Source of the DNA: Psilocybe cubensis | Taxonomy: Eukaryota | Length of the DNA: 47,784 nucleotides | Assembly (NCBI GenBank): GCA_017499595.2 | Contig: JAFIQS020000016.1 | Coordinates: 124,001 to 171,784, forward strand | Reading direction: 5' to 3' | Shown here: piece after piece, positions 1 through 47,784 of the stretch | Numbering within the stretch: position 1 is the first letter of the stretch | Layout: the number at the start of each line of letters is the position of its first letter | The notes under the pieces: model-generated | Told to the model about the DNA's origin: nothing | Seen by the model: only the letters and a program-made list of their open reading frames with translations | Database searches by the model: none | Made by a program: the position numbers and the translations under genes

Positions 1-2899
1 CACCAATTCACATTCACATCTCATTCTTCAACACCAGCCTTCTGTGCAGGCTACCCTACCCATCAAGACGCCGCGGGATACGAGTGTATGTTTTGTAGGA
101 CACTTGCAGGTAAGTAATACGCTGTTCGACATGGATATGCGTTGACACGTAGCTGTTTGCGACAGCGACAAGCCTCTGCCAGCGGCGGACCGGTGTTGAA
201 AATGTAAGTTGTTCCGTGTTTTGCTCGTCGGGTACCACTCTTGATTGACCGCCCCATAACAGTGTTGAATCGACCTGGAAGTCGACGCCGGCGACGGACA
301 ACGACGCCTAGGTAAGTAAATCAACGCACTTTTTGTTGAGAATCTGCCTGAACTGACCTTGACACGCAGCATTCTCTGCAATACAGTAGCTGACATCCAA
401 CCACACCTTCTTGTCCATCATTCCAAGCAGCATACACGCTTTTGGCTTGCACAACCTTGGATCCGGCGATGTTGAAGTTGGATGAGGGCGAAGGGTGGTA
501 CCGCTGGAGTGTTGCGAGGTGAGTACACTGTATAACACAGTTAACAAAGCGGACTCACTAGAAACCCAAACGTTTCCAGTTGGTACATATCTTATTATAG
601 CCTGCTCTAGTATTGCTTGGATAGCAAATTTGATGTTAATATGGTGCTACAGAACCCGGAAGCCCGCTGCAACACGTACTCAGTGACATTCAGCGCAAGC
701 TCGTAAGAACGACGTGGTGTACGTATCATGGCCGTTTGCTGCATTTTGGTCATTTGAATGGCATCGGGGTACACAATTGGGTGCAGTGATGTCCGGTTGA
801 AGACTTGGTGGTGCGTGGTATAGAGATAATGGTCAAAAATGGGACAGGTTCACGCTGAGCCGTGAACCTGCTTATTTCTCACATTTTGACAGTTTCACAA
901 GTGCTATGGTATTATTTGAGTACTACAGAGATGAATTAATATGTCCTGTACCTGAATTAGTGCGTAAATAAAGTTGAGTGCGGCTGAGCAAAGATGAAAG
1001 TGTCAAAACATGTTAAGCGCCCGAATACACCCTCAACGAAATCAAACAAAAATGAAGAAATACCTGAATGTTAAACTCATTTCGTAGACTCCCCTGTACA
1101 GGTAGACTACGCAGTACACCCCTTAGTACTCATACCATCCATAGAAAGTCAACAATCACAAAAGTTTTATCAAAATTTTCAACACACGTACATGTCCACA
1201 TCCTCTCCCTCCCCCAATTCGCAATTCCAGCCTGTTTCCAACGTTTACTTTCGTTACAGGTCTTCTCGGGCACTAGCGGGGACATGCTTGGCTCGGATAT
1301 ACTGCCGTTATGCGCCCTAGAAGGTCAGAAGAAATGAGGGAAACAACATCGGTCCCATTGCATTTTGGAGGATTCAACTTACCTGGAGAGCGATTCTGCG
1401 TCGTTTCCGCGTCTGTCCCGGATTTTGGAGCCTCTGAGTACGTTGTTGGTGGTGCAGGACTGCCGATTGTGCCCGGATTAATGATTGGTAGGTCGGAAAT
1501 TTTGTTCTAGTCGCGTATCGTTGTGCGGAGTCATGATTGGAATACCCTCATCATTCCAATAATGCTTTTACCTAGTGTACGTCTTTTTCAATGTAAAGTA
1601 GCCCCTGATTGGAAGGGGAGTCGTTACCTGGACTGTCTGTATGACTTTGGGATTCACTGTGCCTGGCGTACGATATTCAAGTTTACATTGAATACGAACA
1701 TCAATTAAGCTCCGAGAATGCACATCTTTGCATACAACGCAAATAACACTTTAATCAGAGATCACATACCTATACTCGGCTGATATAGGAGTCAGCAGGT
1801 TTTAGGGTTTAGCCGTACGAGTCTTGAATGCGTGAATTGAATACCGCATTCCACAAATTGCATCGCGATACGTTGAAATGGGGGATATTGGTCCAGATCT
1901 GCGCAACGGCCAACCGGTCCAGCATCGCGTAACACTGCAGCAAAAGACAAGGGAGTATATTTGGGCTACTTCCGACATGCAGCGGACACTAGTAGGTATA
2001 TAAGGACGACTGACCTCGGCAATACCCTTCATTCCCTCATCCCCTCTCTTTTTCCCTCTCAGAGGTGTCCAGCACTTGTGCCCGCTCCCTTTTTATATGC
2101 CCCCTCCGACAAGTCGATGTTGACGGGCGTTGCAGCAGGTGTCTGACGGTGGGCGTTCTGGAGCATGGACAATGGTGAGCCTGACGGTGTGCAATGTGTG
2201 GGACAACACTGACGTACCTTTGCCCATTGTTGCGGTTTAGGGTTTCCGCGCGACGTGGCCGACGACACGGTATGTATCCTTTTCTTGCATTCTCTTGCTC
2301 TGCCCTCCGCTCAACGCCATTCAGCTCGCCCTCTCCGCTGTCCTACGCCTCGCAACTACGTGAATGCACCGCAACACCATGAGTATCGGAGTCCGCCCTT
2401 GCATTCTGAGCCGCTCCTGACCATCACCCTCGTAGAACATTATTGCCGACGAGTGAAGGATCTGGGAGGTAGGATTTAGGGTTCTCGGCAAGAACGTCAG
2501 AAGTGTCTGCAAATGCGGTGCGAAGAGGATAGGATGTGTGCTCGCGAGCGGTGTGAGTGTCGAGAGGAAGGTGGATAGGTAGTGGTAGTTGGACGTTTTT
2601 GGTCGTGAGAGTGCGTATGTGTATGTAGAGGAAGATGTAGATGGGGGAGGGAGGGGAGCGTGTAATGGTGGTTAGGAGAGCGCGTTGGAGAGGGCTGGGA
2701 GGGTGTTGAGCATTGGTGAGAGCAGGGAAATGGACTGTGCGAGTTGTGTGGCGTCTGCTGAAGAGAGGAATGCTACGGACGCCAGGAGCGCTGCATGGCG
2801 GACCTATTCAATACCATACGTTGTATAAACCACCACCACTACCACAAAAACCCAGCCGTCAGCACCTTCCTACCGAAATTATAAAGTAAAGCAGACACA

Positions 2900-3470
2900 C
2901 CTCGATATTCTCTGGATCCTGCAAGCCGCACTGAAACACACCGAGCATGGCATTGATCTGGAGGTCCATCACAAGGTTCGGACATCCCGCAAAAACTCTA
3001 TACGCGCTCTCCCTCAACATCCACCCGGGCACCGCACCACCACCCACACTGCCTGAACCCTCCTCACCTCCAAGCCCCTGTGCATGTGTCATACTAAACG
3101 CCTGCGCCTGCAACGCATGCCACGGTCTACCCCTCGCCATCCCCTGATTCGCAACATCACATATCATATCCACCGTCTTCCGCCTCACACTCCCTGCGCA
3201 CTCATGTGCCAATGAGAACAGCAGTAACCGCTCGAGGGGGTTGAGGGTCTGATGCGAGAGGTGGTCGTACAGCAAGGAATGGTTCGCGTGTGTGGTGTGC
3301 GAGGGTATGTGCTGCTGTTGCTGCTGCTGTCGGTGGTGCTGTTGTTGTTGCAGTTGTTGGTGGATGTCAGGGCCGGGGGCGGGCGGGCCGCCATTATTCA
3401 CTGTGAGAACAGGTGCCGGGAGGAAGAGGCGGCGGCGGAGGAGAATGCGCGAAAGCGAGCGCATCGTCTA
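2900..3470 (-). pseudogene. PSE1: Fragment of importin beta-3 (Pse1/Kap121/importin-5), N-terminal HEAT repeats
   Basis: ORF 2859..3464 contains ILLRR...LERLLLFSLAHE..VRRKTVDMICDVANQ...WHALQAQ...RESAYRVF...GLQDPENIEV, resembling the importin-5 N-terminus. No downstream exons are recognisable, so it is a fragment. Confidence 0.65.
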
Positions 3471-3752
3471 TATGCACGGATTCAGGAAGAGATAATGTAA
3501 GCAAACACAGACAAACACAAAGGCTTCCTCTGCCGCGTGTCGTTGTGGGCGGCGAGTGGACGCGACAGCGGGACGGCAGCCGGCGAGGGGAGGCGGCGCG
3601 GCAGCAGCGACAGGCGTCGAGTGGAGGAGGCGGCGGCAGCAGCGGCCCGGGGGTGGCGGCGCAACGACACGCAGTGGCGAGCGCAAGTGTCGGGACAGCG
3701 AGCGCAGGCATTGGGATGGTGAGCGGAGGCGTCGGGGGCGGTGAGACAGGCG

Positions 3753-3988
3753 GGAGGCCGGCCTCCAGTGGCTGGCGTGTACGAGTGGAGGCTGGCCTCC
3801 ACTCACGCGTACAACGCGCGTACGAATCGAGGCCGGCCTCAGGTGGCCTCGACACGTTTATTTTTAGACGGAGGCCGGCCTCCAGTGCCTGTCAAAAATT
3901 ATTTTTAGACGGAGGCCGGCCTCCAGTGACCTCCATCAATTTGGAGGCCGGCCTCCAGTGGCCTCCATCAATTTGGAGGCCGGCCTCC
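3753..3988. repeat. Array of seven GGAGGCCGGCCTCC-type palindromes
   Basis: Copies at about 3753, 3787 (variant), 3829 (12-bp core), 3870, 3911, 3943 and 3975. Confidence 0.85.
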
Positions 3989-4159
3989 ATAAATTACATA
4001 TTTAATTATGTAGCACCTCCGTATGTACCAAATAAAATATTTTAAAAGTGCATTTGGGGGTTTTTGAGGTCGAGAAATCCGAATCTAGCATCAGATTTCC
4101 GGAATTCTAAACAGGAGGCCCAATGCAACGAAGGCCCCCCCTTCGGGGGGGAATAAGCC

Positions 4160-4815
4160 TAGGAAGTAAGGTAGGCGTGTGAACTTCCGAACGGCATGTG
4201 ATTGTGAAGGGCCGGATCTAATTTAGTACATGGGAAAAGTTACTTAGTACCTCGGGAAAAGTTCCTTAGTACCGTGGAAACATTTTTGATGGACCGGATC
4301 ATGAACTGTCCAATTAAGATTCACAACAATCAATCAATTGATTGTTAGGTAAGGACCCAGGTAAGCTATTTATACTCTAGACATGTGAATATTCCCATGT
4401 CGCGGTTACTCGGAGCCACGTAACCAGAGTACTCTATATCCATGTGATTCACATCACAGTCAATAACCCACGATGTCAAAGAACAAAAGTGTTGGATCCA
4501 CTTTTGACAGGTTACCATGTGCCACATTGACCCGTGACACTCTGTTCATCAGAGACCTGTCTAACTTGACAATAAACATTGACAGATTTGTGATAGTCGG
4601 TAAGATACATGACAGCTGCGCAGCATCACTTCACGCGCTGTCATCGGATGTCTAGAACATTCCTTCTAAGAATAGCCACTGAAGAGTCTATAAAGACGAA
4701 AGGGCTGGTTGTTGGGATCCCCCAACAGCCCTCTGGCTTCTTTCCATTTTAACTCCCAGTTTAAACTAGTCGCTCGCACCTCGCTTCGCTCGGTGCTCGC
4801 TCCCCCCCTAAACCC
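4160..4815 (+). repeat. Pseudo-LTR copy 1
   Basis: Matches 8573-9228 by eye. Confidence 0.92.
4674..4738 (+). ncRNA. Type I hammerhead ribozyme, copy 1
   Basis: Stem I AGCCA/TGGCT; core CTGAAGA (4679-4685); stem II GTCT-ATAA-AGAC; GAAA (4698-4701); stem III GGGCTG/CAGCCC; CUC triplet with predicted cleavage after C4733. Confidence 0.9.
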
Positions 4816-4844
4816 AACGACTTTGCTATCACCCATCAGCCACT

Positions 4845-6003
4845 ATGTCATCCCAATATTCTGCTGCTTTCTCTCGTGCCATGTCCCCCACCCTGGACGC
4901 ACTCACCCAGGCCGTCGTCAACAACACCGTCTTCGGCGTCAACGATGAAGCAGGCCGCCATAACGCTCTGATCGACGAGCTGGCCACTGTGGTCATCAAA
5001 AAAATAGCTGAGTGCCGCTCCGTTGACCAAGTCATAGACTGCGTCTTTTTTGACTATCGTGCTGCCCTTAGGGAGTTTCTCCACAACCTCGCATCGTGGT
5101 GCGATAAGAGGGAAACAGTCAAGGCTAGCCTCGAGCGCCTTGAATCTGCCGTTAGCGCAGGCAACACGCCCAATCGCCTTAAGGTGAAGGCACCCGAGTT
5201 CCAACTTACGAAGGAATTCGCGGATGCCGGGTCAGCGGAGGCTCTTCGAGTCTCCACTACGTTCTCTTCCGCTCGTGATGCCTTCCAAAAGGCAATTAAC
5301 GACGGCGCCGTTCAGGCGAAAAAGGACGAGCTGGCTTTTTGGGATGATAAATGCGCGCTCAACTCTTGCTACGAAGCTGCTGCCCTCATCGTTAAGGCAA
5401 CTTACGATGATCGCAAATCCAGCTACAAGCTCCCTGTTTTCTCTACAGACAACAAGGGAGTTCGACGTATAGCAGAGTGGGTAGTGTCTCCGCAAAAGAA
5501 AGCCGAATGCAGTGCGCTGCAAACTATACTGCCGGCGATCTTTTCTCATATCAAACAGATTGTCAACATGCGCCACCGCGCCTTGGCAATTAAGATTGAG
5601 AAAAAGCGGACGACTGCGGCAACAGCCGATGTCGAGATGGCCGATGCGACCAAACCAGGTCCATCGATTCAATCCCTTATTGATAAGGGCTTGAATGCAC
5701 GTCTCAAAAAGCTCAACCTTGGATCTGTGGGCAAGAAGGCAAGTTTTCGTAACCCTTCACCCATAATTCTGGACACTAATTATTACTCTAATTACCCAGA
5801 CTTTGTCTGGCCAGAATTCGTCCAAGGCTCCTCAACCTCAGGCCAGGAAAGCTGGCCCTTCGAAACCCAAGTCGTCGTCGACGCCTTCGCAGAGGAAGCC
5901 TCAAACCAAGGCTTCCAACAAGGTCGACAACAAGAAGAAAGGGAAGGGGAGAGCTCCCGTCAAGAACAACGATCCAAAGGGAAAGGGAAAGGCAAGAGCC
6001 TAG
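4845..6003 (+). CDS. Predicted spliced ORF1 (365 aa, helical body with Lys-rich tail); exons 4845-5738 and 5800-6003
   Basis: AAG|GCAAGT donor at 5739, CTAAT branch candidates and CCCAG acceptor at 5799 (61 nt). Splicing joins codon 298 in phase with the basic frame ending KKKGKGRAPVKNNDPKGKGKARA*. Confidence 0.6.
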
Positions 6004-8378
6004 ACGCGCGGTCTACTGTAGCATCATTTACGTCGGTGAGACCCGCCTTCCCCAACTCTATTCCTGACGATATACTCACCATGACTAAAACAGACGCAGT
6101 TTCTTTTGTACACCTCAATACCCCGATTTCATTCTTATTGGCTGGCCAGTATAGATCTAGTGTACACTGTAGTCCTGGTGTTTCGGTCCCTGTTGATGTA
6201 GCAAATGATTTATCTCTTGGACTCAATTATATGTTTTTTACACTGCCTTCTAAAAGTCTGATCATGCAAGCATGGAATGATTTTCAACGAAGAATAAGAT
6301 GGCGTATCTATTTTTTGTTTAAAGAAGGCATGAATAAACCTTTCGATCCAGACTATGGAGTAAGCTCTAAAAAGAAAGAGAAACCTCCAATGTTACCGCA
6401 ATTTATGGAACTTGGCCTTTCAATGGGACGTCGGTACGTTATTAAAACGATCGCAAGTATCCCGGAAGAAGCCCTTAAAGAGATGCGAAAGCACGCGTTC
6501 TCTCCTAAAAGGGACAAGATCCAAAAGTTTCTTATCGATAACAACTATGTTATTACGATGACAGATAAGAATCTTGGCCTCGCGGTGTCTGAACGCGACT
6601 GGATATTAAGGAATGAGCTCAATCTTCTTGAAGATGAACGCAACTACGAAGAGTTAGAATTCGAAGTTGCGCAAGAAGTTATGAAGAGCAAAATGATTCA
6701 GATGCAAACTCTCGCACGTACCGTCGAAGATGAACATCTGTTTCTATTTGAACTTGGGTTGTCTCGATTCTTTCTATCGAATGTACCGGAAGACGGATCA
6801 TCGTTCAAGTATCCTCAATTTCATGGTATACCTAAAATCCACAAGAAACCTACTGGATTTAGGCCCATAATTCCGTGTCACTCTGTAGTTTTTAATCCTG
6901 CAGCCAAGTTTGTATCAAAAGAGCTTAAGCCGATTATTAAATCGACTCCTTCAATCATTCACGGAACGAAGGATCTCTTTACGAGATTAAGCCAATTGCG
7001 TATAGACCCCAAACGACAATGGTATTTTGTCACCGGGGATGTAGTCGCTTTCTATCCCAATATTCCGTTGGACTTGTGCATCGAAATCGTTTGTAGTATG
7101 TACGAGGAATGGTTACTCAACGCTTCGGAAGAAAACACTGCATTAGCCCATATTAATCCAAATTCGTTAGAGAATAACTTGGTTAAATTGGGCATCTTTA
7201 AACGTGCTATCGAGATTGGCAATACGCAATTGATAACACAACATGGGTCTAGATATTTTAGACAAAAAAATGGCCTCGCAATGGGCGTCGCGGATTCTCC
7301 GGACCTTGCTAACCTCTTTGGAGCCCATTTTGAAATAAAGTCAAAAATCTTAGACCACCCAAATGTGGCCTTCTATGGAAGGTACATCGACGATTGTTTC
7401 GCAATTGTTTACGCCGAGTCCGAAGCACTTGCACTTAATCTTATTAAAGAAACAATAAAGTTCGATGGTTGTGTTATCGAATGGGCTGTTTCCTTGTCGG
7501 GATGTCAATTTCTCGATGCTTTCATATTCAAGGAGTCTGGAAAACTTCATTGGAAGCCATTTGTCAAGACAGGAAACAACCGAGAACGAGTTCCATGGGT
7601 ATCACATCATCCTTTGGACGTCAAACGTGGCGTCTACATTGGAGAGTTATCCAGGTTAGCCGTGCTATGTAGTACCAAGGAAATCTACATTGGAGCAATT
7701 AGAGACCTTAACGCTCTCTATTTGATGCGCGGTTATCCCGAAAACCTAGTCATGTCTTGGTGTAAGAAGAATATACAAGAACGTTGGAAAAAGCGATTCG
7801 CTTTACGAGTCGCAGAGCACGACGAATCCATTCTTGTACTTAAAACCAGGTTTGATCAGGTATGGAATTGGTTTTCAGCTGCTGAACTTGGAAAAACTGT
7901 TACCAAGTACTGGTCGGCATGGTATGAACATGCCGAGAAAGGTCTGTATAGTGCAGACTCGTCCAGACCCCTTATCAAACCAGATCCAAATTACGTTCAC
8001 GACCTCGATGATGTTCGCCCGGAGCTGTTCACACAGATCCTCGTGGACGGAGAAACTGAGTTCGTACCGGATTTGAGGAAGATAGGACTACTCGGAAGTC
8101 GTTGGATAGTATCGCGAAAACGCAATACTAATCTTTTCGACCTTGCAAATGTGTGGAAGAAAACAGTCTTTCGTAAACTGGATGAAGACATTGCCGAAAA
8201 AGGTGGTGTTGTTCCCGAAACTCAAAACGTTAATGAAACTTATCATTCTGCTCTAGTTGAAGCTGCTGAGCAGATAAGTATCGAAAGTGATAACGAGATA
8301 ATACTTCATAGACGTTCAATCTCACAAGAGAGGGAACATCCAGAATTCGGCAGAATATCCAAATCTTACAACCGATGA
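4845..8378 (+). CDS. Penelope-like ORF1-reverse transcriptase polyprotein (1177 aa unspliced frame), no endonuclease
   Basis: RT motifs TDKNLG, FHGIPKIHKKPTGFRPII, GDVVAFYPNI, QKNGLAMG, RYIDD and FLD, then the PLE C-terminal extension HPLDVKRGVYIGELSRL. No GIY-YIG motif is visible. Confidence 0.92.
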   Translation: MSSQYSAAFSRAMSPTLDALTQAVVNNTVFGVNDEAGRHNALIDELATVVIKKIAECRSVDQVIDCVFFDYRAALREFLHNLASWCDKRETVKASLERLESAVSAGNTPNRLKVKAPEFQLTKEFADAGSAEALRVSTTFSSARDAFQKAINDGAVQAKKDELAFWDDKCALNSCYEAAALIVKATYDDRKSSYKLPVFSTDNKGVRRIAEWVVSPQKKAECSALQTILPAIFSHIKQIVNMRHRALAIKIEKKRTTAATADVEMADATKPGPSIQSLIDKGLNARLKKLNLGSVGKKASFRNPSPIILDTNYYSNYPDFVWPEFVQGSSTSGQESWPFETQVVVDAFAEEASNQGFQQGRQQEEREGESSRQEQRSKGKGKGKSLDARSTVASFTSVRPAFPNSIPDDILTMTKTDAVSFVHLNTPISFLLAGQYRSSVHCSPGVSVPVDVANDLSLGLNYMFFTLPSKSLIMQAWNDFQRRIRWRIYFLFKEGMNKPFDPDYGVSSKKKEKPPMLPQFMELGLSMGRRYVIKTIASIPEEALKEMRKHAFSPKRDKIQKFLIDNNYVITMTDKNLGLAVSERDWILRNELNLLEDERNYEELEFEVAQEVMKSKMIQMQTLARTVEDEHLFLFELGLSRFFLSNVPEDGSSFKYPQFHGIPKIHKKPTGFRPIIPCHSVVFNPAAKFVSKELKPIIKSTPSIIHGTKDLFTRLSQLRIDPKRQWYFVTGDVVAFYPNIPLDLCIEIVCSMYEEWLLNASEENTALAHINPNSLENNLVKLGIFKRAIEIGNTQLITQHGSRYFRQKNGLAMGVADSPDLANLFGAHFEIKSKILDHPNVAFYGRYIDDCFAIVYAESEALALNLIKETIKFDGCVIEWAVSLSGCQFLDAFIFKESGKLHWKPFVKTGNNRERVPWVSHHPLDVKRGVYIGELSRLAVLCSTKEIYIGAIRDLNALYLMRGYPENLVMSWCKKNIQERWKKRFALRVAEHDESILVLKTRFDQVWNWFSAAELGKTVTKYWSAWYEHAEKGLYSADSSRPLIKPDPNYVHDLDDVRPELFTQILVDGETEFVPDLRKIGLLGSRWIVSRKRNTNLFDLANVWKKTVFRKLDEDIAEKGGVVPETQNVNETYHSALVEAAEQISIESDNEIILHRRSISQEREHPEFGRISKSYNR

Positions 8379-8490
8379 AAAGAATACTAGCGCTTAAGGC
8401 GTAAAGCATTAGAAAAAAACCCTAACCGTAAGTATTCCTTGCTACAAAGTAACAAACATCTACTTACAAGCAACACATTGGATTAAATAG

Positions 8491-8572
8491 CTAAACCTAA
8501 ACCTAAACCCTAAACCCTAAACCCTAAGCCCTAACCTAACCCCAACCCTAAGCTAACTAAGTCTAACCTTAG
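8491..8572 (+). repeat. Degenerate telomere-like C-strand repeats inside the element 3' UTR
   Basis: ctaaacctaaacctaaaccctaaaccctaaaccctaagccctaacctaaccccaaccctaag... Confidence 0.85.
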
Positions 8573-9228
8573 TAGGAAGTAAGGTAGGCGTGTGAACTTC
8601 CGAACGGCATGTGATTGTGAAGGGCCGGATCTAATTTAGTACATGGGAAAAGTTACTTAGTACCTCGGGAAAAGTTCCTTAGTACCGTGGAAACATTTTT
8701 GATGGACCGGATCATGAACTGTCCAATTAAGATTCACAACAATCAATCAATTGATTGTTAGGTAAGGACCCAGGTAAGCTATTTATACTCTAGACATGTG
8801 AATATTCCCATGTCGCGGTTACTCGGAGCCACGTAACCAGAGTACTCTATATCCATGTGATTCACATCACAGTCAATAACCCACGATGTCAAAGAACAAA
8901 AGTGTTGGATCCACTTTTGACAGGTTACCATGTGCCACATTGACCCGTGACACTCTGTTCATCAGAGACCTGTCTAACTTGACAATAAACATTGACAGAT
9001 TTGTGATAGTCGGTAAGATACATGACAGCTGCGCAGCATCACTTCACGCGCTGTCATCGGATGTCTAGAACATTCCTTCTAAGAATAGCCACTGAAGAGT
9101 CTATAAAGACGAAAGGGCTGGTTGTTGGGATCCCCCAACAGCCCTCTGGCTTCTTTCCATTTTAACTCCCAGTTTAAACTAGTCGCTCGCACCTCGCTTC
9201 GCTCGGTGCTCGCTCCCCCCCTAAACCC
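8573..9228 (+). repeat. Pseudo-LTR copy 2
   Basis: Direct repeat of 4160-4815. Confidence 0.92.
9087..9151 (+). ncRNA. Type I hammerhead ribozyme, copy 2
   Basis: Same sequence as copy 1; predicted cleavage after C9146. Confidence 0.9.
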
Positions 9229-9254
9229 TAAACCCTAAACCCTAACCCTAAACC
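9219..9254 (+). repeat. Telomeric repeats (CCCTAAA/CCCTAA)n, junction 1
   Basis: ccctaaaccctaaaccctaaaccctaaccctaaacc. Confidence 0.9.
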
Positions 9255-9760
9255 GTCCAATTAAGATTCACAACAATCAATCATTTGATTGTTAGGTAAG
9301 GACCCAGGTAAGCTATTTATACTCTAGACATGTGAATATTCCCATGTCGCGGTTACTCGGAGCCACGTAACCAGAGTACTCTATATCCATGTGATTCACA
9401 TCACAGTCAATAACCCACGATGTCAAAGAACAAAAGTGTTGGATCCACTTTTGACAGGTTACCATGTGCCACATCGACCCGTGACACTCTGTTCATCAGA
9501 AACCTGTCTAACTTGACAATAAACATTGACAGATTTGTGATAGTCGGTAAGATACATGACAGCTGCGCAGCATCACTTCACGCGCTGTCATCGGATGTTC
9601 CAGAACATTCCTTCTAAGAATAGCCACTGAAGAGTCTATAAAGACGAAAGGGCTGGCTGCTGATATCAATCAACAGCCCTCTGGCTTCTTTCCATTTTAA
9701 CTCCCAGTTTAAACTAGTCGCTCGCACCTCGCTTCGCTCAGTGCTCGCTCCCCCCTAAAC
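9255..9760 (+). mobile_element. 5'-truncated pseudo-LTR mini-copy 3 (variant)
   Basis: Starts at gtccaattaag (equivalent to 4308) and ends at the CCCCCTAAAC motif. It has several substitutions relative to copies 1 and 2. Confidence 0.88.
9622..9686 (+). ncRNA. Type I hammerhead ribozyme, copy 3 (variant stem III extension)
   Basis: Core and stems I and II are conserved; the apical stem III has compensatory changes. Predicted cleavage after C9681. Confidence 0.88.
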
Positions 9761-9774
9761 CCTAACCCTAAACC
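9753..9774 (+). repeat. Telomeric repeats, junction 2
   Basis: ccctaaaccctaaccctaaacc. Confidence 0.85.
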
Positions 9775-10280
9775 GTCCAATTAAGATTCACAACAATCAA
9801 TCAATTGATTGTTAGGTAAGGACCCAGGTAAGCTATTTATACTCTAGACATGTGAATATTCCCATGTCGCGGTGACTCGGAGCCACGTAACCAGAGTACT
9901 CTATATCCATGTGATTCACGTCACAGTCAATAACCCACGATGTCAAAGAACAAAAGTGTTGGATCCACTTTTGACAGGTTACCATGTGCCACATCGACCC
10001 GTGACACTCTGTTCATCAGAGACCTGTCTAACTTGACAATAAACATTGACAGATTTGTGATAGTCGGTAAGATACATGACAGCTGCGCAGCATCACTTCA
10101 CGCGCTGTCATCGGATGTCTAGAACATTCCTTCTAAGAATAGCCACTGAAGAGTCTATAAAGACGAAAGGGCTGGTTGTTGGGATCCCCCAACAGCCCTC
10201 TGGCCTTCTTTCATTTTAACTCACAGTTTAAATAGTCGCTCGCACCTCGCTTCGCTCGGTGCTCGCTCCCCCCCTAAACC
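9775..10280 (+). mobile_element. 5'-truncated pseudo-LTR mini-copy 4
   Basis: Same start point (gtccaattaag) as copy 3. Confidence 0.88.
10141..10205 (+). ncRNA. Type I hammerhead ribozyme, copy 4
   Basis: GCCA-CTGAAGA-GTCT ATAA AGAC-GAAA-GGGCTG...CAGCCC-TC-TGGC; predicted cleavage after C10200. Confidence 0.88.
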
Positions 10281-10303
10281 CCTAAACCCTAAACCCTAAA
10301 ACC
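10272..10303 (+). repeat. Telomeric repeats, junction 3 (to copia)
   Basis: ccctaaacccctaaaccctaaaccctaaaacc directly abutting copia gag sequence. Confidence 0.88.
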
Positions 10304-10333
10304 ATCGAATGTCATCGACTCGAAGCGGAAACA

Positions 10334-13300
10334 GTGACTCGCAAATATCCTCCTGGCTCGGAGTATTCCAACTTTTCAAATAGCGACAATCGTCCTATTG
10401 CCAAACATCCGCACAATCCCAACGGGGTCAGGTGCACTAACTGCAAAGGTCGTACTCACGATCGTGATCACTGCTATCGGCCTGGGGGTGGCATGGAAGG
10501 TCAGGGACCAAGGGGACCAAATGCGGCAAATGCAACCACTGCTGCAAAGAAACCCACCGAGACTGCAAACGTTGCAGTCGTTGCTGAAAACGACTTCTTA
10601 GAGAGTGGGGAAATATCGTGCGCTCTGATTGAAGAGGTCGATGAGGTGGGTGTCACCGCAGTTGCAGGGGACATCTCGACGTGCGCTACTCTGCTCGACT
10701 CGGGAGCAACCTCTCACTTGATCAAGTCGCGATCACTATTCCATACGTATTCCGAGGCCGATGCACGAGATGTCACCACTGCAAATCTTGGTACTCTTCA
10801 CACTCGAGGAGGCGGAACCTGCTACATTAATGTGAATCACAATGGCCGCTCAATCCGTGTCAAACTCAATAACTGCCTGCACGCACCTAATGCCGCCATG
10901 AACTTGCTCTCTGTGAGTCGGCTCAACATCGCCGGGATTGCCTGCAACTTCGTACCAGGATGTGGTGTTGTCCTATCGAAAAATGGTGTGGAACTAGCGT
11001 CCGGACGGCTGAGAAACGGTCTCTTTGCCATTGAGAACGCGGCATTCATTCCACGACCCAGAGAATCCTCAGTCAGAGCCATGTTTGTTAGGGTTCCAGA
11101 GTCAATGCACTTACATCATCTTCGTCTTGGCCATCCTGGCCACCAAGCCACCCGATCGATCGTCAAACACGTTCTCAACGCCTCGATCAAGGACGATCAT
11201 GTTCGATGCGAACCATGCGTCATCGCCAAGCACACCGCAACCCCACACCCACAAAAGTCTCTTGGTCAACGTACCTATCAACCTCTCGAACTCATTCTTG
11301 CCGACACCTGTGGACCTTTCCCTGTTCAGACGCCGCATCATAAGGAACATTTCGTTGCTTTCAGATGTGCAGCAATGAAGGTGACCAACGTGCAGTTAAC
11401 TGCCGACAAGACGGCCGAAACGATGCTGGAGGCATTCAAAATTCTTCAACACCGATGGGAGAATCGCACCGGCTATAAAATCAAAAGGTTCAGATGCGAT
11501 GGAGGCTCGGAGTGGAAAGGGGTGTTTGCAGAGTACTTACTGGCTCAGGGCATTGAACAGGAAGTCACTCCGAGGTATGAACACTGGATGAACGGAGAGG
11601 CTGAGCGGTACATGAGAACTATTCAAGGTCGCATGTTGGCAATGATGACCACTGCACAGCTTCCTCTCACGTACTGGGGTGAGGCCGCTCTAACCGCTGC
11701 TTACCTATTGAATGTTACCACGGTTGACGAAAACAACATCACCCCATTCCAATCCATGTACGGTCGTCCTCCCAACCTTGCCCATCTTCGCGTTTGGGGA
11801 TGTCGTGCCTTCGTGCATGTTCCTGAAGAATGACAATCCAAACTCGGCCCAAAATCCGTGGAATGCCTCTTCATGGGGTATCCTCCTGGCGGGAAAGGTT
11901 ACCGCTTTCGACATCTTGATTCAGGACTTTTCTTTAACTCTTCCAATGCCATTTTTGATGAAAACATGCCTTATACTCCCGCTTTGACTTCTTCTTCTAC
12001 TCCTGTTGACTATTCTTCCTTACCTCTGCTTAATTCTCATTCTGTTGATTCTGATTTTCATGATTCTACTGATTCTGCTGTTACTGTTACTTTGCCTGTC
12101 TCTTCCTCTTCTATTTCTTCACGCTCTATTTCTTCTTCACCGTCGCCGCCTCCGGGCGACTTAGATGCTCCTGAATTACTTTCTTCTGATCTTGGACAAT
12201 CTCTTGTGAATCCTTCTGTAGAAATTACCCCCGAAACCCCAAATCTTCCCCAATCGCCTTTCATTCCATCAACACCTGCTCCAACTCGGATTCAACTTCC
12301 ACCCCGGTCTTCATCGCGTGACAAACGGTCGTCCAGTCGTGGAGAACTTTATGAGAAGTTGAGGGAGGCTGAACGAGAGGCGCGGGAAGTCAGGATATTG
12401 AAATTGGCGACGACGGCGGCGGCGAAGGCGGCGGCGAGGGATGCAGCGGCAGGGACGAGTGTGGGGGAGGCGGCTAGTGCTGCGGACACCGAGCAAGGGG
12501 GTGAAGACGACAATCCTTTTGTATCACTGTGCTCGGTAGGGATGCTTGAAGAGCATGAAAAGGGACTTTCGGAGGCCTCAAATTCTTCTGTCTCGTTAGA
12601 CGTCGAGGACTACCTCGCTCGCAACAAGGACTTTCTCTTCGAAACGACACTGCTATCCGTTCGAAGCGATCTTCGGAGGAATCCTCAATCACCAGAATAT
12701 GACATGAAGGTCCCACCAGCTACGTACGCAGAGGCAATGAAGAGACCTGATGCTGCCGAATGGAAGAGAGTGATGGATAAGGAGTTAGAGATGTTGAAGG
12801 GGATGGGTGTTTATGTTGATGAAGTCCTTCCTAACGGAGTGCATGCCATAGGATGCAGATGGGTGATGGAGTTCAAGATTCCTGACGATGGCGGTCCACC
12901 AATCTACAAGGCACGGCTCGTGGCACAGGGATTCTCTCAGCGACAATTCATCGACTACAACGCAACGTTTGCCCCAGTCTCTAAATCCGTCAGCGTGAGG
13001 GCCATTATCGTACACTCAGCACTCAATGGTTGGCACATCGAGTGCTTTGATGCAACGCGCGCTTTTCTCTGGGGAGACCTCTCCGAAGTCATTTACATGC
13101 GATGCCCACCAGGTTACCTCTCGCCGTTTCTCAATGGTGTGTGGAGATTAGTCAAATCCCTCTATGGTTTAAAGCAGGCTTCCCTTGTGTGGCATCAACT
13201 CATCTCTTCCGTCATCCTTAAGCTGGGCTTCGAGCGTTCGCAGTCGGATCATGCAGTATTTGTGTTTAAGAGAGAGTGGGGGGGAGGAATGGTGCACTGT

Positions 13301-14290
13301 GTGTTGTGCATCCACGTAGACGATGGACTGGCGGGTTCCAATTCCAAAGCATTCCTCGATCACACAAAAGGAGAGGTTGGAAAGGCTTTTGGAATCAAGG
13401 ATCTAGGTCCACTCAAATCTTTCCTAGGCGTTCAATACGAGCGAGACCTTGCAACACGCGAACTTTGGATTCATCAGGAGCAATATATCGACGCCATCCT
13501 TGATGAATATGGCATGGCCAGCTGCAGTCCCGTACTTACGCCAATCGATCCCATTCACGTCTTCGGTCGTGACGACGAAACATTTCCCGAGGTTCCAAAC
13601 ATCAAACTCACCTTTCAACGCCTCATTGGATCCCTTCTTTTCCTACAACGACACTCACGTCCCGACATCTCAATTGCCGTCCTGCTTCTTTCACAGCACG
13701 CCTCAAATCCTGAACCTCGTCACTATGCCACAGCTAAAAGAGTGCTTCGGTATCTTAAGGGTACACGAACACTACGTCTTCATTTTGGGGGACCCGGGTT
13801 CAATGTGCCTCTTCAAGGCTTTTCCGACGCTGACTGGGCCGGCAACAAGTTGTCGCGTGCCTCCATATCCGGATTCCTGTGGAGCATTGCAGGAGGCCCG
13901 TTAAGCTGGTCCTCGAAGACTCAAACGTGCATTGCCACTAGCTCCACAGAATCGGAGTACGTCGCGCTCACCAGGACTGTGCAGGAAGGCATATGGCTAC
14001 GGGCGTCTCTTCATCACCTCAATCTTCCATGTCCTGCACCACTCTTTGTATCCACGGACAACGAAGGCGCAAAATCGTTATGCGAGAACGATTCCTCTCA
14101 TTCCAAAGCCAAACATATTGATATTCGATACCATTTCATTCGCTCTCACGTCGAATCAAAACTTTTCGTCATCAAACACACGCCAGGTGTCACCAACCCT
14201 GCCGACATTCTCACAAAGCCGCTTCATCGTACCAAGTTCACGGAGGGTGTTCGTCGTCTTGGTTTAGTGCTGCGTCGAGGGGGTGTGTAG
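10334..14290 (+). pseudogene. Copia gag-pol polyprotein, 5'-truncated, with one in-frame stop at 11831-11833
   Basis: CTNCKGRTHDRDHC knuckle; LLDSGATSH protease; HLRLGH...CEPC; integrase DTCGP, RCDGGSEW, NGEAER; RT KARLVAQGFSQ, LYGLKQA, HVDD; RNase H SDADWAG, STESEY, KHIDIRYHFIR, ADILTKPL. The two ORFs share a frame across EE*QSKLGPKSVEC. Confidence 0.92.
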
Positions 14291-14671
14291 GAACTACTCC
14301 TTCCTTTCCAGTTTCTTTCCCCTATTCATATATACAGATCATTTTTCTTCCCTTTCAATCACCACCTTTCCAGCTTCATCTCTTCTATCTTAAGTCGTAG
14401 ATTCCTCTTCCATGCGACGCACCACTCAACCTTCTTTATTACTTCATGCACGTTCACTCGTCGTCCTCTCGTTTCTTCACATATAGCACCATCCTTTTTC
14501 CCCAGTACCTCAGCTTTCTTTCTTCTCGCTGAGGTACAGTTGTTCCACTTGTATTGTTACACAGATTGCTTACCTAGACTTGTAGTTCGAGCTCATAGTG
14601 TCTTAGGTGAAATATATAGCTTTCTTTCTTCTCGCTGAGTTCGAGCTCATAGTGTCTTAGTGTTCATCACA
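14286..14671 (+). repeat. Copia 3' LTR (TGT...ACA; right boundary inferred)
   Basis: Starts with TGTAGG two bases after the PPT. The candidate end is ...ATCACA at 14671, before intron-like host sequence. No second LTR is present to confirm the boundary. Confidence 0.65.
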
Positions 14672-14710
14672 AGTGTAATAATTGATAGAAAATCTTAACC
14701 TTTTTTGCAG

Positions 14711-15726
14711 TTGTAGGTCTACTCTTATACGCTGCAGCTCATTACCATTGAGACCAGCATTGATCGATTTATTTGTGGCCGTGACCGTAACCATTAAGTT
14801 GTAAGTACCATAAATCAGCGTGGTTAATAAAGTTATGTAAAAAGTAACAACTCAACAGGTGTTAAATTTTTGGATTTTGAAGTATGGACAGGCGTCATAG
14901 GGATTGTCATACCACAAGGTTCACCCCATTTTGACAATTCACGACCAAAATCGGGTCTGATCTCTGTTTAAAGTCATCCTACAGATTCGTTTATATGTGT
15001 TATTTAACCACAGCAAACGACTATTGGCATGTTTGATACCATTGTTCATAATATGCAGTGCTGCTTCAGCAACCATACTCAATACTGTTTTCTATCATGA
15101 GAAAAGAGGTCAGTCAAGTTAATTCTACTGTTTCAAATTCCCAATAACCACATTGACTTCTGAAGGACACCACATACAAGCATTTCAAACCCCATCCGGG
15201 ACGTTTTGTATCATTGACAACCTTCAATCTCACCTGTACACATTTTGGATCCCATTCATATTATTCGAGTGCCTGTTGTGCGCTTTGGCTGTTACCAATG
15301 GAATTCGGAACTACAAAGTATATGGAGCTCAATATACGCTCTATATGAGATTTCACAGTATAATGGTGCGCAACTCGGTGATTTATTTTATAATGTGAGT
15401 CATTTTAATGCTTGTTGATGTTTCCCATCCCTGTACTTATGAGATAAAACATTAGAATGGGTGGCACATATTTTGCTTGCATGATAGTATTCAGCATATC
15501 GCCGGTATGTCAACCCCACTTCAATCCTCTTTAGAAGCCAGAATCGATTTAATCATTATTGCAGAAATATTTCGACGCCCCTTTAGGCTTTGCAGTGGGG
15601 CTTTCTACAGCTTTATGCAACCGGTTGATACTCACAGGAGACGGTACGACTGACTCAAACGTTGAAGACACCACAAAGATTAGTGGCGTTCATGTCATCC
15701 CTATCTCCGACCTGGTTAGGAGATAG
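14711..15726 (+). pseudogene. 3' part of a multi-exon Agaricomycete multi-pass membrane protein gene (DUF6533-like family)
   Basis: Exons encode FEVWTGVIGIVIPQ, ILQIRLYVLFNHSKRLL, FWIPFILFECLLCALAV...MVRNSVIYFI and LGFAVGLSTALCNRLIL, ending at TAG 15724-15726. The 5' exons are missing upstream of the copia LTR. Confidence 0.6.
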
Positions 15727-18700
15727 AAGAATGTGTAGCATTATGCAGCCTTGTATTGTATCTTTGTAGTTTCTACGTGCCACTGGTATATCTGCACTGA
15801 GTCGGGCCTCATTTCGGATGTCTCGCTTGTTTCTGTTATGTCTATTCCCGCATCTGGTTCTTACAACGCCGCTGCCTCCATCTCTGCCTCCTCTACGTCA
15901 TCCCCAGTCTCTTGCTATCCTCGTTAACCATAGATCCTGTTGTAAGTCAATACTGAATTCATGTACTTACCACCACTGTCAACACCACCACCACCAGGTA
16001 CTCACCTTTGTCCGCGTGTCCTGGAGTTGGAGTGTAGATGGGCCTGTGCTATCAAATGGGTTTACATATTTATCGTGGTTGAAGATGGAGGTTGAGTAGT
16101 GCATATGGAGTGCTACATAATAACATTTTGTGCGAAGGCGCGCGCGCGTGTGCCATGATGCAGGATGGTGATATGGTCGAGGGGAAGAGGATGACATCCT
16201 TTCTGTCCGTGGTTAGAAGAAACCAGGTGAGCCCATGACTTCCGCCTGCACGTATCGCAGGCTCAAATACAATGCCATGTCCGCATCCTCTTGGCATCTG
16301 AATTACTCTCGAACATCGGTGTGACACAACAAGAACAAACATAACAACGTCGACCACCACAACCACCGCCGGTGCCTTGAACACCACCATCCATGACGAG
16401 TCGGGACACAGGATAAAGCTGCCAACGACGAAGGAAGAGGCTACTTCCCTGCTGTTCGAAGGGTTTAGCATTCTACCGGCAATGCGAGCATCACGCACAC
16501 GAATGTGAGTTATTACATTTCGAATATGTCGAACGAGCACCCACCGGTTCCTCGCTCTCTTACACCTCTACCTTCACCAGCTTTTGCACCACCCCATTTT
16601 TCTTTTATCCACTCTCCCACCGTACTACCTCGCACTTTCAGTAAATCTCAACCTCTGTGCAGCCACGTCAGGCCGTCACCATCTTCAACCCCCACATATT
16701 TGACGTCCATCCACAACCCATCGCTCTTCCACCCGTTTCCTTAATGACGCAAAGTACGCGCATACTTCTCCCTCTCACTTGGTTGGCCAGTACCTTACCT
16801 GAGGTGTAGATATGGATTCCAAGGATTTTCCGCAGGGCACTTTGTTACCCGTTTTGACATTCAGCTCAATATGGTGTTTGACACCCCCTCGATGGCTCTG
16901 GGACCGGATTCTGACCTTGAGTAGGGCACAGGGAGTGTGAAGCCCGCTCTCTGACACCTAGTCAAGGCTTTCCCCAACATTTCTTATGGTGGTGGGTTAC
17001 AACACGGTGCGTCTGCCTCTACCCTACTTCTTCCACCACCACTTTTATGTCCGACTCCCCCTCTTTTGCTAGTACTTCCATTTCCGTCAAGTATTGACGA
17101 CTTGAGATGCAACGAAAAGCAACAAATGACGGAGTAGCATGAGAGGCATTACGATAAGGGCACATCAACATCTGTCCCGCACCCAAACGAGTGGCAGCCA
17201 CGCCGTTTTTACGATTCGTAAATTTTCGAGTTGGACTCTTGAGGTTCTCAGCGTTTGCGACACTCCCAACCTTATTTTACCTGTTCGCTGGATCGTGCGG
17301 TACAAGACTCAGTTCAGTGCTAGTGAGTTCGAGTTCCCCCTTCTCATATTCTTCTGATGTTCACCATACACCATGGTCTGCCTCCCCATTCGCCCTTTGC
17401 CTCGATGTCAAGGATACAGACAGAGCACACATACGCTTGCTGACTAAACTCACGCCTGACTTCGAGCTGTCCACCCCCACTATCACACCGGCCCCATTCC
17501 AATCCCCGTCCCCGCTTGCCGCACTATCGACGCGTGGTTTTAAACAAGAAAAAGACCAAGACTTTGTTTGGGGCATCGATACACTGTCCAGCCAGTGGGT
17601 AGATCACCAGAATATGCACAATCAGGATGAAGAGGGTTCCTTGCGAGAATTCTTGGGCTCAATTTCAGCGCATATATGCCCCTCTACGTTCAAGTTTAGT
17701 ACACAGATGTTGATATGTATGGGTTTTAATTTTAGTGGCGGTGATTTGGTGCGTAGCTGGAGATCTGGTCGATCCCGTCGTAAAAGCGGGGTTGTGTGGG
17801 TGCAGGGGATATGAACGATGGTTTTTTCAAGTGAGTGGTTCGCCTCGCTTGCCGCTGCATAATGCAACTCCCGTCGTATGCCATCCGTGCTGTACTACTG
17901 CGTACTCCATCATTCATGGTTTGCTTATCGGACCACTAAGCACCGGATTGCCTGTGATGCCTCAGCATGACGAGAAACGCGGTGTGCACGTTCTCTGTGC
18001 AGCTTCTTGAAGTAATCTTGGGCTTAGAACTTGGTGTAGTCCCTTATCGTCGTCGCCGACTCCCTTACTGTCGCTGTTTGGCTGTATGTGGGACTGGTTT
18101 AATTGCTTGCTAGTTTGGTATGATCTGTTATATGTCAGTCAACGCGGATGCATTTCTAGGACCAAGAATGTAGCGGGTTTGAAGCTTTCACTCGGATTCG
18201 GAAATGGGCGCAGATCATGTATTGCCTCCGTCGTCGTTGTTTCTGTGGCTGGCTTCGAGTCTCTGTGTGTCTGGCTAGCTGAAATAGTAGTTCCTCGTGC
18301 ATCCAGGAATCTGGGAGGACGTCTATGCACCGGAAGCTGGACGTAAATACCCTGAGGCTTGTTCCCCCACGCTGATTCTGTAACACAGATAGGCTTTTCC
18401 ACCACAACGCGAAGCGTGGCGGGGGATCGTATGTGTTCGCCTTTTGGTAACTTGAACTTGTTTTAGGTTGGTGGCGTGTGTCTGTGTGCCTAGTTAGCTG
18501 GTCATTGGCGTGCCTTCGCGTCTGCTCGTCTGTTTGATGGATGATGGGTGAAGTCAAAGAATTCGTCGTTATGCTCTTAGTCTGATTGTCCGTCCAACAA
18601 TTCGTCCAGTCTACTCCGAGACACGGTGTCTCCACAGAACAGAATATATGGCAGGTTGAAAGGCCTCTGGTACCGAATAAGTATCACATTGTAAACATAT

Positions 18701-20959
18701 CCAGTAAACTCGGATATAGGGGCAAATTAAGATTGAATTTAACAACATGAACCTTGTCCCAGGTACAACATCGAGTGCAGCCACCCGTGTTCCAGTGGTG
18801 TTAACAGAAATCTGCTGTGGTTTGGCAATTAGATTTGTTTGAGATGTCTACGGAAAGATGGCAGGGACGGTGGGTCTACCTGACGTACCAGAACAACATA
18901 GAATACGCCTACACGGTAACCGCTTCAGTCTTCCTCTTTCACCACCCATCGCGACCTATACCACCGACGACCTGTGAACAAGGGAAATACAGCACACGAC
19001 AAAGGCAGGCGATCTATGGTGGCCGTGCCATGACGCTGCTGCGCTGGTTATGGAAGGGGAAATGGTGGTGGCGCTATTCGGCGTTCTCAATCTTGTGGAC
19101 AATATAGACGTCAGCCTACCTATGGGTTTGAGATGGAAGTACGTGTTACATGTATTTGTCGGTGATCATGAGTGTCTGGAGTGGTTGTGTTCTGTTTGTT
19201 GCTCGACATCTTCACCGACGTGCGCGGAGTTTGAATGTCCCTGACAACAGCAGGGACAAACAACGCGACATCTAGACTCTTCCCCAAACACATGAACGGC
19301 AACACGAACATTGTGGGAGTCCAGGAATACGCAAATGGTGAGAGGGGGTACAGGACAGCAAGGTCGATGCACAGAGGAGAGGCAGAATCTAGGTGAGTGG
19401 TTCACATTTGATTTTTTTTTCTTTTTTTTGCGACTCGAGGACACCCGCAAACAACCCTTCTCCGCCGCTATCACCCTCGATTTCCCATTTGACTACCACA
19501 TACTTAACATCAACGCCGCTGCAGCTGCACAACGTCCACATACATACGTGTGAGATTTGTTGTACTGCCAGCATCGTGTCTGATGGTAAAAGTCTGTGGG
19601 TCCGGTGCAATGTAAATCGCGGGATTTGTTCGCGCTCTCCATGCTATTCCATGTACACATCTACGTTAATTGCGACCGTGCGTGACTGATTTAAGGCCGG
19701 GATTGGTAGGCGTGTGTCGTCTACGCCAACGGTGCGAGATGGAGGACGGGTTGGGGTTATTTTGGGATCAGAACGCCAGGTGGCAGAACGGTTGGTCACA
19801 TTCCAGTGAGTTTGTGCCAAAGTCCTTCCAATGACTTGCACTCGTGTCATCCGCCCCGCAATTCTTCGATGGATCTTTCTACATGGGGGAACATACCTGC
19901 TCCGACGTCGAGTCAAGGTTTTTTCAGTTTCTTGTCCGGTGGTGGAGTGCAACAAGGTGCGCTGGCCTACATTAATCCCTTTTCCACCTCCATGTCCTCT
20001 GCATCATATCCCACCCCGCTTAATCGAATGCAATCCCGCCACCTCCCTGCCCCTCTACGAGTTCCGCCGCCGTCGAATCGACTTGAGACGCAAGAGAACG
20101 AAGCGACGACAGAGGAGGATATGTGACGAGGTCACCACAATGAAGGGAGGAGCTGAATAAAGACATCCATGACTGCAAATGAAAGGAGCGCGAATTAACA
20201 AATACAACGTTGAATTTGACATAGAGTGACTCCAAGCACAGCAACGGCATCCCAACAGCTCCAAACCCCACATGACAACGACTCATTTTCATAAACCTTC
20301 CAGAGTTTGCAACCCTGTTTTACCCGTTTTCACCCGTTCACTGGATTTCTTGATCATCTCAGTGCTGGTGCGTTATAATCACTGTTTAACCCACTACCCT
20401 CACCCACAACCCATGTTCCCTTTTCCTCCCATTTATGCACCTAAACGTCCGCGTCCGCGTCTTTTTCTGTGTCTACTCACTCGTGAGGATGCGTGGTCTT
20501 AAACAGGAAATGGGTAGATCACCAGAACGAGCACAACTGGGCATTTGGAGACGAGGTTCTGTGCGAGAGACTCCCACGTCTTCAGACAAGCGCATATATG
20601 AACTTTAACGTTCAAGGGCAGTATACATACGTTGATTCGTACGTGTTTCAGGTTTAAATCGTCAACCACATCGTTATCCGCTTCCACTATCTGTTTCTGT
20701 GTTAACCCGCCCAGTATTGACGTTGAAAACACTGGATTGCATGGTTCGAGCGTGAATGACGTTCCAAATTCCCCAAACGCGTCTTCTTGTCTTGCCGTAT
20801 TCTTCTTTTGTGTCGCGAGTTGAATCCTTCTGACCCTCGGTACAACTCGGAACGCGGTCACTTTGTCTTCGCCTATAGGATCAAACCACATCTCCTTTTT
20901 AACCCGCCATCGCCGTCGCACATATACTCTGCATTCATACCACTCAACGTGTATATCGC

Positions 20960-22070
20960 GGGCACTGGAAAATGTCAGTGCAATGTCAGTGCGGTCAGTG
21001 CATGTCAGTGCATACCACAGCAATGTCAGTGCAAACTGCAGTGATGTCAGTGCAATGTCAGTGCATGTTTCCAATCATCTATAAATCGGTCAGGGTGTGT
21101 CAGTGCATCCTGGGTTATGTTAGTGTATTGGTTAGTTCATCGTGTGGTGGCAAAGTTTGTACTTGTTAAATTGAAAGTTGTGGGCCATGAGAAAGTTAAC
21201 TTAGGGAGAATTAAAACATACAGTCACGGAATTTCTGGGCCAGACATGGCTAAATAACAAGATATAGAAGTAGACATATATTTTCTACATTTTCAAGTTA
21301 CAATCTGGTGTACTAAATCAAGCATAGATGTTGGAAAATGAATGAATTATGCTGGAATCATTAGATAGGCGCCTCAGAGTATCCCTCTGTATAATTGATC
21401 CAACATGCTTGTTTGACAATGATTTGGGATCATCCTTGGCTGCAGGCGCAACAATGCTTTGAAATATTGGCCTTGGCTTGGAGTGCGGTTTTTTAGTAGG
21501 GAGGACGTCCCTATGACACAGCTAAAAGGGAAAGGGAACTAAAAAGTCCCATTGGAGCACCCTAGTTGAGCGGGTCTTTGGGACAGCTGATGGACCGGAC
21601 GTAATTCATACAGTCTACCTACCTACCATTGTGTTCTTTGTTTGAAATAAAAGATAACATGATTATAAGGTAGAAACAATGTCAGTGCATCGTCAGTGCA
21701 CCATTACTGAAGGTCAGTGTATGTCAGTGCATGTGAGTGCACCGTCAGTGCATGTAAGTGCACCGTCAGTGCAAGTCAGTGCACAGTCAGTGCAGATGCT
21801 TGGCGGTCAGTGCATGTGTCAGTGCATCAACTCTTAGCAGTCAGTGTAAAGATAATTCTAGGAGGATAGTAGATTTCTAGACACTTATAATCCATTCAAA
21901 ATCCATCTAAGTAATCCTAAAATAAACATAGTTTTATTGTATAGAAGTACAGACTTCAATTTTTTCACAAATCCTAAGTGATGTCAGTGCATGTCAGTGC
22001 ATAGACATTATATTGTCAGTGCATGTAAGTGCACGTTGGCACTGACATGCACTGACATTTCTTGTTGCCC
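20960..22070. mobile_element. Non-autonomous TIR DNA transposon (1111 bp, 9-bp TSD, Mutator-like signature)
   Basis: TSD GTATATCGC at 20951-20959 and 22071-22079. Imperfect TIRs GGGCACTGGAAAATGTCAGTGC and (reverse complement) GGGCAACAAGAAATGTCAGTGC. Many internal GTCAGTGCA repeats and no transposase. Confidence 0.85.
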
Positions 22071-23490
22071 GTATATCGCGCTCCATTTGGCGAAGAACAT
22101 GCTTACTGATCTGCAATCATACTCGGTACGTTTCCTTTTTAAAAATTTCACTTTTACTCACTCAATTACCTCCCTGTCTGAGAATATTCGAAGAGCGTTG
22201 AGGACTCCGCCGCGCGACGCTCGATATCGCCGACTGCGACACGCACGCACACCCAAATATCACCTTTCTCCATCCAGACTCTCGCTGCGCTTCTCAACAG
22301 GACCCGCCACAATTTTTACTTCAAAACCCATACGCATCCCAGAGCACATCATTGTCATAATATAGCTGAACAAGGCGCATATATGCGCTGATATCGAGAG
22401 TCCTGAGTTTCAGACGCCCATCTCTCTCTCTCTCCTCACATCTGCAAATACAATGTCATTTGACTGGCGCGGGTCCGACCACGTTCCGGCGGCGATACGT
22501 GGTGTCTAATGTACCATAGCACCCCAACTACCCAGGGAAGTTTCAGCAGACGACGCCGAGTACTCAAACATCTCATTCCCTGTGAAAATTTCTCAATGAA
22601 TTACATCGTGCCCATGGAAGGCATAGGCAATCGTCCACGTGTGCAGAGATTGCCGTGGGTTGTCCGACCGGGAGTCGGTGGGTGAGTGGGTACGGGTGAT
22701 TCAATGGCGTCGAATGTGCTGACATTGTTGCTGAATCATTACTCCCTCTTGTACGATGTTGGTGAGGGTCATATCCTTTGTGGTTCACCTTGGCGCACTG
22801 AAAAATAATATTTGAATGTGAGCATACATCGGATTCTATTTCTTGTTCCGCCTCCCATATGTTCACTGGTCAGCAAATTATTTGCAAGTGAAAAAAACGC
22901 GTCAATGCCGCGACAGATGCAAGCCAATGGAAGAAGGTGCATACCCTGGGTCTGGACATCATATGACTTGTAACTATTCCATCTCGCACCAACCTCTGGA
23001 TGTTCCCTGCTGGTGCTGTAACGAGTGATCTTGGCTGCTGTCGGTTGTGAAACAACAGCCAACATTTTACACAAGCCCACATTATCTTGCAGACGTTGAG
23101 CAGACATGAGGTATGCGTTACTGTTAATTCGTTGATGTTAAAAACATAGTACAAAACGGCCACTTTTGGACATGCCAATATTGACCGCCTTCGGGGCCAT
23201 CGGCACATCATATGTTGTCTTCTGTACATCAAATGCCCTGCACATCAAATGCCAAAAGGCGTGGCATGTGGCCCCATAATATGATGCGACACAGGTTGGT
23301 AGATAACTAGAGCATGTCGCCTGACCCTGTAATCAACCTAGTTTTATGGTGAATACAATGAATGACACAGGCAGTGCAGTGAATGAAACTCTTAAATACA
23401 GCGCGGGAACAATTTCCAGAGAGTTTTCCCTCCCATCATCTCTTTGTCGACTTCAATCTCTCACTATCTAATGTCACCCGTATACCAGCA

Positions 23491-23993
23491 ATGAACACCC
23501 AAAACGGGTTGGTGGCCTCAACAGGAAATTTTTCATTCGAGTTTGCTATGAGTCGAGTTTGCTGCTGAAACCTCGTTTACCATTGTAGGACTTCATGCGT
23601 ACGCCAATGCCCATTTCACGAATCTCCAAAATCCAACGATTGTTGCCGGGGAGAACGTCTACATGGGAGGTGGCGACGTAGTCTACTCCCGCAATCAGGG
23701 TATTTATTGAGATTTGAGAATTTGTACGACGGAGCTGATGATTTTTTGTAGAAATTCATACCATTGTGGAATGGTTAACACCAATAACATCGGATGCAAC
23801 ACATTACGATACCCTTTCGAAGCGCATGCCGGGAACTGGAGAGTGGTTTTTATCTTCCACTCAATTCAAAGATTGGCTATCCGGACAAAGAAGTATCCTG
23901 TTGTTGGATGGAAAGCGTGAGCGATACTTTGCTCCACTGCTTTCTATAGCTAAATTCCTCCTTAATAGCTGGCTCAGGAAAGACTATCATTGC
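23491..23993 (+). pseudogene. 5' part of a fungal NACHT/NLR-type P-loop NTPase gene, interrupted by an insertion
   Basis: Exons give EWLTPITSDATHYDTLSKRMPGTGEWFLSSTQFKDWL...LLLDGK|PGSGKTII (Walker A formed across an intron). The gene stops in the next intron at the CACTG terminus. Start codon approximate. Confidence 0.75.
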
Positions 23994-24027
23994 GTGAGTT
24001 CAGATGAATAAATGCAATATTGATTTC

Positions 24028-24400
24028 CACTGCGGGCGCCGACCGCTGTAAGTTAAACATACAGCAGAAAACTTACATGTCTTATGTAAGTTTCGCTGTA
24101 AGTTCGACATACAGCACACGTGTATGAAAAACAAACAGTCGGCAAAGACATATTGTGTTTGGTGGCTGTATGCCGACCAAACACAATTGCTGTAAGTAGA
24201 CTGTAAATAGAATAAACACCGAGATTACACAATTTCTTTTTGTCCGGTGTTAGTATAATATACACAATTGCTGTAAGTCATACAAACAGCACTTGTGTAA
24301 GTAAAACATACACACAAAGAAAACAAATTGTGTATGTCATACTTACACAATTCCTGTAAGTAAGTGCTGTAAGTTAAACATACACCTGAACTTACAGTAA
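24028..24400 (+). mobile_element. Putative CACTA-superfamily left terminus (CACTG) with subterminal repeats
   Basis: CACTGCGGGCGCCGACC followed by repeated GCTGTAAGT...CATACAGC/CTTACA motifs in both orientations. Begins abruptly within the NACHT intron. Confidence 0.65.
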
Positions 24401-24916
24401 TCGACTCGCTGAGCGAGTCGACAAGCGCGCGAAGAATTCGCATTTTTGGCGCGATGTCGACTCGCAGACGATGATAACACGATGGCATGCGTCGTTCTGG
24501 CGACTCGCTGCCCTTTGAAAAATCTCGCAGTCGTCAATGTGTAGTGCGCGATTCATTAATAAATATGATATATTTTCAGCGTTTTGCGCAATTCTATTTA
24601 TTACACTCGTTGGGTACTTAATATAGCTGGCGCCCTACCTGGCGCGCCTACACCCGACTCACCTGCAGACATTGAAAATTCTGAATCTTTGGCCTTCCCT
24701 AGTGTGAGTCTGCAGTGAGTACTTTAATCTGTTCGTTTGCCATCGTTTGTCACCACCATCTATAAATTGATCCCACTTACACAACTTTCCCGCAGCCTTT
24801 CTTATCACCAACCACAACCACAACCACTCACTCCCTCGCTCACTCGCTCTTACCGACTACCACCCACATCGATCTCCACACCCACCCGCTTATTCGTTAA
24901 CCGCGAATCTCTTACC

Positions 24917-25478
24917 ATGGCTGCACTCATCTCTCAAGTCGTTTCGGCCATCGTAGGCTTCAAGTATGGGTTGAAGCACAGCATCGCGTCGGGATGTTGG
25001 ATAACGGAGCGCGTATCCGCGTATGTGGGGTCGGTTTGTGGGGAGGTCTTTCGTTATATCGAAGAGCGTAGCGATACCCCGGTGATGGTCAGAGGTCGCA
25101 ATCGTACGCATCGTTGAATTTTTTTTTTTTTTGAATCTGCTCATCCCAGTTTCGTTAGGCGCTCAAATCACGGATGTCGAAGCCCAGAATTTACGCACCA
25201 CCGACGCTGACTGCAACGCCGACTTCGAGGAAATCGAGGACCTCCTTCGGATTCGTCAAGAAATAATGGATCTTCATACCCTTCTCGACAACAAACGCGC
25301 ACTCACCCGGCCTATGACGCCCGAAGCGCACAATATCAACATCGACCGATTCGCTCTCGACCATAGGCACCGGCTGAACGACATCGCTATCGAGGCGCAG
25401 ATTCGCGCCAAGTATCCGTCGAGGAACGAGTATCTCGCAATCTGCAAGAAATACGAGGTTTCCCCCTTCCGCACCTAG
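24917..25478 (+). CDS. Small hypothetical two-exon gene
   Basis: ATG at 24917 (MAALISQVVSAIVG...), an intron near 25087-25158, then exon ...DFEEIEDLLRIRQEIMDLH...SPFRT*. No family recognised. Confidence 0.4.
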
Positions 25479-25759
25479 CAGGCGTTCTCAGCGTCATTCC
25501 AGCGTCTTTATAACTTCTTGGGGGACTCACCCACTACCCTACTCCCCGTCAGCTTTTCTAATTGTTTTCTTGTTGTCTTGCTTTCGATTTTCGGTCTGCT
25601 GTATATACGCAATCAATTTCATACCCCACAATGTACCTAATACGTAGTCTACTGTTTCATATTGTACATGCTATACTGTCGTAAATTCAATGATTTTCAA
25701 GCCATTACAGAACTGATACAGTTCACAATGTACTTCTTGCACCATCTAACGTCGCTTGC

Positions 25760-27900
25760 AGGCCCAACTGGCTACGGCAGCGCGGACAAATTCTCCTGGG
25801 GCTACAACCGAGTACGTCGACATGGCGCGCGAGGGTATCGTTGACCCGTTGAAAGTTGTACCTGAGGTTCCGCGGCTGGAGCCTCGACGATAGGAGCCTG
25901 GTAATCCGCTTTGAAGGGTTGTAATTCAACTGCAACTGGAACATCAGAAACTAGAACCTGGGACAGGTTTTCAGGTTGAGAAGCACCCGAAACTTCGGCG
26001 ACTGGGGTTGTCCATAACCCGTGGTTCTTCCTCAATGCTCTCCTGCGCGGCGTCAACATCAACTGAGGGAGTTTCGGTAATCGAAGTTGGTGCCTCGGTA
26101 AGATCTGCTGCCAGAACAGGCGCAGATTTTTCGACATTCGAAGTTGAGACTTCGTCGGCGACGGCGGCGGTTTTCGTTGTTGTAGACGGTATGTCGTCAA
26201 CAGCGGCGGGCGATTTGACTCAACCAAAACCTCTGCAACCTCGGCAGGAGCTGCGACGAGAGGTTCTTTGGCCGCAGTAGCAAGCGGCGGCACAGACTCA
26301 ACGACTGGCTCTTGAGCTTCCGCGACGATTGCACTTGCACGCTCTTCAGAGACTTGTTTGAGCACTGGATCTTTGCTTCTGTTTCCACGCTTGTGACGAC
26401 TGGTGGTTCGGGCTCAACGACAGCGGGTTCATCTCGAGCTTCGGGCGTCTACAGCAGGAGCAATAGCTTCAGCTGTTGGAGCTTTGGGTTCCGGTGCAGA
26501 TTCGTCCACTTCAGCAACAAACGACGCCGACGGAGCTTCAGGTACTGCGACTTGAGATTCCGAGACTGAAGCTTCAACAGGAGCTGCGTCATCGTCAGTC
26601 GATGCATCCTATGTAACCACTGCTTCGACAACGGGGGCACGAGGTTCGATAGAAGTTATTTATGGTTCCACAGCGGTTTCCTGGGCCTCGACAACTGAGG
26701 GCGCATCCGTTGAAGGCTGCGGTTCGGAGACGGGTGCTTGGACTTGGATCTCTTCAACTGCAGCTTCACGTTCAGCTTCAACGGGTGCATCAAGAACAGG
26801 GGCCTCGACTTCCGTTGCAAAACTTCGGGTTCAGAGATAACAAGAGCCTCAGTGACAGGAGGAGAGACTTCTGCAGCTGGTGCTACGGATTCTGCAACAA
26901 CAGCAGCAGGAGTCTCGCTGACGGTGGCAGGCTCCTCAACAGCTGGCGCTGGTGCCTCTGCCTGAATTTCGACAGCTGGCTCTGGAATCTTAGCGGCAGG
27001 GGCAGCAGCAGCAGCTCCAGCGATTGCGTCTGTAATTGCGGCTCCAGTCACAATAGCAGCCGTCTCGAGGTCTGGCGTGTCGGATGTATCAGCAAGCTGC
27101 TTCACGGCCTCGACAGGTTTCTCGATAGGCATCTGCGCCTTCTCCGCCTTGGATGACTTGGACTTGGACGGCGCCGCCTTCAGCTGCACAACCTCCTGCT
27201 TAGCCTGCTCGGCGGGCTCCTCGATAATCTCTCCCATCTCGCCAACATTCAGCGCTCTTTCCTTCTTCTTGCCCTTCTGCGACGACTGCGACGAGCTCGA
27301 TGCAGTGCGCGACATACTCCAGAAGCTGAAGCGGTTCCTGCCCGACGTCGAGAGCGCAGGGGAGACCGGGCGCGCCGATTCCGGACGAGGGACAGCTGAC
27401 AGCGATGGTGGTGGCGCGGGCCGCACAGTGAACGCCTGCTCGAGAACAAGCCATTTGAGCGTCTTCTGCTTGCCGCCCTCTTGAACGGGGCCGTACAGAA
27501 GTTGAGGAACAACTGTGGATTTAAACTTGCAGATGATAAAGGTCGGCCATGTCGCTGTGATAGGATCGAGCAGCGAGTCGCTCCAGAAATCGATGAACGC
27601 TTCGTCAAGCTCGATGACTTCGAGCTTGGTAGCGCGGACAATGGCAGTCGTCTCCTTCTTGACAGGGTCTGCAAGCCGCGGGGGTGAGACGGGTGGTACA
27701 GGTTCAGCCGAAAAGTCGACGGTCTTCCTCGAAACGGCTTTGCTGCGCTTGCTCGACTTCCTCGAAAGCGTCGTGGTGACTGGAGTAGTCTTCTCCATAT
27801 CCGTGTCGAATAGCGTCGACACGAGCGGGGCCATTGCAGGCGTTGAGTCGAGGAAACCTGAGGCTGAGAACTGCACCCAGTCGCTGCCAATAGCAGAAGT
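25760..27900 (-). pseudogene. C-terminal fragment of a Msb1/Mug8-like protein gene with Ala/Glu/Pro-rich tail, frameshifted
   Basis: IELDEAFIDFWSDSLLDPITATWPTFIICK...KWLVLEQ resembles the basidiomycete Msb1/Mug8-domain protein C-terminal region. The low-complexity tail is broken across several frames. Confidence 0.5.
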
Positions 27901-27990
27901 GGCTGGGGGCTCCGTGGTGGACTTGGTACGGTGTCGTCACGTGCATGCACCAATTTATCTAATCTTATCTTCGGTATCTTGGTAAGTAGT

Positions 27991-28052
27991 ACCCCTAAGT
28001 CGAACTTGAAGTGCTTCGACAACCCCTAAGTCGAACTTGAAGTGCTTCGACA
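27991..28052. repeat. 31-bp tandem duplication
   Basis: acccctaagtcgaacttgaagtgcttcgaca x2. Confidence 0.9.
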
Positions 28053-28230
28053 ACTTCAGAAGCCACTCGACAATCGGGTCCAAATAGGGCAGGGGCATAT
28101 CGCGCTCGACGCCTTTGCAGAAATTGATGAGCGCCGATGCTGTGTGAGCGTGAACCCGCGGCTCAGGGTCTTCGAGGGCGGGGATGAAGACGGAAAATAA
28201 TTGTCGGTGGAAGCAGTGTTGGATGATTTC
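28053..28230 (-). pseudogene. PSE1: Internal fragment of importin beta-3 (Pse1/Kap121)
   Basis: IPALEDPEPRVHAHTASALINFCKGVERDMPLPYLDPIVEWLLKL matches the importin-5 motif RVxAHAAAALVNF...LxPYLD. Confidence 0.7.
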
Positions 28231-29139
28231 CTGTCCCGCGGGAGACACCGAATGTGAGAGTCTTGAGCGAGTTTATGATGGTTGCAGCGTCGTCGTCGTC
28301 GTCGTCCGTTTCGGACTCCATTTTACGCCGCCCGCTTCGCATTCAGAGCAAACAGGTCCACCACCCTCGGCGCAGACGAGTACATCATCGGGTCCCGGTA
28401 CATACGCTTCATCACCGTGGATAGCGATAGCACCGTCGGTGCCGGTGGGAGCTCCTCCGAGTCTGGCCTCGATCTATACGCATATGTCAGCGCTGCAAAA
28501 CTAACACACACAAAAAAAACGCGCCTGTTCAAGGAGAAACGACTTTCCAGACTATGCGCCGCATAAGGAGACAAAGAGTTGAAATTCCTCAGCGCACCAT
28601 TACCGAAGGAGAGGTCAGGCGAGATGGGAGACACCGAGCGCGCGGTGAACTGCGTGCTTCCGGCACTCTACGAGTCGCGTGCGTCGCGTCGTAGGAAGCT
28701 ATGTACGATGGAAACCAGATGGTGAGTGACCCATCGGGTTGCACATCCCACCAAACATTCACAATATCTACAGACAATATGCTGGCTCTCTTGCCTCCTT
28801 CTATGCATCCTGCGGCACCGTAAGCTGTGACGCCCGTCTCACACCCTCAGGATGTTATGCACAACACCAAAACAGTCAGCGGATCGACGGCGGAGGCAGG
28901 GGTATACGGGGGGCACAGTTATTGTGTATAGGCGGGCAGTTGCAGACCTGCGCGATGGAGTGTACGAGGCGCAGTCAGCGTGCACAGGAAGTCATCCAGA
29001 CACGAACGATGCGCAGGGAGTGTCCGGTGACTGTTATATCACGATATACGGAACATACGAACCACCCTCAACAGGCACACCTAACAGCTAAAATTTCTTT
29101 ATCAATAAAACGCGCATACAATCATTCCAAACACTCACA

Positions 29140-30200
29140 TTTCCTCTCCTGCCCAGCCGCCATCGTCTTTAACTTGGCATTATCCTGCTCCAGCGTGTCA
29201 AAGTCCGCCTGTAACTGCTCCATCGCCATCGCCTCCTCATACGCTAGCTCCTGCTTCCTCGACTGGCCAATTGTCCGCCTGCTTCTTCACCGCTCCAGCC
29301 ACCGCTCCATCAGCTCGATCTTTACTGTCGACTACTGGATCATTTGGTCTTTCGTACGTATTGTCCGCGCGAGACCTTGTATCTCGTCGCTGAACGACGA
29401 CACCGTCCATTTAGCTTCGACATTAACAGTCAAAACCGTCTGTCCAAGTTGTGGTCAAACGCGGTCACATATACCAACTTGCGCGCAAGGTCAGTATCGA
29501 ATCCATCAAAGTACGTCTCTGCAAGCTGATCAGATTGCGCTTCTATCCTAAATAAAGAAATGAAATTCAATGATCAGTAATGAGGTTCATATGGTGATGA
29601 CATCTTAAACATACTTGACGATGTCATTAACACACTCCATATCCCTAAACTCACCGCGCCTTAACAAGTCAATGTGCATATCGATGCGTTTCTCCGGGGG
29701 ATCAATTTCAGGGTACAATCTTCCGATATTCAAGAACCTCTCGACGTCGCACCGGCGAACCACCGCAGGGAAGCACTTGCACAGCGTCGACAGTCTTGAT
29801 ATTCTACCTCTCATCTATCAAAAAAGAAAGTGCGAGTGCAAAGGCGAAGCCAACAAGTCATAAATGAGCAATGGTGTTAATGATATCGAACAGGAAAGAC
29901 CACGCACCTCGCATACACCGACGATGGTGTCTGTGAAATCCCCCTTGAGCGTTGCGAGGGAGGTTGTGGATGTGCGCCACGACGTGGTTGTTGAGATCAG
30001 CCTTGTACCCCATACGCCGGAAGAAGAGGTAGCAGCTCGTCGCGTGGCTTGGACGTGTATTGTAGTAGGTAGGGCTACCTGACGTGGTTGTTGAGATCAA
30101 CCTTGTACCCCATACGCCGGAAGAAGAGGTAGCAGCTCGTCGCGTGGCTTGGACGTGTATTGTAGTAGGTAGGGCTACCTGACTTCTTCATTCTTCTACT
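29140..30200 (-). pseudogene. NIP100: Degraded, intron-containing fragments of dynactin p150 (Glued/Nip100/Ro-3)
   Basis: SCYLFFRRMGYKADL, TIVGVCE|MRGRISRLSTLCK..RRCDVERFLNIGRLYPEI..PEKRIDMHIDLLRR, LAETYFDGFDTDL and KIELMER...KKQAD...EQLQADFDTLEQDNAKLK, with stops, frameshifts and internal deletions. Confidence 0.65.
29981..30183. repeat. 100-bp tandem duplication
   Basis: 29981-30080 versus 30081-30180, with one visible mismatch. Confidence 0.9.
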
Positions 30201-30244
30201 CGCGCGTCTCCTGGGACATCAAGCGTCGAGTATAGTGTTTCAGC

Positions 30245-31900
30245 TCACCGGTGCAGACAGTGTTGGAAATGGCGTTCAGGCAACAGTCCCAATGCGGCTA
30301 CGTAGGATATGTGAAAGTCCCGCTGGATAAGGCCGGATAATACAGATGAGCGCATCAGGGTACAAGTCTCCTGTTCGGCGCACGCTGAGCGTGTTATGAG
30401 CGTGTTCGGATCCAGCCGGCCCGGAAGACCAGGAGCACCCAGCGCGTGGATCGTGCCAGCCCAGATACGAACGAGGCCAGAGAATGGACGTCTGTAGGTC
30501 TTGGGTCCTGTAGAGTTGTCCCTTAGTCTTGTCACAACCCAGTACCGCAGATGAACGTGTGAAGTACGACTTATCTTGAGACCTGAGAGATATGCTAGCA
30601 GAATTCCATAGATGATAGGTCAAACTGGGGACCTTCATGTTCCTCCATGTCATCAGAAGTGTCGATCTTCGTCTCTTCGTCTCGATCTTTTGAACTTATT
30701 TACTTCTTGGAGGATGTTCAGGTAGATTCTTTGTCGGGTACCAATGGTGCGAGGTGTGTGTTACACGGTAATATGGAATTTCAGGGCGCGCGCAGATAGT
30801 GTCGGTGTATAGGTTGAAAACACCAGCGTCGTTGGCTTCTGTCATGAACCCAGGAAGAATTAGTACATTGGAATCGCCATCAAGAAAAGGTCAATACTCG
30901 TAATGAGGCAGCATCGTTATTTCGTCGTTATGTTCGTACGACTTTTGTATGGCCACAACACGAACGAAGCTGGCCTCAATGATAAATCGCTTGAATTCTG
31001 ATTGGAGAGAAGGACTTGACCATGCTATGCCAGTGTTGAAGTGTTCTGTACACCCACCTTATCACTCCCAGAACCATCGCGAGCTGTCGAGTCGACGATG
31101 TGTTCCGTAACACACTCATCCCGTGTCCATCCCGTCAATGGTTGTCTTAAGGTAGTTCGAGGCGGCTTCGAACACGACCTCGCCCTTCGACCGCAGATTC
31201 ACCTGCCCATGGGACTGGGCTGTGGGTAGCAATATCCGGAAACTGTGTTACTAGGTGTTAATTGATGTGTAGTGATCAGAACAAAAATTATTTGCTTACA
31301 CTCGTGAAAGGGACGGATGAAACAGTACGCTGCTCGCCTGCTGAAGAAGTAGAGCTGCTCCAGCTGTCTGAGCTGTTCCTGGTGGTAGATGGGAGGGAAA
31401 AGAGGAGCTGCTCCGGGGTGCATGGGAGGAGCAATTTCAATCCTCGCCTCCTCGTGCATGATTCGCGACACGTCGACGTCATCCATGTTCTTCTCCCCAG
31501 AGAGTTCCTACCACAATTGTAAACCTTTGGCGGTCGAAGAGTCGACATGCTGGACAACACATCGAGCCACTAACATTCTAATAAGCCTGAGAGTGAAATG
31601 CTTCCAAAGACAAATTGCTTACCAAAGTGGCCTAGTGCTACTCAGCTTGCAGAGGTTGAGATACAGGGAGACAGGGTCGGCTGTCGAAACACGAAACACA
31701 GGCCAGCAGTCTCTGAGAGACTGCTGGCCTGTCATCCCCAACTTTTGCTTCGGGGTGTCGTAGCTGGGTTATCGTAGCTATAGGTTAAAACGGAAAATGC
31801 TTCTGCTTGGAAAATTACACTCACTTGACTTTCGTGCAGTAGTACTCTTCATGTTTTCCAACTCCAAAGCGTATGCTACACGCTGACAATACAAGGGAGC
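30245..31900 (-). CDS. Multi-exon hypothetical gene or pseudogene (boundaries approximate)
   Basis: Exon-like ORF 31199..31486 (MDDVDVSRIMHEEARIEIAPP...) with flanking GT/AG sites. No family recognised. Confidence 0.3.
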
Positions 31901-32099
31901 GCTCTACTTCATATACTCATTTGTTGGACATTAACTACATTCTAAAAGGTTCAAATGTCCTATAATACTGCGCAAGGTGTGTTGTATTAATCATTCTACA
32001 CTACGTATCGTACTTCATCCTAGGTGATACCATCGTGCCTGAGTGTGGGTTCATGCTAAGAGCGGAAAGTTGTCACAGTCACTTCAGTGCACTTGATAA

Positions 32100-33137
32100 G
32101 TGACAAGGATTTTCATGCCGTCGGTTTTTCAATACGGCATAGTGTCTTTCCGGTGTGTTTTTGCTGCCGTCTTTGATCCATATTTGCACGCTCTTTCTCG
32201 GCTTGAGCGGCATGAAAATCGTCCCTTCTATGATCATCGCGCGCTCATCGTTTCAATATGCTCTTGCAGGTATAAACAATGAAACCGACTTGGGAATGAA
32301 TCTCAAGTATTTGCGTACTAGTATGTTTTGCATAGGAAATGGCATTAAAACTTAAAATCACTGGCGTTAACATGAATTATACGAAAAAAAAATTATCGAG
32401 GTTCTAAGAATCGAGATAAAGAGAACCAAAAGAACAAGAAGGAGAGATATTAAAAGAGACCATGAGTGGAGGATGGGCGTGAAGATGAACGAATAACAGA
32501 ACGATGCTTCTGCTACACTGGATCGAGTAAACGTTCTGCACATTCTGCACTACAAAGGCACAGTAGTCAGAATAAATCAGTGAATAATTAGTTATGAAAT
32601 ACGAACCCGCTGGACTCTTGCCTAGCGATTTAATTCAATTTCAAGGTAATGTGAGCCCGAGGTCTGGGGAGAAGGGCTGTTCGGGTCGACGCCGGTAAAG
32701 AGATATATAATTCGGCCGCTGACAGATCGGTGAACAAAGATATATCGATAGGGGTTTCGAACTCCATGAACCCTCTATAAGCTAGGATTCAGAGATGATA
32801 ATACACATTTAATCAACGTACGCACCCCCATGATATTCAGCTCATTCTGCGACCAGATAACAGTGTCCCGTGCCTCTAAAATATTCCTTGTTGCCGGCTG
32901 AACAGCAATACGGAGGTGGATGTGGAAGGTAGGGATAGATAGGTGCCTCGAGATTGTGGATCGACGTTGGACATGTTGTGCAGAACGCAAGGTTGGAGAG
33001 GAATCCGGTGAATAGTCGAACCATTTATGATATTCCTCGTGAACAAGTTGAACCAAGAATAAAGTAACGAGGACAGATATCAAAAAGATAAAAGTGTCGT
33101 ATAGCTTGACTATGAGAAATAGCATGGGAGAAAGCAT
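32100..33137 (-). CDS. Hypothetical multi-exon membrane protein (3' end approximate)
   Basis: ATG at 33137, hydrophobic N-terminal segment FIFLISVLVTLFLVQLV, a GTGCGT donor near 32826 and further hydrophobic exons. Confidence 0.35.
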
Positions 33138-33437
33138 GGTGGTAGGGGTGGAATGAGTTGGAGGTTGACTTCGCGTTGGTCCTTTTAAGCGTCTTTGAGG
33201 CTTTTAACATAAAGAACAAAGGCCTAAATAACACGATTCATTAGAAACAAAGAGGTAAACGATTCGGGCCGTTTAAGCGGGTCAGTACCCCACGGAACTG
33301 GCCGTTACTCAAATGCGAGTCTGACGCGCCTCCTACGCGACCAGTGAGTGAATTAAAGCGAGCTGTTGCAGTGTAAGTTATGGGTAGATCTGATCTCACG
33401 TAAAGGTCGTAAAATCGTAATCGTACATACAAATCTA

Positions 33438-36400
33438 TTAAACGGATACAACTCGAGATAAACTTACACAAACGGCAACTTCTTTCCCTTCCCATTGAAT
33501 GACGCACTTGGAAAAATGAGTATCAACCATAGACAAGGGAATGACCTCAATGAATTCCTCCAATTCGTTGCTCCATATTTTTGCTCTAAGATGTTGATAC
33601 CGCATATAGGGGTCGACCTTGATTTTTGCAGCGCGAAATGGTTTTGCGACAAGCCAGACATCGTCGTATAGAAGTGGCTTGCGGAACACTACAATGTTCT
33701 GGATGCAATACGGACCCGAGGGTGTCAGAATCTGACTGTTTCCTTCATGGATGGAAGAACTGGTGTATGAAATGCGGCCCGATGTATATCGATTTATTAA
33801 GTTTGCACGAATATGACGAGTAGATACCAGCTCAGCGCTGCCTTGGAAGAAGTTTGTAAATGCATTGAGAATGTTGTCGGGAAGTTCAACCTCCAGTCTG
33901 TCGCGATACAGGTTATTGTCAAGGATGATATCTGTATCTTGATCGTCGGTTCCAACCGCCTGCACCTTGTCCGTAGCGTAGTTTGCAAGGAAATTTTGAT
34001 TCTGAGGTTGGACGATGCTCTCGAACATTGAAGCGCACTTGGCAATGATAGGAGGGCAGGTGACCTTGGAAAACAGTGCCCTAAGATTGCTTCTTCTATG
34101 CCACGATTCTCCAATCGTAGCCTCATACTCGCCTATCACGTATTGTTAGGTAGAGCATGAGAGTTCTATGATTGACGGCTTACCAGGATGGTAATTAGTA
34201 TGTATTTGTTGCAGTGTCCCAATCATACGCTCGAAAGGGAACGTCCACCATCCATGAACAGGCCCATACGCCGCAAGGAATTCCCCAAGATGCATTGCCA
34301 TGTGGTGATTGGGATGGCAATTGTAGTCAGGAAATAAACGTGCCAAATTTTGACGGTACGTGAGCATATGCCCAAGATACAACCTTTCATGTGCAGCAGA
34401 GGTTGTCCGCGAAGTGATGACGGAGACGGCTTGGAATAACTCCATCGTCATGTTGAGGAGATCTCGACGTTCCTGGCTGGTAGTGTCTGTCCCATCTGAG
34501 GACCATAAGCGTATGAGAGTAATTGGGAGGTAAACAGATCCCGCCGCTCGCCATTGATCCGACTTTAACTTCGGTCCAGAGGAAGAGATTGATATAGGAA
34601 TAGTGGTTGCCCATGATGGTTGCACTATCGCGCTGATATCTCGTCGCAATTCGTCCATTTCCTGCGAGGTCAATATATATCCCTGCCTGCCGGCTAGTCC
34701 AGGAGAGGTGACGGAGGCCGGTAGTACTATTGGCTGTCTTGATCGCTAAGGAAAAAGCGAAGACAACGGTAAAATTGATCAGATTTATGATCTTGAGAAA
34801 AGGCGTGCAACGAACCCATTCCACTATTAGTTTTGCCAGCTCCGGCTTGTGATACCTCTTATCAGGATCACGGGAATCCCTCCCGTTCTCGGTAACAGTG
34901 CTCGGGATGCATCCAAGTCCTCTGCCAATGTAGATCAAGGAGACCAGGTGGCATCCCTTCCCAGCCCAATGTTTGGCATGTTTGTCAATCGTTGACTGTA
35001 GGTCCGATCCATGGAGAAAGGGCTCCTTAAGCCATCCTTCCAAGCGTCTGATGCTCGCTTTTTGCTGGACGTTGAAGCGATCGGGGTCCAAATTATTGGC
35101 ATCGTGAGCAAATAGACGGCCTGCATGGGCCGCAGATTCGGGAAGACCACCCATCGGAATCTTCTTGCATCCCAAGATATTTTGGAAGTGTTCCTTTACC
35201 AAACCCAAAAATAGGTTGTGCATTGGATCTATGGGAAGATGCTTGGTTGCGTCGTAGTACGGCAAACGAAGCAACTCCGAGGAGCGAAGTCCTGACAAGT
35301 CAAAGGATCTATCCGCCAGGTCCTGAGTTTGTGCATTGCGATATTTTTCCGAACGATTTCTACAGGACTCGTTGGTGCGCCATGTCCAGGTCGTATAGTC
35401 GATGTCGTTGTAAGTGTTCTTGGTTTTGCTGCAAGTACAAACTGAACAGAAGAATTCGTGACTATGTGAGGAAAAACCTCCGATTTTTCGAGCAGCAGGA
35501 AGATCGGCGATAATAGCAATGATAGCGCAATATATACATCGCCCAAGCTCGTAAAGAGCCGTCTTTGAAAAGCGAACTCCATCCCAGAATAGCAGTAGTG
35601 CGTCGACCAAAGGCCGCAAGTACGGGTTAAGGGCGTCCAGACTTGGCTCAGAAGGGCCAGGGATAATACCCGCTAGGAATATATTCTCAGGTTTGTAGCG
35701 GATATCGATAGGAAGATTGAGACATATCAGCGCGATGACGCCAATTGACACCTTTTTCCCAGCTGCCAAGTTCCTCAGAGGGTTGAAGAAATCGAATCCA
35801 AGAGAAAATAAGTATCTCCCGGAGTCCTTGTCGCCGATTTTGCCGAAATGCGTCCTTTTGTCGTGTCCTTTGAAGTTTTTGATGCATGTCGCCTGGAAAA
35901 TATCCTCGATATCGCCTTCGTTTTCTTGCATTCTATCCCATGCTGAATCCATCGTCTTCTCATAATTGCGGCGTGATAAGAGATTGGCCATCCAGTCATG
36001 GAAGCTGAAGGCAATGTATGGCTTTATTGGAGCGTTAATGGTGGCTTTCCCCAAACTGTTTTGGGCGAACTAGCAATTCTCTGCAGGACCTGACAGGGCC
36101 ACCTTGCTTGTGAGGCCTTCTACGTGCACGACACTTCTCTGGGTATATGGGAACGCCAGACTCCAATTTTGGCGGATAAATTTCGTGACACTTGGGGCAT
36201 GCTGCATAAACAGTGCTTTCCGCATCGATATTGAAGTAGCTCGTCGCCGTACGAACGTCGCGAGGGAATTTGGAGAGGAGAAGTTTGATTTTGTTCGGAA
36301 GGGTAGAGTGACTGGAAGAGCCCAAGGCACTGAAGGCTGTTTGTTCAATGATAAATTCGGAAATTTGAAAAATCCAATGGCAACCCCGTCGAGGAACGCC

Positions 36401-37188
36401 AAAAATAACTTGGACCGACACGACCATGAATGCAACCAACTGCAAGATGGTAGTTGCGGATTCCAGGATGGGCTTAAAATGTCGTCCTTTTCCATAAATA
36501 TTAGCCTAGAACCATATCGAATGAACTTTCGGTTACCTGAATTGTACATAGGAGTCGAGGCGGCAACTGTTTCGCGTTTCCCAAACTCCTTCCTATAGAG
36601 AGTTTCGATTCGCTTGAGATCATGCTGAAGTAGGCCGAGCTGCATTTGCGCATTATCGATGAGTGTTTTGATAGAAGGATCCTTTCGGATCGCCGAATGT
36701 TTGGCTGTGGCCAGCACTGTCGCAGATCTTTCGATGAATCCATATGCTGAGGAGCACTTATCCAGTCCTCCAAGTAATGCAGAGTCGGTGAGAGGTCCGG
36801 GATTAACTTGCAGAGCTTCTATCCCTCGTTTGTGTACGTCTGTTTCATCCAACAGGCCACCAAGCTGAGCTGCCACTCTCTTTTTCGTTTCGAAGCGAGA
36901 ATCGGAATCAGATAATTGGGATGTGAACGATGGAATTGATTGAGGGTCCGACAGTGATAGACGACTCAACGCTTCTTCAATGGCTTGATCATGCTTAGCG
37001 AGAGTTTTTGATTGTACATCCAAGGCGCGTTGCTGTTGCTTTAGGTCTTCTTCTTGTTGGCGTCGCTGATGTGCTCTGAAGTCCCTGGGTTTAAGTAATT
37101 TCCCCCTTCGATTAGTTCCTGGGTCCACATTATCGTAGCACCCGTGGACTTTACATATGCAGAGTCGATCGCCTATTGCAGGGGGCAT
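33438..37188 (-). CDS. CACTA/EnSpm (Tnp2/Transposase_21-type) transposase, intron-containing, with an apparent frameshift near 36050
   Basis: FSLGFDFFNP, LICLNLPIDIRYKPENIFLAGIIPGPSEP, LRPLVDALLLFWDGV, ADLPAARKIGGF...FCSVC, IDPMHNLFLG, KLKSDQWR, PNHHMAMH and YGPVHGWWTFPFERMIGTLQ are hallmark CACTA transposase motifs. Confidence 0.88.
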
Positions 37189-37739
37189 GATGGTATGATA
37201 ACGTCTAGTACCAAAATTGATGCTACTTTATAGTCACAGAGATCGGGAGTATTAAGAAATAGCTTCTCGGGAAGGAGAAGCACGCATGATATCCATTTCA
37301 CAATATATAAAAATCGTTAAGATCGGTATTCGACTGGAACCGCGTCCAGAATTTGGTTGAAAACTGGCAGTGCAGTAATCCTTCGGCTAATGTCCATGCG
37401 GCAATATGGGCAGCCCCCCTTCCATCCCTTCTTATTGTCCCATGCTTCAAGGCAGCTCGAACAAAAAAAGTGACCGCAAGTCAACCTGTTTTAGATATTA
37501 GTAATGAGCATTATCTTCGGTATTGCAATGATTCGCTGGAAAAACATACATTACCGGCATATCTATGTGGCAAGTGCATATTGGGCAAGTCGTATTTTGG
37601 ACGACGACATCGCATAACTTGCGAAGTGCTTCAACTTGACGCTGCAGCTCGGCTGACTCCTATGAAACATTCAGAGAGCACATAAAATATTTCGACATGA
37701 CTCACTGCATGCGATTTTTTCAAGTCAGATTGACATTTC

Positions 37740-39038
37740 TCATAACAATGGCGGAGATTCTAAAGTTTGAACGCTTGTGTAAGGATACAACTGGAATTTA
37801 AGAATCAAACACACCTTTATATAAATGTCAAGATATTCCCGTTCTTCGACTTTCGCCTCCATGTTATCGATTGACTGCAGTCTTGATATTAGTAGCACAC
37901 TGCCTGAATGACAAGATGGAAACCTTACCTTTTGAAGACGCGTGTTTTCGTTCTTGAATTCCTTTACTCTTGTAGTCAATAGTTCTGCCCTACTCGTTAA
38001 CACTTTGTTCCTCTGCAAAGGTAGTCCGTCAACTTGGTCAACTTTATACGGTAATATGTTAAATATAATGACGAACCGACTCAAGTTCGCCGTTTGTTTT
38101 CTCCCGTTCCGACAGTTTGTCACCCAAAGAGTCATTCAGCTTTTGCAAGTTATCTTCATTATTCTTATGCTTTCAAATGTTCCCAGATGTTAGGAAGGTA
38201 TGATGTTGAACTAGGACAAATACAACTTACTACAGTAATTGTGTCAGAAAGATTCTGTAATGTGCGTTGATTTTCTATCAGCGTTGATTCCAATTCATTG
38301 TTTCGATCCGAAGCTCTCGCTAGCTGCTCTTGACATTTTACTAGTTCTACCTCCAGCTCACGGATGCGGACATGATTTACATTTCCGTCAGGTTCGCGGG
38401 TATGGTTAACCATCTCGGGGACGACAGCAGAAAGAACATCCTGGTTGTGGCGCGAAAAATGTGAGATCGTTTAAGGACAACAACAATGTATGCTTACTGG
38501 TCTGATACTATCCATAGGTGCATCATCGGGCTAAGAACCGTGTCAGGTTTTGCCGTATGAAAGACAATCGAAATTAAAATACAAGGCTGATGTCGGAGTG
38601 CTCCAAAGCAATTTGGGGCGTCCTGGCTCTGTCTGGCATCACATGGACGCTTCTTTGGCGTCGGGGACTAGGATTGGCTTTGTCTGGGAGTAAATGGAGA
38701 TTTCTGTGGCTTCGGCGATTAGTATTGCGGATTGAAATGATATTCAGATCCTGCCATTCGCGTTAACATCTTGCCAAATCATGCAGAAAATATACAGGCA
38801 GCCGTAACCCACCTCGCTTTGGGTCAACGCGTTTCCAAAGGGCCGCAGCTCGTCGAGCTGAGAGATAATCTCAGTCAGTCATCGCTCTAAGCACCAAATC
38901 GAAACTTACGTCCAAGGTTTCTGCAGAATTACGCCCTGGCGCAGGTGACGCATCTTGATGATGATTGATATTGGTGGTGCGACTCTGCCTGTTCCTCAAG
39001 GCATCGTGGATTGTTTTTCTTGTCCTGCGGTTCGACAT
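37740..39038 (-). CDS. Hypothetical multi-exon coiled-coil protein
   Basis: ATG at 39038 (MSNRRTRKTIHDALRNRQ...), short introns, and exons RIRELEVELVKCQEQLARASDRNNELES and LQRNKVLTSRAELLTTRVKEFKNENTRLQK. Confidence 0.5.
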
Positions 39039-39293
39039 GAGTAGAATTGGTGGAGGAAAACTAACTGCCCGTATCGCGTCGTGTGTTATATGTATATACC
39101 TTGCCTTTGTTTAACGACACGCCCATTTGGGCCTTTGCGCATGTACTTGATGATAAACATCTTTGCCTTTATTAAATTTGGCACATGTCGCTACACAAAA
39201 AAAACACCGAAAAAACACCCAAGAAATACGTACGCAAATTAAGAGACATAAAATCCGCAAAAAGTTGGTACACGATGGACTAGTTACATTGCA

Positions 39294-42015
39294 CTACTGA
39301 TTTTGACTAGGTCCGCGATTATGCATAGCTCGCGTTGTATTCATGACACGCCAGTTCAATTCTCTTTCTTTCTTTGTTTCGGGAACAGTACAAAGAAACT
39401 GCGGATCGAGTTCCAATTGCTCGCCAGTTAAGGAATCAGGCGAGCCGACGGTCCTGGCCACAACGGATAGAATAATGTTGATTTTCTTGGTTAGCTGATC
39501 TAGTCGGTGATGAATGCGACGAACGTATTTGCCGCTGTGATCTCCTTTTATGACGACGAGAAGGTTGTTGTCGTGAATTGGATGAGGGTATTTAGGGGTG
39601 ACCCAACGGGGTTCTAATGAAATCCATGTGTGATATTTTTTATGTCGGAGAACAACCTCGTTGCCATGAAGCTCGATAGACACTGCAATTAGCTGCTTAG
39701 AAAAATCTCCGCCGTCAACTACAGCATTCAGTTTAACTCCCACGAGTTTTGGGTTCAAGAGGACATGTGGGGGTGGTGCTGGAGGCATCCACAATGGATC
39801 AGACGCCACGGAATCAGATAACGGAGTTCTCGAAGAGGGGTCCCAAGCTGGACTAGGTGGAGAAGACAAATTATTTGGTGCTGGTGTCGGAAGGGGCGTT
39901 GCACTACCAGACGGCCTCTCCATCAGATAAGGGTGATGGGCGGATGTATCATGACCTTGCTCGGGTTGCGGCGTAGACAAAGTTTGCGTTGGGGTAGGTC
40001 GAATATGACCCTCACCGGGATCAAGGAACAGGACGAGCTCAAGAGAAGATCTACGTTGAAAATAATGAGTGTTGCATGACCTGTGTGAGATGGAATGCGC
40101 TTACGCAAATTCAACGACGTCGTCGTAACGGACTGATATTCTGTGAAATGGGGCATTCGGGTCGTATCGCGTCAACTGCATGTGCAACGTTATAGTATTG
40201 TCATCGAGATTTTCCTTGACATCCTGAATTACTCCGTATTCGCCTTTTCGAGGATGGTGCTGCTTAGATATCTTCACTTTTACTCCACACCATGGATGTG
40301 GAGGCGTCTTGGGAAGGGGACCAGATTCTGGCTGGCGCACATAAGGGATTATGGCAGTTTGTTCTGGCTCGTGCTTGTGGTGCAGCACGACGGGCTCCTT
40401 TGCAATGTCTACAAAGTTGACAAAAACCTCTGTTGACTGTCAAGAGATAAGTAAGCCAATAGAGTTGCAAAAGTAGAACGAATAACAAAATGGAGACCTC
40501 ACTTCAATGACCTCGTCACCATCCCTAAAATAAGTAGGTATTTCACCTTCAAACTTCTTGCTGACAAAATGAACTCGATCATCTTTGAGAGCAACTACCC
40601 AGCCTGTCTTGCCAGTATGATGTCCACCCCGTACACAAACATGTTGTCCGATTTTAACATCCTTCCTGATTTCTTGCCACGGCACACGTTTTGTTGGGTT
40701 GTCGGCTAGAGGTACACCGTGTGTCCCTATTTCGAGGACTTCCGCATAGTAGGTATCCATAACCTTCAAGATAGCTGGGGCAAAAAACGACGTAGAGGTT
40801 GAAGGGGTGCTGCAAATGAGAACCGCGTCGCCTTCTTTCAAAGTCCATTCGCGCGGGCGTGGCATATGCGAGCGATTAACTGCTGGGTGTTGGCTCATTC
40901 TAAACATGGTGTAGAAGTCATGGGGTATGTCCTTGACGTTAACTGTGAATGAACGGTGGTCCAAATTTTGGGCCAGAAGCCCTTGTTCGAAGTCCATATC
41001 GCGAAAGCAGTAGCAATCAGGCCCACGGCTCTGCACGTCGGTTGGGAAAAGCTGTCGAAAGTGATCCGGATCGAAGAGCTTAGCAGCCGGCTTAACAGTC
41101 GATGATTTTCGCTTGAGGGGGTTCTGTGGGGTCGTATGTAGCCGAGGAATGAGGAGAATACGGGCATGTTGAAAACTTTTTTGTGAAACCACGCCAACGT
41201 CTCCCTTGTACAAGCCTTTCTTGATGACTACCCATGCACCGACGTCCACGGGACCATCCCTCATCCCAAGCACTTGACTATACTCTGAAGAGTCGATGAG
41301 CTGTCGTTTGATACCCAAGCCGTTACGCAGTACACCTGGTGTCCGTAGAAGAAGGTCGACGAGGGCTTGGTTCATTTTACATTCGATATAGATACTGCCC
41401 TGTGTTGATCCTCGAGTGAATGCGGAACGAACCTGATGTACTTCCGAGACTGTGCTGAGCAGAGACATCACAGCCTGTTCTTCAATACCAACCTGCGAAG
41501 ATCCATTCAGTTTAGAACGCCCAGTGTCAATAACGGTAGGGTACGCACTCTACATTCAACCCGCCACAGTGGATAATCATCCGCCCTAGGTATGTACAAC
41601 AAACCATTGTCATGGAGTGTATCGTCTGGATCTTCAGGAATGGCGAATCCCCCATCTCCCGCGGCATTGATTCTGGACTCGATGCGCGAAATCAAGCGCT
41701 CTAATGCTCCCTCGGTATGCCTATGAACTGATAACTGGGTCGGTAGAACGGAATGCCCAACATCCGGGGGTGTATCATCGTCGATGAATCCATCTCAATG
41801 GCAAGGGTTATATTAGTAGGGTAAATGTGTTTGAAGTATAATATTCACCTTCTCTATCTATTTCTCCGGATCCCGTCTGTTCGTCTTCCTCAGAAATTTC
41901 GTCGTCAACTTGAGCTTCGGTGTCCAGGAACTGGCGGATTCTGGGATCTATCTGTAATAATGTTACTAACCTAAACGGATTAAGATATCAAGGAATCATG
42001 ACATACCTTCTTCAT
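39294..42015 (-). CDS. Divergent Spt5-like transcription elongation factor (acidic N-terminus, NGN domain, multiple KOW motifs)
   Basis: Spliced MKK|IDPRIRQFLDTEAQVDDEISEEDE...|DGFIDDD...PRADDYPLWRVECR|VGIEEQAV...SAFTRGSTQGSIYIE (NGN); KOW motifs VGAWVVIKKGLYKGDVGVV...LLIPRL, IGQHVCVRGGHHTGKTGWVV, GVKVKISKQHHPRKGEYGVIQDV and LLVVIKGDHSGK; a CTR-like PAWDPSSRTP. Confidence 0.82.
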
Positions 42016-42615
42016 TGCGATTTTCGCGAAACACTCTGGTCTGCGCTACACTGCTTGTGCTGTGTGGTCATCAGCTGGTCGTTATTAAGACACGATCGCA
42101 TCATATTTTCTTATTGTGCTCGTAGGTGGAGACTCGTTCAACTCATGTATTTTTGTTTTTTTTGTTATTCACGTACATCACCTCTAGCTAACTTCATACC
42201 AACATTGTTTAAAAACGTACCTATGGTTCTGCTACTCAAGGCTGTCGTTAACGTTGAGGAAAAGAGAAAGCGTGAGAATATGTTGAGTAGCTCAATATGT
42301 ACCCCTCGGAATTTCAAGCCGCTCAAGCCGATTATCGCGTGCGGTATTCTCCTCGGCAACGCGGCTTGAAAATTCCGGGGGTTCATCATGGCGTGGTCGG
42401 CATTTTCTCACGGTTTCGTTCTCTTTCCACCCATAACACACCATGTCGCTCAGTGCGTAAGTAGTAGTAAATATATTTACAGTAGATCGTAAATATGTGT
42501 ACAAATTAGTTTACAAACGAACGAAAGTCGGAACGATGGAGAACCGCCAAAATAAGACAGGAAACAGAAAAAACAGGAAACAGAGCAGAAGACGCTCAGA
42601 TAGAGCAGAAGTCGC

Positions 42616-43181
42616 TCAGGGCATTGTGAAGGAGAGGTCCTTTGGGATGCGGAACCTTGGCTGTTGGCGAACAGTTTCCACAAACCTAGGTACTGTTAGC
42701 GTTCTTCTATACTCTCAGTATCGCCAGCTCACCTCTTCACTGCGTGGTCAGCCAACTTCCCATCCCGTATGGTGAAATTGACGAGGTCCAGACTTAGACC
42801 TTTGCGGAACACGACGACATCCCCTCTCCATCGTGCATTTCCCCAGCGTCTAAGAGATTTGTTGCGAGGCAGAAACTTGTGATTCTTAACGAAGATATGA
42901 AAGCGTGTAGTCCGCCCTTTGTTAACGATCGACACCACGCCGTCATGTATGTGTGGCTGCAGCGATTTCCCGCCCATCAATAAGTCCAGTCTAGGACTCC
43001 TCCCGCTCGCGTTTGCAAGAGTGTGTATTTTCTTCGTTACAGCACGGTTTGCATCGACCGCATAATATCTGGCATTAAGGGTCATATGGAGATCCTTGGT
43101 CGAAGTGAGTCGTTATTCATATAAACTTCGATTTCATCTCACCCTTGTAGTCGACCGGAAGGTCATCAACGATGATACCAT
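42616..43181 (-). CDS. Small basic hypothetical protein (three exons)
   Basis: ATG at 43181; main exon ...QPHIHDGVV...FHIFVKNHKFLPRN...WRGDVVVFRKG...; last exon FVETVRQQPRFRIPKDLSFTMP*. Confidence 0.5.
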
Positions 43182-43385
43182 GTCGGCGAAAAAGTATGGA
43201 GGTGGATGTGGCGGTAATTAGGGAGGAAAGTATGAGGCGCGAATACGGTTTGGCTGCTATCTTTTAGGTGAGTCCCTCTTTGTTTCCTTATTCCCGGTAT
43301 TCACAAAGAGTTTTTGAATAAAGAGCCCCCATCTGAGTGTACAAAAGGTGACCTCGGGAAGGCAGGCATCCTCAGTATCATACCC

Positions 43386-46300
43386 ATGTCGTCCACCCGA
43401 CGGGAAACGTTGCCCCTCAAGGAGAGGATCGTGGCCTTACTTACTCCTTCGGCAACTGGATCTTCCACTGATCAAGAACCCTCCTCAATGGACACATCAC
43501 CTGATTACCCGACGGAACGTCTAGAACAAGTAGAACAAGGAGGAGCTGGAGCTACTTTGTCCAACGCTACGCCTTCTAATGTAGCGGTTTCTTTTCCAAT
43601 TCCTCCACCCGGACCTGCCGCAGATGAACACGGTGCACGTACAGCCTCCATTGCTCCCTCTGTTTCTCAGCCCACCAATGGCGCTAGTTTGACCAATCAG
43701 GTTCCTGTAAATGCGGTTATTCTCTTACCACCCCGGCTTGCTGCAGATGACCAGGGAGCCCAAGGATCTTCAGTCCCAAATCGTGTTGCTCCCTCTGTTT
43801 CTCAGCCCAGCAATGGCGCTAGTTTGACCAATCAAGCTCCTGTAAATGCGGTTACTCTCTTACCACCCCGGCTTGCTGCAGATGACCAGGGAGCCCAAGG
43901 ATCTTCCGTCCCAGATCGTGTTGCTCCCTCTGTTTCTCAGCCCACCAACGGCGCTAGTTCGATCGATCAGGCGCCTTTCCGGTTTGCTACAGATGTTCGG
44001 GGTGCCCAAGGATCCTCCATTGCGAATAGTGTCTCTCGGCCATCCGCTGGACATATCCCACGGATTGGGTCTTCCGACGTGCTTTTTCCTGGACATTTCC
44101 GACAGAACGAGTCTTCCGCCAACACTAATCCTCCTCCGAACCCTGAAACGTCTATGGACATTGATCCTACACTACCTACGTCGTCAAATCCCAGTAGCAC
44201 CTCTACATTTCCACGGTTTTTTATACCCGTTTTGTCTGGAAATTTGTTCAATTTCACTAGAAGTGATCCGAACCAGTCTAACCAGTCTAAGGCGAAGAAA
44301 CGACGAGCTGCACCGGAAGACCATACCACCAAAGTCCAAGTCATCGAACAGAAAGACGTCGACATCGCAGAGCTGAGCAAGCAACAGGCACGTTACCCAA
44401 AATCTACTTTTCTTGTCATTTATGTATTCATTGCTTTTTTAGATCAAGCAGAGGGAAGAGGTGCTCAAGAAAATCATTGATGATGAACGAGCGGAAGTAT
44501 GTTAATTTATTTCCTATGTTGCAAGATTTGCGTATTTACCACCATCGTACAGCTAACTAAGTCGAAGAATGCCATCAAAAATGCTGAAAAGAAAGCAGAA
44601 AGGAGCAAAAAGGAGGTAGAGGCTGTACGTTCGCAGTATACCAAGCTGTCGAAGGCAATGCGGACGGAGAAGGAGAGCTCCAAAGGGCTTGAAGAAACTG
44701 TTAAAACTCAACAAGGCGACCTCTCGTCAGCGTTGATCAAACTTCGGCGTGCAGAGTCCTTATCTAAAGCATACGACCGCCAGCGTCTTGAAGCTCAGGA
44801 GCGTCACGAGAAAACGAATGCCGATCTCGAAGCTGCGGTTGCTTCGCGAGGTCAACAACTCTTCGCACAAATCTCAGATTTAGAAAACGACATCGCTCGT
44901 CTGCAGCAAGAGAAATCCAGCGAAGTCAGTACGTTACAGCGGCAGCTCCAGCAAGCAAATTCGAGGATTGAAGATTTAAGTGCCTCACAAAATACAGCGG
45001 CCCTTGCACAGGAACAAATTAGCTCTCTTCAGCAACAGCTCCGGGACGCGAATTCGACAATTGAAAATCTCAACGCATCGCAACGTGCAGCAGCAACGTT
45101 ACAGCAGCAGCTCCAGCAAGCAAATTCGAGGATTGAAGATTTAAGTGCCTCACAAAATACGGCGGCCCTTGCACAGGAACAAATTAACTCTCTTCAGCAA
45201 CAGCTCCGGGACGCGAATTCGACAATTGAAAATCTCAACGCATCGCAACGTGCAGCAGCAACGTTACAGCAGCAGCTCCAGGCAGCAAATTCGAGGATTG
45301 AAAGTTTAAGTGCCTCACAAAATACGGCGGCCCTTGCACAGGAACAAATTAACTCTCTTCAGCAACAGCTCCGGGACGCGAATTCGACAATTGCAAATCT
45401 CAACACATCGCAAAGTGCAGCACACGCACAGGACCAAATCAATGCTCTCCAACAACAGCTAGAGCGCGCAAACACGACACGTGTGGAAGATCAACAAACT
45501 ATCACGGGCCTCAATGAACGGTTGCGTGTTGCGTCAAACGAGATAACCCGCCTTACAGCACAATTACAAAACCAGCGAGAGGAGTCGCAGAAACAGTATC
45601 ATGCGCTCGAACGCGATCTCAAGTCCCAAATGGATCTCCATCAACAAAAATCAGCGGACGCCGAGAACGCTCTGAAAGCAGAGCAAACTAACCGAATGGT
45701 TTGTCTGTCAATCTTTAATCATGGCATTGTTGCTGATACAGAGCACAGGCCGAGATGAATCAAATGAAGGCCACTTACGAGGATACGGTGGTAGGATTCT
45801 AGTTTAGCCTATGCCTCAACAAATCCGACTGATAAGGTATCATTATTAGTCCAGCCTGCGTCTCCAAGTTTCCAATCTGGCACAACAATGTCAGGCAAAT
45901 CAAGGTCGCTTGAACGAGCTGGAATCAAGCAATACCGAATTCGGTAACACGACAAGTGCGTTGGAGGACATATTAAAGAACGAACGAATTAAGAATGAAG
46001 TAAATCTGTTCCCCTCCTTGTCAATCTTCGATTCTGATCACACCTCCAAGGTTTTGCAGGCTCGCATTAATTCAGTTATGAAGAACAGAACTCACAATAC
46101 TGAGGATGATTATGAACCAACGGAAATTAGGAGGTTGGATGCCCGGCGGAGGCTGGTATGTTAAACAATCCATTCGTACGTAGTACCTAATAATTTACCT
46201 CGATGTCTTCTAGATTGGGATCAACAAGCGCAATGCCGGGTTTTCTATACATTCACGAGTACGCAATAATGTATGTGGTGATCTTGTTGATCCTAACGAG

Positions 46301-47784
46301 GTATCTTAGATTGCCCAGCGCGGACAATCAGCTGTTCCACCGTCAAATCCTCCTCAAAATGAAGCCTCGAGGGATGAAGATGACGAAATGGTAGATAGTT
46401 CTCCGCTCCGGAATTCGCCTCGAGCTCCCAATTCGTCACCCCCGCTGGACTCAGACGACGAACATATGGAAGATGGGACAACACACCAAAGACCTGTTCC
46501 AAGATCAGCATCACCTCGGCGATATATAATTCCGGGTTTTTTTCCTACAAGATATACCACAATTCCACCATCTCAAAGACGCAGGGATTCTAACCGCGCG
46601 ACCCCTATCCCTCCTACAGGTCAGTCAGCAACAGAGCGATACTTTGCCGCTGCTATGCAACGGCTAGGGCGCCTTCCCGCTTCAAACTCTACCATAGCGC
46701 CTACCTCTGCTACCTCTGCGGTGAATGATCCTTACCGTGCTGCCTATCAAGCTCGTCATGCGACCCGCCCTACTGTCAGTCCTGTCGTTGATCGTACAGT
46801 TCCAGCGATGCCTACCACGCCAACCACGCCAAGACATTCGGCCTCCGAAGTGCGAACGTCTAACACATCTGTCCCTCCCAACTCCTCAACTGCAAATCCT
46901 CAACTCGCTGCCTATCAAGTGCGTCATGCAAATCGCTCTGGTGCCAGTACAAATCCTCAACTCGCTGCCTATCAAGCTCGGCACGCAGAACGCTCTGGTG
47001 CCAGTGCCCAGCGCGCAAAATCTCCTGCCACTGCTCAGCCGGCTCCTCCGATGGCCAACACGCCAAGGCATCCGACTTCGACCGTTACGGCTCCCAATAT
47101 GCCTTCAGACGATGATCAGCACCCTTCGCCACGACCCAATACCGATAACATGCTGATTGAATGTATACAAACTATGACTGCCAGTGTCAACGGCTTGCGG
47201 GATGATTTGGCAAACGGAAGAGGACCCAGAGTACGTCAGACGCCTACGAAAGTCAAGTCTCCCTTCAAAGAGAAGGCTCCAGCTAGGCCTCGTACAATTG
47301 ACCGCACACAGTTGACGGTATAGTTTTTACTACCTATATATCAATGCTTTACTTAAGCCCAGAATTTTTAGCAAGCAGTGCGCCTACATCTGCGCAAATG
47401 TCTCGATCTCCCTGCAGATCATCGTGACAGCCAAATCTACTCCGATCTTGATAATATTCACATCGCCGACGAGGTTGAAGTGGATCGTTTAGAGCGCCGA
47501 CGACGAGATCCTCCGACGATGACACCTTTCCAGTTGTATTTTGACAGAGTCAACACACAATGGAACCGTCACATGGCAAACCTCTTTGCAGATTCTTTAG
47601 TGCGACAATATCCAGAATATCGGGGGCAAGAGGAAGAAATTGAACAATGTTTCCTTCGGCGTCTCACTACTCTAAGGGATTACATGTCCAACGCCATGCC
47701 ACGGGGGGATGAAACTGAACAGGATGCGGGAAATAGACTGTTGATGGAGAAAGAGGGACGCGACCGGTTTAAGCGGGTTCGTCG
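43386..47784 (+). CDS. Large multi-exon protein with tandem repeats, long coiled coil and Pro/Ser/Thr-rich region; runs out of the window
   Basis: Long exon ORFs 43386-44390, 44530-45698, 46313-47317 and 47371-end, separated by ~55-nt introns. Confidence 0.7.
43651..43970 (+). repeat. 135-bp (45-aa) coding tandem repeat, about 2.4 copies
   Basis: ttgctccctctgtttctcagccc at 43651, 43786 and 43921. Confidence 0.9.
44931..45425 (+). repeat. 165-bp (55-aa) coding tandem repeat, 3 copies
   Basis: acgttacagc.gcagctccag at 44931, 45096 and 45261. Confidence 0.9.
46893..47006 (+). repeat. 57-bp (19-aa) coding repeat, 2 copies
   Basis: caaatcctcaactcgctgcctatcaag at 46893 and 46950. Confidence 0.85.

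Follow-up and report, generated by a model that had tools for sequence, protein, structure and literature searches.

Endonuclease-less Penelope-like elements (PLEs) are the closest relatives of telomerase, and how these elements build and cap chromosome ends is not settled. A comparable arrangement is found in Drosophila, where HeT-A and TART form telomere-specific head-to-tail arrays in which an element lacking reverse transcriptase (RT) rides on the enzyme of its partner; unlike the locus described here, these elements are LINE-type, attach through a poly(A) end, and have neither a ribozyme nor telomerase repeats. For the Athena and Coprina elements, the published signature is a hammerhead ribozyme with reverse-complement telomere repeats and 5′-truncated head-to-tail stacks (PMC6431247, PMC8557442), and a model for their attachment to telomeres has been put forward (PMC8557442, PMC6431247, PMC13159263). 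A related fungal hammerhead motif, from Serpula, was reported to cleave in vitro (PMC4209133), and in the related species Stropharia rugosoannulata the telomere repeats are TTTAGGG and span ~100 bp (PMC8874372).

The window analyzed here is a stretch of 47,784 nucleotides of Psilocybe cubensis DNA (contig JAFIQS020000016.1, positions 124,001 to 171,784) in which a PLE is followed by two short noncoding units. Positions are those of the window, and the parts of the element, the short units, and the copia element lie on the + strand.

Results

The full-length element (4160 to 9254) carries a 5′ pseudo-LTR (c1, 4160 to 4818) and a 3′ pseudo-LTR (c2, 8573 to 9231) that are 100% identical, with 0 of 510 alignment columns differing over the part in common with the short units. 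Between them lies an intact open reading frame (ORF) of 1,177 amino acids (4845 to 8378), assigned to a PLE-type RT from motifs read in the translation; TMTDKNLG, PKIHKKP, FYPNIP, and YIDD were recognized by eye, and T573 to G578 was invariant across alignment A2. A degenerate telomere-like tract within the 3′ untranslated region (UTR) (8491 to 8572) lies directly 5′ of c2, and the left border of c1 corresponds to the point where this tract ends in the 3′ copy. The first 148 nt of c2 (8573 to 8720), which are absent from the short units, contain 2.7 tandem 22-nt repeats.

In comparison with P. cubensis proteins, which fall in clusters of 52, 20, and 7 members, the ORF protein showed 99% identity. 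At E values of up to 10, Pfam returned no family for it and thus no GIY-YIG endonuclease domain, in a search that missed the RT as well; RVT_1 was matched in 4 of 17 aligned relatives. The ORF stops ~170 amino acids past the conserved block. A PDB search by sequence gave no match to the RT protein, and a profile search gave only a Drt3a RT at an E value of 0.14. Language-model look-alikes, which serve as a lead only, were RVT_1, HTH_animal, and DUF8422 clusters and were commonest in rotifers. In the element, as in its relatives, the pseudo-LTRs carry a hammerhead and the 3′ end has telomere repeats in reverse complement. From these sequence features, the element appears to be an endonuclease-less PLE of the Coprina type.

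The hammerhead core CTGAAGAGTCTATAAAGACGAAA was found four times in the window, compared with 0 expected from 100 shuffles. Each copy has a type-I layout (agccaCUGAAGAG..GACGAAA..CAGCCCUC/UGGCU, the slash marking the cut), with a CUGANGA...GAAA core, a U-H cut site that follows helix III, and helix I left open, and cuts are predicted after C4733, C9146, C9681, and C10200. Hammerhead 1 (4673 to 4739) was assigned from the core match and a weak Rfam match at 4654 to 4738, hammerhead 2 occupies 9086 to 9152, and the remaining two lie in the short units (9621 to 9687 and 10140 to 10206). No Rfam hammerhead reached its gathering score, the weak matches being to the RAGATH-1 hammerhead (25.3 to 29.1 bits; threshold, 56.3) and Hammerhead_3 (19.5 bits; threshold, 48.5). 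The cores of c2 and of the short units c3 and c4 are intact, and self-cutting is predicted for all three. In c4, the outermost pair of helix I is gone and the minimum-energy fold is not a hammerhead.

Among related loci, 48 distinct hammerhead instances were listed. In helix I, all five pairs were changed on both sides across 25 sequences; in 49 of 52 cores, helix II was 3 bp or longer, and its arms occurred in over 30 variants. For helix III, covariation refers to the comparison of c3 with c2 only, in which two G-C pairs became A-U and U-A in a compensatory manner and one pair was broken (c3 variant ..TGATATCA..). RNAalifold applied to a MAFFT alignment recovered helix I alone, helices II and III not being resolved by that alignment.

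Between the cut site of hammerhead 2 and the first telomere-type tract is a tail (9147 to 9218) predicted to fold into a hairpin, GCACC..GGUGC, around CUCGCUUCGCUCG; the sequence CGCTTCGCT was found 3′ of 13 of the 52 related cores. Tract 1 (9219 to 9254), located between c2 and c3, consists of 36 nt of CCCTAAA/CCCTAA. All telomere-type matches in the window fell within 8501 to 10299 (10 compared with 0.04 expected). The tracts between units are 22 to 36 nt in length, far below normal telomere length.

Downstream of the full-length copy are two short units, spaced at 534 and 520 nt, which align as copies of the last ~510 nt of its pseudo-LTR. Unit c3 (9255 to 9774) comprises a pseudo-LTR body starting from GTCCAATT, a hammerhead, a tail, and a 22-nt tract (9753 to 9774), and unit c4 (9775 to 10303) has the same body, its own hammerhead, a variant tail, and a tract at 10272 to 10303. 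The sequence-only reading had claimed that these two copies begin at one and the same nucleotide, equivalent to 4308, behind the same junction and yet differ in sequence in a clustered manner, and this was borne out. The sequence GTCCAATTAAG begins at both 9255 and 9775, corresponding to 4308 in c1 and to 8721 in c2, and an identical 22-mer, CCCTAAACCCTAACCCTAAACC, lies directly 5′ of both units (9233 to 9254 and 9753 to 9774). The two units differ in 25 of 510 alignment columns, ~5 of which are alignment noise in a C run, and 7 of the differences fall within 15 columns, a density reached in 11 of 20,000 random placements. We agree with the earlier view that two random truncations are unlikely to have coincided by chance.

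The irregular tract beside GTCC (..CCCTAACCCTAAACC) is identical in c3 and c4, and the tract at 10272 to 10303 is irregular in different ways. Apart from the junction, c3 and c4 have no common derived base. One difference from c1 and c2 was found in both units (A1 column 251); it seems to be the family majority state, with no alternative letter in runs X1 and X5 among the matches listed. A deletion at microhomology (AAC) was considered as the origin of the junction and rejected, since it predicts ..AAACTGTCC and ..AAACCGTCC was observed.

A noncoding unit bounded by two tandem hammerhead cut sites is present at 9147 to 10303, which contains no ORF of at least 100 amino acids. Consecutive cuts would produce pieces of 535 nt (9147 to 9681) and 519 nt (9682 to 10200), so the monomer sizes given earlier are right as arithmetic from the core positions, and the description of the units as noncoding, each with a hammerhead, a structured body, and a telomere-complementary tract, also held. 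The predicted fold of the 535-nt monomer was better than those of 100 of 100 shuffles (z = −3.99). Being noncoding, c3 and c4 could be made or re-made only by the element's enzyme acting in trans.

Underneath the stack is a 5′-truncated Ty1/copia-type element (10304 to 14290) with Pol_BBD, gag_pre-integrs, and RVT_2 (2.2e-51) matches, whose truncation point falls exactly at the telomere tract (10304). In run X5, one contig joins the tail, the tract, and the copia element, and two contigs matching rightwards from 10300 have a different sequence on their left. With the copia element beneath the stack cut short at 10304, the site looks like a former chromosome end. To the left of the stack is gene-like sequence with introns (1 to 4159), with no telomere tract 5′ of 4160. 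To judge from the window, the stack now appears to be internal and not at a chromosome end.

The element was compared with about 80 related loci of uncultured organisms, taken from metagenomes. When 8379 to 9260 was searched against 80 loci with blastn, the tail and tract were alignable to relatives and the other noncoding parts were not; matches were confined to the hammerhead, tail, and tract region except for two short 3′ UTR matches 5′ of the pseudo-LTR (L002 and L013). Since only these parts align, the pseudo-LTR body and its 5′ border are not comparable across species. CCCTAA(A)C followed 33 of the 52 related cores within 60 to 200 nt (median, 112), and a degenerate 3′ UTR telomere-like tract of the same kind was found in related loci.

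Short pseudo-LTR-only units followed the full-length copy in 4 of the 22 loci with enough downstream sequence (L010, L024, L038 with two units, and L046), and smaller fragments were found at L059, L015, and L024. Of the five short units of relatives, four start at the element's own 3′ UTR telomere-like tract, and telomere-like direct repeats flanking the units are the rule. The starts of the two L038 units are offset by 33 nt, and both units have an 18-nt deletion and other changes that are absent from the full-length pseudo-LTRs. In both of them and in the L046 unit, the core GTCGAAAC is changed to GTCCAAAC, giving dead cores, from which it follows that ribozyme activity is not what maintains those units. 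Many 4- to 5-kb related contigs have terminal overlaps of 77 to 139 nt; these were not accepted as circles, as the pseudo-LTR repeat gives the same assembly-graph cycle.

Sequencing-run contigs were used to gauge the abundance of the c3-c4 junction, with the reservation that contigs drop rare variants, so that a few junction copies may have been missed in X1 and X5. In X5, the sole contig over 9784 to 9817, accounting for the bin's whole depth of 1524.5, continues upstream into the full-length pseudo-LTR context rather than into a telomere tract. The contig with the exact junction in X1 had a depth of 5.19 compared with a summed body depth of ~52000; this run has a 94-nt contig exactly matching 9710 to 9803, across the c3-c4 junction, and may be the source sample. 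The rarity of the junction in two DNA runs argues against an amplified mini-element family, and no multicopy short-unit family of its own beyond the parent element was found in the X5 and X1 contigs. The c3 loop variant is also present in an X5 contig of depth 1757, and every X5 contig over 10205 to 10211 matches the c4-type tail, the majority type. An X17 RNA-library contig covers 10079 to 10255, uncut across the site at 10200/10201, in a data type that cannot show ends or circles. A contig of X19, possibly an RNA run, matches 10198 to 10278 exactly and carries no information on transcript ends, strand, level, or circularity; stretches that these runs leave uncovered are likewise uninformative. 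The continuations of this contig and of the X5 copia contigs are absent from the window. An exact scan for GTCCAATTAAGATTCACAACAATC gave 0 matches in a prokaryote genome collection and in viral contigs, two collections unsuited to the question and hence uninformative.

Discussion

The sequence from 9147 to 10303 is probably the earliest segment, on the centromere side, of a stack in which copies of a Coprina-type PLE of P. cubensis follow one another head to tail, and which grew at a chromosome break within a copia element. In the proposed mechanism, a telomeric G overhang of the TTTAGGG type would pair with the element's CCCUAAACCC motif, ~70 nt 3′ of the hammerhead, and the element's RT would then extend the paired overhang. 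This priming step is inferred from the published model, and the anatomy of the locus fits it. The order of addition would be c4 first, then c3, and then the full-length copy. We read c3 and c4 from their sequences as likely passenger copies holding the 3′ module only (pseudo-LTR body, hammerhead, tail hairpin, and telomere tract) rather than as a proven self-propagating family. Against this reading, simple addition to ordinary telomeres leaves the 22- to 36-nt tracts unexplained. The apparently internal position of the stack, the lack of a Pfam match for the protein, and hammerhead scores below the Rfam thresholds also count against the overall account.

The new feature of the locus is that two units with different family variants have one common 5′ junction. 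This junction is compatible with three origins: a local duplication followed by sequence exchange, an RNA whose 5′ end is fixed, and a lineage of the retrozyme type. Common descent is the most likely sub-mechanism, and we favor it tentatively. One unit between two telomere tracts would have been duplicated by unequal exchange or slippage between the tracts, in which case the 22-nt junction is copied automatically, and later patchwise exchange with other family members would have given rise to the loop and tail variants. The blocks of difference between c3 and c4 match variants found elsewhere, which speaks against common descent; independent insertions account for these blocks more simply, as duplication needs two extra conversion events.

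It is less likely that the units were inserted independently as complete cDNAs of a discrete short RNA starting at GTCCAATT. Transcription would start, or processing occur, at this determined 5′ end within the pseudo-LTR, and the units would be dead-end by-products without the upstream 148 nt; for example, priming at the 5′-proximal CCCUAAACCC of an ordinary element transcript would give a run-off product of ~510 nt. The existence of the c3 loop and c4 tail variants elsewhere is as expected of separate donors, the low abundance of the junction in both DNA runs fits nonpropagating by-products, and the tandem 22-nt repeats upstream of the start could be promoter-like. In another PLE, a pseudo-LTR promoter and internal RT initiation near the junction of pseudo-LTR and ORF have been described (PMC11167929). 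However, an identical irregular tract would arise in both units only by luck (roughly estimated at 1 in 10), relatives have short units with no fixed start, as seen in the offset L038 units and in those starting at the telomere-like tract, and the full-length copy here starts 148 nt 5′ of the supposed start.

The sequence-only reading had proposed a telomere-targeted retrozyme, a small circular RNA parasite of the PLE RT. Dependence on the RT in trans stands, whereas the junction was not abundant in X1 or X5, and a circular parasite is not needed for the shared junction, as local duplication of a unit with its tract, or a fixed RNA 5′ end, suffices. We regard a retrozyme-like nonautonomous lineage as doubtful. 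Consecutive hammerheads would cut out RNAs of ~520 to 535 nt (tail, tract, body, and ribozyme) that circularize or serve via template jumps, and the PLE enzyme would copy them from the internal telomere-complementary tract, so that the tract/GTCC junction is templated and inherited. If the junction is templated, the same 22 nt should recur in units that differ in variant makeup, as they do here. Both units keep all cis parts (intact core, conserved tail hairpin, and tract), and the compensatory pairs in helix III of c3 indicate that this variant evolved under a pairing constraint. The stability of the 535-nt fold and the L038 short units, which form a lineage of their own, point the same way, as does the argument that animal non-LTR retrozymes are nonautonomous derivatives of PLE pseudo-LTRs (bioRxiv 10.64898/2026.07.22.740005; PMC7229834). 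The rarity of the junction in both DNA runs, the dead cores in the L038 and L046 units, the impaired helix I and fold of c4, and the uncut X17 contig all weigh against this lineage, and the copies here adjoin the full-length element, none being seen away from one.

It is equally improbable that the locus holds a retrozyme-like fungal element in which a noncoding, hammerhead-processed RNA has a telomere-complementary tract inside the unit. Primed by a chromosome end, the PLE enzyme would copy this RNA, from a circle or through end-to-end template jumps, and would stop once the tract is re-synthesized. Each insertion would then supply a telomere seed already in place together with an unchanged tract/GTCC junction, and the internal telomere-like tract of full-length elements, at which most of the relatives' short units start, would be the same device. 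Re-copying of the short copies through RNA would link retrozymes to telomere biology and would suggest that the elements carry built-in telomere seeds.

Misassembly of one short unit into two is very improbable: tandem near-repeats at chromosome ends are prone to it and one tandem PLE collapsed after read checking (PMC13159263), but c3 and c4 differ at ~20 positions in blocks, the 94-nt contig from X1, possibly the source sample, spans their junction exactly, and X5 has the tail-tract-copia junction.

Plant LTR retrozymes resemble the units in being nonautonomous, bounded by hammerheads, and proposed to have a circular RNA intermediate (PMC5680766, PMC9695139); they differ in having type III hammerheads within true LTRs, mobilization by Gypsy elements, primer-binding and polypurine sites, and no telomere link. 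Animal non-LTR retrozymes are likewise noncoding tandem units with type-I hammerheads, kin to PLE pseudo-LTRs, and presumed to use a PLE enzyme (PMC7229834; bioRxiv 10.64898/2026.07.22.740005). They are ~170 to 400 nt long and lack a telomere tract, they reach thousands of copies, and their circular RNAs have been shown, whereas the units here are two copies adjoining their parent, with a junction rare in DNA runs, and are known from DNA sequence.

Among the Athena elements and Terminons of bdelloid rotifers, too, copies are truncated on their 5′ side by short runs of telomere repeats and lie head to tail in arrays (PMC6431247). In the rotifers the repeats are directly 3′ of a minimal hammerhead, whereas here a tail of ~70 nt with a conserved hairpin intervenes and helix III is long; the host and the telomere repeat also differ. 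A flanking-repeat hammerhead with a long helix III is known from fungal PLEs (PMC4209133). The parts of the locus are already on record: fungal telomeric PLE hammerheads are described in that account and the module and stacks in two others (PMC6431247, PMC8557442).

With Coprina elements such as Coprina-1_Alen (PMC13159263, PMC8557442), the element has in common a single RT ORF with a DKN motif, in which no GIY-YIG domain was found, flanking repeats in direct orientation, element ends with telomere repeats, and an ORF directed away from the telomere side. Unlike Coprina, the stack here appears to be internal rather than terminal. The available portions of the Coprina accounts (PMC13159263, PMC8557442) mention no pair of pseudo-LTR-only units with a common 5′ junction. 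The locus is a clean fungal example of an intact element, a ribozyme-tail-telomere module, two short copies with a common junction, and what looks like a healed break, and its main contribution is to confirm, for Psilocybe and ~80 uncultured relatives, the architecture published for Athena and Coprina.

Anatomy of the stack

The full-length Penelope-like element (PLE) carries a single intact open reading frame (ORF) of 1177 amino acids (4845-8378) between two direct repeats, the 5' pseudo-LTR c1 (4160-4818) and the 3' pseudo-LTR c2 (8573-9231), which are 100% identical to each other. The start of the 5' pseudo-LTR, 4160, is the point corresponding to the end of a degenerate telomere-like tract inside the element's 3'UTR (8491-8572). 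The last ~510 nt of the direct repeat are present in two further downstream copies at spacings of 534 and 520 nt, the non-coding short units c3 (9255-9774) and c4 (9775-10303), and telomere-type tracts are found at 9219-9254, 9753-9774, and 10272-10303. Right of 10303 is a Ty1/copia-type gag-pol with its 5' part missing. Direct reading of the sequence placed the start of GTCCAATTAAG at 4308, 8721, 9255, and 9775; an identical CCCTAAACCCTAACCCTAAACC immediately precedes both 9255 and 9775, unlike 4308 and 8721, which are immediately preceded by ...GGACCGGATCATGAACT.

In the pseudo-LTR part that is absent from the short units, a 22-nt unit (TTAGTACCTGGGAAAAGTTAC) is repeated 2.7 times in tandem at 4223-4280 and 8636-8693; this repeat may have a promoter- or enhancer-like role. 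Left of the stack, gene-like sequence contains short motifs resembling the telomeric G strand, such as TTTAGGGTTTAG, at 1798-1815, 2235-2246, and 2471-2480. Two long tandem repeats, one of 135 nt and one of 165 nt with 95-96% matches, lie within ORFs far from the stack (43651-43959 and 44931-45422).

Hammerhead ribozyme

The core CTGAAGAGTCTATAAAGACGAAA was found four times in the window versus none expected, in the hammerhead layout agcca-CUGAAGAG-helix II-CGAAA-long helix III-UC|UGGCU. As judged by sequence, the motif is a type-I hammerhead with predicted cuts after C4733, C9146, C9681, and C10200, and since the last three delimit 535 and 519 nt, the monomer lengths claimed in the sequence-only reading are correct. 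A search of Rfam gave no hammerhead at curated scores, the sole matches being weak ones to the RAGATH-1 hammerhead (25-29 bits) and Hammerhead_3 (19.5 bits). Comparative support for the predicted fold was good. All five helix I pairs exhibited changes on both sides in a set of 25 instances drawn from the window and its related loci. Of 52 cores, 49 form a helix II of 3 bp or more, and the arms of this helix come in over 30 different sequences. Seven clustered differences in helix III of c3 include two G-C pairs changed to A-U and U-A, a G-U pair improved to G-C, a pair that is broken, and a change in the loop.

Two unrelated relatives from metagenome contigs, L038 and L046, have the same core change, from GTCGAAAC to GTCCAAAC, in their short units and, for L046, also in the 3' pseudo-LTR (L038:7003-7030 and 7708-7735; L046:5477-5502 and 6184-6209), while upstream copies retain GAAA. 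This change should abolish the predicted ribozyme; it could reflect selection for uncut templates or be part of the general G-to-C bias seen in the L038 units.

Short units in related elements

The metagenome contig scan matched 460 stretches, of which 138 were confirmed and the best 80 of these kept as loci. CCCTAA(A)C was present within 60-200 nt after the core in 33 of 52 cores (median, 112 nt; window, 127 nt), and at the sequence level the hammerhead-tail-tract module is conserved among relatives. Non-coding alignment between the window and its relatives was limited to this module (9081-9252), except for two short matches in the 3'UTR, upstream of the pseudo-LTR. Many related elements also have a telomere-like tract in the 3'UTR.

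Downstream units were surveyed in the 22 loci with enough sequence past the first hammerhead 3' of the ORF. Further pseudo-LTR-only units of ~700-915 nt were found in L010, L024, L038 (two units), and L046; the ribozyme region was repeated (~260 nt) in L059, tail-only fragments were present in L015 and L024, and in the remaining loci the sequence goes on either to a 5'UTR and ORF or to unrelated flank. Of the five full short units, four start at the telomere-like tract in the 3'UTR of the element itself, and the second L038 unit starts 33 nt further in. The two L038 units have an 18-nt deletion in common as well as many substitutions, all absent from the full-length repeats. Given this recurrence, short 3'-module units with flanking telomere-like repeats are a family trait.

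An CUCGCUUCGCUCG motif in a small hairpin (9192-9214), just before the telomere-complementary repeats, is common to distant relatives (for example, L054:75-124, L063:84-137, and L046:6285-6327) and may serve the reverse transcriptase as a site of recognition or initiation; CGCTTCGCT was found after 13 of the 52 cores. Many contigs from related loci, 4.1-5.1 kb in length (L002, L008, L016, L018, L019, L026, L029, L030, L033, L037, L041, L050, and L065) have ends that overlap their own start by 77-139 nt, giving cycles of one unit length in the assembly; we rejected these overlaps as proof of circular molecules because pseudo-LTRs or tandems give the same pattern. Terminal repeats of >110 nt were observed at the contig starts of L053 (2-126) and L080 (6-116), of the (CCCTAAA)n type in one contig and the (CCCTAA)n type in the other. 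The motifs inside the elements are of these two types as well, so that each element seems to match the telomere repeat of its host.

The shared junction of c3 and c4

The claim that c3 and c4 have the same start and junction yet differ in sequence was borne out by direct reading and alignment. c1 and c2 showed no differences, and c3 and c4 differed from them at 17 and 10 alignment columns, respectively. Between c3 and c4 there were 25 differing columns, ~5 of them C-run alignment noise, and the clustering noted in that reading is real, with 7 differences inside 15 columns; 11 of 20,000 random placements were as dense.

The difference blocks are family variants rather than private decay. The c3 loop type was also found in a contig of depth 1757 from the DNA run X5. 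At 10205-10211, every covering X5 contig agrees with the c4 tail type, which made up ~81% of depth in the DNA run X1, and a contig of the RNA run X19 matches the c4 tail exactly before continuing into sequence absent from the window. Since the blocks occur elsewhere, separate donors are favored. Conversely, the irregular ..CCCTAACCCTAAACC beside GTCC is identical at both junctions, which favors inheritance of the junction; the irregularities of the tract at 10272-10303 differ.

Run evidence consisted of contigs, for the stretch 9682-10700. At 9784-9817, X5 yielded a single contig whose depth of 1524.5 was the entire bin depth and which continues upstream into ...GATGGACCGGATCATG, the full-length context. 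X1 contained an exact 94-nt contig across 9710-9803 with a depth of 5.19, compared with a body sum of about 52000. The junction of tract and GTCC is therefore rare in both runs, at a level compatible with one or two copies per genome, as contigs drop rare variants. RNA-run contigs cover only 10079-10278 and give no view of RNA ends or circles. Over the pseudo-LTR body (9784-10157), summed contig depth, which is inflated by overlapping unitigs and is not a copy number, was 52000-87000 in X1 versus about 41 for the copia flank, and 1400-5800 in X5 versus 64-94; at position 9920 the X1 sum is 67740, from 12 contigs. The hundred-fold contrast between X1 and X5 might stem from a burst, from a satellite-like array, or from extrachromosomal copies.

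We tentatively prefer duplication of one unit between its two flanking tracts, which would copy the junction automatically, with later conversion also needed. A hot spot such as a fixed RNA 5' end would account for the c3 and c4 variants but leaves the identical tract unexplained, and we consider it rather doubtful. A retrozyme-like lineage with a templated junction would account for variants and tract together; however, it predicts a family visible in DNA, and with the junction rare in X5 and X1 it appears improbable. The order of addition would have been c4 first, then c3, and then the full-length copy.

A probable former chromosome end

The copia-type element is truncated at 10304, where it abuts CCCTAAAACC, an arrangement that looks like a chromosome break healed by telomere repeats and later internalized. 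This is supported by one X5 contig joining tail, tract, and copia and by two others from X5 whose match begins at 10300 and extends to the right, with different sequence on their left side. The left border of the stack (3800-4160) has no telomere tract; palindromic GGAGGCCGGCCTCC repeats occupy 3829-3989, and an AT-rich stretch is also present, with a C8-TTCG-G8 hairpin just before 4160. The telomere repeat type of the stack fits the host lineage. The Stropharia rugosoannulata telomere is reported as (TTTAGGG)n of about 100 bp (PMC8874372), far longer than the inter-unit tracts here (22-36 nt).

Comparison with known elements

Our literature survey found no account of non-autonomous or retrozyme-like Coprina derivatives in fungi, although the primary Athena, Coprina, and Terminon papers and supplements, outside this survey, may contain such copies; the retrozyme studies checked for fungi do not mention them. 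The suggestion that the arrangement was undescribed in basidiomycetes thus holds, within this survey, for such derivatives but not for its components. Type-I hammerhead variants with a large helix III, exactly as in the window, are known in telomere-associated fungal PLEs, with self-cleavage kinetics reported for a Serpula motif (PMC4209133, Cervera and De la Pena), and retrozymes have already been proposed as PLE pseudo-LTR derivatives in animals (bioRxiv 10.64898/2026.07.22.740005).

Three clusters of Psilocybe cubensis proteins (52, 20, and 7 members) match the parent-element protein at 99% identity, and 350 of 7999 candidates scored were relatives of ~1170 amino acids with E values up to 0.001. 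The parent-element protein contains the motifs TMTDKNLG, PKIHKKP, FYPNIP, and YIDD, and the DKN block is invariant across 17 aligned relatives. A Pfam search of the protein detected no family, including no endonuclease, and RVT_1 was detected in 4 of the 17 relatives. Its language-model look-alikes, a lead only, were RVT_1/HTH_animal/DUF8422 clusters, most commonly from rotifers. Assignment of the parent element to Coprina is provisional and rests on architecture: like the Coprina elements described in PMC8557442 and PMC13159263, it combines a single reverse transcriptase ORF without an endonuclease, hammerhead-bearing pseudo-LTRs, telomere repeats at its ends, and a fungal host.

Follow-up and report, generated by a model that had tools for sequence, protein, structure and literature searches.

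Reverse transcription of a spliced RNA erases its introns, so that retroelements are expected either to be intron-less or to replicate only from unspliced RNA. In many fungi, and in basidiomycetes above all, intron-less genes are poorly expressed and splicing signals are used in the surveillance of transposons. The identical LTRs of retroviruses are processed according to their position, as illustrated by the occlusion of the 5' poly(A) site and by the U3 upstream element of HIV-1, and the HTLV-1 LTR holds a splice donor and an intron. An extra internal copy of terminal sequence is found in the internal complementary region of DIRS1, an element that makes use of a tyrosine recombinase and a circular intermediate. 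New introns are reportedly born by tandem duplication of an exon piece that holds AGGT, a model attributed to Rogers. To our knowledge, neither an LTR intron nor a spliced duplicate has been described for hemivirus elements.

Half-tRNA priming defines the hemiviruses copia, Ty5, Osser and 1731 (PMC1181622) and has been treated again for Ty5 (bioRxiv 10.1101/2025.04.25.647736). The presence of an intron in the HTLV-1 LTR is documented (bioRxiv 10.1101/2023.01.28.526022), and spliced transcripts contained within the LTR were described for maize LTR retrotransposons in a preprint of May 2026 (bioRxiv 10.64898/2026.05.08.723830). A search of full texts outside subscription journals and repeat databases returned no account of an LTR intron that is accompanied by a spliced duplicate.

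The stretch of DNA that was analysed here (the window) comprises 47,784 nucleotides of Psilocybe cubensis (contig JAFIQS020000016.1, positions 124,001 to 171,784 of the forward strand). It contains a copia LTR retrotransposon, an element of a known kind, that appears to possess a conserved feature of replication not described before. The element is similar to hemivirus-type Pseudoviridae in its RVT_2 copia polyprotein and in the primer-binding site, GGTTATGG/AGCCC, which directly follows the 5' LTR in sequencing reads and in relatives. As in retroviral LTRs, the same DNA would act differently at the two ends of the RNA, since the RNA starts within the LTR and so includes U3 at its 3' end alone, but the regulated step would here be splicing, controlled by a hairpin that is bisected by the transcription start, and an intron-less duplicate for strand transfer would be added. 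The maize elements likewise have introns inside LTRs; these have a mean length of 1303 bp, which is long, and belong to non-coding transcripts of the LTR, and the available part of that preprint reports no spliced DNA duplicate, hairpin or link to strand transfer. As in DIRS1, an extra internal copy of terminal sequence would allow complete ends to be rebuilt in reverse transcription, whereas DIRS elements have no intron but do have a tyrosine recombinase and a circular intermediate.

The element and its LTR

The relevant features are listed below by position in the window; A and B denote the two putative exon segments on either side of the intron, and A2 and B2 their second copies.

10309-14290, + strand: Ty1/copia gag-pol frame, 5'-truncated, with one in-frame stop (11831-11833), starting directly after a telomere-like tract
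14277-14285, + strand: polypurine tract GAGGGGGTG, directly before the 3' LTR; GAGGGGG(TG) likewise precedes the 3' LTR in the relatives L001-L005
14286-14669, + strand: 3' LTR, 384 nt, with TG..CA ends, delimited by a depth step, loose read ends and a contig piece from run X5
14481-14486, + strand: TATA-like ATATAG, putative core promoter, about 30 nt before A begins
14506-14536, + strand: hairpin with arms GTACCTCAGC (14506-14515) and GCTGAGGTAC (14527-14536), recognised by folding energy and by covariation in relatives
14512-14533, + strand: exon A, copy 1; its first base is the putative transcription start
14534-14585, + strand: putative intron, 52 nt, with donor GTACAG, acceptor TAG and a branch-like CTTAC that lies 13 nt before the 3' end
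14586-14606, + strand: exon B, copy 1; its last two bases are AG, the next two GT
14607-14617, + strand: AT-rich spacer GTGAAATATAT, possible poly(A) signal and/or start of a second intron
14618-14660, + strand: intron-less copy A2+B2 with the exact A-B join; proposed acceptor (R) for minus-strand strong-stop DNA
14661-14669, + strand: LTR tail TGTTCATCA, U5-like, with CA end
14670-14674, strand not applicable: candidate target-site duplication CAAGT, of which only the 3' flank lies in the window, the element being 5'-truncated

The frame upstream of the LTR, which is open from 10286 to 14290 except for the one stop, encodes RVT_2 (Pfam, E 2.3e-51), preceded by gag_pre-integrs, Pol_BBD and SH3_retrovirus; no rve match was listed for it at E<=0.001, and a CCHC knuckle is present near the beginning of what remains of the frame. 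By this RVT_2-type polyprotein the element is a Ty1/copia LTR retrotransposon. The window lacks a 5' LTR, the frame being cut on its 5' side by a telomere-like repeat tract, and the copy in the window, truncated and with a stop codon, is dead.

Reads and contigs of four public runs were aligned to positions 13800-15299. The raw DNA read depth in run X12 is about 45-50 over pol, about 100-130 from 14286 to about 14650 and about 15 in the flank, and loose read ends occur before 14286 (27 reads, with mixed flanks) and behind 14669 (46 reads). From the depth step and the loose ends, the limits of the LTR were set at 14286-14669. The 46 reads that pass 14669 run into a primer-binding site (GGTTATGGGCCCCG...). 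A contig of 5362 nt from run X5 consists of the LTR (14285-14669, 0 differences), 4462 nt of further sequence and positions 13800-14314; it represents a full-length element of about 5.7 kb that has the whole arrangement in its 5' LTR. The element thus possesses two LTRs, a polypurine tract and a primer-binding site, the 5' LTR and the primer-binding site being supplied by the X5 contig and the X12 reads. The primer-binding site (GGTTATGGGCCCC), found in reads and relatives, presumably matches the anticodon stem-loop of initiator tRNA-Met; no tRNA gene was detected in the window or in the 17 loci that were scanned.

The full-length X5 copy lies elsewhere and has approximately single-copy depth (22 versus 21-26). 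At position 14670 an empty site exists, where 17 X12 reads and a 3341-nt X5 contig arrive from a different upstream sequence. Since the empty site is found in both X5 and X12, the insertion in the window is polymorphic and young.

Not every copy has the complete arrangement. In X12, 24 reads pass from 14606 straight to the LTR tail and the primer-binding site, without spacer and duplicate, compared with the 46 that leave at 14669. The preliminary description of this DNA had held that copies lacking the duplicate would speak against its interpretation; such a variant does exist, and we read it as a contraction product rather than as the normal form of the family.

Two further observations were made in these data. 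An 881-nt contig from X6 matches 14612-14660 with 2 differences and continues into unrelated sequence right after B2, without the 9-nt tail, and may be a truncated LTR or another junction. Among the copies of the family in X12 (13800-14700), C>T accounts for 13 and G>A for 8 of the 36 listed places of difference, which suggests cytosine deamination of methylated or repeated DNA.

A putative intron and its spliced duplicate

The arrangement of interest occupies the final 158 nt of the LTR. Read directly from the letters, it consists of A (14512-14533), a 52-nt segment GTACAG...TTGTAG (14534-14585), B (14586-14606), an 11-nt spacer and an exact A+B fusion (14618-14660). The repeat search gave two pairs that are 100% identical, 14512-14533 with 14618-14639 (22 nt) and 14584-14606 with 14638-14660 (23 nt), so that the positions and the perfect identity claimed in the preliminary description are confirmed both by direct reading and by the repeat search. 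Two bases (AG) can be assigned to either side of the A/B junction, which leaves three possible phases, GT..AG being one of them. In a sensitive self-BLAST with 14280-15500 as query and the whole window as target, the two 22-nt matches were the only ones (E 2.7e-5 for each) and the LTR had no second copy, and Rfam gave 0 matches for 14200-14800 at E<=1. By its ends, its length and its branch-like motif, the segment 14534-14585 qualifies as a putative spliceosomal (U2-type) intron.

Seen in the window alone, such a layout could have arisen as a one-off accident in this family, either by aberrant reverse transcription or by tandem duplication combined with a 52-nt deletion or insertion and a chance GT..AG; the 2-nt microhomology at the junction and the non-consensus donor GTACAG would agree with this. 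The relatives described below make such an accident scarcely credible, as the layout recurs in 22 further families whose A, B and intron are unrelated in sequence; GT..AG is present in every one, and 22 have a consensus donor.

Distribution among related elements

The survey covered 79 metagenome loci that encode relatives of the pol protein (30-64% identity). The exact 21-nt pattern of B had no match in metagenome contigs. The four closest loci with a 3' LTR on the contig (L001, L002, L004 and L005) have the same layout in different sequences: a pyrimidine-rich tract ending in CTC, an A of 30-34 nt, an intron of 56-60 nt and a B of 15-19 nt, after which come a spacer starting with GTA, fused A+B, a tail of about 10 nt and the same primer-binding site.

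A scan that was blind to the intron boundaries detected the layout in 16 loci and the window, with a GT..AG phase in each; the only hits without such a phase were satellite-like arrays. A second scan, in which GT..AG was imposed and two mismatches were tolerated, was run on both strands of the window and the 79 loci. Its 28 hits all fall on the pol strand, with no hit on the other. True LTRs account for 27 of them (26 in 22 of the 79 loci, and the window); the remaining one, at 3768 in the window, is false and stems from a GC-rich tandem repeat. Inspection by eye and by regular expression added L019, where the layout is present in both LTRs, one of which has a mutated donor. The window and the relatives with the layout together make up 23 sequence families. 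An arrangement of exon, intron, exon and spliced duplicate, for which a survey of related LTRs had been proposed, is thus present in 22 of 79 loci by scan, plus L019. It had also been proposed to look for it in both LTRs of full-length members: it is present in the LTR beside the primer-binding site of the X5 copy, and in L031 and L012 one element has it at both ends. AB-spacer-AB, with no intron, is found in L003 and L053. Of the remaining loci, 38 with LTR sequence show no such layout and 16 have no LTR sequence.

In a reverse transcriptase tree with a midpoint root, for which 59 of 80 rows were usable, 22 rows fall on one side of the root. Of these, 18 have intron and copy, 2 have just the duplicate and the other 2 lack LTR sequence; every row on this side that can be evaluated therefore has the duplicate. 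The other side holds 25 rows without the layout and 11 without LTR sequence, plus L060. The deepest fork of this tree has support 0, and the carriers of the layout have no support as one clade. The hit in L060 was set apart because it lies far upstream of the pol match and is not followed by a primer-binding site; a neighbouring element is its probable source. All relatives come from metagenome contigs, and the nearest protein cluster in the Atlas is a copia reverse transcriptase cluster that is commonest in Basidiomycota. A fungal host of the lineage is likely because of this cluster, the intron size and the style of the promoter. The layout is probably a conserved working part of a whole lineage of copia-type elements, presumably a fungal one.

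Some of the metagenome contigs have identical ends of exactly 55, 77, 99 or 123 nt (L010, L015, L023, L030, L037, L041, L042, L049, L066, L071 and L073). These are LTR-internal cycles collapsed by the assembler, neither circles nor RNAs. Two of them, L030 and L066, extend from near A1 to the spacer and were considered as RNA-derived contigs; this was rejected, since their overlaps are exactly 99 nt and those of the others 55, 77 or 123 nt, which are assembler word sizes.

Conservation of the intron and probable renewal of the spliced copy

The intron measures 48-60 nt across the 23 families and has GT..AG ends in all 23. A G at +5 is present in 22 of them, the window donor GTACAG being the sole exception, a T at +6 in 20, and a CTNAY motif at 8-40 nt from the 3' end in 21; it follows that the window deviates from the consensus donor GTRNGT.

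The exons diverge between families, with a median identity of A+B of 0.62 (range 0.44-0.98). Within each LTR, in contrast, copy 2 equals the spliced form of copy 1 at 1159 of 1175 nt in total, perfectly so in 17 of 27 LTRs, and exactly one spliced copy is present in all 27. Exon substitutions and length changes are mirrored in the duplicate, family after family. Because the exons have diverged between families while the copies agree within the LTR, the spliced copy would be renewed through RNA; concerted evolution of this kind across the exon join needs, on the pattern of these sequences, spliced RNA as a template again and again. The suggestion that the spliced copy in DNA stems from reverse transcription of spliced RNA thus finds support in the GT..AG ends of every family and in the exact exon joins. 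The preliminary description had left a choice between regeneration in every cycle and a very recent origin to explain the perfect identity, and the contrast between 0.62 and 1159/1175 favours the former and speaks against the latter. One old accident would not account for this contrast either.

A conserved hairpin over the putative 5' splice site

In the window, the 5' arm of the hairpin straddles the start of A, and the 3' arm comprises the last bases of A together with 3 nt from the beginning of the intron. The calculated folding energy is -17.2 kcal/mol (z -6.2), compared with -2.2 kcal/mol if the RNA is started at 14512 and -5.4 kcal/mol in the context of copy 2. The relatives behave similarly: their mean energies are -17.9 kcal/mol for the full hairpin, -5.4 kcal/mol from the start of A and -7.1 kcal/mol in the copy-2 context, and the best stem has a mean length of 9.4 bp compared with 5.7 in shuffled sequences.

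In an alignment of 22 sequences, a helix of 14 pairs has 75.5% of its cells paired, as compared to 33-42% in slid registers; the helix was drawn after the sequences had been seen, which gives it an advantage in the control with slid registers. Its covariation score of 0.315, versus 0.06-0.14 in slid registers, is attained by 0 of 500 shuffles. Ten of the 14 pairs vary on both sides, and 42 cells do so compared with 21.6 in shuffles. RNAalifold by itself gave 5 core pairs only, with a covariation term of -0.27. The covariation points to a structured RNA that would be kept by compensatory changes, and because U-G pairs occur on the pol strand, it would be the RNA rather than a DNA palindrome that is maintained. 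Since the 3' arm covers the 5' splice site and the 5' arm spans the likely start of the RNA, the hairpin could hide this site only in the 3' copy of the LTR.

Promoter signals and a candidate second intron

In all families the repeat begins, on its 5' side, at an initiator-like motif, TCAG/TCAT, that is preceded by a pyrimidine-rich tract. Strict TATA-like motifs start at -45 to -25 in 10 of 21 LTR representatives, the window not being one of these, and of the TATA-like motifs in the 200 nt upstream, 16 of 30 fall in the bin from -40 to -21. These signals suggest that transcription starts at the first base of A, from which it would follow that copy 2 begins exactly where the RNA begins.

A transcription start at A2 instead of A1 would make A2B2 an ordinary R and place the intron-bearing copy in U3, to be transcribed only within the 3' untranslated region. 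Such elements would have a simple R-U5 leader without any splicing, and the AT-rich spacer just upstream of A2 does contain TATA-like strings. These strings, however, lie 0-10 nt from A2, which is too close for a TATA box, whereas the TATA-like enrichment, the pyrimidine tract and the initiator-like motif are all located before A1. A start at A2 also offers no route by which A2B2 could track A1 and B1, and leaves the conserved intron and the hairpin at its 5' splice site without a reason to exist in U3. We therefore consider a start at A2 very unlikely, and continue with a start at the first base of A.

If transcription starts there, the leader would contain both copies, and we propose that a second intron, running from the GT behind B1 to the AG at the end of B2, removes the spacer together with A2 and B2. 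This is the weakest step of the model described below. The AG|GT sequence at the boundary between B1 and the spacer is present in all 27 LTRs. The total length of spacer, A and B is confined to 50-64 nt, with a variance of 15.4 versus 48.8 for the summed parts (permutation P 0.0003). The proposed removal fits with this intron-like constraint on length, with the invariant AG|GT and with the homogenisation of both A and B. On the other hand, a G at +5 is found in 0 of 23 families, and CTNAY occurs in 12 of 23, compared with 31% in shuffles. The spacers have an AT fraction of 0.74 versus 0.54 for A+B, and AATA is found in 20 of 24 spacers as opposed to 3 of 24 A+B segments. In tail-less families the G of the acceptor comes from the primer-binding site, and for that reason the second intron could not be spliced in the 3' LTR.

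The situation resembles the Rogers model: in 27 of 27 LTRs the last bases of the repeat unit are AG, with GT directly behind them, and the period of 50-64 nt is the size of an intron. Splicing of that type, with the first GT as donor and the second AG as acceptor, would leave one A-B only. It differs from the Rogers model in that splicing of the unit is putative here and that its donor lacks the +5 G in 23 of 23 families. A single long intron from the donor of A1 to an acceptor at the end of A2 was ruled out, since A has no terminal AG in 11 of 23 families.

Proposed replication cycle

The model that we prefer, and consider fairly probable, is that strong-stop cDNA made from a spliced leader lands on the intron-less copy, and that the intron is inherited together with U3. 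The segment would be the transcribed LTR end of a copia-type, hemivirus-like retrotransposon. Leader RNA would start within the 5' arm of the hairpin, which would prevent folding of the hairpin, leave the 5' splice site accessible and permit removal of the intron. The RNA of the 3' LTR would include the upstream U3 as well, allowing the hairpin to cover the 5' splice site, and the intron would be kept. Minus-strand strong-stop cDNA copied from the spliced leader would carry the A-B join, and could pair contiguously only with A2B2 of the 3' LTR. Synthesis would then continue through the spacer, B, the intron, A and U3. A new LTR would thus be composed of a copy of the 3' end upstream of the landing point, joined to the whole leader from the 5' end of the RNA to the primer-binding site, and every new LTR would regain the intron from the 3' end, just as it regains U3, together with a fresh A2B2 that is copied from the spliced exons. 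For this the leader would have to read A-B-tail, the spacer, A2 and B2 being lost as second intron; these would have to leave the leader because the copy number stays at two.

That the spliced duplicate may act as the R region for strand transfer was suggested in the preliminary description, and our preferred model arrives at the same role for A2B2, a role suggested by the boundary of copy 2 at the initiator-like motif and by the concerted evolution. The model also predicts by-products. If the intron at the 3' end is spliced, AB-spacer-AB would result, and if only the second unit is lost, or if the cDNA switches early from B2 to B1, an LTR with A-intron-B-tail would be formed. The variants in L003 and L053 and the one in X12, respectively, fit these predictions.

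A more conventional course of replication can be envisaged, in which unspliced RNA is the genome, R extends from A1 into A2B2 and spliced RNA serves for translation only. The intron-less copy would then have another role, for example in spacing, as a poly(A) site or in the structure of U5, and its identity to copy 1 would be maintained by frequent unequal strand transfers and by direct-repeat recombination in reverse transcription. Contraction products do exist, as illustrated by the X12 variant without duplicate, the second intron of the preferred model has weak support (+5 G in 0 of 23 families), and the hairpin would be useful as well, by keeping the 3' R unspliced so that it matches unspliced strong-stop cDNA. 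Unequal transfer, however, predicts a spread of copy number, whereas 27 of 27 LTRs have exactly one spliced copy. Furthermore, an LTR once reduced to a single copy would stay in that absorbing state, so that the duplicate should be lost over time, but it is retained by 23 families and by two more that have lost the intron only; and the precise exon join in copy 2 of every family needs a spliced RNA template at some rate even if the genome is unspliced. Replication from unspliced RNA is for these reasons rather unlikely in our view.

The preferred model, with landing of spliced-leader cDNA on A2B2, can be extended to a complete description of the group. It would be a large fungal copia-like lineage with an undescribed design for keeping introns, in which the 5' R is spliced from two promoter-proximal exons, the second intron formed by the duplicate is removed too, the 3' R is a DNA-encoded spliced copy, the hairpin bisected by the start makes splicing dependent on position, the intron is inherited in U3 and the copy is rewritten in each cycle. 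We put forward this description in its entirety as a tentative one, with slightly less than an even chance of being correct in all its parts.

If it is true, the conflict between splicing and retention of an intron has been resolved in these elements, since the leader is spliced and the intron is passed on nevertheless. It would also add to the textbook scheme of replication a new kind of R region, one that is made by splicing, and would provide a clean natural example of an RNA switch that depends on the transcription start. For annotators, the layout is a sequence signature of this lineage and of its transcription start.

Other features of the window

Four interstitial telomere-like tracts (CCCTAA/CCCTAAA) are located at about 8488-8551, 9220-9254, 9740-9774 and 10274-10308. 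Each terminates a unit of some 520-534 nt, and the truncation of the copia element coincides exactly with the last tract. A 659-nt block at 4160-4818 is repeated at 8573-9231. The region 8390-10310 looks like a healed chromosome break that was later buried under subtelomeric repeats. Between the copies of the 659-nt block there is an open frame (4812-8378, + strand, 1188 aa) that matches no Pfam family at E<=0.001 and that may be a subtelomeric gene or an element of unknown kind.

A DNA transposon remnant is present at 34390-37227 on the - strand, where open frames match Transposase_21 (tnp2, CACTA/En-Spm type) with E 1.1e-12. The frames 43272-44480 and 44487-45758 contain in-frame tandem repeats of 135 nt x2 (43651-43920) and 165 nt x3 (44931-45425), and the latter frame has weak coiled-coil-like Pfam matches below the cut-off. 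Finally, five copies of a palindromic GC-rich unit of 22 nt (GAGGCCGGCCTCC...) lie at 3754-3965 within an island of 62% GC; this repeat is the source of the false hit in the intron scan.

Follow-up and report, generated by a model that had tools for sequence, protein, structure and literature searches.

In the window (the whole 47,784-nt stretch of Psilocybe cubensis DNA analysed here), the 24 kb that follow position 24028 may represent one very large gene-carrying transposon of the CACTA/EnSpm type, whose far end would lie beyond the window; we assign this reading a probability of about 0.5. At its left boundary, a transposon end lies within a NACHT gene, in the intron just downstream of the P-loop exon, and leaves that gene as a 5' stump. 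Since the right TIR and a target duplication were not seen, we infer the size and unity of the element. The features are listed in Table 1.

Table 1. Features at and to the right of the interrupted NACHT gene (window coordinates).
Feature	Position	Strand	Remarks
NACHT (NPHP3_N-type) NLR-like gene, 5' exons	23663..24004	+	Final exon is Walker A, ...GKPGSGKTIIA
Start of interrupted intron (GTGAGT...)	24005..24027	+	
Terminal 17 nt of element, CACTGCGGGCGCCGACC	24028..24044	+	Exact high-copy family boundary
Subterminal region, short palindromic units GCTGTAAGT..ACATACAGC with CTGTAAGT motifs	24045..24400	+	
Further local cluster of CGACTCGC motifs (3 forward copies, 1 reverse)	24401..24520	+	Copies at 24402-24510
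Small orphan ORF pair	24917..25478	+	Probably two exons; no Pfam family
Complete gene, 618-aa protein	25775..27834	-	P0215, 'hypothetical protein JR316_0007510'
Importin-beta/HEAT-like fragment	27955..28272	-	Weak match, HEAT, E 0.01
Dynactin (p150) gene fragment	29100..30190	-	Frames broken; E 1.5e-20
Stretch resembling N-terminus of second P. cubensis Spt5-like paralogue	32829..33068	-	P0063 residues 1-89, 33% identity
Tnp2/Transposase_21 (CACTA/EnSpm) transposase gene	33441..37188	-	Residues 83-1349 of 1364-aa Gymnopilus protein
Spt5-like gene body	39297..42049	-	Acidic N-terminus, NGN, KOW motifs
Small ORF (P0251)	42732..43181	-	Spliced to Spt5-like gene in some gene models
Two orphan ORFs, coiled-coil-like	43386..45755	+	Tandem coding repeats, 135-bp and 165-bp
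Pro/Ser-rich ORF and third conserved ORF (47372-47782)	46310..47784	+	Leaving window at right edge

Reads place the left end of the element, which begins CACTG, at 24028 with base precision, and one end only was seen. In runs X12 and X13, 970 and 956 reads, respectively, have loose ends exactly before this position, and their flanks agree at only 0.34-0.35, indicating that many family copies sit in differing flanks. The depth over 24028-24167, an arithmetical estimate based on 275.8 in the first bin and ~16 in the flank, is ~1,250 versus a median of 14.5 further in, and high repetition is limited to the first ~320 bp after 24028. The 8-mer CTGTAAGT has six forward copies within 24046-24367 (repeat family D14) and, elsewhere in the 47.8 kb, a single reverse copy at 24390, while the terminal sequence occurs once in the window with up to three mismatches allowed (the shuffle control matched in 3/100). 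Other family copies diverge from the window copy at 24143, 24294 and 24350, and reads contain nested or abutting copies (joints 24105>24028 and 24255>24028) as well as opposite-strand joints between copies at 24350/24352 and 24027/24296. The family whose left end falls exactly at 24028 looks active and combines a CACTG terminus with subterminal repeats of hairpin-like form; among its ~80-90 arm copies elsewhere, short foldback or MITE-like elements predominate. Reads and motif counts thus bear out the initial annotation, which had a CACTG terminus with subterminal repeats interrupting a NACHT gene after its Walker A exon. The matching right end, reported there as absent, is indeed missing from the window, where blastn-short with 24028-24420 gave no further match above 15 nt; the 22-nt terminus had no match in metagenome contigs.

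The stump of the interrupted gene contains only about the first 30 of the 164 NPHP3_N domain positions, with GKPGSGKT as Walker A, and the annotated 98-aa model P0065, a 100% match to the stump, covers positions 1-30. Among five proteins scanned, P0065 included, all four relatives (P0136, P0077, P0089 and P0102) have NPHP3_N; a NACHT domain is listed for P0136 and P0077, and ankyrin repeats occur in three long relatives. As had been claimed, the following 23.7 kb lack the rest of the gene: tblastn of 150 listed proteins produced 151 matches in the window, all within 23663-24105, and none to the remaining NACHT exons. One contig from run X9, from another strain, matches up to 24027 and then continues for 70 letters that are not found in the window. 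This continuation consists of 17 intron letters ending in AG, completing a 51-nt intron, and then GGCGATTGTCATT, an exon reading AIVI, giving ...TIIA-AIVI (compare TIIASIVIDYL in the relative P0136). TTC precedes the insertion point in this contig, a candidate empty site for the insertion at 24028. In the other strain, one allele thus seems to lack the insertion.

Behind the terminus lies a block of host-derived sequence. The 618-aa protein encoded there has no known domain, and its relatives in other fungi share 35-59% identity with it. The initial annotation listed a transposase, an Spt5-like gene and host fragments, all of which are present, and recognised no intact housekeeping gene; the complete and conserved 618-aa gene has to be added to its list. 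The dynactin fragment holds a 100-bp tandem duplication at 29981-30180. In X12, half-frequency indels occur at 25118, 26820, 26895, 29122 and 29292; an intact parent dynactin gene as the source of the extra C at 29122/29292 was rejected, as adding both left the frame closed, so that the second dynactin copy is another degenerate one. The importin-like fragments at 2859-3467 and 27955-28272 were considered as a related pair and rejected, their sequences being dissimilar.

Further in, the transposase matches Transposase_21 (PF02992) with E 1.1e-12 and 48 bits against a cut-off of 28.6. Its 560-aa core ORF, aligned with 14 relatives, retains D93, D189, C208-x2-C211 and E293, and a one-base frame break at 36049, in a C run of the window, is missing in X12 (22/22 reads), X13 (14/15) and X9. 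With its DDE residues and C(2)C motif kept and the frame break missing in three runs, the transposase looks usable at the sequence level. No differences separate the Spt5-like exons from the P. cubensis models P0248, P0250 and P0059, and the two orphan ORFs diverge from the Spt5-like gene across a gap of ~200 bp. An exact look-up of ten simple ATG-to-stop ORFs found none of them (0/10).

Partner genes were sought by comparing 314 window ORFs with 80 metagenome loci of Tnp2 relatives. Nine ORFs matched, seven of them transposase pieces and the other two at 42732-43112 and 47372-47782. In 8 of the 20 loci with long flanks, a relative of the small ORF is present at a distance of 5-8 kb from the Tnp2 transposase, and relatives of 47372-47782 were found in 4 of the 31 loci with >2.6 kb upstream, where they adjoin the closest Tnp2 transposases (L001-L003 and L045, the three closest relatives included); L045 has the same gene order as the window. 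The conserved partner genes of the transposase therefore extend to the right edge of the window. Each of the three CACTA genes (the transposase, the small ORF with its Spt5-like part and the third ORF) has counterparts near related transposases of other fungi. NGN or KOW was found in none of ten ORFs between small ORF and transposase in relatives (L015, L019, L038 and L045), and tblastn of six Spt5-like proteins against the Tnp2 loci gave matches to the small-ORF part only. Atlas look-ups returned basidiomycete clusters only.

It is possible, though we hold it unlikely, that the region comprises two or more separate elements, adjacent or nested, that do not transpose as one unit. The 24028 terminus and the ~5 kb host-derived block would then be a non-autonomous element or half of one, and the transposase, Spt5-like gene and third ORF would form a different CACTA element with unrecognised ends. 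Read depth bears on this directly, being uneven in X12, X13 and X9 at ~85-fold over the first ~140 bp, ~2-fold over 24.4-29.3 kb and 1-fold over 29.5-43.5 kb. In X12 it is 18.5-32.9 over 24.8-28.2 kb, and the 21 bins of 29.5-43.5 kb, whose median was given above, are level with the NACHT flank at 15-17; in X12 and X13 the drop from ~2-fold to 1-fold comes at about 29.3 kb, in X9 at about 28.8 kb. This pattern indicates that the transposase/Spt5-like part is single-copy in these runs and that a second copy exists only for ~24.2-29.3 kb. Contig 9 of X9 (24191-25551) has a depth of 77 versus ~41 for neighbouring contigs, suggesting that the second copy also includes the inner part of the terminus. 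Both observations favour separate elements, as does the finding that no ORF of 24.4-33.4 kb had a match beside related transposases in the 80 metagenome loci. The depth step, however, lies inside the dynactin fragment, where there is no recognisable boundary, and the two blocks have neither a terminus nor a TIR pair nor a cluster of subterminal repeats between them. No repeat cluster was found in 30.15-33.48 kb, no second terminus between 24.5 and 47.8 kb, and no CACT-type inverted pair flanking the transposase, the best candidate having 17/24 matches without target duplication; long metagenome loci likewise yielded no CAC..GTG pairs or longer inverted repeats flanking the transposase. The GGCATGAAAATC motif and a palindrome at 42266-42417 were inspected as termini and rejected. 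Separate termini of the transposase region, which the initial annotation had named as evidence against one element, were thus not recognised in the window, and the uneven depth is compatible with nested or partial copies no less than with one element.

The public P. cubensis annotation bears on both readings. The 618-aa protein is encoded at three places (KAH9474225, KAH9476161 and KAH9480908), and models with the window's Spt5-like exons (KAH9474229, KAH9476157 and KAH9480904) each lie four accession numbers from it, an equal spacing that argues against separate elements; here we infer gene order from accession order. The NACHT stump (KAH9474223), two accession numbers from the 618-aa gene, occurs once, so that the left limit of the repeated unit would fall between 24.0 and 25.8 kb, an interval that includes the terminus at 24028. 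Two further Spt5-like places (KAH9476183/184 and KAH9476447) have no 618-aa model among that protein's three loci, suggesting that the two halves also occur apart and favouring separate elements. The gene content expected to be shared across copies was therefore found as the 618-aa/Spt5-like pair at three annotated places and not at these two. There are five Spt5-like loci in the annotation versus one in the three runs, which could reflect a strain difference or assembly redundancy. The expected depth of ~35-fold is an estimate (1,632 million letters over ~46 Mb); if the runs derive from mycelium with two nuclei, the 1-fold level could correspond to sequence that only one of the nuclei carries, and the window could then be a variable, TE-rich haplotype. 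Run X10, a small share under another organism label, gave short low-depth pieces only. The original proposal of one large multi-gene element thus stands in part: a real end in the NACHT intron, a far junction outside the window and linked copies speak for it, whereas its unity with the transposase is less secure and depth is uneven.

A solo end at a rearrangement is improbable. In that case a short foldback member would have inserted into the NACHT intron and its left arm would later have been joined to distant DNA when copies of the family recombined ectopically or underwent aberrant transposition, with the gene remainder and right arm now elsewhere. The left arm is alone present, the family is abundant with copies nested or abutting in reads, and the window is TE-rich, a Copia element occupying 10.3-14.3 kb and a MULE-like MITE 20.96-22.07 kb, all of which is consistent with such an event; yet the arm continues unbroken into sequence common to the second genomic copy, from at least 24191 to ~29.3 kb, and three places have the block together with the Spt5-like gene, an outcome that a single rearrangement would not give. 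An assembly chimera, misjoining the NACHT flank to the sequence from 24.4 kb onward via the ~320-bp high-copy repeat, is very improbable: the 151-nt reads are too short to link the flank with ~24191, where copy-specific sequence begins, but the window passes unbroken through several longer repeats, runs X1-X9 (nine runs from three coded studies) contain 85-99% of the words of 23301-33300, and the annotation puts the NACHT stump close to the 618-aa gene, as described above.

Under the reading of one giant element, a CACTA/EnSpm-type DNA transposon would have inserted into a NACHT intron of P. cubensis, the window copy being a large composite member of its family, 23.7 kb or longer. Past its terminus, this copy would carry a host-derived block (the small ORF, the whole 618-aa gene, and the importin-like and dynactin fragments) and then the family's own genes, which in minus-strand reading are the third conserved ORF at the edge, the small ORF with the Spt5-like NGN-KOW part, and the Tnp2 DDE transposase. 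Movement would be by cut-and-paste: the transposase is predicted to bind the subterminal repeats, cut the CACTG ends and generate a 3-bp target duplication, and it would also act in trans on the short relatives to mobilise them. The right end would be located beyond 47784.

Plant En/Spm-type autonomous CACTA transposons have deletion derivatives, and their second protein is TnpA-like. The element resembles this type (EnSpm, CMC) in its CACTG terminus, clustered subterminal repeats, Transposase_21/Tnp2 DDE transposase with C(2)C, additional element genes and a large number of short non-autonomous relatives with only ends in common. Different from it, the element here would span at least 23.7 kb with its right end not seen in the window, the place of the second gene is taken by a small basidiomycete ORF with an Spt5-like NGN-KOW part spliced to it, and a whole host-type gene and host fragments lie between end and transposase. 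Fungal EnSpm families are described with 5'-CAC..GTG-3' ends (PMC12730594). Gene-capturing CACTA elements of plants, as described for the non-autonomous Pack-CACTA of Arabidopsis (PMC6379663) and a soybean element of 20.5-kb (PMC2613891), likewise have chromosomal gene pieces in a CACTA-type context and reach the 20-kb size range; unlike the Pack-type elements, a transposase gene is present here and the host is a fungus. The Pack-type trait of chromosomal gene fragments is represented by the dynactin and weak HEAT matches, with only one terminus in the window. Fungal DNA transposons with extra genes include TET/JBP-bearing EnSpm, Plavaka and others, as far as these are described in PMC12730594; they are similar in being of the CMC group and encoding proteins besides the transposase, while Plavaka ends (TGT..ACA or CATCA..TGATG) differ from the CACTG terminus. 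No TET/JBP family was found by a Pfam scan of the 30 longer stop-to-stop ORFs of 24-47.8 kb. Similar to the Starships of Pezizomycotina, as these are described, the region interrupts a host gene of a fungus as a large insertion bearing several passenger genes, but its mobility gene is a DDE transposase, its host is a basidiomycete, and a DUF3435 tyrosine-recombinase 'captain' gene was found in 0 of the same 30 ORFs. In the literature we found no CACTA elements of Psilocybe and no giant DDE cargo transposons in Basidiomycota; supplements, such as the termini tables of PMC12730594, may hold related families.

If the region holds nested elements only, it is an ordinary TE-rich, strain-variable one. 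A bolder and rather doubtful reading is that a basidiomycete DDE (CACTA) transposon acts as a Starship-like cargo carrier, a unit of at least 24 kb that moves whole host genes, with one to five copies between strains and an NLR-type gene knocked out by one copy. One passenger would be an Spt5 paralogue in fusion with an element ORF, and the element may use this paralogue to drive transcription of itself across silenced chromatin. To our knowledge, giant cargo transposons in fungi have so far been tied to the tyrosine-recombinase Starships of ascomycetes. If true, a DDE cargo transposon in a mushroom would widen the giant-transposon picture beyond Starships. The Spt5-like gene, in its fusion with an element ORF, is uncommon cargo and a candidate transposon-encoded transcription or anti-silencing factor. 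With an NLR-type gene truncated and the insertion apparently absent from one allele elsewhere, the locus offers a concrete case of transposon-driven variation in the fungal non-self-recognition repertoire.

Other copies of the sequences at and after position 24028 were traced in public sequencing reads, in contigs of metagenomes and through protein look-ups. CACTGCGGGCGCCGACC starts at 24028 and is single in the window, even when 3 mismatches are allowed. Within the 330 bp after this terminus, CTGTAAGT occurs in six forward copies embedded in small palindromic units, and elsewhere in the 47.8 kb the 8-mer is found only once, in reverse orientation at 24390. Four copies of a further motif, CGACTCGC, lie at 24402-24510. 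Sequences were mapped on 23501-43500 at 90% likeness, comprising raw reads of two public runs with the same species label (X12 and X13), contigs of X9, a run containing 85% of the words, and a further run with a small share (X10). Matching ended exactly before 24028 in 970 reads of X12 and 956 reads of X13, and the unmatched parts of these reads agreed with one another at only 0.34-0.35, indicating that the same family end is present in many different flanks. Depth in the first bin was 275.8; with a flank of ~16, the 140 bp of arm (terminus plus subterminal repeats) in that bin calculate to ~1,250, or roughly 85 arm copies against the median of 14.5 over 29.5-43.5 kb. Other family copies diverge at 24143, 24294 and 24350, where the alternative sequence is consistent (agreement 0.92-0.95), and the reads also contain opposite-strand joints, such as 24350/24352, and go-back joints (24105>24028 and 24255>24028), revealing short foldback-like members and members inserted into or abutting each other. 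The read pattern over the arm thus confines high repetition to its first 120-320 bp. Together, these data show that 24028 is the real end of an abundant family.

The terminus interrupts a NACHT gene right after its Walker A exon, as the initial annotation had claimed. Upstream of 24028, the plus strand encodes ...EIHTIVEWLTPI...LLLDGK, followed by a short intron, an exon completing GKPGSGKTIIA and then GTGAGT, and the resulting 98-aa stump is identical to a P. cubensis protein (P0065). Searching with the 55-aa exon retrieved 749 proteins at E <=0.001; NPHP3_N was found in 4/4 relatives scanned, with NACHT listed for two of them (P0136 and P0077) and ankyrin repeats in the three long ones. When 150 listed proteins from these 749 were compared with the window by tblastn, all 151 matches fell inside 23663-24105, so the window lacks the rest of the gene. 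It likewise contains no inverted copy of the arm, and the claim that the following 23.7 kb hold neither the right end nor the remaining NACHT exons therefore stands. One X9 contig follows the NACHT flank to 24027 and then continues with 70 different letters, namely 17 letters ending in AG and then GGCGATTGTCATT. The 34 intron letters of the window and these 17 would make a 51-nt intron, after which the X9 exon reads A-AIVI behind ...GKTIIA, where the relative P0136 has GKTIIASIVIDYL. A 23-nt piece of this continuation had no match in the window at <=3 mismatches. In X9 the flank comes in two forms (of a total depth of 64.1 at 23742, 37.3 belongs to one contig with a 1-base gap). The contig that reads on past 24027 is a candidate empty site, and this uninterrupted form could represent either the second allele or a closely related paralogue.

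Features recognised between the arm and the right border of the window
Feature	Position	Strand	Basis
Small orphan ORF pair	24917-25478	+	
Complete gene for P0215 (618-aa hypothetical protein, identical to P. cubensis)	25775-27834	-	Protein match
Importin/HEAT-like fragment	27955-28272	-	Weak match
Dynactin fragment	~29.1-30.19 kb	-	PF12455, E 1.5e-20 and 2.6e-6
Transposase	33441-37188	-	Transposase_21, relatives
Spt5-like gene body	39297-42049	-	NGN, KOW
Small ORF (P0251)	42732-43181	-	Spliced onto Spt5-like in some models (P0250, 942 aa)
Pair of orphan ORFs containing coding repeats of 135 bp and 165 bp	43386-45755	+	
ORF pair, last ORF running off the window	46310-47784	+	

The content proposed for this stretch, a CACTA transposase, an Spt5-like gene, orphan genes and host fragments, is present. 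The transposase (Transposase_21, 48 bits) aligns with residues 83-1349 of a 1364-aa Gymnopilus protein; its closest relatives are from Agaricales, the best being that of Gymnopilus dilepis (55%). Aligned with 14 relatives, it retains D93, D189, C208-x2-C211 and E293, and it has one clear frame break, in a C run at 36049, which is absent in X12 (22/22 reads), X13 (14/15) and X9. Within its C-terminal part, 60 nt (34209-34268) are common to a multi-copy relative, and 135 X12 reads diverge at 34268 (agreement 0.99, ~9x local depth). The Spt5-like protein is 100% identical to the model P0059, with an NGN domain at 28 bits, weak KOW motifs and a match to solved SPT5 across residues 132-579 (E 7e-28); its identity to the P. 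cyanescens counterpart is only 54%. In the low-depth X10, one contig departs from the window after 39273 and another rejoins it at 42140, points that bracket the Spt5-like body and hint at a copy in which this body is replaced or missing. P0215 has 31 other matches at E <=0.001 (identity 35-59%), and no Pfam domain was found in it. The dynactin fragment has broken frames and a 100-bp tandem duplication. Outside this stretch, an ORF at 2859-3467 (-) with a weak IPO5-like TPR match (E 3.2e-5) shares no sequence similarity with the HEAT-like fragment.

The gene neighbours of related transposases were examined in 80 loci (540 kb) from metagenome contigs, obtained with the alignment of the transposase and its 14 relatives. 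Of the window's ORFs of >=60 aa, 9/314 matched these loci at E <=1e-5; seven were transposase pieces, and the others were just 42732-43112, in the small ORF, and the edge ORF at 47372-47782 (+). The small ORF was present in 8 loci (E <=0.01), all among the 20 with >5 kb upstream or >7 kb downstream, and 5-8 kb separate it from the transposase core. Of the 31 loci with >2.6 kb upstream, 4 contain the edge ORF, including the three closest relatives (L001-L003), and one locus (L045) has the same order as the window: edge ORF (divergent), small ORF, transposase. These shared ORFs indicate that the family's own gene set runs from 33.4 kb to beyond 47.8 kb. Neither the NGN-KOW body nor the ORFs of 24.4-33.4 kb, the left block of host-derived genes, had a match in the 80 loci, indicating that both are lineage-specific additions. 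In L038, the small conserved ORF and the Tnp2 transposase are separated by a weak kinase-like ORF (4024-5073; Pkinase, E 9e-5), and the place taken here by the Spt5-like gene may hold different passengers in relatives.

The most likely account, with about an even chance (probability about 0.5), is a single large composite CACTA element, 23.7 kb long or longer, in the NACHT intron, with its right end beyond the window. In the public P. cubensis annotation, where gene order was deduced from accession order, three contigs each encode the 618-aa protein at one place (KAH9474225, KAH9476161 and KAH9480908), and Spt5-like models with exons identical to the window's lie at five places (KAH9474229, KAH9476157, KAH9476183, KAH9476447 and KAH9480904). 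In three cases the accession numbers of the two genes differ by exactly 4, and the NACHT stump (KAH9474223), 2 accession numbers from the 618-aa gene, is unique. Identical multi-gene copies on different contigs, with a unique flank beginning directly at the terminus, are expected of a large mobile unit. In the reads, X12 depth was 15-17 in the NACHT flank and 18.5-32.9 at 24.8-28.2 kb, the latter accompanied by a variant in repeat number (26898-26955) and by half-frequency indels (25118, 26820, 26895, 29122 and 29292). In the 21 bins of 29.5-43.5 kb, the median was 14.5 and differences from the window were all-or-none. X9 agrees (depth 77 for the contig 24191-25551 and 38-43 for later ones), indicating a second copy of ~24.2-29.3 kb, including the inner arm, and single-copy sequence for the rest in these strains. 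The dynactin frame stays closed after two extra Cs are added, which rules out the parent dynactin gene as this second copy and makes it another degenerate copy.

The places with the Spt5-like gene only and the left-block-only second copy would be expected of partial copies or of separate elements. Separate or nested elements without joint movement are a somewhat unlikely alternative, against which the equal spacing of the two genes at three places argues. The initial proposal of one large multi-gene element is partly supported, by the real end, the gene set running to the window edge and the linked annotation copies; the second copy in the reads extends to the left block only. The sources disagree on the Spt5-like loci, five in the annotation versus one in the reads, reflecting either real strain variation or assembly redundancy. 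The expected depth is ~35-fold (1,632 million letters over ~46 Mb), and if the runs come from a two-nucleus mycelium, the 1-fold level may mean that just one of the nuclei carries the sequence. A solo arm at a rearrangement is improbable, and an assembly mis-join through the 320-bp repeat highly so.

Differences between X9 and the window over 23501-43500 are C>T or G>A at 90/195 places and A>G or T>C at 49; at 30.4-36.1 kb, 15/19 listed differences are C>T or G>A. This bias may be a deamination-type signature in a transposable-element region.

Other elements lie upstream. The one at 20960-22070 (1.1 kb) is non-autonomous; its inverted ends (GGGCA...) are imperfect, it contains ~20 subterminal GTCAGTGCA motifs, and it is bordered by a perfect target duplication of 9 bp, GTATATCGC, at 20951-20959 and 22071-22079. 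Target duplications of 9 bp are a hallmark of Mutator, and this element is Mutator-like rather than CACTA. In the region 4160-10308, a 1188-aa ORF (4812-8378) with neither a Pfam nor a PDB match is flanked by near-identical ~660-bp repeats (4160-4818 and 8573-9231), which extend as 520-534-bp tandem units, each closing with short telomere-like CCCTAAA arrays (8491-8551, 9219-9254 and 10272-10303). A Ty1/Copia-type pol with Pol_BBD, gag_pre-integrase and RVT_2 (E 2.3e-51) occupies two adjoining frames at 10286-14290.

The left terminus, subterminal repeats and transposase type at 24028-47784 are those of CACTA/EnSpm elements, and the stretch would work like an En/Spm-type CACTA element with gene capture. 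It is not a Starship, since 0/30 scanned ORFs contain a tyrosine recombinase, and its transposase sets it apart from classic Pack-type elements. Fungal EnSpm elements are described with 5'-CAC..GTG-3' ends, a 3-bp target duplication and a C(2)C motif (PMC12730594), and they are reported as abundant in Agaricomycetes (PMC5751038). Among the papers listed by literature searches, none dealt with an element of this kind from Psilocybe or with giant DDE cargo carriers of Basidiomycota. A single composite element would consist of a real end of the family, a block derived from the host and the gene set of the family; its right end, beyond 47784, would read as the 17-nt terminus in reverse complement, with a ACTTACAG cluster before it. 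By analogy with established EnSpm elements, it would move by DDE cut-and-paste at its CACTG ends with a 3-bp duplication and would mobilise its short foldback relatives in trans.

Follow-up and report, generated by a model that had tools for sequence, protein, structure and literature searches.

Canonical Spt5, the large subunit of DSIF, is a single-copy and conserved protein whose C-terminal repeats (CTR) form a phospho-regulated platform for other factors. Specialised relatives are known in several lineages. Plants have SPT5L/KTF1 (RDM3), the partner of Pol V in RNA-directed DNA methylation, which is a host silencing factor with a WG/GW Argonaute-hook region. In bacteria, NusG paralogues such as RfaH and ActX, some of them located on plasmids or islands, are element-specific versions that take over the polymerase and secure long transcripts. 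Spt5 and these paralogues are members of one universal family, NusG/Spt5; the RfaH type has two domains and is recruited through the ops DNA signal. The specialised NusG paralogues are covered in the available part of a review (PMC7819879). As far as it is described in the accessible text of PMC5416832, Spt5m of Paramecium is a meiosis-specific and lineage-specific Spt5 paralogue for special transcription linked to transposon control; it is a host gene, and that text reports neither a multicopy state nor linkage to a transposase. Finally, fungal transposons of the EnSpm, Plavaka and KDZ types carry TET/JBP genes, and the author reads this cargo as an escape from methylation silencing (PMC12730594, available text). 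The words Spt5, KOW, NGN and elongation are absent from the text available for that paper, and a word search of the accessible text of PMC5751038 found no Spt5 paralogues in fungal transposons. Our search of article texts and abstracts found no report of them, and an earlier mention is possible.

We have analyzed a gene located in a stretch of 47,784 nucleotides of Psilocybe cubensis DNA (the window). It is an intact, strongly diverged paralogue of Spt5, the elongation factor of Pol II, and we refer to it as Spt5L (Table 1). A first-pass annotation had placed an apparently intact multi-exon gene here, with coordinates that turned out to be exact. The start ATG is at 42015, the stop codon at 39296-39294, and each of the five introns is of the GT-AG type and 54-66 nt long. 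The spliced translation is a 100% letter match to P0291, the NCBI protein 'Transcription elongation factor SPT5 [Psilocybe cubensis]', for which one assembly has 5 accession numbers distributed over at least 3 contigs.

Table 1. Features of the Spt5L locus in the window (residues are those of the Spt5L protein).
Feature	Position	Strand	Description and basis
Spt5-like gene (Spt5L)	39294..42015	-	six-exon model, 811 aa
Spt5L exons	42015-42007, 41951-41849, 41793-41549, 41492-40503, 40436-40105, 40050-39294	-	last exon with stop
Acidic N-terminal region, residues 5-45	41771..41948	-	RQFLDTEAQVDDE...; spans intron 2; translation
NGN domain, residues 111-195	41265..41575	-	spans intron 3; Pfam Spt5-NGN
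KOW1 plus linker domain, residues 200-335	40845..41252	-	Foldseek
KOW2-KOW3 region, residues 340-465	40389..40832	-	spans intron 4; Foldseek, Pfam KOW
Further single KOW barrel, residues 495-570	40020..40301	-	spans intron 5; profile alignment
Single CTR-like unit, residues 621-636	39822..39869	-	SPPSPAWDPSSRTP; within disordered stretch; translation
C-terminal module, tandem beta-barrel (660-785) and helix (786-804)	39318..39752	-	AF2, Foldseek
ORF-X, small conserved gene directly upstream of Spt5L	42732..43181	-	127-140 aa; tblastn of P0294, P0295, P0293, P0002
Coiled-coil and C3HC4 RING-finger gene, between Spt5L and transposase	37317..38470	-	Pfam, frame reading
Tnp2 (EnSpm/CACTA-type) transposase	33441..37227	-	about 3-4 exons; Pfam, tblastn
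Degenerate remnant like the 5' region of a second Spt5L type (P0003), just 3' of transposase	32829..33068	-

The Spt5 architecture that had been proposed (acidic N-terminus, NGN and KOW domains) is borne out by translation, Pfam, profile and fold. A profile of 8 family members matched 19 PDB sequences, of which 18 are named Spt5 and one is the KTF1/RDM3 chain 8hyj_W. The strongest match was 8qsz_Y (E 5.9e-54, profile positions 8-622). In Foldseek the AF2 model (pLDDT 79.8 overall and above 90 in the domains) also matched the Spt5 chains present in elongation complexes of Pol II (E 8e-26). In the PDB profile search the acidic N-terminus aligned with the corresponding acidic region of an Spt5 chain and, because its pLDDT is low, it is probably disordered. 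The Pfam search suggested by the first-pass annotation gave 28.3-28.6 bits for Spt5-NGN (PF03439, cut-off 22.4) and 20.9-24.9 bits for KOW (cut-off 22.3). The higher KOW value, at residues 401-427, was obtained on the exon and on a partial protein, and the lower one on the full-length protein. Of 26 long relatives scanned, 21 have the Spt5-NGN Pfam match. The NGN is modeled with pLDDT above 90, and in our alignment of 8 paralogues (A2) its core residues C118, G121, E123, S142, A143, F144, G151, Y154 and E156 are invariant. Foldseek matched the KOW1 plus linker domain to 4ytk, the KOW1-Linker1 structure of Spt5, with a TM-score on target of 0.83, and Pfam KOW5_SPT5 matched residues 203-231 below its threshold. 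The region that follows was matched by Foldseek to 4ytl (KOW2-KOW3 of Spt5, TM-score on target 0.80). The further KOW, with AF2 strands at 502-558, aligns to the KOW that immediately precedes the CTR in 8qsz_Y, and the CTR-like unit aligns with the first TPAWN.. repeat of the same chain; its residues A628, W629, P631 and P636 are invariant in A2. Spt5L has in common with canonical Spt5 the acidic N-terminus, the NGN, KOW1-linker, KOW2-3, the pre-CTR KOW and a TPAW-type CTR motif.

Where canonical Spt5 has a repeat array, P0291 has one AWDP-type unit in 811 aa, in line with the single CTR-like unit noted previously, and six other members counted had 1 or 2 each. Besides, KOWx-KOW4 is apparently missing, since about 120 residues of 8qsz_Y between KOW3 and the last KOW have no counterpart and the model has in this interval only a linker of 30 residues, predicted with low confidence. 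For this module, the Foldseek match to 5oho was weak (TM-score 0.41). On the other hand, Spt5L has an extra C-terminal tandem that resembles KOW6-7, followed by a helix. The model of residues 650-811 reached a pLDDT of 95.4, and the top Foldseek match of the module was 5ohq, a structure of KOW6-KOW7 from human DSIF, with E 1e-4 and a TM-score of 0.66 on the target. KTF1 resembles Spt5L in being a specialised Spt5 paralogue with a relation to the biology of transposons, and the 8-member profile matches the N-terminal part of its chain 8hyj_W (E 2.4e-26). However, the Argonaute-hook region of KTF1 is absent from Spt5L (1 WG/GW in 811 aa; 0-4 in six other members), and Spt5L is fungal, multicopy and located beside a transposase, and may be element-borne. 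With Spt5m, compared by the description available for it, Spt5L has in common being a lineage-specific Spt5 paralogue.

A phmmer search with exon 4 retrieved 622 cluster representatives with E<=1e-3, of which 223 remain at <=1e-10 and 62 at <=1e-30, and all the family representatives with a name come from Agaricales. Judging from these sequences, Spt5L is a large, fast-diverging and multicopy family, so far found only in this order; canonical Spt5 is the opposite in copy number and conservation. One cluster listing included unrelated tiny bacterial proteins, and the members kept were those checked against the window. P. cubensis has at least 4 divergent types (P0291, P0003, P0004 and P0092), which agrees with the previous reading of the gene as a diverged paralogue and not the sole Spt5 orthologue. 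One of the types, that of P0004, has in one assembly 5 copies, each on a different contig, with 5 more in another record set, all 98.4-99.9% identical. In Panaeolus cyanescens there are at least 8 divergent clusters, every one on a contig of 3.6-19 kb. In a FastTree phylogeny of 31 proteins the copies of one species were spread across several clades; the root of this tree is weak because the sole outgroup was a protist Spt5 (P0290). P0122 and P0145, plausible by length as canonical Agaricales Spt5, were rejected because both are paralogues. A scan of viral contigs for Spt5L gave 29 pattern matches and 0 confirmed.

The strain differences listed within the coding sequence of the copy in the window, V782I and T581M, are both non-synonymous, and one other run has an insertion at codons 721-724, in the last exon; for these reasons this copy may be dispensable or decaying. 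The same data could be explained if Spt5L was a captured copy of a host gene with no function of its own, either a transduplicated passenger or a decaying pseudogene as in Pack-type elements. None of the runs that contain the locus was an RNA run, which counts neither for nor against it. We consider this explanation very improbable. The frame of 811 aa is uninterrupted, its five introns are clean, every folded domain is predicted with confidence and the C-terminal module specific of the family is conserved. Moreover, the domain set has been kept at 24-57% identity over at least 9 genera, with invariant core residues in both NGN and KOW.

The order of genes on the minus strand of the window is ORF-X, Spt5L, the RING gene and Tnp2. 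The transposase had been described before as lying 2 kb downstream of Spt5L on the same strand; distance (about 2.1 kb) and strand are correct, but the interval is not empty and contains the RING gene. This gene has several small exons and an approximate 5' end, and its Pfam zf-C3HC4 match, at 37320-37490, scored 27.5 bits (cut-off 21). The transposase matches Pfam Transposase_21 (Tnp2) with 48 bits (cut-off 28.6). The tblastn matches of 5 full-length homologues span 37161-33477, and in the catalytic part the identity with Tnp2 proteins from other Agaricales is 44-65%. An extra base at 36049 disrupts its frame in the window and is missing in all four other runs. Once it is removed, a single ORF of 705 aa is read from 36505 to 34390. 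The protein keeps 72 of the 83 columns invariant among 9 homologues, and judging by its sequence the transposase looks functional apart from this base. No annotated protein 100% identical to it was found among the proteins searched. The remnant at its 3' side resembles P0003 with a tblastn E of 2.3e-7 and 31% identity over 101 aa by blastp. The window as a whole is rich in transposable elements, with a reverse-transcriptase-like ORF of 1188 aa accompanied by telomere-like repeats and a copia-like polyprotein in addition to Tnp2.

Given that a member of a multicopy family lies just upstream of a transposase, Spt5L may be a transposon-borne Pol II factor, and we have looked for other loci with the same arrangement. 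Linkage was judged on two loci, the window and a metagenome locus (L006). A metagenome scan with the 8-sequence alignment provided 6 loci with a Spt5L relative, and L006 was the only one in which the sequence extended more than 0.6 kb downstream. In L006, Spt5L (773-3600) and a near full-length Tnp2 (5395-8310) are on the same strand with about 0.8 kb separating the ORFs. The proteins are only 24% (Spt5L) and 35% (Tnp2) identical to those of the window. Order and strand are therefore repeated in the one independent locus of one that reaches far enough downstream. The Spt5L-Tnp2 unit is not uniform, since L006 has neither the RING gene nor ORF-X. In Cyclocybe aegerita, the one Spt5-like protein and the one Tnp2 protein that could be placed share a contig of 1.07 Mb but are 78 accession numbers apart, which counts against linkage. 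Compared by length, this contig was the only one to coincide between 20 Spt5L proteins and the best 120 of 525 Tnp2 matches, a coverage at which the comparison is uninformative. Fusion of the two proteins was not seen: none of the 26 long Spt5L members scanned had a transposase domain, and in blastp the Spt5L set had no resemblance to the 120 proteins of the Tnp2 set.

A different possibility is that Spt5L moves on another carrier, such as a unit of its own with ORF-X, an element of other class or a non-autonomous one, and that Tnp2 is a separate nested or adjacent insertion. ORF-X, with no Pfam match and no known family, adjoins Spt5L at two further annotated loci, in which the accession numbers of ORF-X (P0294) are one above those of Spt5L, and both are fused in gene models from two species. 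No Tnp2 was found within 5.8-6 kb upstream of Spt5L in the metagenome loci L001 and L002, and many members of the family are on short contigs. Neither did we find in the window a convincing pair of CAC... terminal inverted repeats (TIRs) with a 3-bp target site duplication (TSD) enclosing both Spt5L and Tnp2, a result that this explanation would accommodate. In the polymorphic segment 30430-31174 element termini were sought by eye and none was seen. Against it, the pair is repeated at short distance in L006, and relatives of ORF-X were found in none of the 6 metagenome loci, so that we regard another carrier as improbable. The sequence upstream of Spt5L in L002 contains a Copia element.

The reads of other strains bear on whether Spt5L is mobile at all. 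In raw reads of two other strains the depth was flat, at about 16x, across 27785-47784, with no step at any border, indicating that the segment (at 90% identity or more) has no more copies than its flanks. In two further runs contigs span the segment, which is present in all four other runs, with no presence/absence polymorphism. This pattern would be expected if Spt5L was a host family of lineage-specific, fast-evolving Spt5 paralogues, segmentally duplicated in subtelomeric or transposon-rich regions and adjoining Tnp2 by coincidence. Like KTF1 of plants or Spt5m of ciliates, its members could serve, for example, transcription that is non-coding or linked to silencing. Such specialised host paralogues do exist, according to the parts available of PMC5416832 and 10.1101/2023.04.30.538882. 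The abundance of transposable elements in the window and the Copia element of L002 point in the same direction, and, combined with the flat depth, the 5 accessions distributed over at least 3 contigs fit better with large duplicated blocks, or with redundancy of the assembly, than with a small mobile unit. However, it is difficult to explain five copies 99% identical on five contigs if there was no mobile carrier, and order and strand are conserved in L006 in spite of the low protein identity. The paralogues of single species are scattered over the clades as transposon lineages are, and the near absence of WG/GW motifs does not fit a KTF1-like role. All considered, we see the host family as a possible explanation but a rather unlikely one.

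The reading that we prefer is that Spt5L is an accessory gene of Tnp2 transposons and occupies the Spt5 site on Pol II, a proposal to which we give an even chance of being correct. As for its genomic side, there are about even odds that the family is carried as cargo of Tnp2/EnSpm-type transposons, just upstream of the transposase and on the same strand. The claim of the first-pass annotation that Spt5L is encoded by a transposon is thus supported in part, by its multicopy nature, by the recurrence of order and strand in one of one loci and by the P0003-like remnant beside the transposase, but neither TIRs with TSD nor a step in depth were found. How such a protein would work is a weaker inference from its domains. 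The NGN and KOW1 of Spt5L could replace host Spt5 on the Pol II clamp during transcription of the element. Lacking the CTR repeats and apparently KOWx-KOW4, Spt5L would uncouple the polymerase from the pausing, termination or heterochromatin-linked control of the host, and the uncoupled polymerase would favor full-length transposase transcripts. The complete scenario, in which Tnp2/EnSpm elements of gilled mushrooms encode a stripped-down Spt5, with the polymerase-binding NGN and KOW1 but not the regulatory CTR array, that displaces host Spt5 and lets them escape pausing, premature termination or heterochromatin-coupled silencing, we put forward tentatively and believe less probable than its opposite. 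Parallels would be the specialised NusG paralogues on bacterial mobile elements and the TET/JBP cargo. The latter is also a host-type chromatin or transcription gene beside a basidiomycete transposase that is read as anti-silencing in the available text of PMC12730594. It differs from Spt5L in protein family and in that its elements were defined completely, with their TIRs and TSDs, while none was found for Spt5L.

Hundreds of diverged Spt5 copies in one fungal order are unusual in themselves, and it is more unusual that some of them are dispersed at 99% identity and that at least two have a transposase as partner. Should the copies be host genes, Spt5L would be the counterpart in fungi of KTF1 or Spt5m. 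If they are transposon-borne, they would show that eukaryotic transposons can supply their own polymerase accessory factor, and a transcription-elongation route would be added to the known anti-silencing cargo represented by TET/JBP. The Spt5L proteins would then be natural separation-of-function variants of Spt5, with NGN and KOW domains and without the CTR. A Tnp2 element with its own Spt5 would also be the first known case of a NusG/Spt5 family member on eukaryotic mobile DNA, mirroring the RfaH-type paralogues on bacterial mobile DNA.

Spt5L, the Spt5-like gene of the window, contains five introns of 54-66 nt, each of them GT-AG. Its spliced model is identical in every letter to the annotated protein P0291, and therefore the coordinates and description given in the first-pass annotation were correct. 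Exon 4 also gave a 100% match to the protein 'Transcription elongation factor SPT5, partial [Psilocybe cubensis]'. Three independent measures (Pfam, a PDB profile search and the fold) identify the product as Spt5. The NGN and KOW domains that had been read from the sequence were recovered by HMM search, NGN with 28.3-28.6 bits (cut-off 22.4) and KOW with 24.9 bits when the exon or the partial protein was scanned, falling to 20.9 with the full-length protein (cut-off 22.3). A profile built from eight family members matched 19 PDB sequences, 18 of them named Spt5 and the remaining one being the plant KTF1/RDM3 chain 8hyj_W (E 2.4e-26). The top match was 8qsz_Y (E 5.9e-54), with an alignment that starts at the acidic FLD.EA.VD motif, covers NGN and the KOWs and reaches the first of the TPAW repeats in the CTR. 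The AlphaFold2 model, with 74 relatives as input, had a mean pLDDT of 79.8 (490 residues scored at least 90), and its best-ranked Foldseek matches were Spt5 chains from elongation complexes of Pol II (E 8e-26). Foldseek also matched the model to the isolated structures of KOW1-linker (4ytk, TM 0.83) and KOW2-3 (4ytl, TM 0.80).

Spt5L departs from canonical Spt5 in several respects. Where canonical Spt5 has a CTR array, Spt5L has a single CTR-like unit, SPPSPAWDPSSRTP, within a disordered stretch. About 120 residues of 8qsz_Y between KOW3 and the last KOW are without counterpart in the family and the model has only a short linker there, suggesting that KOWx-KOW4 is missing. The CTR-like unit is followed by a well conserved C-terminal module composed of two barrels plus a helix; modelled alone, this module reached a pLDDT of 95.4, and its closest structure was KOW6-KOW7 of human DSIF (5ohq, E 1e-4, TM 0.66). 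No Argonaute-hook was found (one WG/GW in the whole protein).

A phmmer search of 1.84 billion cluster representatives with exon 4 gave 622 matches at E<=1e-3, 223 at <=1e-10 and 62 at <=1e-30. All 34 matches examined that carried a source name came from Agaricales (Psilocybe, Panaeolus, Pholiota, Flammula, Cyclocybe, Collybiopsis, Dendrothele, Lentinula and Amanita). P. cubensis itself has at least four types (P0291, P0003, P0004 and P0092) with a mutual identity of only ~40%. The P0004 type is represented by five copies, each on a different contig of one assembly, and by another five in a second set of records, all 98.4-99.9% identical. In Panaeolus cyanescens we found at least eight divergent clusters, every one on a contig of 3.6-19 kb. 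In a FastTree phylogeny of 31 proteins, weakly rooted and with long branches, copies from the same species were split over several clades. Given so many divergent and multicopy relatives, Spt5L is a paralogue and not the sole Spt5 orthologue. Two long proteins taken as candidates for the canonical Spt5 of the fungus were also paralogues. We conclude firmly that Spt5L is intact and belongs to an Agaricales family of Spt5 paralogues that is large, multicopy and fast-diverging, and that Spt5L keeps the polymerase-facing NGN and KOW1 but is devoid of the CTR array.

Genes of the Spt5L neighbourhood, in minus-strand order
Feature	Position in window	Strand	Description
ORF-X	43181-42732	-	No Pfam family
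Spt5L	42015 (ATG) to 39294 (stop)	-	Six exons, 811 aa
RING gene	37317-38470	-	Multi-exon coiled-coil gene with C-terminal C3HC4 RING finger, between Spt5L and Tnp2
Tnp2 transposase	37227-33441	-	Pfam Transposase_21, 48 bits

At two more annotated loci, the accession of ORF-X, the small ORF directly upstream, comes one number after that of Spt5L, and the two are fused, across an unusually long gap of ~685 nt, in gene models from both P. cubensis and P. cyanescens. The Atlas clusters closest to ORF-X consist of unnamed proteins from Basidiomycota (70-128 members). Spt5L and the EnSpm/CACTA-type transposase Tnp2 are indeed same-strand neighbours, as first proposed, but the gap between them is occupied by the RING gene. 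The Tnp2 frame is interrupted at a run of C, and base 36049 is absent from all four other sequencing runs (22/22 reads of X11, 14/15 reads of X12, and the contigs of X9 and X7), so that the frameshift is strain-specific or an assembly error. Without this base there is one uninterrupted 705-aa ORF that retains 72 of the 83 columns invariant among nine homologues, the other 11 being 10 alignment gaps and one real substitution (C to A, residue 333); the transposase thus looks largely intact. A degenerate stretch directly 3' of it resembles the 5' region of P0003-type Spt5L. A 60-base piece of the gene (34209-34268) showed 62-135 loose-ended reads per side, far above the local depth of ~15, and must recur in many copies elsewhere in the genome.

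When metagenome contigs were scanned, a relative was present at six loci, five of which end inside the gene or no more than 0.6 kb downstream. In the sixth, L006, Spt5L (773-3600) is followed on the same strand by a near full-length Tnp2 (5395-8310), with only ~0.8 kb between the ORFs, the proteins being 24% and 35% identical, respectively, to those of the window. Order and orientation are hence the same in both examinable loci, highly divergent as they are, and this small sample suggests that the pairing may be more than chance. The equivalent gap of L006 is without the RING gene. At another locus (L002), a Copia-type retrotransposon (gag, integrase, RVT_2; 911-5596) lies directly upstream of Spt5L.

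The proposal that Spt5L is a transposon-encoded factor is favoured by the multicopy nature of its family and by the pair in L006, but no TIR/TSD pair was found around Spt5L and Tnp2 in the window and read depth was flat (~16x over 20 kb in two strains), so that the copy number of the segment does not exceed that of its flanks. Contigs of two further runs span the region, which is present in all four. A protein identical to P0291 is recorded under five accessions, on three or more contigs, which together with the flat depth indicates either large duplicated blocks or a redundant assembly. In Cyclocybe, the Spt5L and Tnp2 proteins that could be placed, drawing on the best 120 of 525 Tnp2 matches, were 78 accessions apart. 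No fused Spt5L-transposase models appeared among 26 long members scanned, nor between the Spt5L set and 120 Tnp2 proteins. The main rival explanation is that a host factor for silencing or for non-coding transcription has been multiplied within TE islands.

Other features of the window were noted, some of which vary among strains. Two X9 contigs stop at 39560-39567, overlapping by 8 bases, and run into 27-28 mutually reverse complementary letters (CACATAAGACAG...), which has the appearance of a transposon, with TIRs and flanked by an 8-bp target duplication, inserted in the last exon of Spt5L (codons 721-724). Over 27785-47784 strain differences were strongly skewed towards C>T and G>A, which account for 51 of the 81 changed positions in X9, as would be expected if methylated cytosines of silenced DNA had been deaminated. 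A structural polymorphism is found at 30430-31174, where X11 and X12 reads diverge after 30429 and an X9 contig omits 745 bases. Plus-strand ORFs at 43272-47323 encode a Q-rich coiled-coil and are internally repetitive, with tandem units of 135 nt (x 2-3, at 43651-43976, one unit of which is omitted in one run) and of 165 nt (x 3, at 44931-45425). The region 4160-10308 contains a 1188-aa ORF (4812-8378) with reverse-transcriptase-like motifs, four copies of flanking 300-nt direct repeats and telomere-like CCCTAA(A) runs (8488-8536, 9220-9254, 9740-9774, 10274-10308); it could be a telomere-associated retroelement or reflect a subtelomeric location. Two serial long ORFs at 10286-14290 resemble, judging the translation by eye, a copia-type gag-integrase-RT polyprotein. 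The 9-mer GTCAGTGCA appears 20 times at 20974-22056 (chance expectation 0.41) and nowhere else in the window, accompanied by a small inverted pair at 21976-22063, and looks like subterminal repeats of some element.

Carriage of Spt5L by Tnp2 transposons is our best explanation, to which we give about an even chance, because of the near-identical dispersed copies, the recurrence of the gene pair and, as a precedent, the TET/JBP cargo that PMC12730594 describes for EnSpm, Plavaka and KDZ elements of fungi. Our literature search, which covered neither supplements nor the 2014 KDZ/Plavaka paper, found no report linking Spt5 paralogues to fungal transposons. Bacterial NusG paralogues provide a model of polymerase takeover. 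By this analogy, and from its domain content, Spt5L might replace the host Spt5 on Pol II while the element is transcribed, and the polymerase bound by it would thereby escape pausing, termination or silencing.
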